Shown: one piece after another, positions 1 through 17,976 of the stretch
Layout of the letters: each line of letters begins with the position of its first letter
Position numbering within the stretch: the stretch's first letter is position 1
Source of the DNA: a virus
DNA length: 17,976 bases
Virus record (IMG/VR): IMGVR_UViG_3300045988_081534
Strand: one strand, 5' to 3'
Notes under the pieces: generated by a model
What the model saw: the letters and a program-made list of their open reading frames with translations, nothing else
The model's database searches: none
What the model was told of the DNA's origin: nothing
Position numbers and translations under genes: made by a program

Positions 1-45
1 CCTTTCCTTAACTTTCTATATATATTATATAATAATTTTATAAAA

Positions 46-80
46 AAATAAAGACGCTCTTTTAAGAGCGTCTTTATTTT
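46..80. terminator. bidirectional rho-independent terminator downstream of the 79..585 gene
   Basis: perfect 10-bp stem aagacgctct/agagcgtctt (51-60/65-74) with loop ttta, flanked by A-run on one side and T-run on the other. Confidence 0.6.
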
Positions 81-585
81 ACTCAAGGTCGATTACATAA
101 TTCTCTTGGATAAATGAATCTTCTGGAATATAGATGGTATACTCGGTAGACCAGGGTCCAAGCAAGAAATTCAAAACTGGGTTTTTAAAACGGATTTTGT
201 TTTCTTCTATGTATGGGGCATCATCTGTATTCTTAATATAGGACTGATCTGCCTCAATAGATTTGGCGGTTATACCTTTATCTGTTTGATACAGGAATGA
301 GTAATAGAGCCCATCTTCTGTATAATAACGGCCTACGTAAGAACTAAAATTATCACTCAAAGCAGTAATAGAATATGTTTGAGTGGTTTTTGCAGAATAA
401 GTTGCAGGTTCAACAAAAATAACAATACCACAAATTATAATCGCAAATAAGAAAGCGATAAATGCTGAAAGTACAACTCCGAGAATTGTAGAGAATAGAT
501 ATTCTGCAAAAGAGTCACAGTCTTTATATAATACTATAAGAGATGTAACCATGAGTAATATAAAGAATCCAATAGCTAATGGCAT
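79..585 (-). CDS. membrane protein, two N-terminal TM helices plus a soluble C-terminal domain; function unknown (candidate exclusion or abortive-infection type protein)
   Basis: 168-aa ORF; SD gaaaagagg 9 nt before ATG; hydrophobic segments LAIGFFILLMVTSLIVL and ILGVVLSAFIAFLFAIIICGIVIFV; terminator directly after stop. Confidence 0.7.
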   Translation of the reverse strand: MPLAIGFFILLMVTSLIVLYKDCDSFAEYLFSTILGVVLSAFIAFLFAIIICGIVIFVEPATYSAKTTQTYSITALSDNFSSYVGRYYTEDGLYYSFLYQTDKGITAKSIEADQSYIKNTDDAPYIEENKIRFKNPVLNFLLGPWSTEYTIYIPEDSFIQENYVIDLE

Positions 586-610
586 AAGTAAAACCTCTTT
601 TCTTATTTAT

Positions 611-726
611 ATAAATATATTACCATATTTTATTAAGATACGCAAGTAAATCTTATGGATTATAACGAACCGTCATAATTTCTCACGGACGCGGGAATTT
701 TTAGGCAGAGAAATTGGCAATCCCGC
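611..726 (-). promoter_or_regulatory. candidate leftward promoter (TTGCGT-17-TGgTAATAT, about 611-645) plus inverted repeat cgcgggaatt/aatcccgcgg (686-726) between divergent transcription units
   Basis: read directly from sequence; IR has 8-9 bp arms with about 22-nt spacer; sits between the leftward membrane-protein gene and the rightward RHH operon. Confidence 0.3.
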
Positions 727-829
727 GGTAATTTTAATAAAATGGTCATAGAGGTATTTTTGTCCAAAATTTTCTAATGTATTGATTGTTCTATTGTTTA
801 TAATTTTAGAAAAAAGTTTAACAAATTTT

Positions 830-858
830 AGGACAAAACCGGAAAATTATGTTATAAT
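830..858 (+). promoter_or_regulatory. candidate promoter with extended -10 (TGtTATAAT at 850-858) for the RHH/replication operon
   Basis: extended -10 motif 30 nt upstream of RHH start; -35 weak (aggaca). Confidence 0.35.
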
Positions 859-888
859 AAAAGTAAAGAATAGTAGAGAGGTGATTTT

Positions 889-1032
889 ATGAATTATTCC
901 ACTGTTTCTGTTAGATTAACAGAGGAAGAGAAGAAAGATTTGGAAGTCTTTGCTAAGAGTTGTGATTTAACAATGTCTTAGGTAATTAGAAAGGCTGTTA
1001 AAGAATATATTGAGAAAAATAAAATAGACTAA
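889..1032 (+). CDS. ribbon-helix-helix (CopG/Arc/ParD-like) DNA-binding protein, 47 aa, contains one in-frame TAG (979-981) read as sense
   Basis: MNYSTVSVRLTEEEKKDLEVFAKSCDLTMS-x-VIRKAVKEYIEKNKID: beta-strand then helix pattern typical of RHH repressors; SD GAGAGGTG; TAG sits where RHH proteins carry E/Q/R before the IR.A helix; stop TAA. Confidence 0.7.
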
Positions 1033-1047
1033 AGGAGATTAAACTAA

Positions 1048-1269
1048 ATGACTAATGATACTTATAAAGTTTTTACGGTAAAGTTAGCACGCAAACTCTG
1101 TGATCTTGGTTTTATTATTGTTGGAACTGTTCCTAATGTTTAGAAACCTTGGTTAAATGTTTATCTTTTTGAAGATAGTTAGGATTTAAGGGATGCAGTT
1201 TAGAAGTATAAAGGGATAAGTTCGCTATTGGAGGATGATTGCCATGGCAGACAAAAGAAGAAGTCCTAA
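1048..1269 (+). CDS. DUF5659-like small protein, 73 aa, three in-frame TAG codons (1141,1180,1201)
   Basis: SD AAGGAG 9 nt upstream; KVFTVKLARKLCDLGFIIVG...KPW..VYLFEDS.DLRDAV.KYKG matches the LA..L...GF...-N-P....F.F....EL..AV..Y pattern of DUF5659; pattern continues across all three TAGs; stop TAA. Confidence 0.6.
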
Positions 1270-1633
1270 TTAGCGAACTATTAATCATATTCATAAGGAA
1301 CCATGTGATACTAATAATATATATGCTAGGATTAATAAGGAAGCGTTATTTGCGGCCCGTAGAGAGTTGACAGATGGAGAGTTCTCTTTGTGGATATTTT
1401 TTGCTAGTCAATCTGAGAGGTTAACTGATTATGATTTTGGGCCTACTATTATAGAAAAAGAGCTTGGTATAAAGAGAGCGAAATATACAAGTGCAGTAGA
1501 TGGATTGGTAAAAAAGGGATATTTAGTTCCAGTTGAGAGAAAAGGATATTACGATTTTTACGAGATTCCTATTGATAGTGACGACGATAAATATAATTAT
1601 ATAGCTCCAGACGGAGAGAAATTTTCTTTTTAA
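1244..1633 (+). CDS. winged-helix replication-initiator / replisome-organizer N-domain-like protein, 129 aa, in-frame TAG at 1271
   Basis: GGAGG SD 9 nt before ATG 1244; C-terminal part LTDGEFSLWIFFASQ...DFGPTIIEKELGIKRAKYTSAVDGLVKKGYLV resembles Rep/DnaD-like winged helix; iteron array begins immediately downstream; the track ORF 1367..1633 is the portion after the TAG. Confidence 0.55.
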
Positions 1634-1639
1634 TCGTAT

Positions 1640-2010
1640 TTCTGCAATACTATGAAAAATTTCATGTATTTCTGAGAATACTATGATTTCATCATATTGT
1701 GAAAAAGCTATGAAATTTTCATGTATTTGTTGGAAAGCGATGAAATTAATTTCATAGTATTATCAGAATACTATGAAATTAATTGAAAAGGATTTTCATA
1801 GCTTTTTCACAATACTATGAAATTAATTGAAAAGGATTTTCATAGCTTTTTCACAATACCATGTCATAGTATTCTGACAATACTATGAAAGTAAATAAAA
1901 ATCCATTTCATGGTATTCTGACAATACAACAAATATAACATATATTAGATAACAGAGTTAAGATAACAGTTGCGACTTTTTCATGTATTTGTGAAAAAGC
2001 GATGAGTAGG
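1640..2010. repeat. AT-rich iteron array, candidate origin of replication
   Basis: more than 10 copies of AATACTATGAAA / TTTCATAGTATT in both orientations plus repeated TTCATGTATTTG; directly follows the wH initiator-like gene. Confidence 0.6.
1767..1854. repeat. perfect 44-bp tandem duplication inside the iteron array
   Basis: aatactatgaaattaattgaaaaggattttcatagctttttcac occurs twice back to back (1767-1810, 1811-1854). Confidence 0.7.
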
Positions 2011-2021
2011 AGAATTAAAGC

Positions 2022-2198
2022 ATGGAAGTATTTAAACCGATTAAGGTAGAAAATTATCAATTCATGAAAAATGGATTAAATTAGTATGAACCAGTATTGG
2101 TTTACTTTAAAGATGATGAAGAAGAAGGTAAGGTATATTTTGTAATCTTATGGAGAGAATAGGGGAGATTAATATGGCTACTTTGTAGCCATAATTAA
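2022..2198 (+). CDS. small hypothetical protein, 58 aa, two in-frame TAG (2082,2160)
   Basis: SD AGGAG 9 nt upstream of ATG 2022; single frame to TAA 2196 interrupted only by TAG; MEVFKPIKVENYQFMKNGLN-x-YEPVLVYFKDDEEEGKVYFVILWRE-x-GRLIWLLCSHN. Confidence 0.35.
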
Positions 2199-2243
2199 GG
2201 AAGGTTTTAGAAATTTCGATTTAAAAAATCTTGATTTAGAATT

Positions 2244-2400
2244 TCAAATTAAAAAAAATAGGAAGATAAGAGAGAGTAAGGATATAAGAAGAGAGAGATA
2301 GAGAGATCTAATAAAGATGGATAGAAAAAAATAATAATAGAGTTTTAGTAAGAATAATAGAAAAAAAATAATAGAAATTGATAAAATAGGGAAGAGGTGC
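2244..2400. repeat. purine-rich (AG) low-complexity tract
   Basis: aggaagataagagagagtaaggatataagaagagagagatagagag...; the minus-strand ORF 2244..2438 is a low-complexity translation of this tract. Confidence 0.5.
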
Positions 2401-2477
2401 CGATCGGGCCTAGGTACAACCATCACAACACTCGTCACAACGATTGTAAACCTAGCCTTCCGCGATTATAATATATA

Positions 2478-2520
2478 TAAAAAAAGAGAGAAGCTACAAT
2501 ACTTCTCTCCTTTAATCTTT
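2478..2520 (-). terminator. rho-independent terminator for the 2530..2973 gene
   Basis: stem agagagaag/cttctctc (2485-2493/2502-2509), followed on the minus strand by a T7 run. Confidence 0.6.
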
Positions 2521-2529
2521 TTCCTCTTG

Positions 2530-2973
2530 TTACTTCAAATGTCTCAAAAACTCCATGATATTGTCCTCATCAGTCTTAGCCTTATTCATACTACCTGCAA
2601 GAGCATCAGAAATAGAGTCAACAGCAATGTCAATTACTTCATCAAGACTCTTTGCATTGACTACTCGAGCGGAAGTCTTAGCAGTTACAGTCATAGCCTG
2701 CATAAACTGCTTAATATCATTTGCTGTCCACTTAGGATTGCTCTTGCTATAAACCAGCGCAGCTACACGACCAACGTCATCCTCAGTGAGAGATAAATCA
2801 TCAACATTGCCATAAAAAGTAGACTCAATCTCATCCAGAAGAATATCTCGTTCATAGTCTGCGGCGTTAGCCTCGGAGATTCTATTCATAGCATCAGTAA
2901 ATGCCTTTGCAATCTCCTCCTGAGTAGAACCATTCTGCATTGCATCACGAATCATAATCTCATAACTATTCAT
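2530..2973 (-). CDS. acidic hypothetical protein, 147 aa (candidate DNA-mimic/anti-restriction type early protein; function unproven)
   Basis: uninterrupted ORF, roughly one quarter D/E residues, no recognisable domain; no SD directly upstream; TCGACA-17-TATAAT promoter candidate at 3043-3077. Confidence 0.6.
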   Translation of the reverse strand: MNSYEIMIRDAMQNGSTQEEIAKAFTDAMNRISEANAADYERDILLDEIESTFYGNVDDLSLTEDDVGRVAALVYSKSNPKWTANDIKQFMQAMTVTAKTSARVVNAKSLDEVIDIAVDSISDALAGSMNKAKTDEDNIMEFLRHLK

Positions 2974-3042
2974 AATAAGTTCTTTTAGTTAGAAAAAGCG
3001 TTATGATGCTTCTTAAACTAAAATCCTCCTTTTCTTTATCTT

Positions 3043-3077
3043 ATGTATATATTATATTATATTTTTTATATATTGTC
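3043..3077 (-). promoter_or_regulatory. candidate promoter TCGACA-17-TATAAT for the acidic protein gene; TGTCGAA (Spo0A-box-like) heptamer at 3071-3077 followed by CCGATCGG
   Basis: read from sequence on the minus strand: ggttcgacaatatataaaaaatataatataat. Confidence 0.35.
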
Positions 3078-3710
3078 GAACCGATCGGGTCTAGATAAAA
3101 AGATCGCTTTAACGGAATCCCGCGGAAAAGATTTTTCCTTTTCAAATAGTTAGCAACATCTTTGCTATTGTTTGCTGTATCTTTAATGGTTTTAATTCTG
3201 TGAATATCAAGAAATTTTGAGAAAAACGAGGCATTTTTTGCTTATTTTTAAGTAAATTTGTTAGAAAAACGCGCATTTTTGCAAGATTTTAGAGGTTTTT
3301 CGTTATATTTTGCGATAACAAGAGGTAAAAGATTGCGGGCCGATCGGTTTATCTAGCTAAAATCTCTATTTTTGAGCTATTTTTATCATAAAATCGTGTT
3401 AAACCGATCGGTTCCGCGAAAGAAATCTCTGGTCGTATTTGTTTTTCATAGCTATATCTTTGCTATTGCTAGTTGTATTTTAGAAAGTTTTGGTACTGTG
3501 AATACTTGACAATTTTAAGATTTTTATTATAAAAAATTGGACGAGAGAGCCAATATTGCTGGACCGATCGGGGCTAGATAAAGGAAGAAGTAAAGTAGGG
3601 CCGATCGGTGTTTGGAAGAGGGCGTTATGAATTTTGGGAAAATTGCTATGAAGTTGCGTTATGGCCAAGTTGCTATGAAAATTTTGCGCTATGGTCCGAT
3701 CGGGGAAATT
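3078..3710. repeat. noncoding repeat-rich region: 6 CCGATCGG palindromes (plus one at 2401), composite CCGATCGG-g(g/t)CTAGATAAA motif in both orientations, ~140-bp imperfect direct repeats (about 3078-3220 vs 3400-3540), tandem ttgctatgaa..ttgcg.tatgg units
   Basis: CCGATCGG at 3082,3338,3404,3563,3601,3697; ctttgctattg...ctgtgaata units at 3150-3215 and 3452-3520; gaaaaacg.g.catttttgc twice (3210-3235, 3262-3285). Confidence 0.5.
3507..3540 (+). promoter_or_regulatory. candidate rightward promoter TTGACA-16-TATAAA feeding a ~240-nt region that ends at the bidirectional terminator 3757-3785
   Basis: cttgacaattttaagatttttattataaaaaa; a degenerate copy of the same unit lies at 3190-3215. Confidence 0.35.
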
Positions 3711-3737
3711 CGGGCCGAGTCGCCCGCGACCGGCCCG
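3711..3737. other. pure-GC nested palindrome cgggccg-a-gtcgc-ccg-gcgac-cggcccg
   Basis: 7-bp outer arms plus 5-bp inner arms; same class of GC palindrome recurs at 5503,6896,7782,9434,10867,12560. Confidence 0.5.
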
Positions 3738-3756
3738 CTCAAAATTTTGCATAAAA

Positions 3757-3785
3757 AAATCTCCCCATAAGGGGAGATTTTTCTT
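3757..3785. terminator. bidirectional rho-independent terminator (atctcccc-ataa-ggggagat with A-run on one side, T-run on the other)
   Basis: 3759-3778 hairpin; ends the minus-strand gene 3785..4135 and any plus-strand transcript from 3507-3540. Confidence 0.65.
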
Positions 3786-4135
3786 TAGTTGAGAATTATT
3801 GGATATGCCTTGCGAATAACCACCGTAACCATGGCCGGGGGAGTGTCGCACAAGAAACGATCATTTCTGATAAAACGACCAATTCCCATATTCTGCCACA
3901 AAGTCCGGTTTACATCCTCGTATCGTAGGGTATTATACTTGGAAAGTTTGATATGCCAATCATAGATAAAGGAACCATCTTCCGGCATGGTGTAATCTGG
4001 CGCCCGCTTATAATTTCTCGTATGCTCTGCGGCTCTGCGTTCAAGGTCATTTGTCGTACCAATCTTGAGAATATAGCGCCCCTTTTTGTCGATATAATGT
4101 CCGACATATAGGAACTCTTTTCCCCTTGTCTGCAA
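3785..4135 (-). CDS. T5orf172 / GIY-YIG-like domain protein
   Basis: FLYVGHYIDKKGRYILKIGTTNDLERRAAEH...P...E matches the YVY...KIG.T....R..E motif of T5orf172 (DUF4357/Mug113) GIY-YIG-related domains; start is TTG in the track (start uncertain); stop TAA. Confidence 0.65.
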   Translation of the reverse strand: MQTRGKEFLYVGHYIDKKGRYILKIGTTNDLERRAAEHTRNYKRAPDYTMPEDGSFIYDWHIKLSKYNTLRYEDVNRTLWQNMGIGRFIRNDRFLCDTPPAMVTVVIRKAYPIILN

Positions 4136-4191
4136 ACTAACTATAACTTGCCTCTTTTCTGGTAGGGCCGGGGTAGGCCGACCCTACCCCG

Positions 4192-4509
4192 TTATTTCTT
4201 CGGCTTACGCTTTTGCACAAGCGTCAACTCGAAACTATCCCCACCAATAGAAAACGCAATCTGTCTTTCCTTGTTAGTAATAGACAAGTCAGCGATAGAG
4301 AATTGACTGTTTTTTTCCAAAAACTCTGCCAATTCCGCAATTATACCGCCTTTCGTGGCGTTTGGCTTGCGTTGCCGTGTAGTGAACTTATATGCGGTTG
4401 GCTGTTTGCGCGTTCCAGCATGGGCAAACTTTTGAGCGATTTTCGCCTTTTCTGGCGGTAAATCGTATTCAGTCTTTTTATCAGCCTCTACCGCCTTATC
4501 ATAGGCCAA
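4192..4509 (-). CDS. hypothetical basic protein, about 105 aa, TTG start
   Basis: GAGGAGG SD 8 nt upstream of TTG at 4509; no in-frame ATG upstream before a TAA; K/R-rich C-terminus; hairpin ggggtagg/cctacccc (4170-4190) directly after the stop. Confidence 0.55.
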   Translation of the reverse strand: MAYDKAVEADKKTEYDLPPEKAKIAQKFAHAGTRKQPTAYKFTTRQRKPNATKGGIIAELAEFLEKNSQFSIADLSITNKERQIAFSIGGDSFELTLVQKRKPKK

Positions 4510-4647
4510 TAAATCTGCCTCCTCTTCCGGCGTTAATTGCAGGGCTTTATACCTTGCAATCCGTTCAGCGTCACTAATGCGACTGGATATAATATCACCC
4601 CCATATTATAAGTTAGGGCGGGGATTTTCACCCCGCCCTATACGGGG

Positions 4648-5049
4648 TTACGCCATCTTAAAGAGGGACTTGCCCTTCTTCTCCGTGCAGACTACTCGAC
4701 CATCGAGTTTCAACTGCCGCACAAGAGCGGCGACCTTCTGGTTAGAATAGGCCGTCAGATCAGGAATAGCCTTAAAAATTTCCGTGCAGGTCACGCCATC
4801 GGTATCGGCGTCCAGACCAGCCAGATACTCCATAATCTGCTCCTTAAAGTTTTCGTTCTCCTGCTGGGTGGGAGTCAGCTTCTTGTCACCGCTGGAGCTA
4901 TTCTTCTTACGCAGAAGCTCCAGCTCATGGTCAATGATAGTAATGGCCACCTCGATGGTAGTGCCATACTTTACCTCGCCGTCAGTCAAGAGGGCCTTAA
5001 TGTCCTCAAAACGCTGGGCCTTGGTAATGCGGATTTTCTTCTCGTCCAT
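4648..5049 (-). CDS. hypothetical protein with C-terminal winged-helix-like segment; served by three tandem promoters
   Basis: likely start is the 4th Met (MDEKK...) with AAAGGA 8 nt upstream; TEIFKAIPDLTAYSNQKVAALVRQLKLDGRVV resembles a wH recognition unit; stop TAA followed by hairpin agggcgggg/ccccgccct (4613-4638). Confidence 0.6.
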   Translation of the reverse strand: MDEKKIRITKAQRFEDIKALLTDGEVKYGTTIEVAITIIDHELELLRKKNSSSGDKKLTPTQQENENFKEQIMEYLAGLDADTDGVTCTEIFKAIPDLTAYSNQKVAALVRQLKLDGRVVCTEKKGKSLFKMA

Positions 5050-5097
5050 AATATACATCCTTTCTGGTTTTTAGGACTGTCCTTGTCCTTTGATTAT

Positions 5098-5126
5098 ATT
5101 GTACCACACTATTTGGTACTTGTCAA
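5098..5126 (-). promoter_or_regulatory. promoter P3: TTGACA-17-TGgTACAAT (extended -10)
   Basis: minus strand cctcttgacaagtaccaaatagtgtggtacaatataatc; -35 at 5121-5126, -10 at 5098-5103. Confidence 0.55.
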
Positions 5127-5192
5127 GAGGTTTTTCAAACTTTTTTCAAGAACTTTTGCTCTTTACTTGTTTGCCCTCTCAACCTCCCTTAT

Positions 5193-5221
5193 AGTGTAAC
5201 ACACTTTGGAAAGTTTGTCAA
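5193..5221 (-). promoter_or_regulatory. promoter P2: TTGACA-17-TACACT
   Basis: minus strand gggcttgacaaactttccaaagtgtgttacactataagg. Confidence 0.4.
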
Positions 5222-5269
5222 GCCCTTTTTATTTAATTTTCAAGGTGCATTGCCTTGTTTTCTGTACTT

Positions 5270-5298
5270 ATTATAGCACATCTTCAAAGGCTTGTCAA
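5270..5298 (-). promoter_or_regulatory. promoter P1: TTGACA-17-TATAAT (perfect consensus)
   Basis: minus strand ctcttgacaagcctttgaagatgtgctataataagtac. Confidence 0.55.
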
Positions 5299-5403
5299 GA
5301 GATTCTTGAAAGATTTTTGAGAAATTCGCTGTCGCTGTCTGCCGTTCGTCTCTCTCACTTTCTGAATGTATTTTACCACAAGCAAAAGCAGATTGCAAGC
5401 GTC

Positions 5404-5529
5404 AAATTGCACAAAAAATCGGAATTTTGGGAGAGAGTTTTTGTGCAAAATTCTGCACAAAAACGGGACGAAATTTTTGTGCAACATTACCATTGAAAAA
5501 TTCGGCCCGCGTCAGCCATCCGCGGGCCG
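5404..5529. promoter_or_regulatory. control module upstream of P1-P3: two inverted repeats ATTGCACAAAAA...TTTTTGTGCAA (5404-5452, 5453-5486) and GC palindrome cggcccgcg-N9-cgcgggccg (5503-5529)
   Basis: read from sequence; same TTGCACAA/TTGTGCAA arrangement recurs at 6841,7727,9380,10809,12513. Confidence 0.45.
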
Positions 5530-5554
5530 TCGACCTTTTAGATATAAAAAAAAT

Positions 5555-5576
5555 AAGAGGGCTGTAAAGCCCTCTT
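5555..5576 (-). terminator. rho-independent terminator aagagggc-tgtaaa-gccctctt followed (minus strand) by a T8 run
   Basis: stop codon of 5575..5760 lies inside the 3-prime arm; near-identical copies at 6949-6968 and 7840-7859. Confidence 0.6.
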
Positions 5577-5760
5577 AAATATCAATCATATAACTATAAA
5601 CCATATCCCAAAGCGGCATATCATCCAGAAGGATATTTACAGTCAAAAGTCCGGTTTCTGTCGGCCCATCAACAAACCATCCCAGCCGCTGCATAAGGTG
5701 AATAACCTCATAGACATAATCGGGGTCAAGATGGTTAGTGGTAAACTGTCTTGAAAACAT
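5575..5760 (-). CDS. hypothetical protein, 61 aa
   Basis: SD AAAGGAAAAG upstream of ATG; start lies just after hairpin cgggcggggc/gcccctacccg (5777-5801) that contains the stop codon of the upstream exonuclease gene. Confidence 0.5.
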   Translation of the reverse strand: MFSRQFTTNHLDPDYVYEVIHLMQRLGWFVDGPTETGLLTVNILLDDMPLWDMVYSYMIDI

Positions 5761-5787
5761 TTCTTTTCCTTTCTATCGGGCGGGGCT

Positions 5788-6579
5788 TTAAGCCCCTACC
5801 CGAATTGTCGGATTATTTTTCAAACTTGCGGAAAGTTGACGCTGAAAATCTGTCATAGGCGGAAACTCTCTTTTATTCTCATACAGGGCCTTTCTCATGG
5901 GCTTATGCTGACGCATACAATACCACATGATTTCCGCCTCAATCAGAACATCCTCAAGCCCCGTATGACTTTCTTCAAAATCGGTATTGCCAGAGATAAA
6001 CCGCCACACGATTTCCGCAGTCTTGCGGGGGACACCATTAGCCTGGACATATCCGTTTTCCTGACAGAATTTCTTATAAGTGGGCATATTGCAGATAACA
6101 TCCTGTGTCATCTTCATAATATCCCAAATCTCCACGCTGTCAAACGGGAACCAATAACGCCACTTGGAGTAGGTCACATAACGCTGTGTAACTCTCAAGG
6201 CATTATCGTCAAATCTGGCATTATAAGCCGCAACTTCCTTAATGCCGTATCGCTCAATGGTATTGAGCATAACTTGGCGGATTTCATAAGTGGTAGCCAT
6301 TTTACGAGTGCCGGCCCGCAGTTCCTCAATATAGCGGGGAATTTTCCAATTATAATAAGCAGTCCGCATGAGATCCCGCTCATCGTTGAAAATGTCCCTA
6401 TTTACAAAACTGGCAGTTTCATAAATATTGCCCTTGGTATCCACTACCGCCCATCCGCAATCATAGACAAGAACGCAACTCATATCCATGCGGGCTTTGC
6501 CGTTTTCGTCAGTTTCAGTCAGTGTGTTAGCAGTTTCAGTATCAACCACCAAAACATAGTGTCTACGCTTATCAATCAT
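5788..6579 (-). CDS. DEDDh (DnaQ-like) 3-prime to 5-prime exonuclease, 263 aa
   Basis: ExoI YVLVVDTETAN, ExoII AAYNARFDDNAL, ExoIII HTGLEDVLIEAEIMW; SD AAGGAAG 9 nt upstream; the 250-aa plus-strand ORF 5836..6588 is its antisense shadow. Confidence 0.75.
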   Translation of the reverse strand: MIDKRRHYVLVVDTETANTLTETDENGKARMDMSCVLVYDCGWAVVDTKGNIYETASFVNRDIFNDERDLMRTAYYNWKIPRYIEELRAGTRKMATTYEIRQVMLNTIERYGIKEVAAYNARFDDNALRVTQRYVTYSKWRYWFPFDSVEIWDIMKMTQDVICNMPTYKKFCQENGYVQANGVPRKTAEIVWRFISGNTDFEESHTGLEDVLIEAEIMWYCMRQHKPMRKALYENKREFPPMTDFQRQLSASLKNNPTIRVGA

Positions 6580-6611
6580 AATCTTTGACTTCCTTTCCTC
6601 TTGTTGAGTTT

Positions 6612-6640
6612 ATTATAGCACATACCATGCTTGATGTCAA
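6612..6640 (-). promoter_or_regulatory. perfect consensus promoter TTGACA-17-TATAAT for the exonuclease gene
   Basis: minus strand cttgacatcaagcatggtatgtgctataat. Confidence 0.6.
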
Positions 6641-6804
6641 GAGGAAAAGGAAATTTTTATTGCGATTTACTGCAAGCTACTGGGCATTAGAACGGCCTAT
6701 TCTAACGGCGTTCACTCGACTTACGACACAATATAAATTTACTTCCTTTACTTTCTAAGAGTTCGCGACCTCTTGATTTCTTGGCCTTCCCCTCTTGACA
6801 AATA

Positions 6805-6922
6805 TATAATACCATACTTTCGGGATAATTACAAGATGGCAAATTGCACAAAATTTGCAAGCCAAAATTGTGCAACATCGACAAAAACAAAAACTCGGCT
6901 CGCCGCGTGCGCCAGCGAGCCG
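6805..6922 (-). promoter_or_regulatory. control module: promoter TTGTAA-17-TATTAT (6805-6833), inverted repeat AAATTGCACAAAA...AAAATTGTGCAAC (6841-6876), GC palindrome cggctcgc-N11-gcgagccg (6896-6922); no intact gene follows this promoter
   Basis: read from sequence; downstream of the promoter there is an AAGGAAG SD (about 6736-6742 on the minus strand) but no start codon. Confidence 0.35.
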
Positions 6923-6948
6923 CCCAAACGATATTAAAGAGTAAAAAT

Positions 6949-6968
6949 AAGAGGGCCGAAGCCCTCTT
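6949..6968 (-). terminator. rho-independent terminator aagagggc-cgaa-gccctctt
   Basis: identical stem-loop to 7840-7859; stop of 6967..7155 inside the stem. Confidence 0.6.
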
Positions 6969-7155
6969 AATATCCAAGATATTCTTTATTGATAATCTCG
7001 TCAAGCCAATAGCTCAAATCTTCAAGCGAAATATCGTCATCAATTTCATTGTCGGCCATAGCCTGATCAATTTGACCAATGAGAATGGACGCATTTTTCA
7101 ATACTTGTCGCTCTTCCTCGCTGAGGATAAGCCTATTAACCTTTCTATTCTTCAT
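6967..7155 (-). CDS. hypothetical acidic protein, 62 aa
   Basis: SD AAGGAAG 8 nt upstream; clean ORF to TAA. Confidence 0.5.
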   Translation of the reverse strand: MKNRKVNRLILSEEERQVLKNASILIGQIDQAMADNEIDDDISLEDLSYWLDEIINKEYLGY

Positions 7156-7195
7156 TTACAAAACTTCCTTTCTTATTTTAAGATTGACTGGTGGA

Positions 7196-7660
7196 TTACT
7201 CTACCAGTCGCCATAAGGCCGTAGGTAAATCTTCATGTGGCTCGATTGTTTCCCCTAAATGCCAGCCATCCCGCACACTTTTATTATCATCAATCAAAAT
7301 GAAATTGCTAATTCCCGGCTCAAAGTGTTTCCGCACACAATTTGCTTTTGTTGTGCCATATTCCACAAGGTGGACTTTATGTGCGGGGAAGTTGTATTTT
7401 GCAAGCCAAGTGCGCTTTGCGTCACGAACAGCAGTTTTATATGAGTTAGAACTGTCTTTTGCAAGCCAACTGATAACCCGAATTTCCCAGCCCTGCTCAA
7501 TGAGTTTATTAAGAACGGTATTCAATTCTTCTATATCGCAAAGAGGTTTGGCGACTGTATATGGATAGGGATTTTCATTCATTAAATCTTTTAACCAATC
7601 ATCCACGCCGTACAGGTCAGCGATTGTTCCATCCATATCAAAGCAGAGCATCTTTTTCAT
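7196..7660 (-). CDS. HAD-superfamily 5-prime(3-prime)-deoxyribonucleotidase (NT5C-like)
   Basis: motif I CFDMDGTIADL at N-terminus, C-terminal FILIDDN motif; overall NT5C-like spacing; SD AAGGAAG. Confidence 0.7.
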   Translation of the reverse strand: MKKMLCFDMDGTIADLYGVDDWLKDLMNENPYPYTVAKPLCDIEELNTVLNKLIEQGWEIRVISWLAKDSSNSYKTAVRDAKRTWLAKYNFPAHKVHLVEYGTTKANCVRKHFEPGISNFILIDDNKSVRDGWHLGETIEPHEDLPTALWRLVE

Positions 7661-7692
7661 TTTGATTTACTTCCTTTCTTTAGGTTGATTAA

Positions 7693-7808
7693 AGTATATC
7701 AGATTTCGGGATAGAAAACAAGAGGCAAACTGCACAAAATTTCGGCTGGAAAATTGTGCAACTTCTACAAAAGAGAAAATTCGGCGCGCCACGCACGTTA
7801 GCGCGCCG
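7693..7808 (-). promoter_or_regulatory. control module: promoter TTGTTT-17-TATACT (7693-7721), inverted repeat AAACTGCACAAAAT...AAAATTGTGCAAC (7727-7762), GC palindrome cggcgcgc-N11-gcgcgccg (7782-7808)
   Basis: read from sequence; spacer contains tatcccgaaa as in the 6805-6833 promoter. Confidence 0.4.
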
Positions 7809-7839
7809 CCGAGAAGCCTATTCAAAAAATGGGATAAAA

Positions 7840-7859
7840 AAGAGGGCCGAAGCCCTCTT
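7840..7859 (-). terminator. rho-independent terminator aagagggc-cgaa-gccctctt
   Basis: hairpin plus T-run on the minus strand immediately after the SpoVT-like stop. Confidence 0.6.
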
Positions 7860-8321
7860 TTAACTTTCACATATATTTGCAAGAAATCTTGCAGAAAGTT
7901 TAACCATGTCATGGACAGATTCTTCGTTATTGCTATTTTTATAGCAAATAAAACCAACCTGGTCGCCATTCACAAGAATTGGTGTAATAAACATACTTTC
8001 CCATTTTGTCGCCGAACTGCGAATATCAATCCAGTCATCGGGAACTCTTGTAATTCCAAAGGAACGCGGCCCGCATAAAATTCCATCATTGTCAAAAATA
8101 GCCGCGGCGATTCCGTTAGATGAAAGGGCATTTTGCATTTGTTTAGCGTAAGAGGAAAATTCTCCCATTATAGAATATTTCTTAAAAACTACGCCGCCAT
8201 CTTCTTCAAGAAAAATCTCTAATGGGTCGCCTTCTCTAATATGAAGGTTTCTACGGATTTCCTTTGGAATTACTATCCGGCCCAAATCATCAATACGGCG
8301 CACAATTCCAGTAGCTTTCAT
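7860..8321 (-). CDS. spoVT: SpoVT-like regulator: AbrB-type swapped-hairpin N-domain plus GAF-like C-domain
   Basis: MKATGIVRRIDDLGRIVIPKEIRRNLHIREGDPLEIFLEEDGGVVFKKY is near-canonical AbrB/SpoVT N-domain; C-terminus ...GFICYKNSNNEESVHDMVKLSARFLANICES parallels the SpoVT GAF tail; 153 aa. Confidence 0.8.
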   Translation of the reverse strand: MKATGIVRRIDDLGRIVIPKEIRRNLHIREGDPLEIFLEEDGGVVFKKYSIMGEFSSYAKQMQNALSSNGIAAAIFDNDGILCGPRSFGITRVPDDWIDIRSSATKWESMFITPILVNGDQVGFICYKNSNNEESVHDMVKLSARFLANICES

Positions 8322-8331
8322 TTTTATCTGC

Positions 8332-8362
8332 GGGAGTGCAAGATTTATAGTCTTGCACTCCC
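8332..8362 (-). promoter_or_regulatory. 12-bp-stem hairpin gggagtgcaaga/tcttgcactccc 10 nt upstream of the SpoVT-like start codon; only SD-like GGGAG lies inside the stem
   Basis: read from sequence; sister hairpin at 10422-10452. Confidence 0.45.
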
Positions 8363-8373
8363 TTCCTCCCTTC

Positions 8374-8760
8374 TTAATCCAGTTCTTTCAACATCCGTTC
8401 GAGGTCAGCTTTAGTACCACCCAACTCAAGCGTAAGAATAATTTCCGTTACGGCATTTTTCTCCCAGTCGCTAACTTCCCGCATGGCCTTTTTCTTCTCG
8501 TTCTCCATAGCGGGGTAAATACAATCCTGGCAAGCCTCTACCAGCCGGTCATTATATCTGCGGAAACTCATCCCCTTGTTTTTAACCTCCGAAAGAAGTT
8601 CGTCGTTAAGGGCTTTTACCGCCTGCTTAACTTTCTCCTGCATGATTTTACACTCTGTCTCATAAGCGGAAAAGGTTTCATGGACAGCCTGCCTTTTGAT
8701 TTCAGCCTTTACTCCAACTTCCTTTTCAATATACTCCCGAACAACCTTACTAACACGCAT
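8374..8760 (-). CDS. hypothetical protein, about 128 aa
   Basis: ATG with AAGGAAG 10 nt upstream (track start TTG two codons earlier); charged, helical-looking; conserved Cys pair CQDC. Confidence 0.55.
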   Translation of the reverse strand: MRVSKVVREYIEKEVGVKAEIKRQAVHETFSAYETECKIMQEKVKQAVKALNDELLSEVKNKGMSFRRYNDRLVEACQDCIYPAMENEKKKAMREVSDWEKNAVTEIILTLELGGTKADLERMLKELD

Positions 8761-8822
8761 TTCCAAAACTTCCTTTCTTAATTTTAATTTTTATTTATCG
8801 GGGTCGCCCCTTCCATGGTCTT

Positions 8823-8851
8823 ATTGTACCATAGTTGGGGCGATTTGTCAA
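8823..8851 (-). promoter_or_regulatory. promoter TTGACA-17-TGgTACAAT
   Basis: minus strand ggttgacaaatcgccccaactatggtacaataag. Confidence 0.5.
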
Positions 8852-8855
8852 CCCC

Positions 8856-9008
8856 TTACATCAAAGTTTTTGCAAGATATGCGAACATTAAGATTTCCGC
8901 CGCAAACATGATTTCAAGTCCTATGCAATCTTTTTCAATAGCGGCTACAAATTGCCATACCAGACACAGAACAAAAGCAATCAGAATTATCATGGTAAAA
9001 GTTGTCAT
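8856..9008 (-). CDS. small membrane protein, 50 aa
   Basis: internal start MTTFTMIILIAFVLCLVWQFVAA... with GGGGTGA 5 nt upstream, 4 nt after the TGA stop of the upstream gene; two hydrophobic helices. Confidence 0.5.
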   Translation of the reverse strand: MTTFTMIILIAFVLCLVWQFVAAIEKDCIGLEIMFAAEILMFAYLAKTLM

Positions 9009-9012
9009 ATAC

Positions 9013-9270
9013 TCACCCCGCAAAGGAAACTTCCGCAAAGTTAATATTGAAACGCTCCCATTCGCTTTCCATGCCTAACATCATATCATGGAAAAGGTCA
9101 TCACGATTTTTATATCCATCTTCTTCCAGAATAGCCTCCCATTCTCCATCGTCATATTGATTTTCCAGATAATCCAACGCAGACTTGCGGGCGGCAATGG
9201 TATTAGACGCTACACAGATAGGTTTATCGTCGTATCCATCCGTAACTAAAATCATTTTCTTTTCTTCCAT
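9013..9270 (-). CDS. hypothetical acidic protein, 85 aa
   Basis: SD AAAGGAAAG; clean ORF ending TGA. Confidence 0.55.
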   Translation of the reverse strand: MEEKKMILVTDGYDDKPICVASNTIAARKSALDYLENQYDDGEWEAILEEDGYKNRDDLFHDMMLGMESEWERFNINFAEVSFAG

Positions 9271-9322
9271 GATTTTTCTTTCCTTTCTTTCGAGGTGTTT
9301 CTATCTCCCTCTTTCTGATAAT

Positions 9323-9460
9323 AATATACCACAGGCAAATCAGAAAGTCAAGCGATTTTAGGAAAAAATTCTTCGTCAGATTGCACAACAATTCGAGTCT
9401 AAAATTGTGCAAATTGCCTCTTGATAAAAAATTCCGGCCGCGCCTATAGTGCACGGCCGG
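9323..9460 (-). promoter_or_regulatory. control module: promoter TTGACT-17-TGgTATATT (9323-9351), inverted repeat ATTGCACAAC...AATTGTGCAA with TTCGTCA heptamer (9372-9412), GC palindrome ccggccg-N13-cggccgg (9434-9460)
   Basis: read from sequence. Confidence 0.45.
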
Positions 9461-9478
9461 GCGATCGAATAAAAAAAG

Positions 9479-9500
9479 AACCTCCTGAATTTCAGGAGGT
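9479..9500 (-). terminator. rho-independent terminator acctcctgaa-t-ttcaggaggt preceded by A8 (T-run on the minus strand)
   Basis: 10-bp stem; downstream of the AbrB-like gene. Confidence 0.6.
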
Positions 9501-9542
9501 CATTAATTTCTGCATACCAACAACTCCCTTTCTTTTGAGAAG

Positions 9543-9776
9543 TCAATCGGCATTTTCAACAATCTTTAATCCGTTTGCTTGGATAATTTTCATAGCTTCT
9601 TCAAGCGAGGAATCAACCGATCCGCAGTCGATACAGATATATTTTCTGCCATCTTTTACCATAGTAGTAAAATAGTATTCTTGGCCAGAAACAAGGCCCA
9701 TCTACTCTCGCAGTCTTACTGGAATCATGATACGCCCACTTGAATCTAATTTCCTTGAGAAAGTAGTTTCTTGCAT
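9543..9776 (-). CDS. AbrB/MazE-family swapped-hairpin DNA-binding protein, 77 aa, with one in-frame TAG (9702-9704) read as sense
   Basis: MQETTFSRKLDSSGRIMIPVRLRE-x-MGLVSGQEYYFTTMVKDGRKYICID fits the AbrB N-domain pattern (GRI.IP...R..LG...G......V.DG.I.I) across the TAG; no SD; stop TGA; the plus-strand ORF 9421..9675 overlaps and is rejected. Confidence 0.55.
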
Positions 9777-9864
9777 TTTGATAAATAAATTCTAGTGACC
9801 TAGGCTCGTGCGAAAAACGACTCCATCACGGGAATCGCCGATTTAGAACAATCGGAAGGAACAT

Positions 9865-9981
9865 TTACCACTCGCAAGGCATTTTCTGGCAGAACTGAGA
9901 CATAGGGTAATTTTTACAAGAATCCTAGTTCAAACAGAACTCCAAAATAACCGCGAGTGCTTTCAGCACTTCTAAGGTCAT
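9865..9981 (-). CDS. possible small Cys-rich ORF, 38 aa, one in-frame TAG
   Basis: SD AAAGGAG 8 nt before ATG; MTLEVLKALAVILEFCLN-x-DSCKNYPMSQFCQKMPCEW; weak support. Confidence 0.2.
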
Positions 9982-10014
9982 TAGAAAAACTCCTTTCTTT
10001 ATTTTTCTATAATT

Positions 10015-10072
10015 ATTATAATATATTTTTTTGAAAAAATCAATAGGGCCGGCATTACGCCAGCCCTAATCT
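10015..10072 (-). promoter_or_regulatory. promoter TTGATT-17-TATAAT (10015-10043) preceded by GC hairpin agggctggc-gtaat-gccggccct (about 10050-10072)
   Basis: read from sequence. Confidence 0.4.
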
Positions 10073-10182
10073 CTGTAACCAAACCAGATGGTATTTACCA
10101 ATGTGAAGTAGAACTGTGCCATATCCCTTATTTGTCCAAACAGTGGAACCGATAGGATATGTATGCGGTAAACGCTCAATAC

Positions 10183-10398
10183 TCACTTTAGTTCCACCTC
10201 CTCGAAAGCTCTAATTTTTAGCAGATAATTATATAAGGCTCTATCTTGTTTGTCGCCGGTATTAAAATCAAGAGTACGAACACAGCCGGTAACATTGGAA
10301 TTAAGAGGATGATTCAAACACCAACCAGCCATATTACAAATTGTGTCTCCAAACTCCGCAGATTTTTCTACACTTTCAAATTTAATAACAGCAATCAT
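10183..10398 (-). CDS. hypothetical protein, 71 aa
   Basis: strong SD AGGAGG; preceded by hairpin 10422-10452. Confidence 0.55.
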   Translation of the reverse strand: MIAVIKFESVEKSAEFGDTICNMAGWCLNHPLNSNVTGCVRTLDFNTGDKQDRALYNYLLKIRAFEEVELK

Positions 10399-10421
10399 AT
10401 TTATTCCTCCTTTTTTATCGT

Positions 10422-10452
10422 GGGGAGTGGAGATTTATGGCCTCCACTCCCA
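10422..10452 (-). promoter_or_regulatory. 10-bp-stem hairpin gggagtggag/ctccactccc between two genes, 13 nt upstream of the AGGAGG SD
   Basis: shares GGGAGTG arm and AT-rich loop with the 8332-8362 hairpin. Confidence 0.45.
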
Positions 10453-10461
10453 CAGGTTTTC

Positions 10462-10701
10462 TTAACCATCTACATAAATGATTAGATTGTTGCCTCTTGC
10501 TTGAATACCAGTTACCGGAAGTCCCAGCACCCATTCCTTAGACGCCTCAATGACGTCTCCTCCCAGGGTTATCTTGTGATCAGGTAGCTCATGGTAATGA
10601 GCTTGGGTATTCTCATTGATAATTTCGACCCCTTCCCCGTCAAAGAACATGGTATCTTCTGCGAGCGGAGAAAGCAGACCTGCAATCATTTTCAAAGTCA
10701 T
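10462..10701 (-). CDS. hypothetical protein, 79 aa
   Basis: SD GAAAGGAAG; clean ORF to TAA. Confidence 0.55.
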   Translation of the reverse strand: MTLKMIAGLLSPLAEDTMFFDGEGVEIINENTQAHYHELPDHKITLGGDVIEASKEWVLGLPVTGIQARGNNLIIYVDG

Positions 10702-10755
10702 TTCTTTTACTTCCTTTCAAATTCTTTTTGTGACCTTGCCCCTCTGGACAAGTAT

Positions 10756-10895
10756 ATAATAACACATGACAAGAGGAATGTCAAGTAATTTCGGGAGAAA
10801 ATCTTTCGTCAAATTGCACAGACTTTCGATCATATAATTGTTGAAACTGCCGGATAAATAAAAATTCGGGCCGCGGCGCACGCTGGCGGCCCGGC
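10756..10895 (-). promoter_or_regulatory. control module: promoter TTGACA-17-TATTAT (10756-10784), half-site TTCGTCAAATTGCACAGAC (10809-10825), GC palindrome cgggccgc-N13-gcggcccg (10867-10895)
   Basis: read from sequence. Confidence 0.45.
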
Positions 10896-10926
10896 GAAAA
10901 GTCAATATGGAAAAGTGCATAAAAAT

Positions 10927-10957
10927 GACTGGCAATCTTTGTGCAGATTGCCAGTCA
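10927..10957 (-). terminator. rho-independent terminator gactggcaatc-N9-gattgccagtc preceded by an A-run (T-run on the minus strand)
   Basis: 11-bp stem. Confidence 0.6.
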
Positions 10958-10969
10958 AGTATTATTCCT

Positions 10970-11203
10970 TTACAGCTCCATGGTTTCCATGAGATAGCCC
11001 GTGCCCATCGGCACCTCCCGCAGATTGCTGGGACTTATACGCAACTTATATTTCCTATTGATTTTATTCGCCGCACTTGTCTTATCTCTTGCTTGGACAA
11101 TTACTGGTATATGGAGTTTATTCAGAGTGGGCTTATTAAAACTGAAATATCCCATCTCTCTGCGCTTGCGGCCCATGGCGTCGATATAAGTCCCTCTATA
11201 CAT
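10970..11203 (-). CDS. hypothetical basic protein, 77 aa
   Basis: SD TAGGAGG; clean ORF. Confidence 0.5.
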   Translation of the reverse strand: MYRGTYIDAMGRKRREMGYFSFNKPTLNKLHIPVIVQARDKTSAANKINRKYKLRISPSNLREVPMGTGYLMETMEL

Positions 11204-11216
11204 TTTTTTCCTCCTA

Positions 11217-11369
11217 TTATTTAGTCATGAGAACGAACATATTATATTCGCTGTGCTGTGGGTTTGGCTCACAGTTATCCGCCACTATATCAGCCCAACT
11301 AAGAACTGCCCAGAGTAGGAGAGCGGCACAAATGCCGCCTCCTATCCGCTTAATAATTCTCATTTCCAT
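11217..11369 (-). CDS. small membrane protein, 50 aa; start overlaps the stop of the upstream gene (ATGGAAATGA)
   Basis: MEMRIIKRIGGGICAALLLWAVLSWA... hydrophobic helix; not in the ORF track (below 60 aa). Confidence 0.35.
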   Translation of the reverse strand: MEMRIIKRIGGGICAALLLWAVLSWADIVADNCEPNPQHSEYNMFVLMTK

Positions 11370-11662
11370 TTCTTTGCCTCCTGTTCTTTAACCCATTCAG
11401 TACCGATTGTATCTCCGACCATAGCAACCTTATATTCGTCTTCGCTTGCAATTCTGGTATGCAGATTGCTATTGATAAACTTTCTATTGATATAAGCCCA
11501 GTGTGGCATATAGGCCACTCGCATGGCATTAAAAGCATCCAGGTCTAAGATAATGCCGTCCTCTACCTCTGCGGAACGCACATTCATCTTATACCGCAAA
11601 AGTTTAATAAATTCACGCTTTCTAAAAGTAGGCCCAACGAACCACTTAATATAATTGTTCAT
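11360..11662 (-). CDS. hypothetical protein, 100 aa
   Basis: SD GGGAGAAAGGA; clean ORF. Confidence 0.55.
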   Translation of the reverse strand: MNNYIKWFVGPTFRKREFIKLLRYKMNVRSAEVEDGIILDLDAFNAMRVAYMPHWAYINRKFINSNLHTRIASEDEYKVAMVGDTIGTEWVKEQEAKKWK

Positions 11663-11708
11663 AGTCTTTTATCCTTTCTCCCCGTATAGCCGTTAGGTCA
11701 GCTTCTTT

Positions 11709-11855
11709 TTAATCTACGATTTCTCCACTGGATAAATCCACAATCCAATGATTAGGATTGACTATCTCGTGACTGACCTTCCATCTTGCCATTGAAAGGG
11801 TGGATGGTTCATAATAGCGCATTTTCTCATTGGCTAAAACTTGTAACTGATACAT
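11709..11855 (-). CDS. possible small protein, 48 aa
   Basis: AAGGGG 8 nt before ATG; MYQLQVLANEKMRYYEPSTLSMARWKVSHEIVNPNHWIVDLSSGEIVD. Confidence 0.3.
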   Translation of the reverse strand: MYQLQVLANEKMRYYEPSTLSMARWKVSHEIVNPNHWIVDLSSGEIVD

Positions 11856-11886
11856 ATAGTATGCCCCTTTCTTTTAATTATTATAA

Positions 11887-11918
11887 CCCTGCCTTACCTT
11901 GTGTTTTGCAAGGCAGGG
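11887..11918 (-). other. 9-bp-stem hairpin ccctgcctt/aaggcaggg after the stop of 11930..12304; no T-run
   Basis: read from sequence. Confidence 0.4.
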
Positions 11919-11929
11919 TTTATAAACTG

Positions 11930-12304
11930 TTATCCTCTAATTTCTTCTTCTTGGGTCTTTGTCGCCCAATCAAAAGAGGTACGAACATCGGAAGGTCTGC
12001 GGAATTGCTCTGCTTCGGCCTTTGTCCCGCCTAATGCCATAGCATAGGCTTTCCAGTCAACCGTTCCTTTTGCGGTAGTTTCTTTATATACCACCGCTTT
12101 CGCCTTACCCTGCATTTGTACCGTGCCATATAGATAACTTGTTTTGTCCGTAGCCTTAAAAGCCTTACCTAATCTGGAAAATAGCTCTTTAGCCTTAGCC
12201 TTAGCTGCTTTCTCCGCCGCCTCCGCCGCAGACTTAGCCATCTTAGCGGCCATATACTCCATAATAATGGCTCGATCTTCATTGGTAAAATCAATCTTTT
12301 TCAT
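11930..12304 (-). CDS. hypothetical Ala/Lys-rich protein, about 124 aa
   Basis: start MKKIDF with SD AAAGGGAG; the track ORF extends upstream through the promoter to an unsupported TTG. Confidence 0.55.
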   Translation of the reverse strand: MKKIDFTNEDRAIIMEYMAAKMAKSAAEAAEKAAKAKAKELFSRLGKAFKATDKTSYLYGTVQMQGKAKAVVYKETTAKGTVDWKAYAMALGGTKAEAEQFRRPSDVRTSFDWATKTQEEEIRG

Positions 12305-12356
12305 ACTCTTTTGACTCCCTTTCTTTTTGTGGTGTGGTTCTCTTTTGTTCTGGCTG

Positions 12357-12571
12357 TATTGTATCAAACCTTTAGCAGTTTGTCAATACCTTTTTTGAAA
12401 TTTTTTAATTTTCAAAGTGCCGTGCTTTTGTCTTTGTCCTACTGGACAAGTCCAGTTTACCACCAAAATGTTCACTTGTCAATAGTTTTTTTGAAATTTC
12501 TTTCTCTCTCTTTTGCACAAAATAAATAACATCTTGTTGTGCAGTTTGCATAAACCCTTTACGCGCGCGTA
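12357..12571 (-). promoter_or_regulatory. control module with two tandem promoters (TTGACA-17-TgaTACAAT at 12357-12385; TTGACA-17-TGgTAAACT at 12454-12482), palindrome actggac-aa-gtccagt at 12443-12458, inverted repeat TTTTGCACAAAA...TGTTGTGCAGTTT (12513-12544), GC palindrome tacgcgcgcgta (12560-12571)
   Basis: read from sequence. Confidence 0.45.
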
Positions 12572-12744
12572 TTCCTTTAGGGGCGTGCTTTCTTGCTTTC
12601 GTACTTTAACGAGTGAAAGAGGCCAACTACACTTCAATACTTTACCATGTGAAAGAGGGGCGTGTATTTTGGGAAAAACTGGAAATTTTTTTGTAAAATC
12701 GTTCTGCCACGCCATTTCAAAATCTAAATCGACTTTTCAATCTC

Positions 12745-12785
12745 AATAACGAAAAAGAGAGAAGAACTCACTTCTTCTCTCCGCA
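12745..12785 (-). terminator. rho-independent terminator gagaagaa-ctcac-ttcttctc plus T-run on the minus strand, ending the FolD/PARG/Pth2 operon
   Basis: 8-bp stem; stop codon of 12768..12911 within it. Confidence 0.6.
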
Positions 12786-12911
12786 TTTACACTTCTTTTT
12801 TAAATTATATATAATATGATCTTCTACTTTGTAAATTGGATATAATTCTCCACAGACTGCGCATATATTATAATAATGCTTGCCGTCAAACCATACTAAT
12901 ACTTTATCCAT
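12768..12911 (-). CDS. small zinc-ribbon-like protein, 47 aa
   Basis: MDKVLVWFDGKHYYNICAVCGELYPIYKVEDHIIYNLKKKCKCGEKK with CxxC...CxC; ATG overlaps the stop of the lipoprotein gene (ATGGATAA). Confidence 0.35.
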   Translation of the reverse strand: MDKVLVWFDGKHYYNICAVCGELYPIYKVEDHIIYNLKKKCKCGEKK

Positions 12912-13146
12912 CGTCGGTTGCCTCAAAACTAAAAATCAAATTATATCCATCCTCAGTTTCTATCGTTTCATATCCTTTTAAGATATATCCATCCTCTAGT
13001 TTAATATTAATCGCATCAGATCTCCACATTGTAGGAATATACTCTAGCCTTGGATAACGATTGTTCTCCTCCACGCAAGCAGTCAACAATAGTAAAATCA
13101 AAACTATATTAATTATAAAGCTGATACTTCTTCCCAATTTTGTCAA
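12904..13146 (-). CDS. small secreted lipoprotein, about 80 aa (candidate superinfection-exclusion type)
   Basis: TTG start with GGAGG 9 nt upstream; signal peptide MTKLGRSISFIINIVLILLLLTAC with lipobox LTAC; the track ORF starts at an earlier TTG (13176). Confidence 0.55.
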   Translation of the reverse strand: MTKLGRSISFIINIVLILLLLTACVEENNRYPRLEYIPTMWRSDAINIKLEDGYILKGYETIETEDGYNLIFSFEATDDG

Positions 13147-13546
13147 TTTCTTCCGCCTCCATTGGCCTAAATCCAATACACGTCAAAGTCCCTTCCGGGC
13201 CTTCGCGTTCTAACTCTGTTCTACAAGCATCATAGATAAGCCAATAATCCTTATTCTCTTCCCATCCTAATTCTTCTGCTATCTTAACAGCCTTTAACAA
13301 ATCATTCTTATTCTTCGCTCTACAAACTACTTTGGTCTCCGCTTCCGCTATCCAATTATGGAATAAGTCTCTATCGAGGCTTATTCCTATATGATACATA
13401 AGACCGTCTCTTTCTTTAACAACTTCTTTACTTCCCCAATATAACTTTTCCAAAAGAAAAGCAATAGAAGCATGGGAAACTTGTGCGGCAAGTTTCCCTG
13501 GAGACATATTTAAGTCTCGCCTCGCAATAATTAATTGCTTGAACAT
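13109..13546 (-). CDS. pth2: Pth2-family peptidyl-tRNA hydrolase
   Basis: MFKQLIIARRDLNMSPGKLAAQVSHASIAF... and C-terminal LIYDACRTELEREGPEGTLTCIGFRPM match PTH2 (archaeal/eukaryotic type) motifs; GGAGG SD; start overlaps the PARG-like gene by 16 nt. Confidence 0.75.
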   Translation of the reverse strand: MFKQLIIARRDLNMSPGKLAAQVSHASIAFLLEKLYWGSKEVVKERDGLMYHIGISLDRDLFHNWIAEAETKVVCRAKNKNDLLKAVKIAEELGWEENKDYWLIYDACRTELEREGPEGTLTCIGFRPMEAEEIDKIGKKYQLYN

Positions 13547-14298
13547 TTTTCCAAAACCTCCAAGAAAATTCTAAAATTGCGGGAATTGCGGTTTGGAATC
13601 GCAAAATAGATATTTGGAATATTATAATTGCGGGCTGCGTTTACGAGCAAGGTAGCGACCGTTGATGGATCTTGCATAAAAACACCACAACCCCAGGCTC
13701 CCGCGATTAAATTTTCCACTCCTTTAGCCTCGGCAATTTGATACATAAAATTAATTCTCTCTTCCATTATCCTATTGTTTAGAGAAAGAGGAACTTGCTG
13801 ATAAGTATGTGCTGTTCTATAATTAGGAGAAGCACAAGTAATTACATCAGCTAATTTTCTACTATCGTCTTTTTCAAAGACTACATCAGGAGTATAGATA
13901 GCTCTATCAAGATATAGGGCTCGATTCAGTCTCTGTCTATTCCATGCGTAATAAGTATCATCAAAAGCAAGAAGAATAGGGTAAAGGTTGCTTTCGTGAC
14001 ACAATGCCTCTTCTTGTGCAGAGCTGCCTCCAAGGAAGTAACCACCTGGATGTTTATAGCTTGCATAATTTAAGATCGCAGTCTTGCTCCGATCGGTTAA
14101 ACCGAATAGACAGGATACACTATCTTGGTCTTTAAGATAAAAGGTATTATGGTGGGTTTCTCGCGGTTTTTGCGGAAAAGGAAGATTGGGGCCAAAAATT
14201 TCAGAGTTTATAATTGCGCGATCTGTATCTTCCTTGAGTCTCACTTTAATGTCTGCGTAATGCGATTGCGCGTGTTGTTTGAGCTCTTCTCGTTTCAT
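13531..14298 (-). CDS. bacterial-type PARG-like macrodomain protein (DUF2263/TIGR02452), ADP-ribose glycohydrolase family
   Basis: NYASYKHPGGYFLGGSSAQEEALCHESNLY contains the GGG-X6-8-QEE PARG signature; GAWGCGVF macrodomain motif; SD GGAAGAAAGGA. Confidence 0.75.
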   Translation of the reverse strand: MKREELKQHAQSHYADIKVRLKEDTDRAIINSEIFGPNLPFPQKPRETHHNTFYLKDQDSVSCLFGLTDRSKTAILNYASYKHPGGYFLGGSSAQEEALCHESNLYPILLAFDDTYYAWNRQRLNRALYLDRAIYTPDVVFEKDDSRKLADVITCASPNYRTAHTYQQVPLSLNNRIMEERINFMYQIAEAKGVENLIAGAWGCGVFMQDPSTVATLLVNAARNYNIPNIYFAIPNRNSRNFRIFLEVLEKCSSN

Positions 14299-14342
14299 TT
14301 GCAGTTTCCTTTCTTCCGTGCGGTTGGGCAGAAGTGGATAAT

Positions 14343-14522
14343 TTAATTATCCCAATCTTCAAATAAAGTGTGTAAACTATTTGTTTCCGCCGCCAATCTC
14401 TTTAAATATTCTTTAAGAATTTTATTTTCTTTAACTTTAATTGCATAATCGCAAGTATTGTCGCAGTCTGGTGTGTACTACCGACCGAATCTATTATAAC
14501 AATAATCAATACAAGGACACAT
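14343..14522 (-). CDS. possible small Cys-rich protein, 59 aa, one in-frame TAG
   Basis: ATG 1 nt after the TAA of the upstream gene; MCPCIDYCYNRFGR-x-YTPDCDNTCDYAIK...; weak support. Confidence 0.25.
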
Positions 14523-14523
14523 T

Positions 14524-14877
14524 TTACTCATATTTACACCCATTCATTCTACAGTCTATCGTGCATTGCCCTGACGCTCCTTCACAAGGAATAGCATCAG
14601 GATAGTATTCAAAATAAGACGAAGTTAATAGAACTTCATATCCAAGTTCCCGCAGTATTCTTTCTGCGACATATCTATCTCTTAATTTAATCCATTCTTC
14701 TCTATTTACTTTTGTTTCTTCATATATTTTTCGAGATTCTTCCATATCTATTGTTATGATACCATCGGTGTTAGTTTTAAATACTGAAGGACTTTGTGTA
14801 TGATAAAATTTTCGAAAGGGATTGTTAATATGAAGAACTTCTTCAGCATATTTGTCAAAATCTCCCGAAAATTTCAT
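14524..14877 (-). CDS. hypothetical protein with Cys-rich C-terminus, 117 aa; ATG overlaps the FolD TAA (TAATG)
   Basis: start MKFSGDFDKY...; the track ORF begins at an upstream Met that lies inside FolD. Confidence 0.5.
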   Translation of the reverse strand: MKFSGDFDKYAEEVLHINNPFRKFYHTQSPSVFKTNTDGIITIDMEESRKIYEETKVNREEWIKLRDRYVAERILRELGYEVLLTSSYFEYYPDAIPCEGASGQCTIDCRMNGCKYE

Positions 14878-15662
14878 TATCTTTGCGCCTGTTTCGCTAA
14901 CTATAAACAATTTTTCATCAACCCCAATCTTGTTAATAGACCTACTCCTCCGGGGACAGGAGTTGACCATACATTATTTCTTTTTGCAATTTCATCAATT
15001 TCTACAAAGTCTCCAAGAGTAATTCCTGCTTCATTTCTGCGAATACCAACATCTATAACAATAGCGTTAGGACAGGCTTCTCTTGTTAAGCTAAATTTTC
15101 CTACCGCAGAGACAATTAAATCTGCTTGCCTTGTTAAATAGAGTTTTGTATTTATATCTGTTTTGCTATGACATACTGATACAGTCATATTTCTATCTAG
15201 TAGAGCTTTAGCCATTGGCTTTCCTACAATGTCGCTTCTTCCCAAAATAACAGCAGATTTACCTTCGTAGTTAAAACCACATTCATCCAAATAGTCTATA
15301 ATTCCTCTTACTGTTGCTGGAGTAATATTGCTCATAGGATTTAAACCATCCGCATCTTTAGAGATAGGTATTTGACTATAATTGAAATCAATTCCATTTG
15401 CTACTGGCATTTGAACTATTACCGCATCCCAGTCTTTCACATGGTCTAAGATCAATCTTAACTCTACTGAACTATTAGCTCTAAACACTTCTGCTTCCCA
15501 ACCAAGAGCGTTAAAGTCTTTTATTTTATTACGAATATAAATTTGATTTGCGGGATCCTAGGCTGTTGCGTCGATAATCATGAGTGATGGAACATTACCA
15601 CTAATCTCCCGCAATTTGTTTACCTATTGTTGAAAATATTCTTTTATATTAATCTATTGCAT
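14877..15662 (-). CDS. folD: bifunctional methylene-THF dehydrogenase / methenyl-THF cyclohydrolase (FolD) homolog with 4 TAG codons read as sense
   Basis: ATVRGIIDYLDECGFNYEGKSAVILGRSDIVGKPMAKALL...TPVPGGVGLLT is canonical FolD; upstream frame PSLMIIDATA-x-DPANQIYIRNKIKDFNALGW matches the FolD N-domain (LAVILVGDDPASQVYVRNK) through TAGs; GGAGG SD 9 nt before ATG 15662; after TAG 14901 the tail LAKQAQR-TAA matches the FolD C-terminal consensus; the track ORF 14901..15488 is a fragment. Confidence 0.75.
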
Positions 15663-15981
15663 CTGGATCAAGCCTCCAAGGATCACTAGTATCGTAATCA
15701 ATCATTTCATAGAAAGATATTTCATTTTCATTAACTTCTAATACCTAGTGAGGAATACACTATACTTCATAATCAAAATCTTTATTAATATGGTAAGAAG
15801 TATATATATGAATAGCAATAGGTCTAGGATCATTAACTCCCTAAATATCCCATAAACTTATTGCTTTATTTTGGAAGATTTCCTAAGCATACTATGGAGA
15901 TATAGCAATACTGATTATTAAGATATTAAAATAATACTATGCTTTTTCCGGTAAATCTAAATATGGTTCGTCAAAGAACAT
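15649..15981 (-). CDS. hypothetical protein, 110 aa, 7 in-frame TAG codons
   Basis: ATG 15981 with GGAG upstream; no TAA/TGA for 333 nt; ends at TAA 14 nt inside FolD; not callable with standard code. Confidence 0.4.
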
Positions 15982-16018
15982 TGGCAAACAAATCTCCTAT
16001 CTTATTTTTTATAATTAT

Positions 16019-16083
16019 ATTATAGCATTTTTAAATAAATTAATCAAATAAGATTTGACAATCTAGTTTTTTTTTGTTATTAT
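16019..16083. promoter_or_regulatory. back-to-back divergent promoters: leftward TTGATT-17-TATAAT (16019-16047) and rightward TTGACA-17-TATTAT (16055-16083)
   Basis: read from sequence; the -35 hexamers are 7 bp apart. Confidence 0.5.
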
Positions 16084-16110
16084 ATGAGTATAAAAGGAGA
16101 TGACAGTATG

Positions 16111-17154
16111 ATAAAATTAGATTATACTATTGAGTCTCCAGAAGAACGGAAGGCGCTTGTCGAAAAAATAATCGCAGAAAATCCGAACTTTAGTTCGAGT
16201 TATTTAGAAATATTAGCAGATTATTTAGTTCTATGTATGGAAAAGCAAGAGAAGAAAGAAAAGAATATATTAACAGATAATAGAATGGCTACTGTTAATA
16301 AAAGAGAATGTTCTTTCGAAGGGCTTGCGTCATAGATGGAAAATGGCGAGGATGGCATTTATGGTTTAATGTCAGAAAATAAAAATGTTATATTTTAGCC
16401 AAAGATTTCTATTACACAGAAAGATTTAGATACTATACCATGTTTAAAATAGTTGAGAGAAACCATTAATGTCTGGGAGGGCGCTTTAAAACGCGCTGCT
16501 GGGACAAAATAGGCATATATGATGAAAAAAGCATTAATAGAGATGCGAAAAGATTAGTATATCATTAAGCAAGCATATTAGAAACCTATTATACCATGTA
16601 AATTAACGAGATCCGTAAGAACTCATATTCCTCTTGATGATTAGAGTTATCTTAATGGACAGGAGGTAGTAGTAAAGGGTATTTCGCTAATGGACGCCAA
16701 TGTTGTTTCTGCTATTTTATGCAATTATTCAAAATTAAAAGAAGATAGTTATGATTAGTTTGAGGGAGATACATGGTATTTAATTCAATCATTTGAAGAA
16801 ATATGTGATAAAGCTCTTAAAGACTTTCCAATCTATTTACGAATTGTTGAACTCAAAATTGATAAAAAGTAGAATAACGAAATATAGGAAATATTAAAAA
16901 ATGAGTTTGGTAAAACATATAGTGTTGAATATATTTCTAGCCTATGGAGAAATAAGATTCCTAAACTCATTGCGGAAGAGGCTTTAGAAGATTTTTTACG
17001 TTGGTAGTATAAACAAAAAGGATACCCAATGAAAAAATGTTCTAAGTGTGGGCAATTAAAGCCAGCCCATAATCAATTCTTTTCAAAGAATAAGACAAGC
17101 AAAGATAACTTATATAGTATCTGTAAGCGCTGTCGCAATAAGAAAAGAGGTTGA
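16111..17154 (+). CDS. hypothetical protein, 347 aa, C-terminal C4 zinc ribbon, 11 in-frame TAG codons
   Basis: AAGGAG 8 nt before ATG 16111; single frame to TGA 17152 with TAG at 16333,16396,16450,16510,16555,16579,16642,16756,16870,16885,17005 and no TAA/TGA; C-term KKCSKCGQLKPAHNQFFSKNKTSKDNLYSICKRC; the track shows only the first 83 aa. Confidence 0.6.
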
Positions 17155-17160
17155 TTATAA

Positions 17161-17976
17161 ATGAGCCATTATTGTAAAAAATGTGGTAAAACTATGGATG
17201 ATACATAGTTTTATACATCAAAAAATTTAGAGAAGTATCCTCCAGATGGAAAGATGGATATTTGTAAAAAGTGTCTTACTATGCACGTAGATAACTGGGA
17301 TCCAGAAACTTATAAATGGATTTTATAGGAGATTGACGTTCCATATATTAAAGAAGAATGGAATGGTTTATTGGAGAAATATGGAAAAGATCCAAAGAAG
17401 GTTACTGGATTAACTATTATTGGACGCTATTTATCTAAAATGAAATTAAAGCAATGGAATAAATACACTTGGGCAGATACAGAAACGCTAGAGAAAGATT
17501 CCATTGATAAAAAAGTTCTTAATATGAAAGCTCAAGGATTTACAGAAGATGAAATCCAAGAGCAGTTGTCTATTGATAGAACTCCTCCAAAACCAAAAGA
17601 ATTAGAGGATGTTTAGGCCCCTGTAGGAACTCCAGAATATGAAGATCCAGAGGAAGATGATGATTTTGGTGATTAGCTAACCGAAGAAGATAAATTAGTA
17701 TTACGTCTTAAATGGGGCCGCGGATATTCTTGGGAAGAAAGAGTAAGAATGGAGCAGCTTTACAATGATATGATGAGTTCTTATGATATTCAAGGAGCAG
17801 GCCATAAAGATACTCTTATTATGGTATGTAAAGCTAGTTTAAAAGCAAATTAGTTAATTGATGCTGGAGATATTGATGGCTTTTAGAAGATGCAAAAAGC
17901 CTATGATAGTTTAATGAAAAGCGGCAAATTTACGGCTGCTTAGAACAAAGGCGAATCCGGTGAATTTGTAGATTCA
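17161..17976 (+). CDS. hypothetical protein with N-terminal C4 zinc ribbon (YCKKCGK...DGKMDICKKC), at least 271 aa, runs off the window; 7 in-frame TAG
   Basis: AAGAGG SD 10 nt before ATG; TAG at 17206,17326,17614,17668,17848,17881,17938; the track fragment 17371..17616 is internal. Confidence 0.55.

Follow-up and report, generated by a model that had tools for sequence, protein, structure and literature searches.

In-frame TAG read as sense, most probably as glutamine, in a large siphovirus-like gut phage

The window analysed here is the whole 17,976-nucleotide stretch of IMG/VR record IMGVR_UViG_3300045988_081534. It very probably (probability about 0.93) derives from a large siphovirus-like phage that infects gut Bacillota, belonging to the Enterococcus phage EF1/phAss-1 group, that decodes UAG as glutamine (genetic code 15). 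The original prediction, made from the letters of the DNA, had proposed that the element is phage-like and that TAG is a sense codon, most likely for glutamine. Its relatives, large siphovirus-like phages from the EF1/phAss-1 group, agree with the first proposal. The second is borne out by unbroken alignments, by CAA and CAG in relatives, by the lack of gene ends in TAG and by a tRNA(CUA) on near-identical contigs. The window contains 35 in-frame TAGs, spread over nine of the 32 called genes (28%), whose products are an RHH protein, a DUF5659-like protein, an HTH protein, an AbrB-like protein, the product of a 66-amino-acid ORF, FolD, an unknown protein, a sigma-like factor and a small-terminase-like protein. 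The view that recoding changes every gene call was therefore too broad, since only these nine genes contain TAG; the span first assigned to the recoding (889-17976) takes in a nearly TAG-free central block of 12 kb (2530-14298), where TAG is missing from 21 of the 22 called genes.

Table 1 Features of the window.
Feature	Coordinates	Strand	Remarks
RHH (CopG/Arc-like) gene	889-1032	+	1 sense TAG (979-981); stop TAA
DUF5659-like gene	1048-1269	+	3 sense TAG (1141, 1180, 1201); stop TAA
HTH-like gene	1244-1633	+	1 sense TAG (1271-1273); stop TAA
Block of 22 genes	2530-14298	-	TAG shunned as sense codon and as stop
AbrB/MazE-like gene	9543-9776	-	1 sense TAG (9702-9704); sole TAG gene of the block
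66-aa ORF	14343-14543	-	1 in-frame TAG (14478-14480)
FolD (methylene-THF dehydrogenase/cyclohydrolase)	14877-15662	-	4 sense TAG (14901, 15558, 15624, 15654; lowest codon coordinates); stop TAA
Gene of unknown function	15649-15981	-	6 sense TAG; stop TAA
Sigma-70-type promoter-like site (TTGACA-17-TATTAT, TG extension)	16055-16083	+	Consensus match only; just 5′ of the sigma-like gene
Sigma-factor-like gene (PHROG 5767)	16084-17154	+	11 sense TAG, 0 TAA, 1 TGA (the stop)
PHROG 3314 gene	17161-17976	+	7 sense TAG, no TAA or TGA; open at window end

Sense reading of in-frame TAG

Read with TAG as sense, the frames of the sigma-like and PHROG 3314 genes reach 356 and at least 272 codons, and a direct count gave the 11 and seven TAGs originally noticed in them. 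Over 16084-17976 the coding frame, 628 codons long, contains no TAA and one TGA. The remaining two frames of that strand hold 98 TAA or TGA in 1260 codons, so that about 49 would be expected in the coding frame, which excludes chance (P about 4e-21). Profile alignments run unbroken over the TAGs: PHROG 5767 (residues 39-354), PHROG 3314 (residues 4-271) and PHROG 7320 (residues 5-258), the last together with both Pfam FolD domains, span 11, seven and four of them, respectively. FolD also aligns with FolD chains in the PDB from residue 4-7 to residue 257-259, across three TAGs, and its TAG at 14901-14903 is followed by LAKQAQR and then TAA, as had been described.

The smaller genes gave a similar picture. 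The three leftmost are, as first reported, interrupted by TAG only (one, three and one), each with an SD-like GGAG upstream (AAGGAG for the DUF5659-like gene and GGAGGA before the ATG at 1244 of the HTH-like gene, whose HTH_36 match is weak). Pfam DUF6290/RHH_1 and PHROG repressor families cover residues 4-45 of the RHH protein, including the TAG, which is CAA in one relative. The Pfam DUF5659 match (residues 3-55, E=1e-4, slightly under the gathering score) likewise spans its TAGs, and close relatives keep TAG in this gene. The TAG noted in the AbrB-like gene is present, and the site is CAA in ten related loci and TAG in three; that of the 66-amino-acid ORF is kept in seven close relatives. 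Two TAG sites of the 15649-15981 gene, for which Pfam and PHROG searches returned no match, are CAA in relatives. This gene had been credited with seven TAGs, one too many: the seventh (15997-15999) lies 5′ of the start, within the SD region.

Under code 15 the coding density of related loci rises from 0.45-0.51 to 0.76-0.87, and non-recoded relatives show no such gain. When the sequence 3′ of the first TAG was compared with that of a relative (L008), differences at codon positions 1, 2 and 3 numbered 25, 8 and 78 in the sigma-like gene and 14, 2 and 75 in the next gene, with synonymous to nonsynonymous codon changes of 70:19 and 69:14. This third-position and synonymous bias marks the segments 3′ of TAG as coding and not noncoding, and the coding sequence 3′ of the first TAG is under purifying selection. 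The TAGs are kept in frame across independent contigs at 60-97% identity. As had been stated for the supported gene ends, TAG closes no gene: among the 31 complete genes called in the window, 26 stop at TAA and five at TGA; TAG makes up about 11% of stops in non-recoded relatives, and zero TAG stops against that share gives P about 0.024 (n=32 used). Judged from these sequence comparisons, TAG is a sense codon in the window.

Identity of the residue and a phage-borne tRNA(CUA)

Across about 80 related phage contigs from IMG/VR, the positions homologous to the TAG sites are mostly TAG, CAA or CAG; CAA or CAG occurs in relatives at 21 of the 35 sites and TGG at none. At seven sites (16333, 16396, 16450, 16555, 16870, 16885 and 17326) the 59-79 loci compared have nearly all TAG, CAA or CAG, the exceptions being one CAT, two CGA, one AAA and, at 17326, four GAA. 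One relative that has no TAG (L013) carries CAA at ten and CAG at two of 15 aligned sites. A likelihood comparison over 22 sites placed glutamine ahead of Glu, His, Trp and Lys by 35, 39, 45 and 48.5 nats, and glutamine accounts for 56% of the residues aligned to TAG sites, compared with 66% of those aligned to the window's own CAA and CAG codons. The assignment of UAG to glutamine (genetic code 15) is supported by these exchanges.

A tRNA search of the window found none. A 76-nt tRNA(CUA) lies about 26.5 kb left of the window start on the four closest contigs (L101, L102, L103 and L106; 96-146 kb), three of which are 98-99% identical to the window over large parts of it, the fourth (_084596) being tied to it by a 95%-identical protein; the tRNA is also found in two relatives at 80-90% (L104 and L105). 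It belongs to this phage species, the source being the near-identical contigs and not this exact molecule. It scores 59.8 bits with the Rfam tRNA model, and its acceptor stem opens with a U1·U72 mismatch. Overall it is 71% identical to the phage's tRNA-Trp and 68% to its tRNA-Gln, the anticodon arm being about equally like both. The central U35 is among the main identity elements of GlnRS, which makes charging with glutamine plausible for a CUA tRNA with G73; we infer that host enzymes charge it. With the phAss-1 tRNA-Sup-CTA at 62539-62610, one of three suppressors of that phage, it shares 84% identity. A phAss-1 tRNA-SUP-CTA gene was typed as Gln by tRNAscan-SE, the authors leaving open which of the three (PMC10607447). 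The original prediction had suggested a search for tRNA-Sup(CUA), a Gln-tRNA synthetase variant or an RF2 gene: the tRNA was found on the near-identical contigs and not in the window, and the class-I release-factor GGQ motif is absent from the scanned loci of the closest contigs (about 60-75 of 96-146 kb). Neither RF2 nor GlnRS came to light among the genes read. Beside the suppressor tRNA there is no theta ribozyme (comparison case PMC10879173).

TAG could be a normal stop and the interrupted frames pseudogenes or fragments of a decaying or misassembled element; the standard code does still yield many ORFs in the window and leaves the central 12 kb unaffected. This reading is effectively refuted by the same TAGs standing in frame in independent contigs, by the selection that stays strong past the first TAG, by the unbroken HMM matches, by the interchange with CAA and CAG and by the lack of any gene that terminates in TAG. 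It is also very unlikely that TAG is a sense codon for another residue, such as Trp, Glu, Lys, Tyr or pyrrolysine, even though ARAGORN by default labels the tRNA(CUA) 'Pyl', its anticodon arm and G73 are like those of tRNA-Trp, Lys stands opposite six of 11 TAG sites in a single comparison (MT836163), and the FolD TAG sites fall at variable D/E/K/H positions. Pyrrolysine is opposed by the abundance of TAG, about 3% of codons in these genes, which is far above known Pyl usage. All of these residues are opposed by the aligned codons, mostly CAA or CAG and never TGG, by the likelihood margins given above, and by the Gln type reported for the orthologous phAss-1 tRNA family (PMC10607447).

The recoding could instead be a property of the host, which would itself read UAG as sense, with the phage merely matching it and no code switch during infection. 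The lack of TAG stops even within the TAG-free block is in line with this idea, which we nevertheless consider highly improbable: we are aware of no bacterium in which TAG has been reassigned to Gln, the phage has its own tRNA(CUA), and in sister phages at 60-72% protein identity TAG occurs as a stop but never as sense. A sharp division into TAG-free and TAG-rich genes, as seen here, is moreover what has been described for recoded phages whose hosts use the standard code (bioRxiv 10.1101/2021.08.26.457843).

The TAG-poor block and a possible timing role

Counts of TAG versus CAA/CAG are 1 versus 71 inside the minus-strand block and 34 versus 27 outside it (Fisher P=7.5e-14). The GC content is 40-50% over most of 3600-12600 and 32-39% at the edges of the block, whose contents include T5orf172, SpoVT/AbrB, PTH2 and microbial PARG. 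A scan counted 93 promoter-like sites, where shuffled sequence gave 58±8, and 32 terminator-like sites, where it gave 12.6±3.3; the best matches are on the block's minus strand. With its higher GC and its many near-consensus sigma-70-type promoters and intrinsic terminators the block looks like an early region, which it probably is.

In the mechanism that we propose, the host keeps the standard code, and upon infection its RNA polymerase would transcribe those genes that lack TAG, as sense or stop, and that have their own near-consensus sigma-70-type promoters and terminators. Host enzymes would load the phage tRNA(CUA) with Gln, and this tRNA would build up and outcompete release factor 1; the TAG genes (those for the sigma-like factor, the small-terminase-like protein, TerL, the portal, FolD and others) would then become translatable. 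Since translation of these genes would follow the build-up of tRNA(CUA), TAG may in addition delay protein synthesis from middle and late genes. A more specific proposal, which is tentative and on balance doubtful, is that TAG is a translational timer aimed at the sigma-like gene, with its 11 TAGs and a near-consensus host-type promoter, and that the block is a 'code-neutral' module. The sigma-like gene would then be transcribed at once and translated only after tRNA(CUA) build-up, coupling the code switch to a late-transcription switch; if so, the block, which shuns TAG as sense and as stop alike, would be read in one way before and after the switch and could be exchanged between recoded and non-recoded phages. 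FolD and the RHH, DUF5659 and HTH genes are not obviously late and contain TAG nonetheless, which counts against the timing model.

Comparison with known recoded phages and amber suppression

The sigma-like gene, whose true start is likely the ATG at 16108, has orthologues in 80 IMG/VR loci, 67 with in-frame TAG and 13 without; a clade that, on this one gene, holds both recoded and non-recoded sister genomes is good material on the origin of TAG recoding and its use in timing. The PHROG 3314 gene has tblastn matches in 70 phage records, and some records of Bacillus phages label it as terminase small subunit. In relatives the full-length gene encodes 389 amino acids, and the next genes, for a TerL-like protein and the portal, contain 14 and 12 TAGs; the module order (sigma-like, PHROG 3314, TerL-like, portal) was read in a relative contig. 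EF1 (L003) and phAss-1 have a PHROG 3314 homologue directly 5′ of the TerL match, and proteins of this packaging and regulatory module share 34-62% identity with the EF1/phAss-1 clade (pairwise tblastn). The MAG bins in which relatives occur have a mixed taxonomy. The predicted host probably belongs to the Bacillota and not to the Bacteroidota.

The TAG-to-Gln mechanism, the pattern of partial recoding and recoding within this phage group are already published (PMC10607447; bioRxiv 10.1101/2021.08.26.457843; PMC9523058). The finding thus brings no new mechanism, and its value is mainly in correct gene annotation: the standard code fragments the sigma-like factor, the small-terminase-like gene and FolD, plus TerL and portal further downstream. 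Two PHROG families seem to match separate halves of the TerL-like protein, a hint that truncated calls have already entered public families.

Like this phage, phAss-1 (OQ749652), the 'Phassvirus' group and the EF1 clade are large siphovirus-like phages of the gut that read TAG as Gln in some of their ORFs (Babkin et al. 2023, PMC10607447), the share of TAG-bearing ORFs in phAss-1 being the same 28%. Both phages have tRNA-Sup(CUA) genes, three in phAss-1 and one here (in the genome parts read, on contigs near-identical to the window), and large tRNA arrays; a dedicated aaRS was found neither in phAss-1 nor among the genes read here. The closest relatives carry a tmRNA, which is not annotated in the phAss-1 records examined. 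Identity to phAss-1 is 34% for the PHROG 3314 protein and 44% for TerL, that to EF1-type phages 50% for TerL and 38% for the sigma-like protein. Nucleotide similarity to phAss-1 is confined to a 58-nt promoter-like stretch, and the present phage is another species and probably another genus.

The code-15 gut phages (crAss-like, Lak and the clades of Borges et al.; bioRxiv 10.1101/2021.08.26.457843) share the concentration of in-frame TAG in structural, packaging and late genes, the standard-code-compatible genes elsewhere in the genome, the phage-borne suppressor tRNA (here on the near-identical contigs) and the mixing of recoded and non-recoded genomes in a single clade. Proteomic proof of Gln at UAG comes from crAss-like phages only (Peters et al. 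2022, PMC9523058). The present phage differs from code-15 gut phages generally in its host, probably Bacillota, in that RF2 was not found at partial coverage, and in having no theta ribozyme at the suppressor tRNA. In E. coli, supE is a tRNA-Gln(CUA) and su7 a tRNA-Trp-derived CUA tRNA charged with Gln. In this classical amber suppression a CUA tRNA likewise places Gln at UAG in competition with RF1, but as a leaky mutant phenotype, whereas here the decoding is obligatory and affects about 3% of the codons in essential phage genes.

In-frame TAG codons and the genes that carry them

The standard-code ORFs of the window (17,976 nt, 37% GC) are short. When only TAA and TGA are taken as stops, two long plus-strand frames emerge, encoding a sigma factor-like protein and, downstream of it, a small-terminase-like protein; on recounting, both hold as many TAGs as the original prediction gave. 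Over 16084-17976 the coding frame contains no TAA and a single TGA, compared with 98 TAA/TGA in the 1260 codons of the other two frames on this strand (P ~4e-21). The three plus-strand genes with SD-like motifs, described as interrupted by TAG alone, all terminate at TAA. The further claim that genes end only in TAA or TGA also stands, as the 31 complete genes called in the window (the 32nd, which runs past its end, was left out) stop at TAA in 26 cases, at TGA in five and at TAG in none (P ~0.024, given a TAG share of ~11% among the stops of non-recoded relatives).

Genes with in-frame TAG and promoter-like sites in the window
Feature	Position	Strand	In-frame TAG	Details
Small gene	889-1032	+	1	ends TAA; SD-like motif upstream
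Small gene	1048-1269	+	3	ends TAA; SD-like motif upstream
Small gene, HTH	1244-1633	+	1	ends TAA; SD-like motif upstream
AbrB-like gene	9543-9776	-	1	TAG at 9702-9704
FolD gene	14877-15662	-	4	
Gene 15649-15981	15649-15981		6	further TAG (15997-15999) in SD region upstream of start
Sigma-like gene	16084-17154	+	11	356 codons; stop TGA
PHROG 3314 gene	17161-17976	+	7	272 codons; continues past window end
Promoter-like sites	6640-6612, 5298-5270	-		12/12 positions match
Promoter-like sites	12386, 10784, 8851, 5126	-		11/12 positions match

The observation is therefore confirmed with one miscount: the seventh TAG ascribed to gene 15649-15981 lies upstream of its start. That every gene call is altered by recoding was an overstatement, because TAG use is mosaic across genes; 9 of the 32 calls are changed. 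A plus-strand ORF at 2022-2198 (58 codons, two in-frame TAGs, protein-like translation) may be an extra recoded gene outside the 32.

Homology crosses the TAG positions. With TAG written as Q for profile searches, PHROG 5767 ('sigma factor') aligns in one stretch to residues 39-354 of the 356-residue sigma-like protein, PHROG 3314 to residues 4-271 of the protein encoded downstream, and PHROG 7320 (FolD) to residues 5-258 of FolD, which is also matched by both Pfam FolD domains. Alignments to FolD chains of solved structure begin at residues 4-7, reach 257-259 and take in the tail past the last TAG.

With the sigma-like protein as query, IMG/VR yielded 80 loci (57-97% protein identity), several of which match the window at 93-99% DNA identity across most of its length. 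The sigma-like gene carries in-frame TAG in 67 of these and none in 13, and coding density rises under code 15 only in the loci with TAG. Noncoding character downstream of TAG, named in the original prediction as evidence against recoding, is contradicted by comparison with one of these loci (L008). After the first TAG, differences at codon positions 1/2/3 number 25/8/78 in the sigma-like gene and 14/2/75 in the PHROG 3314 gene, with synonymous to nonsynonymous codon changes of 70:19 and 69:14, respectively; this DNA evolves as coding sequence in both genes.

Amino acid identity and the suppressor tRNA

Codons of the relatives were compared at all 35 in-frame TAG sites of the window, and CAA or CAG was found at 21. 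Sites 16333, 16396, 16450, 16555, 16870, 16885 and 17326 are essentially TAG, CAA or CAG only, in 59-79 loci. One relative (L013), which has no TAG in these genes, has CAA ten times and CAG twice at 15 aligned TAG sites. A likelihood comparison based on substitution profiles for the sense codons of the window itself puts Gln at the top, with a lead of 35 nats over Glu and of at least 45 over Trp, Lys and Tyr; Gln makes up 56% of the residues aligned to TAG sites and 66% of those aligned to canonical Gln codons of the window. Lys occupies 6 of 11 TAG sites in a single comparison with the related faecal contig MT836163, a two-sequence alignment that is misleading, since the codon comparison and likelihood over ~80 genomes overrule it in favour of Gln, the residue originally proposed. 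Alignment of FolD with PDB chains gave no amino acid identity because its TAGs are at variable positions.

Neither a tRNA nor any Rfam match was detected in the window, and the 60 related loci scanned first were likewise free of tRNAs. The relatives' contigs IMGVR_UViG_3300045988_091188, _080502 and _081499 (98-99% identical to the window), and _084596 (linked to it by a 95%-identical protein match only), were followed leftwards for ~30 kb before a suppressor was reached. An array of ~30 tRNAs plus a tmRNA lies left of the window on these contigs and, past it, a 76-nt tRNA with anticodon CUA (e.g. L102:17400-17475 on _091188, ~26.5 kb beyond the left end of the window; 59.8 bits to the Rfam tRNA model). 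The tRNA-Sup(CUA) that was to be sought in the rest of the contig is present on near-identical contigs, and also in relatives of 80-90% identity, with no tRNA in the window itself. It has G73 and a U1·U72 mismatch, and we infer that it would be charged with Gln. It is 84% identical to tRNA-Sup-CTA (62539-62610) of the gut phage phAss-1 (OQ749652). According to the phAss-1 authors, one tRNA-SUP-CTA gene of that phage, not specified among its three, is typed as Gln by tRNAscan-SE (PMC10607447). A search for an RF2 gene had also been suggested; no release-factor GGQ motif was present in the examined parts of the closest contigs, and no theta (HDV-like) ribozyme was found beside the suppressor tRNA. 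The sequence comparisons support a reading in which TAG encodes Gln in a phage with its own tRNA(CUA), the latter seen on near-identical contigs.

In more distant relatives (e.g. L108:2236-2326, L119:2966-3056) the suppressor is a different one: this tRNA(CUA) measures 91 nt, has a long variable arm and resembles the 88-nt Sup tRNA of phAss-1 (62445-62532). The clade therefore harbours two or more types of suppressor tRNA. Two other candidates were rejected: a 74-nt class-I-sized 'tRNA-Leu(caa)' (L091:12229-12302, L096:13919-13992), whose anticodon is not CUA and whose homologue reads 'Ser(tga)', and a tRNA-like sequence not called by ARAGORN (L100:5200-5290), whose anticodon proved to be Tyr (GTA). 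A 117-nt Rfam tRNA match at L102:9544-9660 may contain an insertion. Conserved tRNAs with 8-nt anticodon loops, also in more distant relatives (L108/L109/L110/L112:9869-9942, L119:9870-9943; L109:2826-2900, L112:4606-4680), are assigned the four-base anticodons 'taaa' and 'tgtt' by ARAGORN; they might serve in frameshift or quadruplet decoding, or simply be unusual tRNAs. The tmRNA (L102:6675-6990, within the tRNA array; Rfam 114.6 bits; tag peptide DNDYFENYLAA) also occurs in L105, L108, L110, L112 and L116; some of the closest relatives have it and others, such as L101 and L106, lack it.

Mosaic TAG use and a possible timer

The 22 minus-strand genes within 2530-14298 contain one TAG versus 71 CAA/CAG, compared with 34 versus 27 in the genes outside (Fisher P=7.5e-14). 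GC content is 40-50% over most of this block (about 3600-12600) and 27-34% in the TAG-using parts (1-2600, 14400-17976), and CAG makes up half of the Gln codons in the block and 5/27 elsewhere. Early-gene constraint or foreign origin could account for so sharp a compositional mosaic. The minus strand of the block has a run of near-consensus sigma-70-type promoter-like sites with a TG extension, and the block is also rich in intrinsic terminators. The count of promoter-like sites is 93 (58±8 in shuffles) and that of terminator-like sites 32 (12.6±3.3 in shuffles). Its products include a T5orf172 protein, a SpoVT/AbrB regulator, a PTH2 peptidyl-tRNA hydrolase and a microbial-type PARG. Promoters, terminators and gene content together fit an early region that would be transcribed by the host.

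The genes for the PTH2-type hydrolase and the poly(ADP-ribose) glycohydrolase adjoin (13109-13546 and 13531-14298, minus strand), and the former is of note beside the phage's tmRNA and ~30 tRNAs. An intergenic module is repeated between minus-strand genes (6806-6968, 7704-7859, 10810-10957; partial copies 3706-3782, 5454-5577, 9377-9460; 62-79% identical). In this module one or two terminator hairpins (e.g. AAGAGGGCTTCGGCCCTCTT, with a GC-rich 10-bp stem after it) precede an inverted repeat, TTGCACAA...TTGTGCAA, to which a regulator might bind. Positions 1628-2005, directly 3' of the HTH gene, hold an array of some seven imperfect palindromes of 30 nt (TTTCATAGTATT...AATACTATGAAA); they resemble operators or iterons and could mark an origin or regulatory region.

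Across 57 kb pieced together from contig _091188, TAGs number 9-14 in each of the genes for the TerL-like, portal, small-terminase-like and sigma-like proteins and 2-5 in four large genes at 78.7-82.9 kb, one of which matches a function-unassigned PHROG; the genes neighbouring the tRNA(CUA) are TAG-free. Together with the 11 TAGs of the sigma-like gene, the candidate host-type promoter in front of it (16055-16083) makes this gene a possible gate: amber suppression may time the switch to late expression at the sigma-like factor, and the central block would be a 'code-neutral' module.

The TerL-like gene downstream of the window (_091188, 37773-39518) encodes 581 residues; PHROG 15503 matches the N-terminal half alone and PHROG 24618 the C-terminal half alone, which suggests that gene calls truncated at TAG went into the making of both families. 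The main value of the finding lies in annotation.

Relatives and known code-15 phages

At the nucleotide level, a megablast search of GenBank phages returned a single match to the window, of 58 nt (8800-8857, 93% to unannotated intergenic phAss-1 133521-133579), which coincides with the minus-strand promoter-like site 8851-8823 (TTGACA-17-TACAAT, TG extension). TerL shares 50% identity with EF1-type phages, 44% with phAss-1 and 62% with unannotated MT836163, and the sigma-like protein 38% with Enterococcus phage EF1. The MAG bins with relatives are of mixed taxa, so host inference is weak.

By these sequence identities the phage is a member of the wider EF1-containing group, whose members are partly recoded and partly not (Babkin et al. 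2023, PMC10607447); the same study reports TAG-to-Gln in 28% of phAss-1 ORFs and three Sup tRNAs. NCBI taxonomy holds a 'Caudoviricetes code 15 clade' including phAss-1 and the Lak phages, and code 15 was confirmed by proteomics in crAss-like phages (Peters et al., PMC9523058). Borges et al. (bioRxiv 10.1101/2021.08.26.457843) found 26-71% of genes recoded on average per clade and proposed standard-code-compatible early genes followed by a suppressor-tRNA-driven switch. Code-15 phages, partial recoding and this phage group are thus all already described.

Follow-up and report, generated by a model that had tools for sequence, protein, structure and literature searches.

The sequence studied here, IMGVR_UViG_3300045988_081534, is a stretch of 17,976 nt (the window), in which an island at positions 2,974 to 3,785 lies between two minus-strand genes. 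It belongs to a widespread, uncultivated family of ~145-kb gut phages (140- to 149-kb genomes) that read TAG as an amino acid, are represented by hundreds of protein clusters in human-gut metagenomes, and probably infect Clostridia; complete 140- to 149-kb contigs of the family include CALCFD010000051.1 and CALWOP010000177.1. We compared the locus across about 50 related, non-identical phage loci. Site conservation was taken from an alignment of 21 islands, down to 53% overall identity, and promoter orientation was tallied over 35 islands. No DNA similar to the island was found among GenBank phages. The CCGATCGG motif cluster is missing from phAss-1, which is only distantly related, and the phAss-1 paper says nothing on repeats or promoters (PMC10607447). 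The matches returned by a literature search for CCGATCGG were, from their titles and abstracts, apparently unrelated or incidental.

The island precedes a conserved early gene (2530..2973, minus strand) encoding an acidic protein of 147 amino acids (pI 4.4), which is modeled as all-helical (pLDDT 82). This protein has no Pfam or PHROG match, and its fold gave no match in the PDB better than E = 0.37, DNA-binding or otherwise. The 5' untranslated region of the gene (2974..3044, minus strand) contains the Shine-Dalgarno sequence AAGGAGG 44 nt from the ATG, with a hairpin of ~40 nt between the two. Downstream of the gene, the terminator scan placed a bidirectional intrinsic terminator (2482..2513) at the meeting point of the rightward and leftward gene blocks, and past this terminator is a copy of the palindrome CCGATCGG (2400..2407), whose equivalent in lineage B is gaggtggcCCGATCGG. 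Lineage B has the same island layout, with an acidic protein just ~20% identical. At the other end of the island, a second bidirectional terminator (3755..3782) closes a T5orf172 gene (3785-4135, minus strand). DNA-binding folds are encoded near the island and kept in both lineages, and three nearby products are candidate binders: a ribbon-helix-helix (RHH) protein of the DUF6290/CopG-like families (870..1013, plus strand, one in-frame TAG, present in both lineages), a basic 105-aa protein (4192-4509), and a conserved early protein whose C-terminal part has a winged-helix fold (4648..5058, minus strand). An iteron array (1628-2009) lies beside an initiator gene outside the island, and the region 1220-2009 is a candidate for a classical initiator-plus-iteron origin adjoining it.

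Inside the island, the acidic gene is preceded by a proximal promoter that matches the sigma-A-type consensus (TCGACA-17-TATAAT, 3051..3079, minus strand), and a CCGATCGG site followed by a nonconserved CTAGATAAA flank (3081..3099) touches its -35 hexamer. Two 72-nt direct repeats occupy 3151..3222 (with TAGCAA-N5-TTGCTA) and 3449..3520, and between them lies an invariant pair of CCGATCGG sites at 3340 and 3404 (3340..3411), with 12-nt inverted arms and a 48-nt AT-rich spacer that in the L194 sub-lineage holds a consensus plus-strand promoter. The end of the second repeat supplies the TTGACA hexamer of a rightward promoter, also a consensus match (TTGACA-16-TATAAA, 3507..3534, plus strand). 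From its predicted start, a noncoding transcript of ~245 nt (3541..3785, plus strand) would run through two CCGATCGG sites at ~+24 and ~+60 (3564 and 3601; 3564..3608), which are deleted, mutated, or differently spaced among sub-lineages, and through a near-invariant terminal module (3634..3740) to end at the terminator at 3755..3782. The preliminary description had already placed the rightward promoter, this bidirectional terminator, and a GC palindrome (3710-3738) here, and all three are present. Its ~140-bp direct repeats exist as well but are smaller (72 nt ungapped, 72% identity), and the upstream ccgcg stands at different distances in the two copies.

The island had been described as noncoding, and on sequence grounds it is noncoding in the window and in the family, where it is conserved as such in ~50 loci. 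Stop codons interrupt every frame between 2989 and 3479, also when TAG is taken as sense, and within that interval no ORF exceeds 91 codons in any frame, TAG as sense included; six-frame translation under either code, standard or TAG-as-sense, yielded no credible ORF, and no tRNAs were found. The weak plus-strand ORF noticed earlier is the only one in the transcript unit, with 52 codons (TTG 3612) or 47 codons (ATG 3627) rather than 57, and was rejected because the ATG is lost in L140 and L159 and the spacers differ by non-multiples of three. Inter-motif spacers of 1 to 5 and 5 to 7 nt likewise exclude coding.

Eight exact copies of CCGATCGG occur in the window (2400, 3081, 3340, 3404, 3564, 3601, 3696, and 14089), seven of them within 2400-3703 and every one with a GATC, as had been noted at the outset. 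Their number departs from a compositional null: dinucleotide-preserving shuffles gave a mean of 0.06 copies, and none of 200 shuffles reached eight. Allowing one mismatch adds just three sites, all outside the island. The confinement to the locus holds family-wide, with 228 sites in the 65.6 kb that surround the acidic gene versus 5 in 253 kb outside, and each island carries five to eight copies. The sites at 3340, 3404, and 3696 are exact in all but one of the 21 aligned islands (L214 has CCGATCTG at 3404). Conservation reaches 0.85 in the site columns, against 0.64 in the ±10-nt flanks and 0.66 island-wide; judged from this alignment, purifying selection acts on the 8-bp palindromic core, whereas the flanks, including CTAGATAAA, drift. 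It is the whole 8-mer that is conserved, beyond GATC alone, a tetramer that is under-represented in the window overall (35 seen versus 57 expected under a Markov model) and has 9 of its 35 copies in 2305-3698. CCGTACGG is an example of a mutant version of CCGATCGG. The site spacings, inspected by hand, show no evident helical phasing. The composite motif reported earlier is present as CCGATCGG-gt/gg-CTAGATAAA at 3081 and 3564 and, inverted, as CCGATCGG-t-TTATCTAG at 3340, but it is not conserved in relatives. A second motif recurs in the islands as GCATATGG in sister lineages and as TTGC(G)YTATG(G/A) in the window. Other strong early promoters of the window (6640, 5298, 12386, 10784, and others) have no CCGATCGG site, indicating that the palindrome is not a general early shut-off operator.

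The terminal module is composed, in order, of TTTTGGGAAAA, the TTGC(G)YTATG(G/A) repeats, CCGATCGG (3696), GGAAATT, and CGGGCC-N15-GGCCCG (3710-3738). This right-hand ~100 bp is near-invariant between sub-lineages, the rest of the island being just 53 to 78% identical, and conservation falls sharply at both edges of 3634-3740. In CGGGCC-N15-GGCCCG, which sits beside or over a promoter start, the arms are invariant and the spacer is fixed in length and variable in sequence. The same features, invariant arms and a fixed-length spacer, recall the p4 sites of phi29 (inverted repeats with a 15-bp spacer in an early/late switch region). The island element differs in that it also resembles the 27-nt GC terminator hairpins found elsewhere in this phage, and may be no more than a derivative of a terminator; nor is a p4-like protein known for the phage. 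This family of GC inverted repeats was recognized through the terminator scan; on the minus strand, the palindrome has a geometry like that of the terminators at 9460, 7808, 6922, and 10895, which are followed by AATTTTT, whereas the palindrome at 3710-3738 is followed by AATTTCC and then CCGATCGG. Judged by sequence comparison, the island is an old, conserved cis-regulatory region; it is better conserved than the adjacent protein gene, and the locus is the best-conserved noncoding feature of the phage family seen in this analysis.

The -35 hexamer of the rightward promoter (3507-3534) is kept in the W, L133, L140, and L159 sub-lineages. Its -10 hexamer, TATAAA, ends in A in place of the usually invariant T, and for that reason the automated promoter scan left the promoter unlisted. 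In sister sub-lineages the proximal minus-strand promoter has TTGGCA or TAGACA as its -35 hexamer, and in the sister lineages the rightward promoter is replaced by two to four leftward consensus promoters in tandem, among which 12/12 consensus matches occur. A strong promoter enters the terminal module from the left in the window lineage and from the right in the sister lineages: 15 islands have only the rightward promoter, 14 only the distal leftward one, and none has both. Such a promoter is aimed at the module in 29 of the 35 islands, which makes the plus-strand transcript of ~245 nt plausible. The nonpalindromic parts of the module keep a single orientation although the transcribed strand differs between lineages. 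Several palindromes are close to these promoters. At 3081 in the window, and also in L147, CCGATCGG abuts a -35 hexamer; it lies between the two hexamers of a 12/12 consensus promoter in L156, L163, L212, and L259, and falls at about +8 to +31 from predicted starts in W, L194, L138, L149, and L200. Positions within -50 to +45 of a strong predicted start account for 21 of 79 sites versus 11.4 expected, an enrichment of ~1.8-fold over uniform placement that is not to be read as a probability, because the sequences are related. The best-conserved sites (3340, 3404, and 3696) and the site at 2400 have no recognizable sigma-A promoter adjacent in the window, and across the islands many sites lie away from predicted starts.

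There is, in our estimate, about an even chance that the island is a DNA region with multiple operators, bound by a putative protein, that controls early transcription in the vicinity of the acidic gene. Its parts would be the leftward proximal and rightward sigma-A-type promoters, the terminator-type GC hairpins, and the CCGATCGG copies; the palindromes would serve as operators for a sequence-specific dimeric DNA-binding protein, either phage or host encoded. Bound next to, inside, or just downstream of these very strong promoters, and also to either side of the gene, this protein would shut off or time their activity. Among the roles proposed in the preliminary description, a bank of regulator-binding sites appears to fit best, as the core is selected, the sites are confined to the locus, and several touch promoters. 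Sites for the acidic protein itself had also been suggested, but this protein is an unlikely binder, being of pI 4.4, all-helical, and without a structural relative in the PDB. An 8-bp palindrome would suit an RHH dimer, and the conserved RHH protein encoded at 870-1013 may be the one concerned; the conserved winged-helix protein (4648-5058) is an alternative candidate. In the met boxes, 8-bp palindromic operator units arranged in tandem are bound by the ribbon-helix-helix repressor MetJ, and sterically, a protein of this type would readily place one dimer on each 8-bp box. The island resembles these arrays in repeating an 8-bp palindrome at or near promoters and in having an RHH protein conserved beside the locus; unlike them, its sites are scattered over 1.3 kb rather than placed in tandem, and its RHH protein is DUF6290/CopG-like, with binding predicted. 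Very strong early promoters and a small acidic early protein are also shared with Aca-repressed anti-CRISPR promoters and with the T7 A1-A3 promoters that serve gene 0.3 (Ocr), and the palindromes at the island promoters could provide a later shut-off. However, no repressor gene lies within the operon here, the acidic protein has no fold match, and CCGATCGG sites also occur past the end of the gene and well away from promoters.

The promoter-to-terminator unit could instead make a noncoding RNA as its functional product, namely, in the window, the ~245-nt plus-strand transcript and, in sister lineages, the long 5' leader carried by the mRNA of the acidic gene, with CCGAUCGG, GCAUAUGC, and the GC hairpin acting as RNA elements (stability, protein sponging, or RNA-RNA pairing). 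We consider this unlikely. The unit does exist in the sequence, as first described, with its -35 hexamer kept in four sub-lineages and a strong promoter directed into the module in most islands; the GC hairpin would stand at the extreme 5' end of the transcript in sister lineages or near its 3' end in the window, and either transcript would read the same motifs, since the conserved motifs are palindromic. The palindromes are identical on both RNA strands, which is a counterpoint to the DNA-level reading. The folding z-scores (-2.4 for the plus strand, -5.0 for the minus strand) are, however, driven by the terminator hairpins. RNAalifold, applied to the relatives, gives only an invariant 6-bp outer stem and a 4-bp long-range helix: none of the 10 predicted pairs is changed on both sides, so no pair is compensatory, with a covariation term of +0.1. 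No Rfam match reaches its gathering score (the best local one is RNAI, with 26.6 bits versus 47). The strand transcribed differs among relatives while nonpalindromic motifs keep their orientation, and the -10 hexamer of the window promoter deviates at its usually invariant base. That the promoter is always aimed into the module, from one side or the other, could nevertheless mean that what matters functionally is the act of transcribing the module. It is possible, though again not probable, that the module is a transcription-dependent cis-acting element of a new kind, either an R-loop-primed lytic origin or a decoy (sponge), made of DNA or RNA, that captures a host protein and is tied to the massive early production of an acidic protein acting against the host. 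A transcription-activated replication element, whether a second (lytic) origin or a helper of the neighboring initiator-plus-iteron origin, for which the adjacent strong promoter would provide an R-loop or primer or open the DNA, seems distinctly unlikely. In its favor, a strong promoter is directed at the module from either flank but never from both, and the island is ~1 kb from the initiator-like winged-helix gene and iteron array (1220-2009); the cumulative GC skew has its maximum at ~3600-4000, but this skew tracks transcription direction. Of the iteron half-site CTATGAA, the array has 8 copies and the island 3 (16 in the window versus 3.7 expected), which is suggestive of one protein acting on both; this idea was rejected as it fails in lineage B, whose iterons, GTTTGTA(AA), are absent from the island, and the island motif CATATG is absent from the iteron array. 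There is also no DnaA box (TTATCTAGC differs from TTATCCACA by three mismatches in direct reading) and no distinct unwinding element visible beside the module.

Repeated palindromes clustered near a plasmid-like initiator, an iteron array, and an RHH gene would also fit a partition centromere or other nucleoprotein assembly site of a phage-plasmid, like parS/parC clusters. Eubacterium and Oscillospiraceae MAGs include contigs as long as the whole phage (147,780 and 148,971 bp), binned there as separate contigs, and the winged-helix protein (4648-5058) counts TubR among its fold matches, albeit through a generic winged-helix resemblance. This explanation is very doubtful, as ParA, ParM, TubZ, and ParB-type genes were not called by Pfam within 5 to 10 kb of the locus in any lineage, lysogeny or plasmid-maintenance genes were not seen in the window, and the gene served directly by the island encodes the small acidic protein. 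The GC hairpin raises a different view, in which the island is chiefly a mosaic boundary or recombination linker whose conservation stems from repeated cassette exchange at the hairpin instead of from regulation by the palindromes. Hairpin-plus-promoter units, including a homologous one at 10789-10900, flank gene cassettes that vary in presence between relatives; an 882-bp two-gene cassette is present or absent precisely at the hairpin, with a related hairpin bounding its other end, at least five different sequences follow GGCCCG within lineage A alone, and both sides of 3634-3740 show the sharp drop in conservation. The T4-type PeSL (promoter-early stem-loop) is alike in that such units bracket small early cassettes and mark insertion/deletion junctions, and unlike in its sequence and host RNA polymerase context; the island adds CCGATCGG and GCATATGG, conserved motifs that the other units lack. 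Cassette exchange leaves unexplained both the exact CCGATCGG copies far from the junction (3340, 3404, 3081, and 2400) and the absence of CCGATCGG from other hairpin-promoter units, and as the main explanation it is improbable; a boundary role is compatible with a control region and may be an added property. A packaging (pac) site or methylation/restriction target, modeled on P1 pac with its several short GATC-containing repeats (hexamers in P1), is highly improbable. GATC is present in every site and depleted elsewhere in the window, and several assembly contigs end 165 to 1,850 bp beyond the acidic gene. Those ends were rejected as genome termini, because they lie in a hypervariable, low-complexity A-rich stretch (2146-2364) or in iteron repeats and other contigs run through; the locus has varied internal positions in related contigs, the island is away from terminase genes, with none in the window, and the full 8-mer rather than GATC alone is conserved, which sets the island apart from P1 pac. 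For the packaging site and secondary origin suggested in the preliminary description, no positive evidence emerged; the origin candidate (1220-2009) lies next door.

Since the island is better conserved than the adjoining protein gene, it would mark a control point of the phage early program. The locus yields a defined 8-bp site together with three candidate binding proteins, and the small acidic early protein, predicted to be very strongly expressed, is a candidate anti-host factor. The hairpin junctions, in turn, show how small early genes get swapped in this phage family.

The window comes from a phage genome in which TAG is a sense codon (code 15). Two long frames (16039-17154 and 17161 to the end) and a FolD-like gene (14877-15701) are seen only when TAG is left open. 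In-frame TAG codons occur in the FolD-like gene and the two long rightward ORFs (14877-15701, 16039-17976) and also in the small plus-strand genes at 870-1633, including a ribbon-helix-helix (RHH) gene and an initiator-like gene; no suppressor tRNA was found within the window. Genes run rightward at ~870-1633 and leftward at 2530-15700, and a bidirectional terminator (2482-2513, both strands) marks the point where they converge. The island is flanked on the left by the gene for an acidic 147-aa protein (pI 4.4), with its start codon (2973) on the island side, and on the right by a T5orf172-domain gene (3785-4135). Accessory early genes encode an AbrB/SpoVT-type protein (MazE_antitoxin and SpoVT_C), a PARG-like enzyme, and an adjoining 145-aa protein (7860-8321, 13109-14298), and the 263-aa protein at 5788-6579 is kin to Enterococcus phage “exodeoxyribonuclease” genes.

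The preliminary description of the island as non-coding was borne out, as no credible ORF appears in any frame with TAG read as stop or as sense. Its reported clustering of the 8-bp palindrome CCGATCGG is equally clear: the window holds eight copies against 0.06 expected, seven of them at 2400-3703, and both the composite CCGATCGG-CTAGATAAA and the GC palindrome are present in the island. The direct repeat is real, with a length of 72 nt rather than the ~140 bp claimed. The eighth copy (14089-14096) lies within the microbial-type PARG gene (13531-14298), and one related locus, L179, likewise has a site about as far from its own island. Counted over the family, the 65.6 kb surrounding the acidic gene contain 228 sites, and the 253 kb that flank them contain 5.

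Relatives were gathered via the acidic protein, from viral contigs in which paired sites were found, and from metagenomes and genomes matching the pattern TATGG-N1-5-CCGATCGG-N5-7-CGGGCC, yielding ~50 non-identical islands in two main lineages (A and B). Close relatives (88-98% DNA identity) are contigs of 96-146 kb from IMG/VR and human-gut assemblies; homologues of the neighbouring proteins were found on 140-149 kb contigs, two of which are binned in Eubacterium and Oscillospiraceae MAGs. The sole GenBank relative is the distant phAss-1, a member of the “code 15 clade” with a predicted Clostridia host (PMC10607447). Lineage A includes the window, and the islands of its sub-lineages are 97, 93, 78, 71, 69, and 53% identical to that of the window; the acidic protein of lineage B is only ~20% identical, yet it aligns end to end. 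In the orientation of the window, all lineages share a layout of one site past the gene terminator, the acidic gene, 0.5-0.8 kb of non-coding DNA bearing another three to six sites, and a GC inverted repeat. Judged by this comparison, the island is old and conserved.

Among the 21 aligned lineage-A islands, sites 3340, 3404, and 3696 are exact in all, save one base at 3404 in L214, and site 3081 is exact in 17, with its equivalent ~20 bp further right in the L194 group and one base altered in L210; sites 3564 and 3601 come and go. Conservation reaches 0.85 in the site cores, compared with 0.64 in their flanks and 0.66 in the rest of the island, and the CTAGATAAA extension is absent in the L140 sub-lineage. 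Many sites have a second motif on their left, TTGC(G)YTATG(G/A) in the lineage of the window and GCATATGG in lineage B and the L147, L149, and L156 groups. The terminal module (3634-3740), the right-hand end of the island, is alignable across all lineages, with conservation of 0.7-0.99 versus 0.34-0.59 in adjoining sequence; the 6-bp arms of its inverted repeat (CGGGCC/GGCCCG) are invariant, and the spacer between them is constantly 15 nt but variable in sequence.

Minus-strand early genes carry their own TTGACA-17-(TG)TATAAT promoters and 27-nt GC-rich hairpins (CGGnnCGC...GCGnnCCG) followed by AATTTTT (9434-9460, 7782-7808, and 6896-6922, minus strand), which appear to be the standard terminators between these genes. 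Read on the minus strand, the inverted repeat of the island has the geometry of these hairpins, with a degenerate tail, AATTTCC, running into CCGATCGG, and is probably a derivative of the family. Most lineage-A relatives also contain an 882-bp cassette (4355-5236 in L001), whose insertion point coincides exactly with the right edge of the inverted repeat and which has genes of 83 and ~150 aa between two bounding GC hairpins, the far one being a related GGACC-N15-GGTCC; the window lacks it (junction at 3706-3737). Within lineage A, GGCCCG is continued by at least five different sequences. A homologous hairpin-plus-promoter unit at 10789-10900 carries a second copy of aaattCGGGCC-N15-GGCCCG, with AATTTTT and a promoter after it on the minus strand; this unit shares 77% identity with the right end of the relatives' cassette and lacks CCGATCGG. 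The hairpins are therefore also cassette boundaries, as are the PeSL elements of T4-type phages.

The rightward promoter, TTGACA-16-TATAAA, is present as a consensus match at 3507-3534 (plus strand); transcription from it would cross two sites, the repeats, and the inverted repeat before reaching the terminator on the right of the island, which was likewise located (3755-3782). In lineage B and the L147 and L156 groups, a 12/12 consensus promoter just right of the inverted repeat fires leftward through it, and one to three more consensus promoters precede the acidic gene. Of 35 islands, none has both a rightward and a distal leftward promoter: 15 carry the rightward one alone, 14 the distal leftward one alone, and 6 neither. 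The tally covers at least three different rightward and at least five different leftward promoters. The sites abut the -35 hexamer (window and L147; the proximal acidic-gene promoter of the window, at 3079-3051 on the minus strand, is an example), lie in the promoter spacer (L156 group), or fall ~+8 to +31 from predicted starts (several lineages), and the remainder are far from any promoter; 21 of 79 sites lie within -50 to +45 of a strong predicted start, versus 11.4 expected. In the leader of the acidic gene (2974-3044, minus strand), 44 nt separate the Shine-Dalgarno sequence AAGGAGG from the ATG, and a ~40-nt hairpin in this interval may, by analogy with T4 genes 38 and 25, bridge that distance; L140 retains the hairpin with a different apical sequence, and in L159 and L194 the insert is missing and the Shine-Dalgarno sequence is at normal distance.

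The promoter-to-terminator unit had been put forward as a noncoding RNA, and a transcript is indeed plausible, but a structured RNA found no support. Compared with shuffled sequences, the predicted 245-nt RNA has only a moderate folding advantage (z = -2.4); that of the opposite strand is larger (z = -5.0) because of the hairpins. RNAalifold on 18 diverse modules found no compensatory changes and paired nothing beyond the invariant outer stem and a 4-bp helix, and Rfam holds no family for this RNA. The non-palindromic parts of the module hold their orientation while the transcribed strand switches between lineages, and the motif spacers vary (1-5 and 5-7 nt), so we favour an island acting at the DNA level. 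A role of the module at the RNA level or dependent on transcription is possible, since the palindromes would read identically in either RNA and a promoter nearly always faces the module. As for an origin or packaging region, the stretch adjoining the island (1220-2009) is a much better plasmid-like origin candidate, with a rightward winged-helix initiator-like gene (1220-1633, weak HTH_36 match) and, at 1628-2009, some ten palindromic iterons of the form TTTCATAG-N14-CTATGAAA, among them 2.6 copies of a 44-bp unit in tandem. Three copies of CTATGAA, the iteron half-site, lie in the island as well; lineage B iterons differ in sequence (GTTTGTAAA) and are unrelated to the island motifs there. 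No partition or terminase genes were found within reach of the locus in the flanks of the lineages, and contig ends near it coincide with the iterons or with a hypervariable A-rich stretch. The purine-rich low-complexity stretch at 2146-2400 is unalignable even among close relatives, and several assembly contigs break there.

The palindrome also occurs in other arrangements. In one sub-lineage (metagenome loci L156, L163, L172, L212, and L259), the coding sequence of the acidic protein itself contains two CCGATCGG sites separated by 33 bp, and all of these loci except L172 have a further one within the spacer of a 12/12 consensus promoter. Four other viral contigs (L042, L057, L066, and L106), three of which share a metagenome with the closest IMG/VR relatives of the window, carry CCGATCGG-N17/18-CCGATCGG and then a T-run, which looks like a terminator hairpin with the palindrome pair as its stem. 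Five more (L021, L024, L089, L090, and L132) have pairs of AAATTT(A/C)CCGATCGGGAAA 49-50 bp apart with an AT-rich spacer, which in L021 contains a second palindrome; we take this extended site to resemble a Noc or ParB-type half-site arrangement.

The acidic protein, with an all-helical model that has no PDB relative, is an unlikely DNA binder. Three small proteins near the island are conserved in both lineages and are candidate binders: the RHH protein (870-1013; Pfam DUF6290 and RHH_1), a protein whose C-terminal half is modelled as a winged helix (4648-5058), matching PerR, MepR, ArsR, and TubR at 2-3 Å over ~70 residues, and a basic 105-aa protein (4192-4509). A ribbon-helix-helix dimer would suit a 4-bp half-site spacing better than one of the helix-turn-helix type. 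As read from its sequence, the island is a real control region, non-coding and strongly conserved, and its most likely mode of action is the binding of a putative protein, which would recognize CCGATCGG and the companion motifs around strong promoters serving the acidic early gene.

Follow-up and report, generated by a model that had tools for sequence, protein, structure and literature searches.

The intergenic regions of the minus-strand gene array in the window (the whole analysed stretch of 17,976 nt) contain repeated copies of one module. We consider this module probably to be a composite regulatory cassette at the head of an early operon in a large phage that recodes TAG and infects gut Clostridia, and to combine terminators, a phased inverted repeat (IR) and a recombination linker. 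Five complete and two partial copies are found on the minus strand, which bears out the ordered repeats described in an earlier note, and aligning the modules, as that note suggested, shows that the copies are homologous to one another (Table 1). The order of parts is a gene-specific terminator (T1), a 27-nt GC hairpin followed by A(A/G)TTTT, the IR and a sigma-70-type promoter, with the hairpin starting 17-32 nt past T1 and the IR 18-21 nt past the hairpin. Both T1 and the 27-nt hairpin are absent from partial module m12571, and partial module m3787 has neither IR nor promoter. The latter is a seventh copy and lies beyond the range covered before. The view that the modules are control units, repeated with their parts in a set order, which insulate blocks of the array and probably regulate them jointly, is supported. 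To call each small gene an autonomous cassette was an overstatement, as the blocks bounded by modules are operons of two to five genes.

Sequence features suggest that the source is a TAG-recoded phage of ~120-145 kb with a predicted, uncultured Clostridia host. It is related to phAss-1, classified under 'code 15 clade', and to Enterococcus phage EF1. TAG is an amino-acid codon in this uncultivated gut phage, and TAG-recoded regions lie on both sides of the array. In-frame TAG is nearly absent from the array itself, and the module-bearing array is therefore probably the early-gene region. A sigma-factor-like gene with 11 in-frame TAGs adjoins the array, and a lysogeny module is not seen in the window. 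A composite promoter of a different type (8823..8860) is the sole stretch of the window that matches phAss-1 DNA.

Table 1. Modules, promoters and selected genes of the array. T1, gene-specific terminator; IR, inverted repeat; distances are from the end of the IR to the -35 hexamer.
Feature	Positions	Strand	Details
m12571, partial module	12454..12570	-	loop-less 10-bp GC palindrome ACGCGCGCGT 12561-12570
m12571 IR	12513-12544	-	CTGCACAA-N16-TTGTGCAA
m12571 promoter		-	-35 TTGACA 12477-12482, 30 bp past IR; -10 TAAACT 12454-12459
Second promoter at m12571	12358-12386	-	
m10957, complete module	10756..10957	-	T1 10926-10957; GC hairpin 10867-10893, then AATTTTT
m10957 IR, degenerate	10814-10845	-	TTCAACAA-N16-CTGTGCAA
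m10957 promoter		-	-35 TTGACA 10779-10784, 29 bp past IR; -10 TATTAT 10756-10761
AbrB2	9543..9776	-	AbrB-like, 77 aa; in-frame TAG at 9702-9704 in the window
m9500, complete module	9323..9501	-	T1 9479-9501; GC hairpin 9434-9460, then AATTTTTT
m9500 IR	9381-9412	-	TTGCACAA-N16-TTGTGCAA
m9500 promoter		-	-35 TTGACT 9346-9351, 29 bp past IR; -10 TATATT 9323-9328
Four-gene block between IRs of m9500 and m7859	7765..9381	-	1.65 kb
Different composite promoter	8823..8860	-	GGGGTTGACAAATCGCCCC...TGGTACAAT; -35 hexamer within short G/C stem-loop
m7859, complete module	7693..7859	-	T1 7835-7859; GC hairpin 7782-7808, then AATTTTC
m7859 IR	7730-7761	-	TTGCACAA-N16-TTGTGCAG
m7859 promoter		-	-35 TTGTTT 7716-7721, 8 bp past IR; -10 TATACT 7693-7698
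m6968, complete module	6806..6969	-	T1 6948-6969; GC hairpin 6896-6922, then AGTTTTT
m6968 IR	6844-6875	-	TTGCACAA-N16-TTGTGCAA
m6968 promoter		-	-35 TTGTAA 6829-6834, 9 bp past IR; -10 TATTAT 6806-6811
Second promoter after m6968	6612-6640	-	consensus, without repeat
m5577, complete module	5370..5577	-	T1 5554-5577; GC hairpin 5503-5529, then AATTTTT
m5577 IR-a	5453-5484	-	TTGCACAA-N16-TTGTGCAG
m5577 IR-b	5407-5448	-	TTGCACAA-N26-TTGTGCAA
m5577 promoter		-	-35 TTGCAA 5393-5398, 8 bp past IR-b; -10 TAAAAT 5370-5375
Three promoters after m5577	5270-5298, 5193-5221, 5098-5126	-	consensus, without repeat
w26	4648..5049	-	133 aa; predicted C-terminal winged helix; first gene after double-IR m5577
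m3787, partial module	3711..3782	-	downstream array end; T1 3755-3782; 27-nt GC hairpin 3711-3737

The GC palindrome is a hairpin that is maintained by compensatory changes and selected for its structure. It measures exactly 27 nt in all five complete modules and in m3787, with a stem of 8-10 bp and a loop of 7-11 nt. In the 29 related loci, 38 distinct 27-nt variants occur, in which 94.5% of cells are paired and seven of the ten hairpin pairs have changed on both sides; none of 500 shuffles reached this pairing score, and slid controls were paired to 30-43% only. The ends CGG...CCG are invariant or nearly so, the loop is of 7 nt and the A that follows is nearly invariant. Within one genome the arms vary freely yet remain complementary, which makes a second operator class, one of the roles proposed for the palindrome, unlikely. 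The insulator role gains from the selected structure and the T-run, and the recombination-site role from crossovers at or next to the hairpin.

Directly 3' of the hairpin, A(A/G)TTTT is found in five of six copies (the tail of m3787 is AATTTCC), and the T-run is present on the transcribed strand only. When folded as RNA, the modules form two distinct hairpins (z-scores -3 to -6.6). Terminator-like sites number 32 in the window against 12.6 expected; they include three of the five complete-module hairpins whole and 5503-5529 as an inner 5-bp stem only, while 10867-10893 is absent. The upstream operon would be terminated at its own intrinsic terminator T1, and the module hairpin with A(A/G)UUUU would most likely be a back-up terminator or insulator. 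Since the second hairpin would back up T1, the next promoter might be spared read-through. Against this, the nearly invariant A(A/G) parts the hairpin from the U-run, an arrangement that suits an intrinsic terminator less than ideally, and the fixed size and CGG/CCG ends point to a constraint beyond the needs of termination alone.

Cassette exchange among relatives, proposed earlier as a test, is found in the form of hybrid modules and gene-block indels. The block of four genes enclosed by the IRs of m9500 and m7859 comprises two ORFs of 85 and 128 aa, a membrane ORF and the SpoVT/AbrB-like gene at 7860-8321. Contigs L128-L131 lack this block and have a hybrid m9500/m7859 module instead. In L128, the left part of the hybrid is m9500 and the right part m7859, and L129 has a second, independent junction. 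The alignments thus indicate two independent crossovers between the same module pair, each of which deleted the block. Furthermore, related contigs have a cassette of 0.9-1.06 kb whose insertion point coincides exactly with the 5' base of the m3787 hairpin (L001 versus the window, L128 versus the window, L151 versus L133), with ~3-8 nt of shared sequence at the junction. Both ends lie at equivalent module positions in ~8 of ~20 distinct indel classes, and alignment breakpoints are enriched 2.2-fold in modules and 5.5-fold at the hairpin, in counts of non-independent events. Among relatives, the HAD-nucleotidase gene is found in three different places with respect to the exonuclease gene. Recombination also extends beyond the modules, because both ends of a deletion in L003 (7927-9158) lie inside genes, with 9 nt of microhomology. 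As the crossover identities span only 3-12 nt, homologous recombination in the strict sense would be too strong a term. The paralogous modules probably serve as linker sequences for recombination via the short identical blocks common to them (CGGAATTTT and TTGCACAATTTT), and this would delete, insert and re-order self-sufficient blocks of genes across the related phages.

The TTGCACAA repeat, which lies upstream of the -35 hexamer, has the hallmarks of a protein-binding site. It occurs ten times in the window against 0.56 expected, a number reached in none of 200 shuffles; nine occurrences lie within modules and one inside a gene (4213-4220). The arm spacing had been described as variable, but it is N16 in six of the window IRs and N26, that is one extra helical turn, in one. 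The -35 hexamers follow the IRs at 8, 9, 8, 29, 29 and 30 bp. More than 120 viral contigs carry the IR, with the exact N16 spacing in 84 of 137 matches, and among 68 promoters downstream of repeats in these contigs the -35 offset is 8/9 bp in 30, 18/19 bp in 20 and 29 bp in three. The IR together with a -35 hexamer is found in 55 genome stretches, nearly all from Clostridia, against ~1 expected. Both the N16 spacing and the 10.5-bp register with the -35 hexamer are kept among distant phages whose DNA is otherwise dissimilar, which strengthens the IR as an operator candidate.

At these offsets (8/9, 18/19 and 29/30 bp), the IR centre would lie near -60, -70 or -80 on one helix face. The likeliest binder is a dimeric or tetrameric factor, and because the helix face relative to the -35 hexamer is kept, this factor would touch RNA polymerase. 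Such a factor would place all module operons under one common control. We lean towards recruitment or activation rather than repression because the closest-spaced window promoters (8-9 bp) have weak -35 hexamers (TTGTTT, TTGTAA and TTGCAA), so that the promoters are not uniformly near-consensus as previously stated. Counting against activation, many IR-bearing promoters in other phages are already consensus (TTGACA, extended -10) and would therefore not need an activator. Candidate trans-acting factors are w26 and AbrB2, which are encoded in the array and are each present in 29 of 29 related loci; AbrB2 is an uninterrupted 77-aa gene call in the relative L001. The SpoVT-like protein, put forward earlier as a binder, is a poor candidate because its gene is undetected in nine of the 29 loci and survives in a tenth as no more than a 21-residue match, and all ten keep the repeats.

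The IR might instead be the operator of a phage-encoded repressor that shuts off or autoregulates the early operons, with co-repression after the early phase by, for example, the AbrB-like or winged-helix protein of the array. We regard this as possible, though on the unlikely side. The palindrome extends outwards to TGTCAA-N8-[IR]-N8-TTGACA and so takes in the -35 hexamer, many phages have the repeat between divergent promoters, of which some are beside Xre-type genes, and the double repeat of m5577 precedes w26. The consensus state of most such promoters elsewhere fits a repressor as well, as does the need for early promoters to fire ahead of any phage protein. The phi29 protein p4 represses from upstream sites through contact with RNA polymerase, and a shut-off of this type, by holding the polymerase, may be an alternative role of the IR. 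Besides p4, the SPBRE/MrpR pair of SPbeta provides a precedent (PMC10516654). However, at an offset of 18-30 bp the repeat cannot sterically block the -35 hexamer, strict 10.5-bp phasing with the -35 hexamer classically marks class I activation, and the weak hexamers of the three closest-spaced window promoters also speak against repression. A host (Clostridia) transcription factor as binder, through whose operator, copied from the host, the phage would tie early expression to host state, appears unlikely. Early promoters must function with host proteins only, and the genome matches cover several Clostridia families. The repeat with a -35 hexamer at +8 is found at a few true chromosomal promoters with ordinary housekeeping genes as neighbours, among them those of two paralogous genes in L171 (~485-aa lipoproteins according to a crude ORF call, with no Pfam family) and of a secreted-protein gene that is conserved in four Coprococcus species. 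Moreover, the right half-site TTGTGCAA is one base off the B. subtilis Spx/alpha-CTD element TTGAGCAA (PMC2801614), but the Spx element lies 3 bp nearer the -35 hexamer and is neither a dyad nor phased. The ~5 independent chromosomal cases also compare with roughly 1-5 expected by chance in 596 Gb. Since at least a fifth of the repeat loci carry the same phage early genes in the short stretches fetched (HAD in 37, exonuclease in 36 and w26 in 34 of 175 loci), the repeat is mainly a marker of one phage lineage.

Two further readings concern the origin and primary role of the module, and both seem improbable to us. The hairpin could primarily be an attC-like, structure-specific recombination site, at whose base a dedicated enzyme inserts or excises promoter-bearing cassettes, its terminator look being secondary. 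Its fixed geometry exceeds the needs of a terminator, the cassette junctions coincide with its 5' base in three comparisons, and a T5orf172-domain gene lies directly upstream of the m3787 hairpin. That reading is very unlikely given that no integrase or recombinase family appears in the precomputed Pfam assignments of called genes within +/-10 kb of the array in six contigs. In addition, other junctions fall in the IR or just past the hairpin rather than at a single fixed point, attC-type core sites are lacking, the cassettes bring their own promoters and the T-run is strand-specific. Equally doubtful is that the modules are mere duplication relics of one ancestral promoter region, with passive reuse of junctions and a repeat and hairpin that do no more than an ordinary promoter and terminator. 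The modules do align as homologues, junction homologies are short and some indels bypass the modules. Yet compensatory changes keep the hairpin paired across its variants, spacing and register persist in otherwise dissimilar phages, and the same module pair was joined twice independently.

Several known systems resemble parts of the composite cassette that we favour. Class I activator sites of E. coli CRP are centred at -61.5, -71.5 and -82.5, and the sites of phi29 p4 lie upstream of sigma-A promoters as inverted repeats spaced by 15 bp. The IR likewise is a dyad upstream of the -35 hexamer whose distance changes by whole helical turns only, and it shares with p4 the widely spaced half-sites and the setting at a Firmicutes phage promoter. 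Its sequence and spacing differ from both, and no CRP-family or p4-like protein was identified here. As in integron attC arrays, small-gene cassettes in the same orientation each have at their border an imperfect palindrome able to fold into a hairpin, and one module junction lies exactly at the hairpin base; unlike attC, no integrase appears among the Pfam assignments around the array in the six contigs, the 27-nt hairpin has no core sites, the cassettes have promoters of their own and further junctions lie outside the hairpin.

In the Bacillus phage SPbeta, the 15-bp operator SPBRE is the binding site of the master repressor MrpR, which has a tyrosine-recombinase-like fold and maintains lysogeny, and the operons carrying SPBRE are under this one regulator (PMC10516654). 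SPBRE is similarly short and conserved and recurs in the promoter regions of many operons in a Firmicutes phage of ~135 kb, whereas the module element is a dyad of 32 bp that has N16 spacing and keeps phase with the -35 hexamer. The closest known system is the promoter-early stem-loop (PeSL) cassette of T4-type phages (Arbiol et al., 2010, PMC2839356; Comeau et al., 2014, PMC4122927). The modules are the same kind of element, and the earlier remark that the architecture did not match a described system was too strong. Like PeSL, they recur between genes as composites of ~100-200 bp in which a stem-loop terminator rich in G/C is joined to an early promoter of sigma-70 type, and each cassette has its own promoter and terminator. 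They cluster in a variable region whose small genes have no known function, and close relatives differ by indels of the flanked genes with chimeric motifs at the junctions. PeSL occur in T4-like myoviruses of Gram-negative hosts, whereas the modules belong to a large TAG-recoding phage with a predicted Clostridia host, whose nearest described relative, phAss-1, is of siphovirus type. The module sequences share no similarity with PeSL, have two tandem terminators, of which the conserved one has a fixed 27-nt geometry, and add a helically phased IR between terminator and promoter, where PeSL have an AT-rich tract upstream of the -35 hexamer. Gene blocks have been gained and lost among related phages through recombination between module copies, much as seen for PeSL.

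The intergenic regions of the small-gene array, which occupies the minus strand at ~3.7-15.5 kb, share more than a like arrangement. A MAFFT alignment shows that the regions singled out in the earlier note are homologous copies of one module, and the anatomy proposed there is largely right: the modules are real and the ordered parts are present. A canonical, gene-specific terminator (T1) is followed 17-32 nt later by a GC hairpin, after another 18-21 nt by the inverted repeat TTGCACAA-N16-TTGTGCAA, and then by a promoter with a 17-bp spacer between -35 and -10 and by a Shine-Dalgarno sequence. In the motif scan that the note had called for, TTGCACAA occurs 10 times in the window against 0.56 expected, with nine of the ten copies inside modules, and terminator-like sites number 32 against 12.6 expected. 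Chance is excluded by these statistics as the source of the parts' frequency. Three details need revision. The arm spacing of the repeat, described as variable, is constant at N16, and the lone N26 copy (in m5577) is longer by exactly one helical turn. The pure-GC palindromes, described with arms of 7-9 bp, measure exactly 27 nt overall in the five complete modules and in the partial module m3787. Finally, the modules do not turn each small gene into its own cassette but bound blocks of two to five genes. Every block has its own promoter, and promoters and terminators without the repeat occur both within and between blocks.

Modules, genes and promoters of the window; T1, gene-specific terminator
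Feature	Coordinates	Strand	Remarks
m10957, m9500, m7859, m6968, m5577		-	complete modules (n = 5)
m12571		-	partial module: repeat and promoter; GC palindrome only 10 bp, without loop
m3787	3711-3782	-	partial module: T1 and hairpin only; beyond the range of the earlier note
Repeat-less promoters (examples)	6612-6640, 5098-5298, 8823-8851, 10015-10043, 12358-12386
ORF	16039-17154	+	11 in-frame TAGs
ORF	17161-17976	+	7 in-frame TAGs
FolD-like gene	14877-15701	-	4 in-frame TAGs
PARG-like macro-domain protein (microbial)	13531-14298	-
PTH2-like peptidyl-tRNA hydrolase	13109-13546	-
HAD-type nucleotidase	7196-7660	-
DEDD-like exonuclease family	5788-6579	-	phrog_20187
T5orf172-domain protein	3785-4135	-

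In 29 related loci the modules reach a density of 5-9 copies per 20 kb, and most genes flanking them match no Pfam or PHROG family. Rfam at gathering thresholds returned no RNA family in the whole window. Among GenBank phages, megablast with the whole window gave a single 58-nt match, to phage phAss-1, and sensitive blastn with one module gave none. Hence, the modules are unannotated in the GenBank phage collection.

The array differs from its flanks in composition and in its use of the genetic code. G+C content is ~30% in the flanks (1-3000 and 15500-17976) and 38-48% in the array (3000-15500). Under the standard code the flanks hold hardly any long ORFs, and long ORFs emerge when TAG is read as sense. 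The array genes (3785-14346), in contrast, contain no in-frame TAG save one, in an AbrB-like gene (9543-9776). For the product of the ORF adjoining the array (16039-17154), the PHROG match is to a family with the annotation sigma factor (E = 6e-39), and the protein ends in a zinc-ribbon or HNH-like C-terminal tail. The exonuclease-like protein recurs at 26 IMG/VR loci and on metagenome contigs, the longest of them 144 kb. In GenBank it is closest to proteins of Enterococcus phages, EF1 among them (records of 134-142 kb), and of phAss-1, for which the taxonomy is given as "Caudoviricetes code 15 clade". For phAss-1, Clostridia hosts have been predicted, while promoters, terminators and repeats go unmentioned (PMC10607447). 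From these sequence features we infer that the array is probably the early region, encoded in the standard code and transcribed by the host sigma-A RNA polymerase; genes expressed later would require TAG suppression and probably also the phage sigma factor. The PARG-, PTH2-, HAD-, exonuclease- and T5orf172-type genes lie in the module-bounded array or just upstream of it, and functions in host takeover or anti-defence are plausible for them.

The single TAG of the AbrB-like gene (9702-9704, codon 25) is apparently common to the related loci L002 and L003. L001 has an uninterrupted call of 77 aa, and L127-L131 give full-length matches with a sense codon apparently in place of TAG. In a TAG-recoding phage, the full-length protein would thus need suppression in some strains only. 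The palindrome CCGATCGG occurs in eight copies (0.06 expected) at 2400-3703 and also at 14089-14096. Seven of them crowd into a region with little coding sequence right after the last hairpin, and one stands at the position in m3787 where the inverted repeat would be. This palindrome could be part of an origin, a packaging site or a target of methylation or restriction. At 1750-1927 a unit of 44 nt is repeated in tandem (2.6 copies, 92% matches), as is one of about 24 nt, and these repeats look like an iteron-type replication origin. They adjoin a small ORF (1220-1633, plus strand) with one in-frame TAG, and ATAGTATT/CATGAAA-type repeats were seen by eye further out, at about 1650-1950.

The earlier note had suggested that gene content between modules might vary among relatives by cassette exchange, and hybrid modules, loss of a block and an insert at a hairpin base were found there. 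Three related loci (L128, L130 and L131) are without 7765-9381, a block of 1.65 kb with four genes. The module left behind is a hybrid, with its left part (T1, hairpin and spacer) from m9500 and its right part from m7859, and the switch lies inside TTGCACAATTTT. The same block is missing from L129, where the switch lies in CGGAATTTT, just after the hairpin. The two junctions arose independently, each by a crossover between these two modules. At the hairpin of m3787, seven loci (L001-L006 and L127) carry an insert of 1.06 kb relative to the window and four (L128-L131) one of 0.9 kb. The insert comprises a repeat, a promoter, two to three small ORFs and a T1, and is flanked by two hairpins; the window has one hairpin at this site, with the junction at its 5' base. 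L151 and L133 differ from each other by the same cassette polymorphism. In a survey of indels in collinear alignments, ~8 of ~20 distinct size classes began and ended at corresponding points of modules (hairpin start, +17, +30 and +45/47). For alignment breakpoints the enrichment is 2.2-fold in modules and 5.5-fold at the hairpin, although these counts are of non-independent events. Furthermore, the HAD-nucleotidase gene changes place: in the window it precedes the exonuclease operon, in L137-L150 it lies within that operon, and in L135 it follows the operon of w26 (a 133-aa protein, 4648-5049). Modules serve as recombination junctions, though not for every rearrangement: a deletion in L003 (7927-9158) joins two genes by 9 nt of microhomology. 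The window itself shows a good Shine-Dalgarno sequence without a start codon after the m6968 promoter (6640-6806, minus strand). In L002 and L132 an additional small gene (x13) occupies this site, and the window seems to have lost a gene here, leaving a scar.

Next, we consider the hairpin, which the earlier note had offered as a possible second operator class. The 38 distinct 27-nt versions from the window and 28 related loci align without gaps to the stem consensus CGGnnCGC...GCGnnCCG, in which the ends CGG...CCG and the following A vary little or not at all. Positions further inside the stem change freely while complementarity is kept. In this alignment 94.5% of cells are paired, and both-sided changes occur in seven of ten pairs (71 cells), a covariation that none of 500 shuffles equalled. 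When the 3' partner was moved by 1-3 columns as a control, pairing fell to 30-43%. Many arm sequences coexist in one genome, a pattern that favours selection on a folded single strand over a double-stranded operator recognized by its sequence. Minimum-free-energy RNA folds contain the hairpin and resolve each module into two independent hairpins. Behind the stem, and separated from it by a nearly invariant A(A/G), comes a run of 4-6 T; the opposite strand has no T-run. A consensus terminator scan listed three of the five module hairpins in full (9434-9460, 7782-7808 and 6896-6922), a fourth (5503-5529) by its inner 5-bp stem only, and the fifth (10867-10893) not at all. The simplest reading is that the hairpin acts as a second, module-owned terminator or insulator behind the gene-owned T1. 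Some of its traits exceed the needs of termination, namely the conserved A(A/G) before the T-run, the fixed size and the 7-nt loop. The fixed size, the near-invariant CGG/CCG ends and the junction exactly at the hairpin base would fit a bolder proposal, which we regard as unlikely: the hairpin might be the structure recognized by a new, integrase-free and structure-specific system that mobilizes phage cassettes, with the helically phased TTGCACAA dyad as a lineage-wide master switch of the early genes so mobilized. If true, the array would be an integron-like platform for gene capture, whose cassettes bring their own regulated promoters. N4-type hairpin promoters have a 3-nt loop; with the loop of 7-11 nt seen here, this identity is rejected on anatomy.

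The inverted repeat is more widespread than the window and its close relatives. At least 120 IMG/VR stretches contain TTGCACAA...TTGTGCA, with exactly N16 in 84 of the 137 matches listed. The palindrome extends outwards to TGTCAA-N8-[IR]-N8-TTGACA, where IR is the repeat, and in many phages it sits between divergent promoters. A 20-base pattern of the repeat with a -35 at +8 matched 55 stretches in 185,579 species genomes (~1 expected by chance), nearly all from Clostridia (Lachnospiraceae, Oscillospiraceae, Acutalibacteraceae, Coprococcus and Ruminococcus). The distance to the -35 was counted in viral loci using a search pattern that required no promoter and taking the best downstream promoter. 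Among 68 such cases the offset is 8/9 bp in 30, 18/19 bp in 20 and 29 bp in three, so that 53 are phased. All six copies in the window are phased as well (8, 9, 8, 29, 29 and 30 bp), and the N26 variant keeps the helical phase. These offsets place the centre of the repeat near -59.5, -70 or -80.5, on one face of the helix. Class I activators contact the alpha-CTD of RNA polymerase and bind dyads centred at about -61, -72 or -82, which shift by whole helical turns, and p4 of phage phi29 shows the same geometry relative to its promoter. The repeat resembles both, as its centre moves only by whole turns. The constant helix face strongly, if indirectly, suggests that a protein sitting on the repeat would interact with RNA polymerase. 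Whether such a protein helps or hinders the polymerase is a closer call. Window promoters at an offset of 8-9 bp (n = 3) have a weak -35 and those at 29-30 bp a good one, which makes us lean slightly towards activation; repression, in which the bound factor would hold the polymerase at the promoter, is a live rival.

Other identities for the repeat fit less well. A hairpin in RNA or DNA is countered by interior positions that, judged by eye, are non-complementary in single copies, by the lack of covariation, and by the other operators that some phages accommodate inside the N16 spacer. A literature search for the 8-mers found only primers and unrelated sites, except for the Spx element of trxB. 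In Bacillus subtilis, this Spx/alpha-CTD element has an AGCA motif at -45 to -42, at a fixed distance from the -35 (PMC2801614). TTGTGCAA is one base apart from the Spx element TTGAGCAA; however, the GCA core of the repeat lies 3 bp farther from the -35, and the repeat is a phased dyad, unlike Spx sites. The identity is rejected because the register differs. In four viral loci (L018, L033, L051 and L120) a palindromic operator, TATACTTACGTAAGTATA, occupies the N16 spacer and recurs in the promoter spacer; two control elements are interleaved at one promoter there. Near-consensus promoters (TTGACA-17-TG-TAnAAT) also stand in tandem in the window, ~75-95 nt apart, at 5098-5298 and 12358-12482 (minus strand). 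A TTGAAAA/TTTCAAAAAA tract precedes each, with a repeat-type promoter upstream. These arrangements may give nested transcripts or short leader RNAs.

Gene content bears on which protein might bind the repeat. Repeats are directly followed by genes of many kinds, among which no one DNA-binding family is prominent. Across 175 repeat-bearing loci the commonest families are the HAD nucleotidase (37), the exonuclease (36), w26 (34), a family designated w27 (26) and the sigma-like protein (18). As these are the window's own early genes, the repeat is mainly a hallmark of one broad phage lineage. The SpoVT-like protein had been suggested as a binder. Its gene (7860-8321) matches Pfam MazE_antitoxin, with a SpoVT_C match below the Pfam cutoff. 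The gene is undetected in nine of the 29 close relatives and reduced to a 21-residue remnant in L003; all ten keep the repeats, and the protein is therefore not required. The 77-aa AbrB-like protein, w26 and w27, in contrast, are present in all 29. Candidates for the binder are thus w26, a predicted winged-helix protein, and the AbrB-like protein. In unrelated viral loci with the repeat, AbrB-like genes occur in only ~10 of 120 short loci, a co-occurrence that is uninformative. The w26 model (mean pLDDT 87.6) has a C-terminal winged helix, for which a fold search returned generic winged-helix matches only (PerR, ArsR, MarR and Z-alpha; best E-value 3e-3), and these do not point to a particular family. 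A host factor is weakly supported, because the few repeat sites in true chromosomal contexts are near the number expected by chance.

To our knowledge, nearly everything known of large TAG-recoding gut phages comes from metagenomes, and their transcription control is wholly undescribed. The modules would offer a sequence signature by which early operons in the standard code could be recognized throughout a broad lineage of Clostridia phages, and an operator with fixed spacing and phasing makes the search for its regulator directly testable. Module shuffling shapes the accessory early genes, and the wider early array of the window includes PARG-like, PTH2-like, nucleotidase and exonuclease genes. 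As compact, insulated promoter-terminator parts, the modules could also be reused in Clostridia engineering.

Cassettes flanked by recombining structures recall integrons. Integron attC sites are 57-141 nt long, have conserved R and L core boxes and belong to cassettes without promoters. The 27-nt hairpin lacks RYYYAAC/GTTRRRY cores, and every block here has its own promoter. Moreover, no recombinase family appears in the precomputed Pfam assignments of called genes within 10 kb on either side on six contigs or in scans of the window's proteins, and no IntI-type tyrosine recombinase adjoins the modules in these data. An integron is thus rejected. For the repeated operator, SPBRE of phage SPbeta, bound by MrpR, is a precedent in a large Firmicutes phage (PMC10516654). 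No description of the operator's conserved spacing and helical phasing was found in a limited literature search.

Among known systems, the promoter-early stem-loop cassettes (PeSLs) of T4-type phages come closest. Each of these small cassettes combines a strong sigma-70-like promoter with a terminator stem-loop. They are gathered in hyperplastic regions, where recombination between them shuffles the flanked ORFs and yields circular excision products (mini-circles) in infected cells and virions; their consensus in T4-like myoviruses combines an AT-rich upstream tract with a GGGG...CCCC stem (PMC2839356, PMC4122927). The likeness to the modules is threefold. All five complete modules join a sigma-70-like promoter to a stable stem-loop, many copies are clustered in a variable region of small genes without annotated function, and copy-to-copy recombination explains indels among close relatives and has left chimeric motifs (m9500/m7859). 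Additionally, the window has another composite promoter (8823-8860, minus strand), in which a short GGGG...CCCC stem holds the -35 hexamer in its loop, and phAss-1 (locus L154, 1331-4309) has at least seven copies of the form AAAAGGGG-TTGACA...-CCCCTTTT. Both resemble the PeSL subclass in which the stem-loop overlaps the -35. There are also differences. The phage is unrelated to T4-like phages and is kin to phAss-1 and EF1, the module stem is CGGnnCGC...GCGnnCCG, the phased TTGCACAA dyad takes the place of the AT-rich tract, and the modules have two terminators, with a conserved hairpin fixed at 27 nt. The modules hence work like PeSLs without being members by descent or sequence, since phage, stem and dyad differ. 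The view that the architecture matches no described system went too far, as PeSLs share the functional definition. PeSL-style shuffling, with regulatory cassettes as recombination linkers, is thus not confined to T4-like phages but extends to an unrelated phage group. The modules are best described as a PeSL-like family of terminator-operator-promoter cassettes in a TAG-recoding lineage of Clostridia phages.

Follow-up and report, generated by a model that had tools for sequence, protein, structure and literature searches.

Does a tightly packed string of phage genes that joins FolD, a PARG-type macrodomain, a Pth2 peptidyl-tRNA hydrolase and a lipoprotein encode one machine, or does it collect separate parts? 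The string lies in a viral sequence of 17,976 nucleotides (IMGVR_UViG_3300045988_081534; hereafter the window), and a first-pass annotation had interpreted it as a single host-takeover or anti-defence set. We found that interpretation to be partly supported. On the distribution of the genes among relatives, it seems rather probable that they are swappable accessory parts and not one new machine.

Eight co-directional minus-strand ORFs fill 12768-15981, between a promoter-like site and a hairpin terminator (Table 1). Reading the ORFs and junctions from the sequence confirmed that the compact leftward string first described is a genuine, tightly packed eight-gene unit. The g1 and g2 genes overlap by 14 nt, the g3 ATG overlaps the FolD stop in a TAATG junction, g3 and g4 overlap by 20 nt (or by 8 nt if a later ATG is used), the PARG and Pth2 ORFs overlap by 16 nt, and the g8 start overlaps the g7 stop (ATGGATAA). 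The TAATG and 16-nt junctions were as originally reported, but g6 and g7 overlap by ~68 nt, given the TTG start of g7, and not by at most 38 nt, and a 44-nt gap at g4/g5, the sole gap in the unit, contains the Shine-Dalgarno sequence for g5. The earlier limit of 38 nt implies that a different g7 start was used. An alternative g1 start, TTG at 15987, has better Shine-Dalgarno spacing. The HAD nucleotidase previously counted as a member is not among the eight genes; the sole HAD-like ORF in the window, at 7196-7660, belongs to another unit, has weak PHROG matches and is probably the gene that was meant.

Table 1. Genes and transcription signals of the cassette.
Feature	Position	Strand	Description
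g1	15649-15981	-	110 aa; six in-frame TAG; first gene of cassette
g2 FolD	14877-15662	-	261 aa; four in-frame TAG
g3	14524-14877	-	117 aa; no TAG
g4	14343-14543	-	66 aa; Cys-rich; one in-frame TAG
g5 PARG	13531-14298	-	255 aa; own Shine-Dalgarno; no TAG
g6 Pth2	13109-13546	-	145 aa; strong GGAGG Shine-Dalgarno; no TAG
g7 lipoprotein	12904-13176	-	TTG start; ~90-aa precursor
g8	12768-12911	-	47 aa; zinc-ribbon-like peptide
Cassette promoter	16019-16047	-	sigma-A/sigma-70-type; -35 TTGATT, 17-nt spacer, extended -10 TGcTATAAT
Divergent partner promoter	16055-16083	+	TTGACA-17-TGtTATTAT; serves TAG-rich rightward unit, 16084 onward
Intrinsic terminator	12746-12782	-	11-bp stem GGAGAGAAGAA / TTCTTCTCTCT, 5-nt loop, then TTTTTCGTTAT

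The proposed cassette promoter was recovered by a promoter scan with 10 of 12 consensus matches plus the TG, and its -35 box lies 7 nt from that of the back-to-back partner. The cassette element (TTGAC[CG]/TTGATT-17-TGnTATAAT) occupies the same position in L015, L017, L024, L026 and L027, and the partner (TTGACA-17-TGnTATTAT) is kept in all six lineages compared. Because the same pair recurs at the equivalent site of five diverged relatives despite changed flanks, the cassette promoter goes beyond a chance match. We infer that this one promoter serves all eight genes; the scan also returned weak internal promoter-like sites at 14828-14800 and 14374-14346. The terminator was likewise where it had been placed, as a hairpin (12782-12756) with 11 pairs, a T-run and the g8 TGA stop within its loop. 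It is restricted to lineages with g7-g8; in lineages without these genes, the cassette stops ahead of two conserved promoters that correspond to window positions 12482-12454 and 12386-12358.

HMM searches placed three products in the families first proposed for them (PF00763 and PF02882, PF10021/TIGR02452, and PF01981). The g2 protein matches PF02882 (7e-38) and PF00763 (1.6e-9) above their Pfam gathering scores, and phrog_7320 (9e-50), and its NCBIfam equivalog score of 162 falls far short of the cut-off of 445. Alignment to 3P2O/4A5O showed that it retains Y-x3-K, VQxP, KDxDG, GxSxxVGxP and PGGVG, is missing ~10 residues after DGLNP, and has PATV in place of PCTP. By these matches g2 is a divergent, short FolD (5,10-methylene-THF dehydrogenase / 5,10-methenyl-THF cyclohydrolase), and its activity or substrate could differ because of the short length and the scores far under equivalog cut-offs. 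The enzyme would interconvert 5,10-methylene-, methenyl- and 10-formyl-THF. While the phage makes DNA and protein, this exchange would supply the pathways to thymidylate and purines and the formylation of Met-tRNA.

The g5 protein matches PF10021 (3e-26, over the Pfam gathering score) and TIGR02452 (170 bits against a cut-off of 50), with D. radiodurans PARG 5ZDA (2.8e-24) and T. curvata PARG 3SIG as its top PDB matches. Its catalytic residues are intact: Q95-E96-E97 and G200-A-W-G-C-G-V-F207 are invariant across an 18-sequence alignment (A1). The GGG-X-QEE signature named by the annotation holds for the glutamates but not for the third G, which is Y in g5 and variable within the clade. On profile and motif evidence g5 is a bacterial-type poly/mono-ADP-ribose glycohydrolase, a PARG-type macrodomain of the DUF2263/TIGR02452 family, and would cleave ADP-ribose O-glycosidic linkages on proteins or nucleic acids, including 2'-O-ADP-ribosylated RNA. 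Homologues also occur in Lak phages, which are TAG-recoded, and in Bacillus phage G.

The g6 protein matches PF01981 (1.4e-22, over the Pfam gathering score) and phrog_1866 (7e-21), is short of NCBIfam equivalog cut-offs, and aligns in two pieces to the archaeal Pth2 structures 1RLK, 1WN2 and 1XTY. It retains GKLAAQVSHA and YDAcrTE...GTLTcIG, with the catalytic D..T intact, and carries an insertion of ~28 residues after the N-terminal motif (~80 residues in L024). Judged by its conserved blocks, g6 is a Pth2-type peptidyl-tRNA hydrolase that would free tRNA from peptidyl-tRNA or N-blocked aminoacyl-tRNA. Bacteria normally use Pth1, and g6 is thus the typical phage version; homologues are found in phiCD211, 140-kb Enterococcus phages and Xanthomonas/Sinorhizobium jumbo phages.

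The g7 product bears out the predicted lipoprotein: its TTG start has GGAGG upstream, and the precursor reads MTKLGRS, then ISFIINIVLILLL, then the lipobox L-T-A-C. It has no family match; the orthologue in L027 starts MKLGKIFICINILVLSLLMLTGC, and a D/EDGY(I/V)L motif is common to both. Once exported, this small lipoprotein would sit at the membrane surface. It is encoded by 17 of the 27 cassettes described below and is absent from L009, L016 and L017. Public gene calls shorten g7 to 41 aa.

Four small proteins accompany the enzymes and the lipoprotein. The g1 protein matches nothing in Pfam, NCBIfam, PHROG or PADLOC, its AlphaFold model is unusable at a pLDDT of 43, and its 12 homologue clusters all fall within the window's phage family. 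The g3 protein has a conserved C-terminal C-x6-C-x3-C-x4-C motif and 23 homologue clusters, all on contigs of the same family; its model (pLDDT 64) gave no fold match at E<=0.001. The g4 cysteines form a CPC..C..C..C pattern with no family match in Pfam, NCBIfam or PHROG, and the gene is confined to the window's own sub-lineage. The g8 peptide (CxxC...CxC) is restricted to the window's closest relatives, in 5 of 27 cassettes.

We considered whether these ORFs could be chance frames or decaying remnants, with look-alikes of a promoter and terminator in AT-rich DNA. Promoter-like matches in this AT-rich region are only modestly above shuffles (26 found against 16.4 +/- 4.3 expected), Pth2 or PARG is broken in some strains, and g4 and g8 are very small and limited to certain lineages. 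However, three proteins exceed curated HMM thresholds with intact catalytic motifs, contigs in 52 index blocks encode the identical PARG protein, whose orthologues span 44%-99% identity, the promoter pair is kept across lineages with differing flanks, and g1 and g3 are conserved family-wide. These observations effectively refute the idea, which we regard as extremely improbable.

Neighbouring genes match Pfam YonB, YonD_N and YonG_N, and the contigs reach 146 kb. By gene content the phage is a ~146-kb gut phage with SPbeta-like (YonG/YonD/YonB-type) late genes and TAG = Gln, in a family of ~80-165 kb gut phages with YonG-type late genes; MAG binning suggests a Firmicutes host. Sampling through the YonG anchor yielded 27 relatives with a cassette headed by g1 in the same slot, beside the conserved back-to-back promoters, and 31 more distant relatives with nothing comparable at that site. 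FolD, PARG and Pth2 occur together in 12 of the cassettes, FolD and Pth2 in 9, FolD and PARG in 2, and PARG and Pth2 in 1; Pth2, FolD or g1 stands alone in 1 each. Gene order is shuffled between cassettes, g7 and g8 are missing from some strains, Pth2 is split in a single genome, and L019 has decayed copies of both PARG and Pth2. The L016 cassette proteins have 50-84% identity, compared to 90% for flanking late genes, and thus diverge faster than their surroundings. Variable content, shuffled order, strain losses and this faster divergence argue for a modular, accessory nature, and the subsets and shuffled order among relatives speak against the genes working as one system. The statement that the combination had not been described is narrowly true, but Pth2 (PMC7824862), phage PARG and the proximity of FolD and Pth2 in phage H1 are known, and every one of the families has already been seen on its own in other large phages.

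The genes also differ in their genetic code. Of 24 cases in which an orthologue has another codon in place of TAG, 11 show CAA or CAG; restricting the count to conserved late genes gives 8 of 9. This substitution upholds the recoding that had been claimed; by this comparison TAG is read as Gln in the phage, and the ORFs are genuine genes only under TAG = Gln. None of the 16 Gln-type codons in g3 and g5-g8 is TAG, versus 18 of 33 in two rightward genes of the window (binomial 3e-6). Family-wide, TAG is found in 0/12 PARG, 0/21 Pth2, 0/20 g3 and 0/15 lipoprotein sequences, and in 22 of 25 distinct g1 orthologues. In the published pattern for recoded phages, early genes stay in standard code (Borges et al., bioRxiv 10.1101/2021.08.26.457843), and the split within the cassette matches it. 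Because they contain sense TAG codons, g1, FolD and g4 would give full-length product only after the phage-driven switch of the cell to TAG = Gln. The g3, PARG, Pth2, lipoprotein and g8 genes, being TAG-free with their own ribosome-binding sites (g3 excepted), would be translatable from the earliest minutes of infection. We infer this timing across the cassette from codon content.

Pth2 and FolD could be imagined as support for the code switch itself: TAG suppression would cause host mRNA readthrough, ribosome stalling and more peptidyl-tRNA drop-off, pre-switch Pth2 would recycle the tRNAs, and FolD would sustain initiator-tRNA formylation. All 27 cassette-bearing relatives are TAG-recoded, all 21 distinct Pth2 sequences are TAG-free, and the Lak phages that carry PARG homologues are recoded too. 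The correlation with recoding is nevertheless confounded by phylogeny, and many TAG-recoded relatives with YonG at ~51% identity have no cassette at the site. Pth2 and FolD are also common in standard-code phages (Enterococcus, C. difficile, Xanthomonas), the surroundings of the cassette at 32 loci contain neither a suppressor tRNA nor a release factor, and peptidyl-tRNA hydrolase does not come up in the recoding papers searched. We therefore consider such a role quite doubtful.

Another possibility is that PARG and Pth2, both translatable early, share one target, the host translation apparatus. PARG would remove the marks of toxin or immune ADP-ribosyltransferases from RNA, tRNA or translation factors. 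Where tRNA cleavage, acetylation or ribosome stalling has tied up tRNAs as peptidyl- or N-acyl-aminoacyl-tRNA, Pth2 would liberate them; FolD would replenish nucleotide pools and formyl-THF, and the lipoprotein would block superinfection. Among hydrolases, only bacterial-type PARGs have been shown to undo 2'-OH RNA ADP-ribosylation by RhsP2, and they protect cells against this toxin (PMC11833690). Pth2 of large and jumbo phages has been treated as a gene for ribosome rescue or RNA repair, and it has been proposed to rescue ribosomes after tRNA cleavage (PMC7824862). PARG and Pth2, with their overlapping ORFs, share 13 of 27 cassettes, decay jointly in L019, and are TAG-free in every lineage, as early-acting counter-measures should be. 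On an unrelated viral contig (L067) they lie ~700 nt apart, among genes for an HD-polynucleotide kinase, an RlaP-like nucleotidyltransferase, a DHH phosphoesterase and Sir2; PARG abuts a kinase-phosphatase-RNA-ligase fusion in L025, and Pth2 of phiCD211 is 1.1 kb from RtcB. In contrast, 12 of 27 cassettes have one without the other, Pth2 lies within 6-7 kb of PARG at only 1/68 viral and 0/77 genome loci outside the family, and the window lacks homologues of ADP-ribosyltransferases, toxins or known anti-defence proteins, with PADLOC and defence-related libraries blank. That PARG and Pth2 serve in anti-defence or translation repair is plausible, but a joint module of this kind seems unlikely.

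Taking the observed gene structure, families, catalytic motifs, promoter conservation, variable content and code split together, we favor, with some reserve, a mosaic accessory cassette in which the standard-code genes could be translated before the code switch. The region would form one transcription unit under a conserved host-type promoter, back to back with that of the TAG-rich rightward unit, and would act as a slot for individually self-sufficient enzymes rather than a multi-component machine. The enzymatic activities, and any benefit to the phage, are predictions from sequence. Half of the genes (g1, g3, g4 and g8) have no assignable function, which weighs against the mosaic reading, and the persistence of FolD with Pth2 (21/27), their proximity in unrelated, cultured Enterococcus phages and the independent L067 locus hint at more linkage than pure mosaicism predicts.

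The phage shares the YonB, YonD_N and YonG_N families (named for SPbeta proteins) with Bacillus phage SPbeta, as well as a context of SpoVT/AbrB-type regulators and a HAD-like phosphatase and a size class of ~135-150 kb. It differs in being TAG-recoded, and no INPHARED phage resembles it at the nucleotide level. The recoded gut phages of Borges et al. likewise use TAG = Gln in late genes and avoid it in early genes, have ~150-kb genomes and include one family with both recoded and standard-code members; the window's phage probably belongs to their 'Agate' clade. Their code boundary runs between modules, whereas here it crosses one co-directional string behind a single conserved promoter.

Enterococcus phage H1 (gp145, phrog_7320) also carries FolD as an auxiliary metabolic gene of a large Firmicutes phage, ~1.3 kb from Pth2 in the neighbourhood ThyA-DHFR-Pth2-FolD-tRNA. 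The window's FolD differs in its length (261 aa versus ~285), in the loss of ~10 loop residues before PCTP, in its sense TAG codons and in having no adjoining ThyA or DHFR.

The g6 protein shares the GK-x-AAQ-x-HA and D-A-x-x-T...GT-x-T motifs with known Pth2 proteins (PF01981), the phage PTH2 of PMC7824862 included, and differs in the insertion between the two conserved blocks, in DAC for DAG and in its translational linkage to the PARG gene.

By HMM, g5 has the same fold family as the bacterial PARGs 3SIG, 5ZDA (DRB0099) and SCO0909, from Thermomonospora curvata, Deinococcus radiodurans and Streptomyces coelicolor, respectively, and is of similar size (~250 aa). The QEE catalytic triplet and the diphosphate loop GAWGCGVF match 5ZDA position by position in the alignment, although g5 has a PGG-Y signature and not GGG, and identity to the solved PARGs is low, with only residues 71-217 aligning. 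Members of this clade adjoin RNA-end-healing genes (DRB0099 and the L025 and L067 homologues); the g5 enzyme, by contrast, is phage-encoded and shares its cassette with FolD and Pth2 instead of a ligase and kinase.

Read with the standard bacterial code, the window appears fragmented. Once TAG is allowed to encode an amino acid, long frames return on its right side, among them those of a 261-aa FolD homologue and of two rightward genes (356 and >271 aa). The leftward genes g1 to g8 have the features of an operon: they share one strand, are minimally spaced or overlap, and are predicted from the sequence to have one upstream promoter and one downstream terminator. A Shine-Dalgarno sequence is recognisable before each of PARG, Pth2, g7 and g8. 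None is recognisable before g3, and translation of g3 probably depends on coupling to FolD.

Features of the cassette and of the rest of the window. Junctions are with the next gene in the direction of transcription; L-numbers denote loci of relatives and other contigs used for comparison
Feature	Coordinates	Strand	Description	Junction with next gene
g1	15649-15981	-	110 aa, 6 in-frame TAG, no assignment	14-nt overlap
g2, FolD	14877-15662	-	261 aa, 4 in-frame TAG	TAATG
g3	14524-14877	-	117 aa, 0 TAG, no assignment	20-nt overlap
g4	14343-14543	-	66 aa, 1 TAG, Cys-rich, no assignment	44-nt gap, sole gap in the string
g5, PARG	13531-14298	-	255 aa, 0 TAG	16-nt overlap
g6, Pth2	13109-13546	-	145 aa, 0 TAG	~68-nt overlap
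g7, lipoprotein	12904-13176	-	~90 aa, TTG start, 0 TAG	ATGGATAA
g8	12768-12911	-	47 aa, 0 TAG, CxxC...CxC, no assignment	
Promoter-like site	16047-16019	-	TTGATT-17-TGcTATAAT, sequence scan	
Terminator hairpin	12782-12756	-	followed by a T-run, sequence scan	
Spacer after terminator	12400-12767		~370 nt	
Promoter-like site	12482-12454	-	TTGACA-17-TAAACT, with TG; conserved in L017 and L027	
Promoter-like site	12386-12358	-	TTGACA-17-TACAAT, with TG; conserved in L017 and L027	
78-aa ORF	12479-12715		called in no relative	
Candidate HAD-type ORF	7196-7660	-	154 aa, starts MKKMLCFDMDGT	
AbrB/SpoVT-type regulator	7860-8321	-	153 aa; MazE_antitoxin 9.5e-12 and SpoVT_C	
AbrB/SpoVT-type regulator	9543-9776	-	77 aa (MQETTFSRKLDSSGRIMIPVRLRE...), one TAG	
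First rightward gene	16084-17154	+	356 aa, 11 in-frame TAG, C-terminal CxxC..CxxC	
CCGATCGG cluster	2400-3703		seven copies, mostly non-coding	
72-nt direct repeat	3151-3222 and 3449-3520		accompanies the CCGATCGG cluster	
Eighth CCGATCGG copy	14089-14096		inside the PARG gene	
Region without gene call in any relative	3556-4611		~1 kb; G+C 0.44-0.48, above surroundings	

Six lineages, with differences of up to 55% between their cassette proteins, keep back-to-back promoter elements in the intergenic region upstream of g1. The element facing the cassette reads TTGAC(C/G)- or TTGATT-17-TGnTATAAT and the one facing rightward TTGACA-17-TGnTATTAT, and the sequence around the pair is unconserved across the same six lineages. 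This conserved predicted promoter is the strongest non-coding evidence for a single unit. Weak promoter-like sites are present inside the cassette, and a search for conserved internal promoters before PARG or Pth2 gave only weak, non-conserved 9-10/12 matches. The terminator is restricted to lineages with g7 and g8; elsewhere the cassette stops ahead of the two conserved promoters of the next unit. The first-pass annotation had described an eight-gene leftward operon with its own promoter and terminator, and the ORFs, the junctions, the promoter and hairpin scan and the promoter conservation show that it was correct in substance. The feature is real and well delimited. The spacer that follows the terminator has two strong minus-strand promoter-like sites. 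In public gene calls (loci L001-L010), g7 is cut to a 41-aa fragment from an internal Met and g4 is omitted from nine of the ten loci examined, and both genes are under-annotated in databases.

We compared each product with curated families. FolD (g2) matches PF02882, the NAD(P)-binding domain, at 129.9 bits (cut-off 27), PF00763, the catalytic domain, at 38.5 bits (cut-off 32.8), and phrog_7320 at E = 9e-50. Alignment to structures 3P2O and 4A5O shows that the expected motifs Y-x3-K, VQxP, KDxDG, GxSxxVGxP and PGGVG are kept, as YIRNK, VQMP, KDADG, GRSDIVGKP and PGGVGL; beside the folate pocket, a deletion of ~10 residues precedes a degenerate PCTP motif, changed to PATV. The best NCBIfam score, 162 bits against a cut-off of 445 (NF010776), lies below the FolD equivalog level. 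By sequence, g2 is a divergent member of the FolD family, not an equivalog. Pth2 (g6) covers positions 1-115 of the 115 in PF01981 at 80.5 bits (gathering score 23), and its GKLAAQVSHA and YDACRTE...GTLTCIG blocks align to 1RLK, 1WN2 and 1RZW, with the Gly of the DAG motif replaced by Cys. A ~28-residue insertion separates these two conserved blocks and splits the structure match, and the first 27 residues are near-identical between lineages. Scores against the archaeal Pth2 equivalog models fall below the cut-offs (NF003314, 82.7 versus 126 bits; TIGR00283, 65.5 versus 82). Both assignments had been made in the first-pass annotation and both hold, FolD through two Pfam domains above their gathering thresholds with catalytic and cofactor motifs present, and Pth2 through a full-length domain match that retains the active-site Lys and Asp/Thr blocks.

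The PARG-type macrodomain (g5; DUF2263/TIGR02452) had likewise been called correctly, scoring 170.4 bits against TIGR02452 (cut-off 50) and 93 bits against PF10021 (cut-off 23.5). It aligns best to the PARG structures of D. radiodurans and T. curvata. The signature originally read as GGG-X-QEE (GGG-X6-8-QEE in PARGs) stands in part: the catalytic glutamates on which the call had been staked are present, and Q95-E96-E97 is invariant in g5 and its homologues (an 18-sequence alignment at 40-71% identity), but the literal GGG is absent, its third Gly being Tyr in g5 (GG-Y) and varying among Y, F, L, Q, M, N and G across the clade. The diphosphate-binding loop GAWGCGVF (residues 200-207) is the same as in D. 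radiodurans PARG and invariant in the alignment. The closest cellular homologues are overwhelmingly from Lachnospiraceae and other Clostridia, and the contig collection indexes an identical protein in 52 blocks, with contigs reaching 146 kb. Work on SCO0909 and DRB0099 has shown that these two PARGs hydrolyse O-glycosidic ADP-ribose bonds in PAR and 2'-O-ADPr-RNA, and that RhsP2-type ADP-ribosylation of RNA 2'-OH groups is reversed uniquely by bacterial-type PARGs, which protect cells from the toxin (PMC11833690). That this PARG might cleave Thoeris signals is speculation; no paper treating both gcADPR and PARG was found in the literature.

The lipoprotein call for g7 is borne out by a textbook signal that starts at a TTG codon and reads MTKLGRS, ISFIINIVLILLL and the lipobox L-T-A-C, fitting the bacterial pattern of a positive n-region, a hydrophobic h-region and [LVI][ASTVI][GAS]C. 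A distant orthologue, in L027, keeps this signal (...LLMLTGC). The remaining small proteins, g1, g3, g4 and g8, matched nothing in Pfam, NCBIfam, PHROGs or PADLOC, and the PADLOC models of defence proteins matched none of the cassette proteins submitted (all except FolD). AlphaFold models of g1 (run with the database homologue P0122 as first row) and g3 were of low confidence, with pLDDT values of 43 and 64; the g1 model was too poor for a fold search, the g3 model had no Foldseek match at E≤0.001 in BFVD and PDB, and homologue searches with g1 and g3 gave no usable function. One proposed member of the operon, a HAD nucleotidase, does not belong to it, as the unit contains no HAD protein. The ORF that was probably meant lies 5 kb outside; it has a HAD-type DxDxT motif, weak PHROG matches to polynucleotide kinase (PNK, phosphatase) and 5'-3' deoxyribonucleotidase families, and no Pfam match at 0.01.

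The recoding itself, also recognised in the first-pass annotation, is upheld by TAG codons that lie in frame in conserved genes, pair with Gln codons of orthologues and never serve as stops. At TAG positions where orthologues from diverged relatives have another codon, that codon is CAA or CAG 11 times out of 24 overall and 8 times out of 9 within the well-conserved rightward (late) genes. There are 18 TAG in the two rightward genes, and TAA or TGA is the stop codon of each of the 28 complete genes examined in the window. From these codon patterns, we conclude that the phage reads TAG as glutamine (code 15). Neither the window nor 32 related loci yielded a tRNA or suppressor tRNA. On the minus strand at 8.8-12.8 kb, frames open for TGA seemed longer, which prompted a check for TGA recoding; this was rejected, as the conserved genes are without in-frame TGA and the genes called in relatives are small, separate and closed by TGA or TAA.

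TAG use divides the cassette. In the window, the share of Gln-type codons written as TAG is 18 of 33 for the rightward pair of genes, 11 of 21 for g1, FolD and g4, 0 of 16 for g3, PARG, Pth2, g7 and g8 (binomial P = 3e-6), and 1 of 45 for the leftward genes beyond the cassette. The same boundary appears across the phage family.

TAG use in cassette genes across the phage family
Gene	Distinct sequences with TAG	TAG versus CAA/CAG codons
g1	22/25	57 vs 46
FolD	8/25	23 vs 153
g3	0/20	0 vs 74
PARG	0/12	0 vs 87
Pth2	0/21	0 vs 76
Lipoprotein	0/15	0 vs 11

G+C content is 0.28-0.35 in the TAG-using genes (g1, FolD, g4, the rightward genes and small plus-strand genes at 889-1633) and 0.36-0.50 in the TAG-free leftward genes at 2530-12304, with PARG and Pth2 intermediate at 0.38-0.39. 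The window thus holds two compositional compartments. The first rightward gene matches phrog_5767, annotated 'sigma factor', at 5.6e-39; if such a TAG-rich transcription factor can be made only after the code switch, late transcription would be coupled to recoding.

According to a published model, pre-switch genes of recoded phages stay in the standard code (bioRxiv 10.1101/2021.08.26.457843), and the split in the cassette fits it. We infer from codon usage that PARG, Pth2, g3 and the lipoprotein would be made early and full-length g1, together with FolD in the window lineage, later, despite their common promoter. A more far-reaching reading is a unit for early protection in which counter-defence against RNA-directed ADP-ribosylation and tRNA-directed immunity would be timed by the genetic code. 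One strong host-type promoter would be active from the start of infection, and in a standard-code cell only the TAG-free g3, PARG, Pth2 and lipoprotein would yield protein. PARG would strip ADP-ribose that immune or toxin ADP-ribosyltransferases of the host had attached to RNA through a 2'-O- or phosphate linkage, Pth2 would free tRNAs trapped as peptidyl- or N-acyl-aminoacyl-tRNA, and the pair would keep tRNAs and ribosomes usable, with g1 and FolD added only once TAG suppression is established. We consider this full scheme unlikely.

Outside the cassette, the palindrome CCGATCGG occurs eight times in the window (0.06 expected), and the seven clustered copies, often present as (A/G)ACCGATCGGG, may form an array of operators or iterons, or else an origin of replication. 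Rfam gave nothing for the whole window at the gathering threshold, and an E-value search of 2900-5800 gave only sub-threshold, chance-level matches. The two AbrB/SpoVT-type regulators point to a Firmicutes host.

Rightward of the cassette, genes match Pfam YonG_N, YonD_N and YonB, families named after proteins of Bacillus phage SPbeta. Contigs of 148 kb, the size of a whole phage, have been binned into MAGs of Oscillospiraceae and Eubacterium. A nucleotide search with window 12700-16100 found nothing among 50,697 INPHARED phages. The two anchor genes lack in-frame TAG in L221, L226, L227, L237, L246, L256, L257 and L259-L264, and the YonG-type family therefore comprises both standard-code and TAG-recoded lineages. 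By its size, probable host phylum and this mixture of codes, the family is a candidate member of the 'Agate' clade among recoded gut phages (bioRxiv 10.1101/2021.08.26.457843).

To keep PARG from biasing the sample, we used the YonG-like protein as anchor and collected 80 viral loci, 58 of them with at least 7 kb upstream. A cassette headed by g1 occupies the slot in all 27 loci with YonG at ≥66% identity, and the 31 more distant relatives have no cassette genes at the corresponding site. The 27 cassettes hold varying subsets: FolD, PARG and Pth2 in 12, FolD and Pth2 in nine, FolD and PARG in two, and PARG and Pth2, Pth2 only, FolD only or g1 only in one each. Gene order varies as well (g1-FolD-g3-Pth2-lipoprotein-PARG; g1-g3-PARG-FolD; FolD-x-x-x-AAA_28-PARG-DUF5662). 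Within the species-level cluster of the window, g7 and g8 are absent from some strains, Pth2 is split in one genome, and PARG and Pth2 are both degraded in another. In the related locus L016, cassette proteins share 50-84% identity compared to 90% for the adjacent late genes, indicating faster divergence. Because content and order vary, genes are lost or degraded, and the proteins diverge faster, this pattern is the signature of an accessory-gene slot and not of an obligate multi-component system, and the earlier proposal that the genes act as one anti-defence or host-takeover set does not survive as a claim of obligate co-occurrence. Two variants were also recorded. L026 (ENA ERZ28574846 scaffold_26, 5483-7195) lacks Pth2 and has AAA_28 (NadR-type kinase-like) before PARG with a 4-nt overlap and DUF5662 after it; L016 (5449-6326) has an extra ~0.9 kb between g1 and the sigma-factor-like gene, perhaps through insertion of a gene or mobile element, whereas in the other relatives only ~100-250 nt with the divergent promoters separate the two.

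The cassette is therefore probably a mosaic accessory set of independent enzymes in a TAG-recoded, SPbeta-like gut phage family, with its standard-code members translatable before the switch. FolD would serve one-carbon and nucleotide supply, PARG de-ADP-ribosylation and Pth2 tRNA recycling, and the lipoprotein and the small proteins without assignment would complete the set.

The most interesting rival is a coordinated role of PARG and Pth2 in translation repair or counter-defence. A published proposal assigns phage PTH2 to RNA-repair toolkits, where it would rescue ribosomes (PMC7824862), and the recent PARG biochemistry (PMC11833690) and the genomic context in a few unrelated phages favor such a role. 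L067 (IMGVR_UViG_3300045988_169419, 1200-10067), an unrelated and apparently standard-code viral contig, has PARG and Pth2 ~700 nt apart and is the only independent PARG-Pth2 neighbourhood found. Its genes, packed in 9 kb, encode an AAA_33 kinase with an HD domain (HD-polynucleotide kinase), an HNH nuclease, an RlaP-like nucleotidyltransferase, a DHH phosphoesterase, PARG, a DUF4406-like protein, Pth2 and a Sir2 homologue. In phiCD211, RtcB lies 1.1 kb from Pth2. In Enterococcus phage H1 (OP534061.1, 1826-7581), a cultured 138-kb phage, Pth2 lies between DHFR and FolD and adjoins thymidylate synthase; with an endolysin gene, all fall within 6 kb and are followed by a tRNA cluster. Phage H1 is a second, independent case of FolD-Pth2 proximity. 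These contexts, together with that of L025 described below, are suggestive, but either gene is frequently found without the other. Pth2 lies within 7 kb of PARG in 12 of 79 IMG/VR PARG loci, namely 11 of the window phage family and L067, and near PARG in 3 of 80 GTDB-genome loci, all three binned copies of the same family. PARG stands without Pth2 in 67 of 68 other viral and 77 of 77 other genome loci, and PARG homologues in TAG-recoded Lak megaphages, Bacillus phage G and huge-phage MAGs have no Pth2 or FolD nearby. Across these 79 viral and 80 genomic loci, a wider PARG-Pth2 or PARG-FolD linkage was rejected outside the window family and L067. We regard the coordinated role as doubtful. It is improbable that the cassette supports the code switch, since recoded relatives without it exist and both Pth2, whose homologues occur in many standard-code phages, and FolD are carried without recoding.

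At present, the cassette chiefly adds a well-documented example to two known classes, the genes for auxiliary metabolism and translation in large phages and the standard-code early genes of recoded phages. Should PARG and Pth2 indeed protect translation, the family would offer a compact, naturally varied test bed, in which related genomes with and without each gene suit the study of how phages counter RNA ADP-ribosylation and immunity directed at tRNA in the little-explored setting of gut Clostridia. Whether or not they do, the clean division of the cassette into genes with and without TAG under a single conserved promoter could serve as a convenient natural reporter for the idea that recoding of stop codons times phage protein production.

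In L025 (ENA ERZ16268257 scaffold_126, 3772-6777), a 722-aa protein in which AAA_33 kinase, Metallophos phosphatase and T4-type RNA ligase are fused is followed immediately downstream by a PARG homologue (43% identity), a layout that parallels the ligase-PARG-HD-Pnk operon of D. radiodurans (PMC11833690). The first-pass annotation did not recognise the combination in the window as described, and our literature search found no paper on the cassette. Each of its gene families and the early-standard, late-recoded layout were already known; what is new is the widely distributed cassette itself and the sharp code boundary inside it.

Follow-up and report, generated by a model that had tools for sequence, protein, structure and literature searches.

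The gene under study occupies positions 13109..13546 on the minus strand of the window, i.e., the whole 17,976-nucleotide stretch of viral DNA that was analysed (IMG/VR record IMGVR_UViG_3300045988_081534). It encodes a peptidyl-tRNA hydrolase of the Pth2 family, 145 aa in length and reading from ATG to TAA with no in-frame TAG, and its N-terminal sequence, MFKQ/MYKQ, is the common start of the homologs. A minus-strand block, in which Pth2 is the final gene of appreciable size, begins with a gene of 110 aa (15649..15981) and continues with FolD (methylene-THF dehydrogenase/cyclohydrolase, 14877..15662), a small gene, and a microbial-type poly(ADP-ribose) glycohydrolase (PARG, 13531..14298). 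The small gene between FolD and PARG measures 115 aa as called in the related lineage L001, and alternative ORFs of 148 and 66 aa are present. PARG matches PF10021 (E = 3e-26) and TIGR02452 (170.4 bits, cut-off 50), displays a GG-X8-QEE motif in its translation, and is free of in-frame TAG codons. The gene shares a 16-nt overlap with the start of Pth2, and a GGAGG ribosome-binding site, as read from the sequence (13557..13561, minus strand), is located 10 nt 5' of the Pth2 ATG, within the 3' end of PARG.

As for transcription signals, a sigma-70-like promoter candidate (16019..16047, minus strand; TTGATT-17-TATAAT with TG) heads the block that comprises the 110-aa gene, FolD, PARG and Pth2, and a weak candidate of the same type (14346..14374, minus strand; TACACA-17-GATAAT with TG) sits about 50 nt 5' of PARG; both are consensus matches only. 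The first intrinsic-terminator-like hairpin 3' of Pth2 is found on the same strand at 12756..12782, and is formed by an 11-bp stem and a T run. The small genes further downstream are separate cassettes, each equipped with a near-consensus TTGACA-17-TATAAT promoter and tandem terminators. The window also holds a weak HAD-phosphatase-like match.

TAG reassignment in the source genome

When the standard code is applied, the window appears as a mosaic of short ORFs, and several genes are restored if TAG is read as a sense codon. On the plus strand, these include a sigma-factor-like gene (16084..17154; phrog_5767, E = 5.6e-39) with 11 in-frame TAG codons, and a small-terminase-like (TerS-like) gene (17161..17976; phrog_3314, E = 2.8e-45) with eight, the latter being cut by the end of the window. 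On the minus strand, the 110-aa gene contains six in-frame TAG codons, and FolD (phrog_7320, E = 9e-50; Pfam THF_DHG_CYH on the called gene in L001) contains four. The TAG codons in the sigma-like gene are mostly found opposite Gln in orthologs, and those in FolD opposite Gln or TAG. In tblastn alignments with orthologs, a TAG codon in the query generally pairs with TAG or, as the commonest sense codon, Gln, and TAG is the sole in-frame stop in the ortholog subjects on related contigs. Window-wide reassignment of TGA or TAA was considered and rejected, since coherent long ORFs and ortholog support were obtained for TAG alone.

A tRNA with anticodon CTA, hereafter tRNA(CUA), is encoded at positions 17403-17478 of locus L142, on IMG/VR contigs that carry Pth2 at 98-100% identity. 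Contigs with Pth2 at this level of identity also contain 30 or more tRNA genes in an array, and the contigs of some strains encode a tmRNA (Rfam RF00023, 114.6 bits). The suppressor tRNA is located at a distance of about 41 kb from Pth2 (contig IMGVR_UViG_3300045988_084596), and within 10 kb of Pth2 in this phage there are no tRNA genes, tRNA(CUA) likewise being absent from the ±10 kb interval. A 117-nt Rfam tRNA match was evaluated as an odd suppressor and rejected, as ARAGORN identifies it as an intron-bearing tRNA-Lys(CTT). With 4-11 in-frame TAG codons in four genes, TAG positioned opposite Gln, and tRNA(CUA) on the same contigs, the proposal in the first-pass annotation that the genome reassigns a stop codon holds.

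With a size of about 147 kb, the phage genome features SPbeta-type YonD/YonG-like genes. The relatives of the TerS-like protein recovered by tblastn are phAss-1, the Enterococcus EF1 group and SPbeta-like phages. A Clostridia host is indicated by the taxonomic assignment of contigs with related Pth2 genes (Oscillospiraceae, Lachnospiraceae, Christensenella and Butyrivibrio), and in a public assembly index, 890 blocks list the exact Pth2 protein. The source genome is that of an SPbeta-like phage from gut Clostridia, with TAG read as Gln and a tRNA(CUA) of its own, and it documents a very common gut phage lineage in which Pth2 is found together with a suppressor tRNA, tmRNA and TAG→Gln recoding.

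Within the minus-strand block, TAG codons are present in the 110-aa gene and FolD, whereas PARG, Pth2 and nearly all small genes at 3480-13100 have none. In the recoded relatives (20-29 orthologs per gene), the TAG share of Gln-type codons is 50% for the sigma-like gene, 38% for the TerS-like gene, 26% for FolD, 0/175 for PARG and 1/111 for Pth2 (29 recoded orthologs), and these figures represent a trend rather than a test because the orthologs are not independent. Having no TAG codon, Pth2 should be translatable before any code switch and without amber suppression, as early genes are. This freedom from TAG is not specific to Pth2, because nearly all early small genes are TAG-free too.

Sequence, fold and conserved residues of Pth2

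The 145-aa ORF matches the PF01981 PTH2 profile with E = 1.4e-22 and a score of 80.5 bits (Pfam gathering score 23), and the match spans residues 2-144 and profile positions 1-115 of 115, i.e., the full domain. The phrog_1866 profile matches the protein with E = 7.1e-21 over positions 9-126 of 126, and a sequence search of the PDB returned Pth2 proteins exclusively, namely those of T. acidophilum (1RLK), P. horikoshii (1WN2), A. fulgidus (1RZW/3ERJ), S. solfataricus (1XTY) and M. jannaschii (2ZV3), as well as human Bit1 (1Q7S). An AlphaFold2 model produced with 19 homologs as input has a pLDDT of 88.4 and a pTM of 0.82. The best 14 PDB matches to this model in Foldseek are all Pth2 structures (14/14; E 2e-9 to 2e-5), and the target-normalised TM score is 0.78-0.83 in all of these best 14 except the NMR model 1RZW. 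The exact ORF, the domain match and the Pth2 fold confirm the first-pass assignment of 13109-13546 as a Pth2-type gene.

The phage protein shares the full-length PF01981 domain and the alpha/beta fold, at a TM score of about 0.8, with the archaeal and eukaryotic Pth2 enzymes (1XTY, 3ERJ, 1WN2, 1RLK and human PTRH2/Bit1, 1Q7S), but sequence identity is only 24-33%, and the phage protein adds a hairpin (39-53) and two short inserts. The hairpin is a beta-hairpin insert of about 15 residues (strands 39-45 and 48-53) that follows helix 1 and is without counterpart in the archaeal enzymes, and the two short inserts are placed near residues 95-102 and 113-118. At the helix-1 insert site, relatives of 198 aa have about 55 more residues. 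Against the NCBIfam equivalogs for archaeal Pth2, the protein scores below the cut-offs (82.7 versus 126 bits for NF003314, and 65.5 versus 82 for TIGR00283). The protein represents a divergent clade with inserts; its membership at the level of the Pth2 domain is secure, and exact functional equivalence may be presumed. Because of the insert after helix 1, the substrate range could differ from that of the archaeal enzymes, and the same insert could affect the homodimer interface. Homologs of 92-102 aa were considered as Pth2 genes interrupted by in-frame TAG, and this was rejected, since they contain frameshifts and deletions that are most likely assembly errors.

Three residues in the phage protein, K18, D106 and T110, align with K18, D86 and T90 in S. 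solfataricus Pth2, and these counterparts we take to be the active-site residues of Pth2. Fromant et al. reportedly defined the active site of the S. solfataricus enzyme in 2005 (K18, D86 and a nearby Thr). Together with G17, Q22 and H25, the three residues are invariant in 19 close homologs, where the mean column identity is 54%, and the counterparts of all these positions are invariant also in 12/12 phage Pth2 proteins at 26-36% identity. The gene is under purifying selection, with a dN/dS of 0.08-0.12 as calculated for pairs with unsaturated dS only. Enzymatic activity, in vivo substrates and expression timing of Pth2, as discussed in the following, are predictions.

Distribution of Pth2 in relation to recoding

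Pth2 was described in the first-pass annotation as unusual in phages, which does not agree with its presence in jumbo phages (PMC7824862), in phrog_1866 and in 33 deposited genomes. The latter were found by tblastn among 50,697 deposited phage genomes, and the 33 records are all 130-595 kb in size; they include Xanthomonas XacN1 and Xoo-sp13, Clostridioides phiCD211 and relatives, Pseudomonas Astolliot, Sinorhizobium phiM12/phiM7/phiN3 and Enterococcus EF1/EF5/VRE9/H1. In several of these records the gene is already annotated as peptidyl-tRNA hydrolase. Large-phage Pth2 is already known, and is here found in a member of a recently described group of code-15 phages. As for the large-phage PTH2 proteins (XacN1, phiCD211 gp325, phiM12, EF1/VRE9; phrog_1866), the Pth2 in the window belongs to a large, tRNA-rich genome and has the same invariant residues. 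Differences are noted in sequence (28-36% identity), in genome size, which at about 147 kb is below the jumbo threshold, in TAG→Gln recoding, and in the neighbourhood, since Pth2 here adjoins PARG and not tRNA or RtcB genes.

One possible reading is that Pth2 is kept specifically to handle the load created by amber suppression, i.e., drop-off, stalling and read-through of host genes ending in TAG, and that it forms part of a support kit for the code switch. If such a link were true, it would make Pth2 the first factor for quality control to be connected with a code switch in a phage. The genome is indeed TAG→Gln recoded with its own tRNA(CUA), some strains encode tmRNA, and Pth2 is TAG-free, in common with the "code change" genes that other recoded phages carry. 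In addition, 29/29 loci are recoded in the closest Pth2 lineages (L001-L027, L087-L088), and the Pth2 gene in lineage L065 is situated inside a tRNA array, 770 nt 3' of tRNA(CUA). However, dozens of standard-code large phages carry Pth2 as well; recoding is shown in none of the 33 Pth2-carrying GenBank phages, and no crAss-like phages are found among the 33 INPHARED matches. For the four uncultured huge phages among the 33 records, multi-TAG ORFs are absent around the gene in three, and the fourth, L121, is outside the reach of the test with a GC content of 57%. Because Pth2 is present in many large standard-code phages, it looks like a gene for general translation upkeep and not like an adaptation to an altered code, and the evidence groups it with the genes for translation upkeep that are found in large phages irrespective of the genetic code.

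The closest described relatives also separate Pth2 from recoding. The monophyletic group that contains phAss-1 and EF1 mixes TAG-recoded and standard-code members, and EF1 is listed as not recoded (Babkin et al. 2023, PMC10607447). In EF1, Pth2 is part of a folate/thymidylate cluster, the gene order being ThyA, DHFR, Pth2, FolD and then the tRNA array, with Pth2 about 1.3 kb from FolD and 3.5 kb from the tRNA array. A standard-code relative with Pth2 near FolD, as in the window, suggests that the gene is older than recoding in this phage group. By contrast, phAss-1 (from the "Caudoviricetes code 15 clade", PMC10607447) is a related gut phage of 136 kb with TAG→Gln recoding, three tRNA-Sup-CTA genes, 36 tRNAs and a large tRNA array, and it lacks a Pth2 homolog. 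The best six-frame HMM match in phAss-1 has E = 1.9 over 98.4% of the genome, whereas controls at 29-37% identity gave E ≤ 1e-12 in the same search, and tblastn against the whole record was empty. The TerS-like proteins of phAss-1 and the present phage are 34% identical, and the two genomes have a 58-nt intergenic element in common (93%). EF1 (Pth2, standard code) and phAss-1 (recoded, without Pth2) form a natural comparison set.

In a broader sample, 186 loci with full-length Pth2 were grouped into 43 clusters at 70% identity. TAG-recoded members are clear in about 5/43 clusters (L001, L015, part of L065, L247, and probably L223), a count that is to be read with the sample being seeded from one query, with matches ranked by similarity to that query and hence biased towards its relatives, and with recoding calls read within ±10 kb per locus, such that a phage with recoding confined to distant late genes could score as standard-code. 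The query's own group makes up two or three of these recoded clusters. Scans of IMG/VR with a single Pth2 sequence from EF1 or a huge phage returned 1 and 3 loci, and an alignment query was used instead. The base rate of recoding among gut phages is about 5% (473/9,322 genomes).

In the main survey of recoded phages (Borges et al., bioRxiv 10.1101/2021.08.26.457843), the code-change genes are suppressor tRNAs, aaRS and release factors; Pth is not named among them, and there is no mention of Pth or tmRNA. The "code change module" of the Jade phages (bioRxiv 10.1101/2021.08.26.457843) has translation genes written in the standard code within a recoded phage, as for Pth2 here, but the module consists of suppressor tRNA, aaRS and release factor beside lysis genes, without Pth, whereas Pth2 in the present genome is unlinked to the suppressor tRNA, which is found about 41 kb away. 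Pth2 is encoded in the standard code (0 TAG in the window gene), a property that it has in common with nearly all early small genes in this phage. Linkage to a suppressor tRNA, aaRS or release factor is seen in lineage L065 only, and the presence of the gene does not track recoding among relatives, considering that EF1 has Pth2, phAss-1 does not, and about 5/43 lineages are recoded.

A specific tie between Pth2 and recoding is not supported by distribution, gene neighbourhood or linkage, and retention of the gene for the sake of amber suppression is unlikely. The first-pass annotation had proposed that Pth2 recycles tRNA during suppression-dependent translation. What stands of this proposal is a Pth2-family protein with the expected tRNA-recycling chemistry in a genome that depends on amber suppression, and what lacks support is the connection to recoding. 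An alternative scenario can be envisaged where the code-15 group has co-opted an old large-phage Pth2, along with tmRNA and the tRNA array, as a rescue kit for the code switch, although we find this quite improbable. Equally improbable is the associated role, in which Pth2 would absorb the peptidyl-tRNA and stalled ribosomes that result from suppressor read-through of host and phage TAG stops.

Neighbouring genes and the probable role of Pth2

Bacterial Pth1 (E. coli Pth, B. subtilis SpoVC) catalyses the same reaction as Pth2 and has the same cellular role in peptidyl-tRNA recycling, but the two are without sequence or structural relationship, and Pth1 is a monomer whereas Pth2 is a homodimer. 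In contrast to the archaeal and eukaryotic Pth2 genes, the gene described here resides in a phage of Firmicutes, where Pth1 should already be available from the host. TacT acetylation of tRNA is likewise reversed by Pth1, which makes it plausible that the same chemistry is used in counter-defence. Pth2 would in that case mainly reverse host attack on the tRNA pool, either by hydrolysis of the N-acetyl-aminoacyl-tRNA formed by GNAT toxins of the TacT/AtaT type, or of peptidyl-tRNA fragments following the action of an anticodon nuclease, in combination with RNA repair.

A function of this kind, which the first-pass annotation had offered as its alternative, is in agreement with the analysis by Iyer et al. 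(2021, PMC7824862), where PTH2 is found across jumbo phages and placed with the RNA-repair genes that answer tRNA cleavage and rescue ribosomes after tRNA damage, and with the presence of RtcB near Pth2 in phiCD211. The adjoining PARG, which removes ADP-ribose, is a plausible counter-defence enzyme, and Pth2, being non-homologous to the host Pth1, would presumably be immune to anything aimed at the latter. However, profile searches of the window found no RNA ligase, Pnkp or toxin-related gene, the weak HAD-phosphatase-like match being all that was recovered, and the PARG neighbour is rearranged or missing in sister lineages. Since the chemistry is the same, counter-defence and housekeeping recycling are inseparable by sequence data. 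We regard it as doubtful that counter-defence is the main task of Pth2.

The relationship with PARG varies among lineages. PARG is positioned directly 5' of Pth2 in the closest lineages only; it is found 3' of Pth2 in one sublineage, and is absent from most lineages at 58-60% identity and from a clade at 57% identity. The idea of PARG and Pth2 as an obligate pair was rejected, since the two adjoin each other in the closest lineages only, with rearrangement or loss in the others; they are treated here as neighbouring accessory genes, not as a system. It can still be argued from the 16-nt gene overlap, with the Pth2 ribosome-binding site inside PARG, and from the occurrence of PARG-like genes within 10 kb of Pth2 in L016, L020-L022, L085, L098, L102, L114 and L117, that the two proteins have a substrate in common, either ADP-ribose-linked or of another non-tRNA type, for which the clade-specific insert could provide a new binding surface. 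Alternatively, Pth2 might have a non-catalytic function similar to that of the human homolog Bit1, which plays a non-catalytic role in apoptosis signalling. Both suggestions are very improbable given that the pair is not conserved, and the invariant active-site residues in Pth2 argue for the ancestral chemistry. Furthermore, no Pth2 is known to act on ADP-ribose conjugates.

The reading that we prefer, with a probability of roughly 0.6, is that the gene encodes a functional Pth2-family hydrolase that would belong to the general translation-upkeep kit of large phages, was inherited with the folate cluster, and predates recoding. Such a kit would consist of tRNA arrays, tmRNA and RNA-repair genes, plus Pth2. 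The present phage has the type of genome in which large-phage PTH2 is found, being about 147 kb in size with at least 30 tRNAs, tRNA(CUA) and, in some strains, tmRNA. The most likely role for Pth2, judging from sequence and gene content, is to recycle peptidyl-tRNA or N-blocked aminoacyl-tRNA in a large phage with many tRNAs. By this mechanism, Pth2 would free tRNA that has become trapped as peptidyl-tRNA after drop-off, ribosome rescue, or host attack on tRNA or aminoacyl-tRNA, during the heavy protein synthesis driven by the phage. The gene would have come down in this phage group along with a cluster of folate/nucleotide genes, FolD among them, and seems to be older than TAG recoding; being written in the standard code, it would be produced independently of amber suppression.

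Translation-related genes are found close to Pth2 in several other phages. In phiCD211, Pth2 is 1.1 kb from RtcB. A tRNA gene is present less than 1 kb from Pth2 in 10/43 lineages, sometimes with Pth2 placed within the array, and the gap is as short as 11-66 nt in L065, L112, L119 and L121; as tRNA arrays take up a considerable fraction of such genomes, this proximity is no more than suggestive. In two huge phages, a tmRNA gene is located near Pth2.

TAG usage in the minus-strand block and the Pth2 frame

The use of TAG, decoded as Gln in this phage, extends beyond the structural and lysis genes, and it changes sharply inside a single strand block, between 14524–16008 (minus) and 3480–14298 (minus). 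The gene for a 110-residue protein (15649–15981, minus) contains six in-frame TAG codons and FolD (14877–15662, minus) contains four, whereas PARG, Pth2 (13109–13546, minus) and almost all genes downstream of them within 3480–14298 on the minus strand contain none. At three loci of the clade whose Pth2 is 57% identical to that of the window, TAG read-through lengthens the Pth2 frame to 263 codons, six of which are TAG (L083, L084, and L086; ~9929–10717 in L084). The added segment may be a genuine C-terminal extension, or may reflect chance read-through into a spacer.

The PARG encoded at 13531–14298 (minus) is of the microbial type, with a GG-X8-QEE motif. Instead of a PARG, the TAG-recoded relative phAss-1 (OQ749652.1), which lacks Pth2, has a NADAR-family protein together with the NAD-salvage genes NAMPT, Prs, and nicotinamidase. 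Functions in ADP-ribose and NAD conflict therefore seem to be a theme of this phage group.

Suppressor tRNA, tRNA array, and tmRNA

The amber suppressor tRNA(CUA) of the phage is located at 17403–17478 of L142 (~84.66 kb on the Pth2-bearing contig IMGVR_UViG_3300045988_084596), and features a U1–U72 mismatch, discriminator G73, and a CCA terminus that is encoded in the gene. Between it and the main tRNA array, which includes tRNA-Gln(UUG) and tRNA-Gln(CUG), lies an AAA-ATPase gene with an in-frame TAG of its own. In contig L139, a tRNA match extends across 117 nt (4894–5012; Rfam, 49.8 bits), and is assigned by ARAGORN to tRNA-Lys(CTT), with a weak anticodon stem and an anticodon loop that contains a 42-nt insert; it may be an intron-bearing tRNA of the phage array, or a degenerate one.

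In some strains, a phage tmRNA (Rfam RF00023, 114.6 bits) with the tag peptide DNDYFENYLAA sits within the array, as seen in three contigs bearing the Pth2 of the window (L129, 18745–19060; L139, 2025–2340; L141, 6675–6990). Other strains lack a tmRNA at the corresponding array position (L130, L142, L136, and L137); in L136 and L137 the position is occupied by tRNA-Lys(CTT). A tmRNA is also present near Pth2 in two huge phages that use the standard code (L119 and L122).

Repeated spacer elements and a shared intergenic stretch

Between 3700 and 10900, a composite element recurs in the spacers that separate small minus-strand genes (for example at 5449–5577, 6840–6969, 7726–7859, 9377–9501, and 10810–10957). 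It consists, in this order, of a palindrome (TTGCACAAAATT...AAAATTGTGCAA), a GC-rich hairpin in which the stem sequence varies among copies while pairing is kept, and another hairpin (AAGAGGGC..GCCCTCTT). Read along the minus strand, both hairpins are scored as intrinsic terminators in tandem, and near-consensus TTGACA-17-TATAAT promoters come after them; the region holds 25 terminators (9.3 expected) and 43 promoters (21.7 expected). Because of the element, GC content is higher in the middle of the window (40–48%) than at its ends (30%). The palindrome is a candidate operator for the AbrB/SpoVT-like regulators encoded close by (7860–8321 and 9543–9776).

An intergenic stretch of 58 nt (8800–8857) matches an intergenic site of phAss-1 (OQ749652.1, 133521–133579) at 93% identity, although protein identity between the two phages is only ~34%. 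In minus-strand orientation the stretch shows TTGACA-17-TACAAT and then a GGGGCGACCCC hairpin, and is probably a conserved early promoter with its leader. Similar copies occur at 5097–5126 and 12357–12386.
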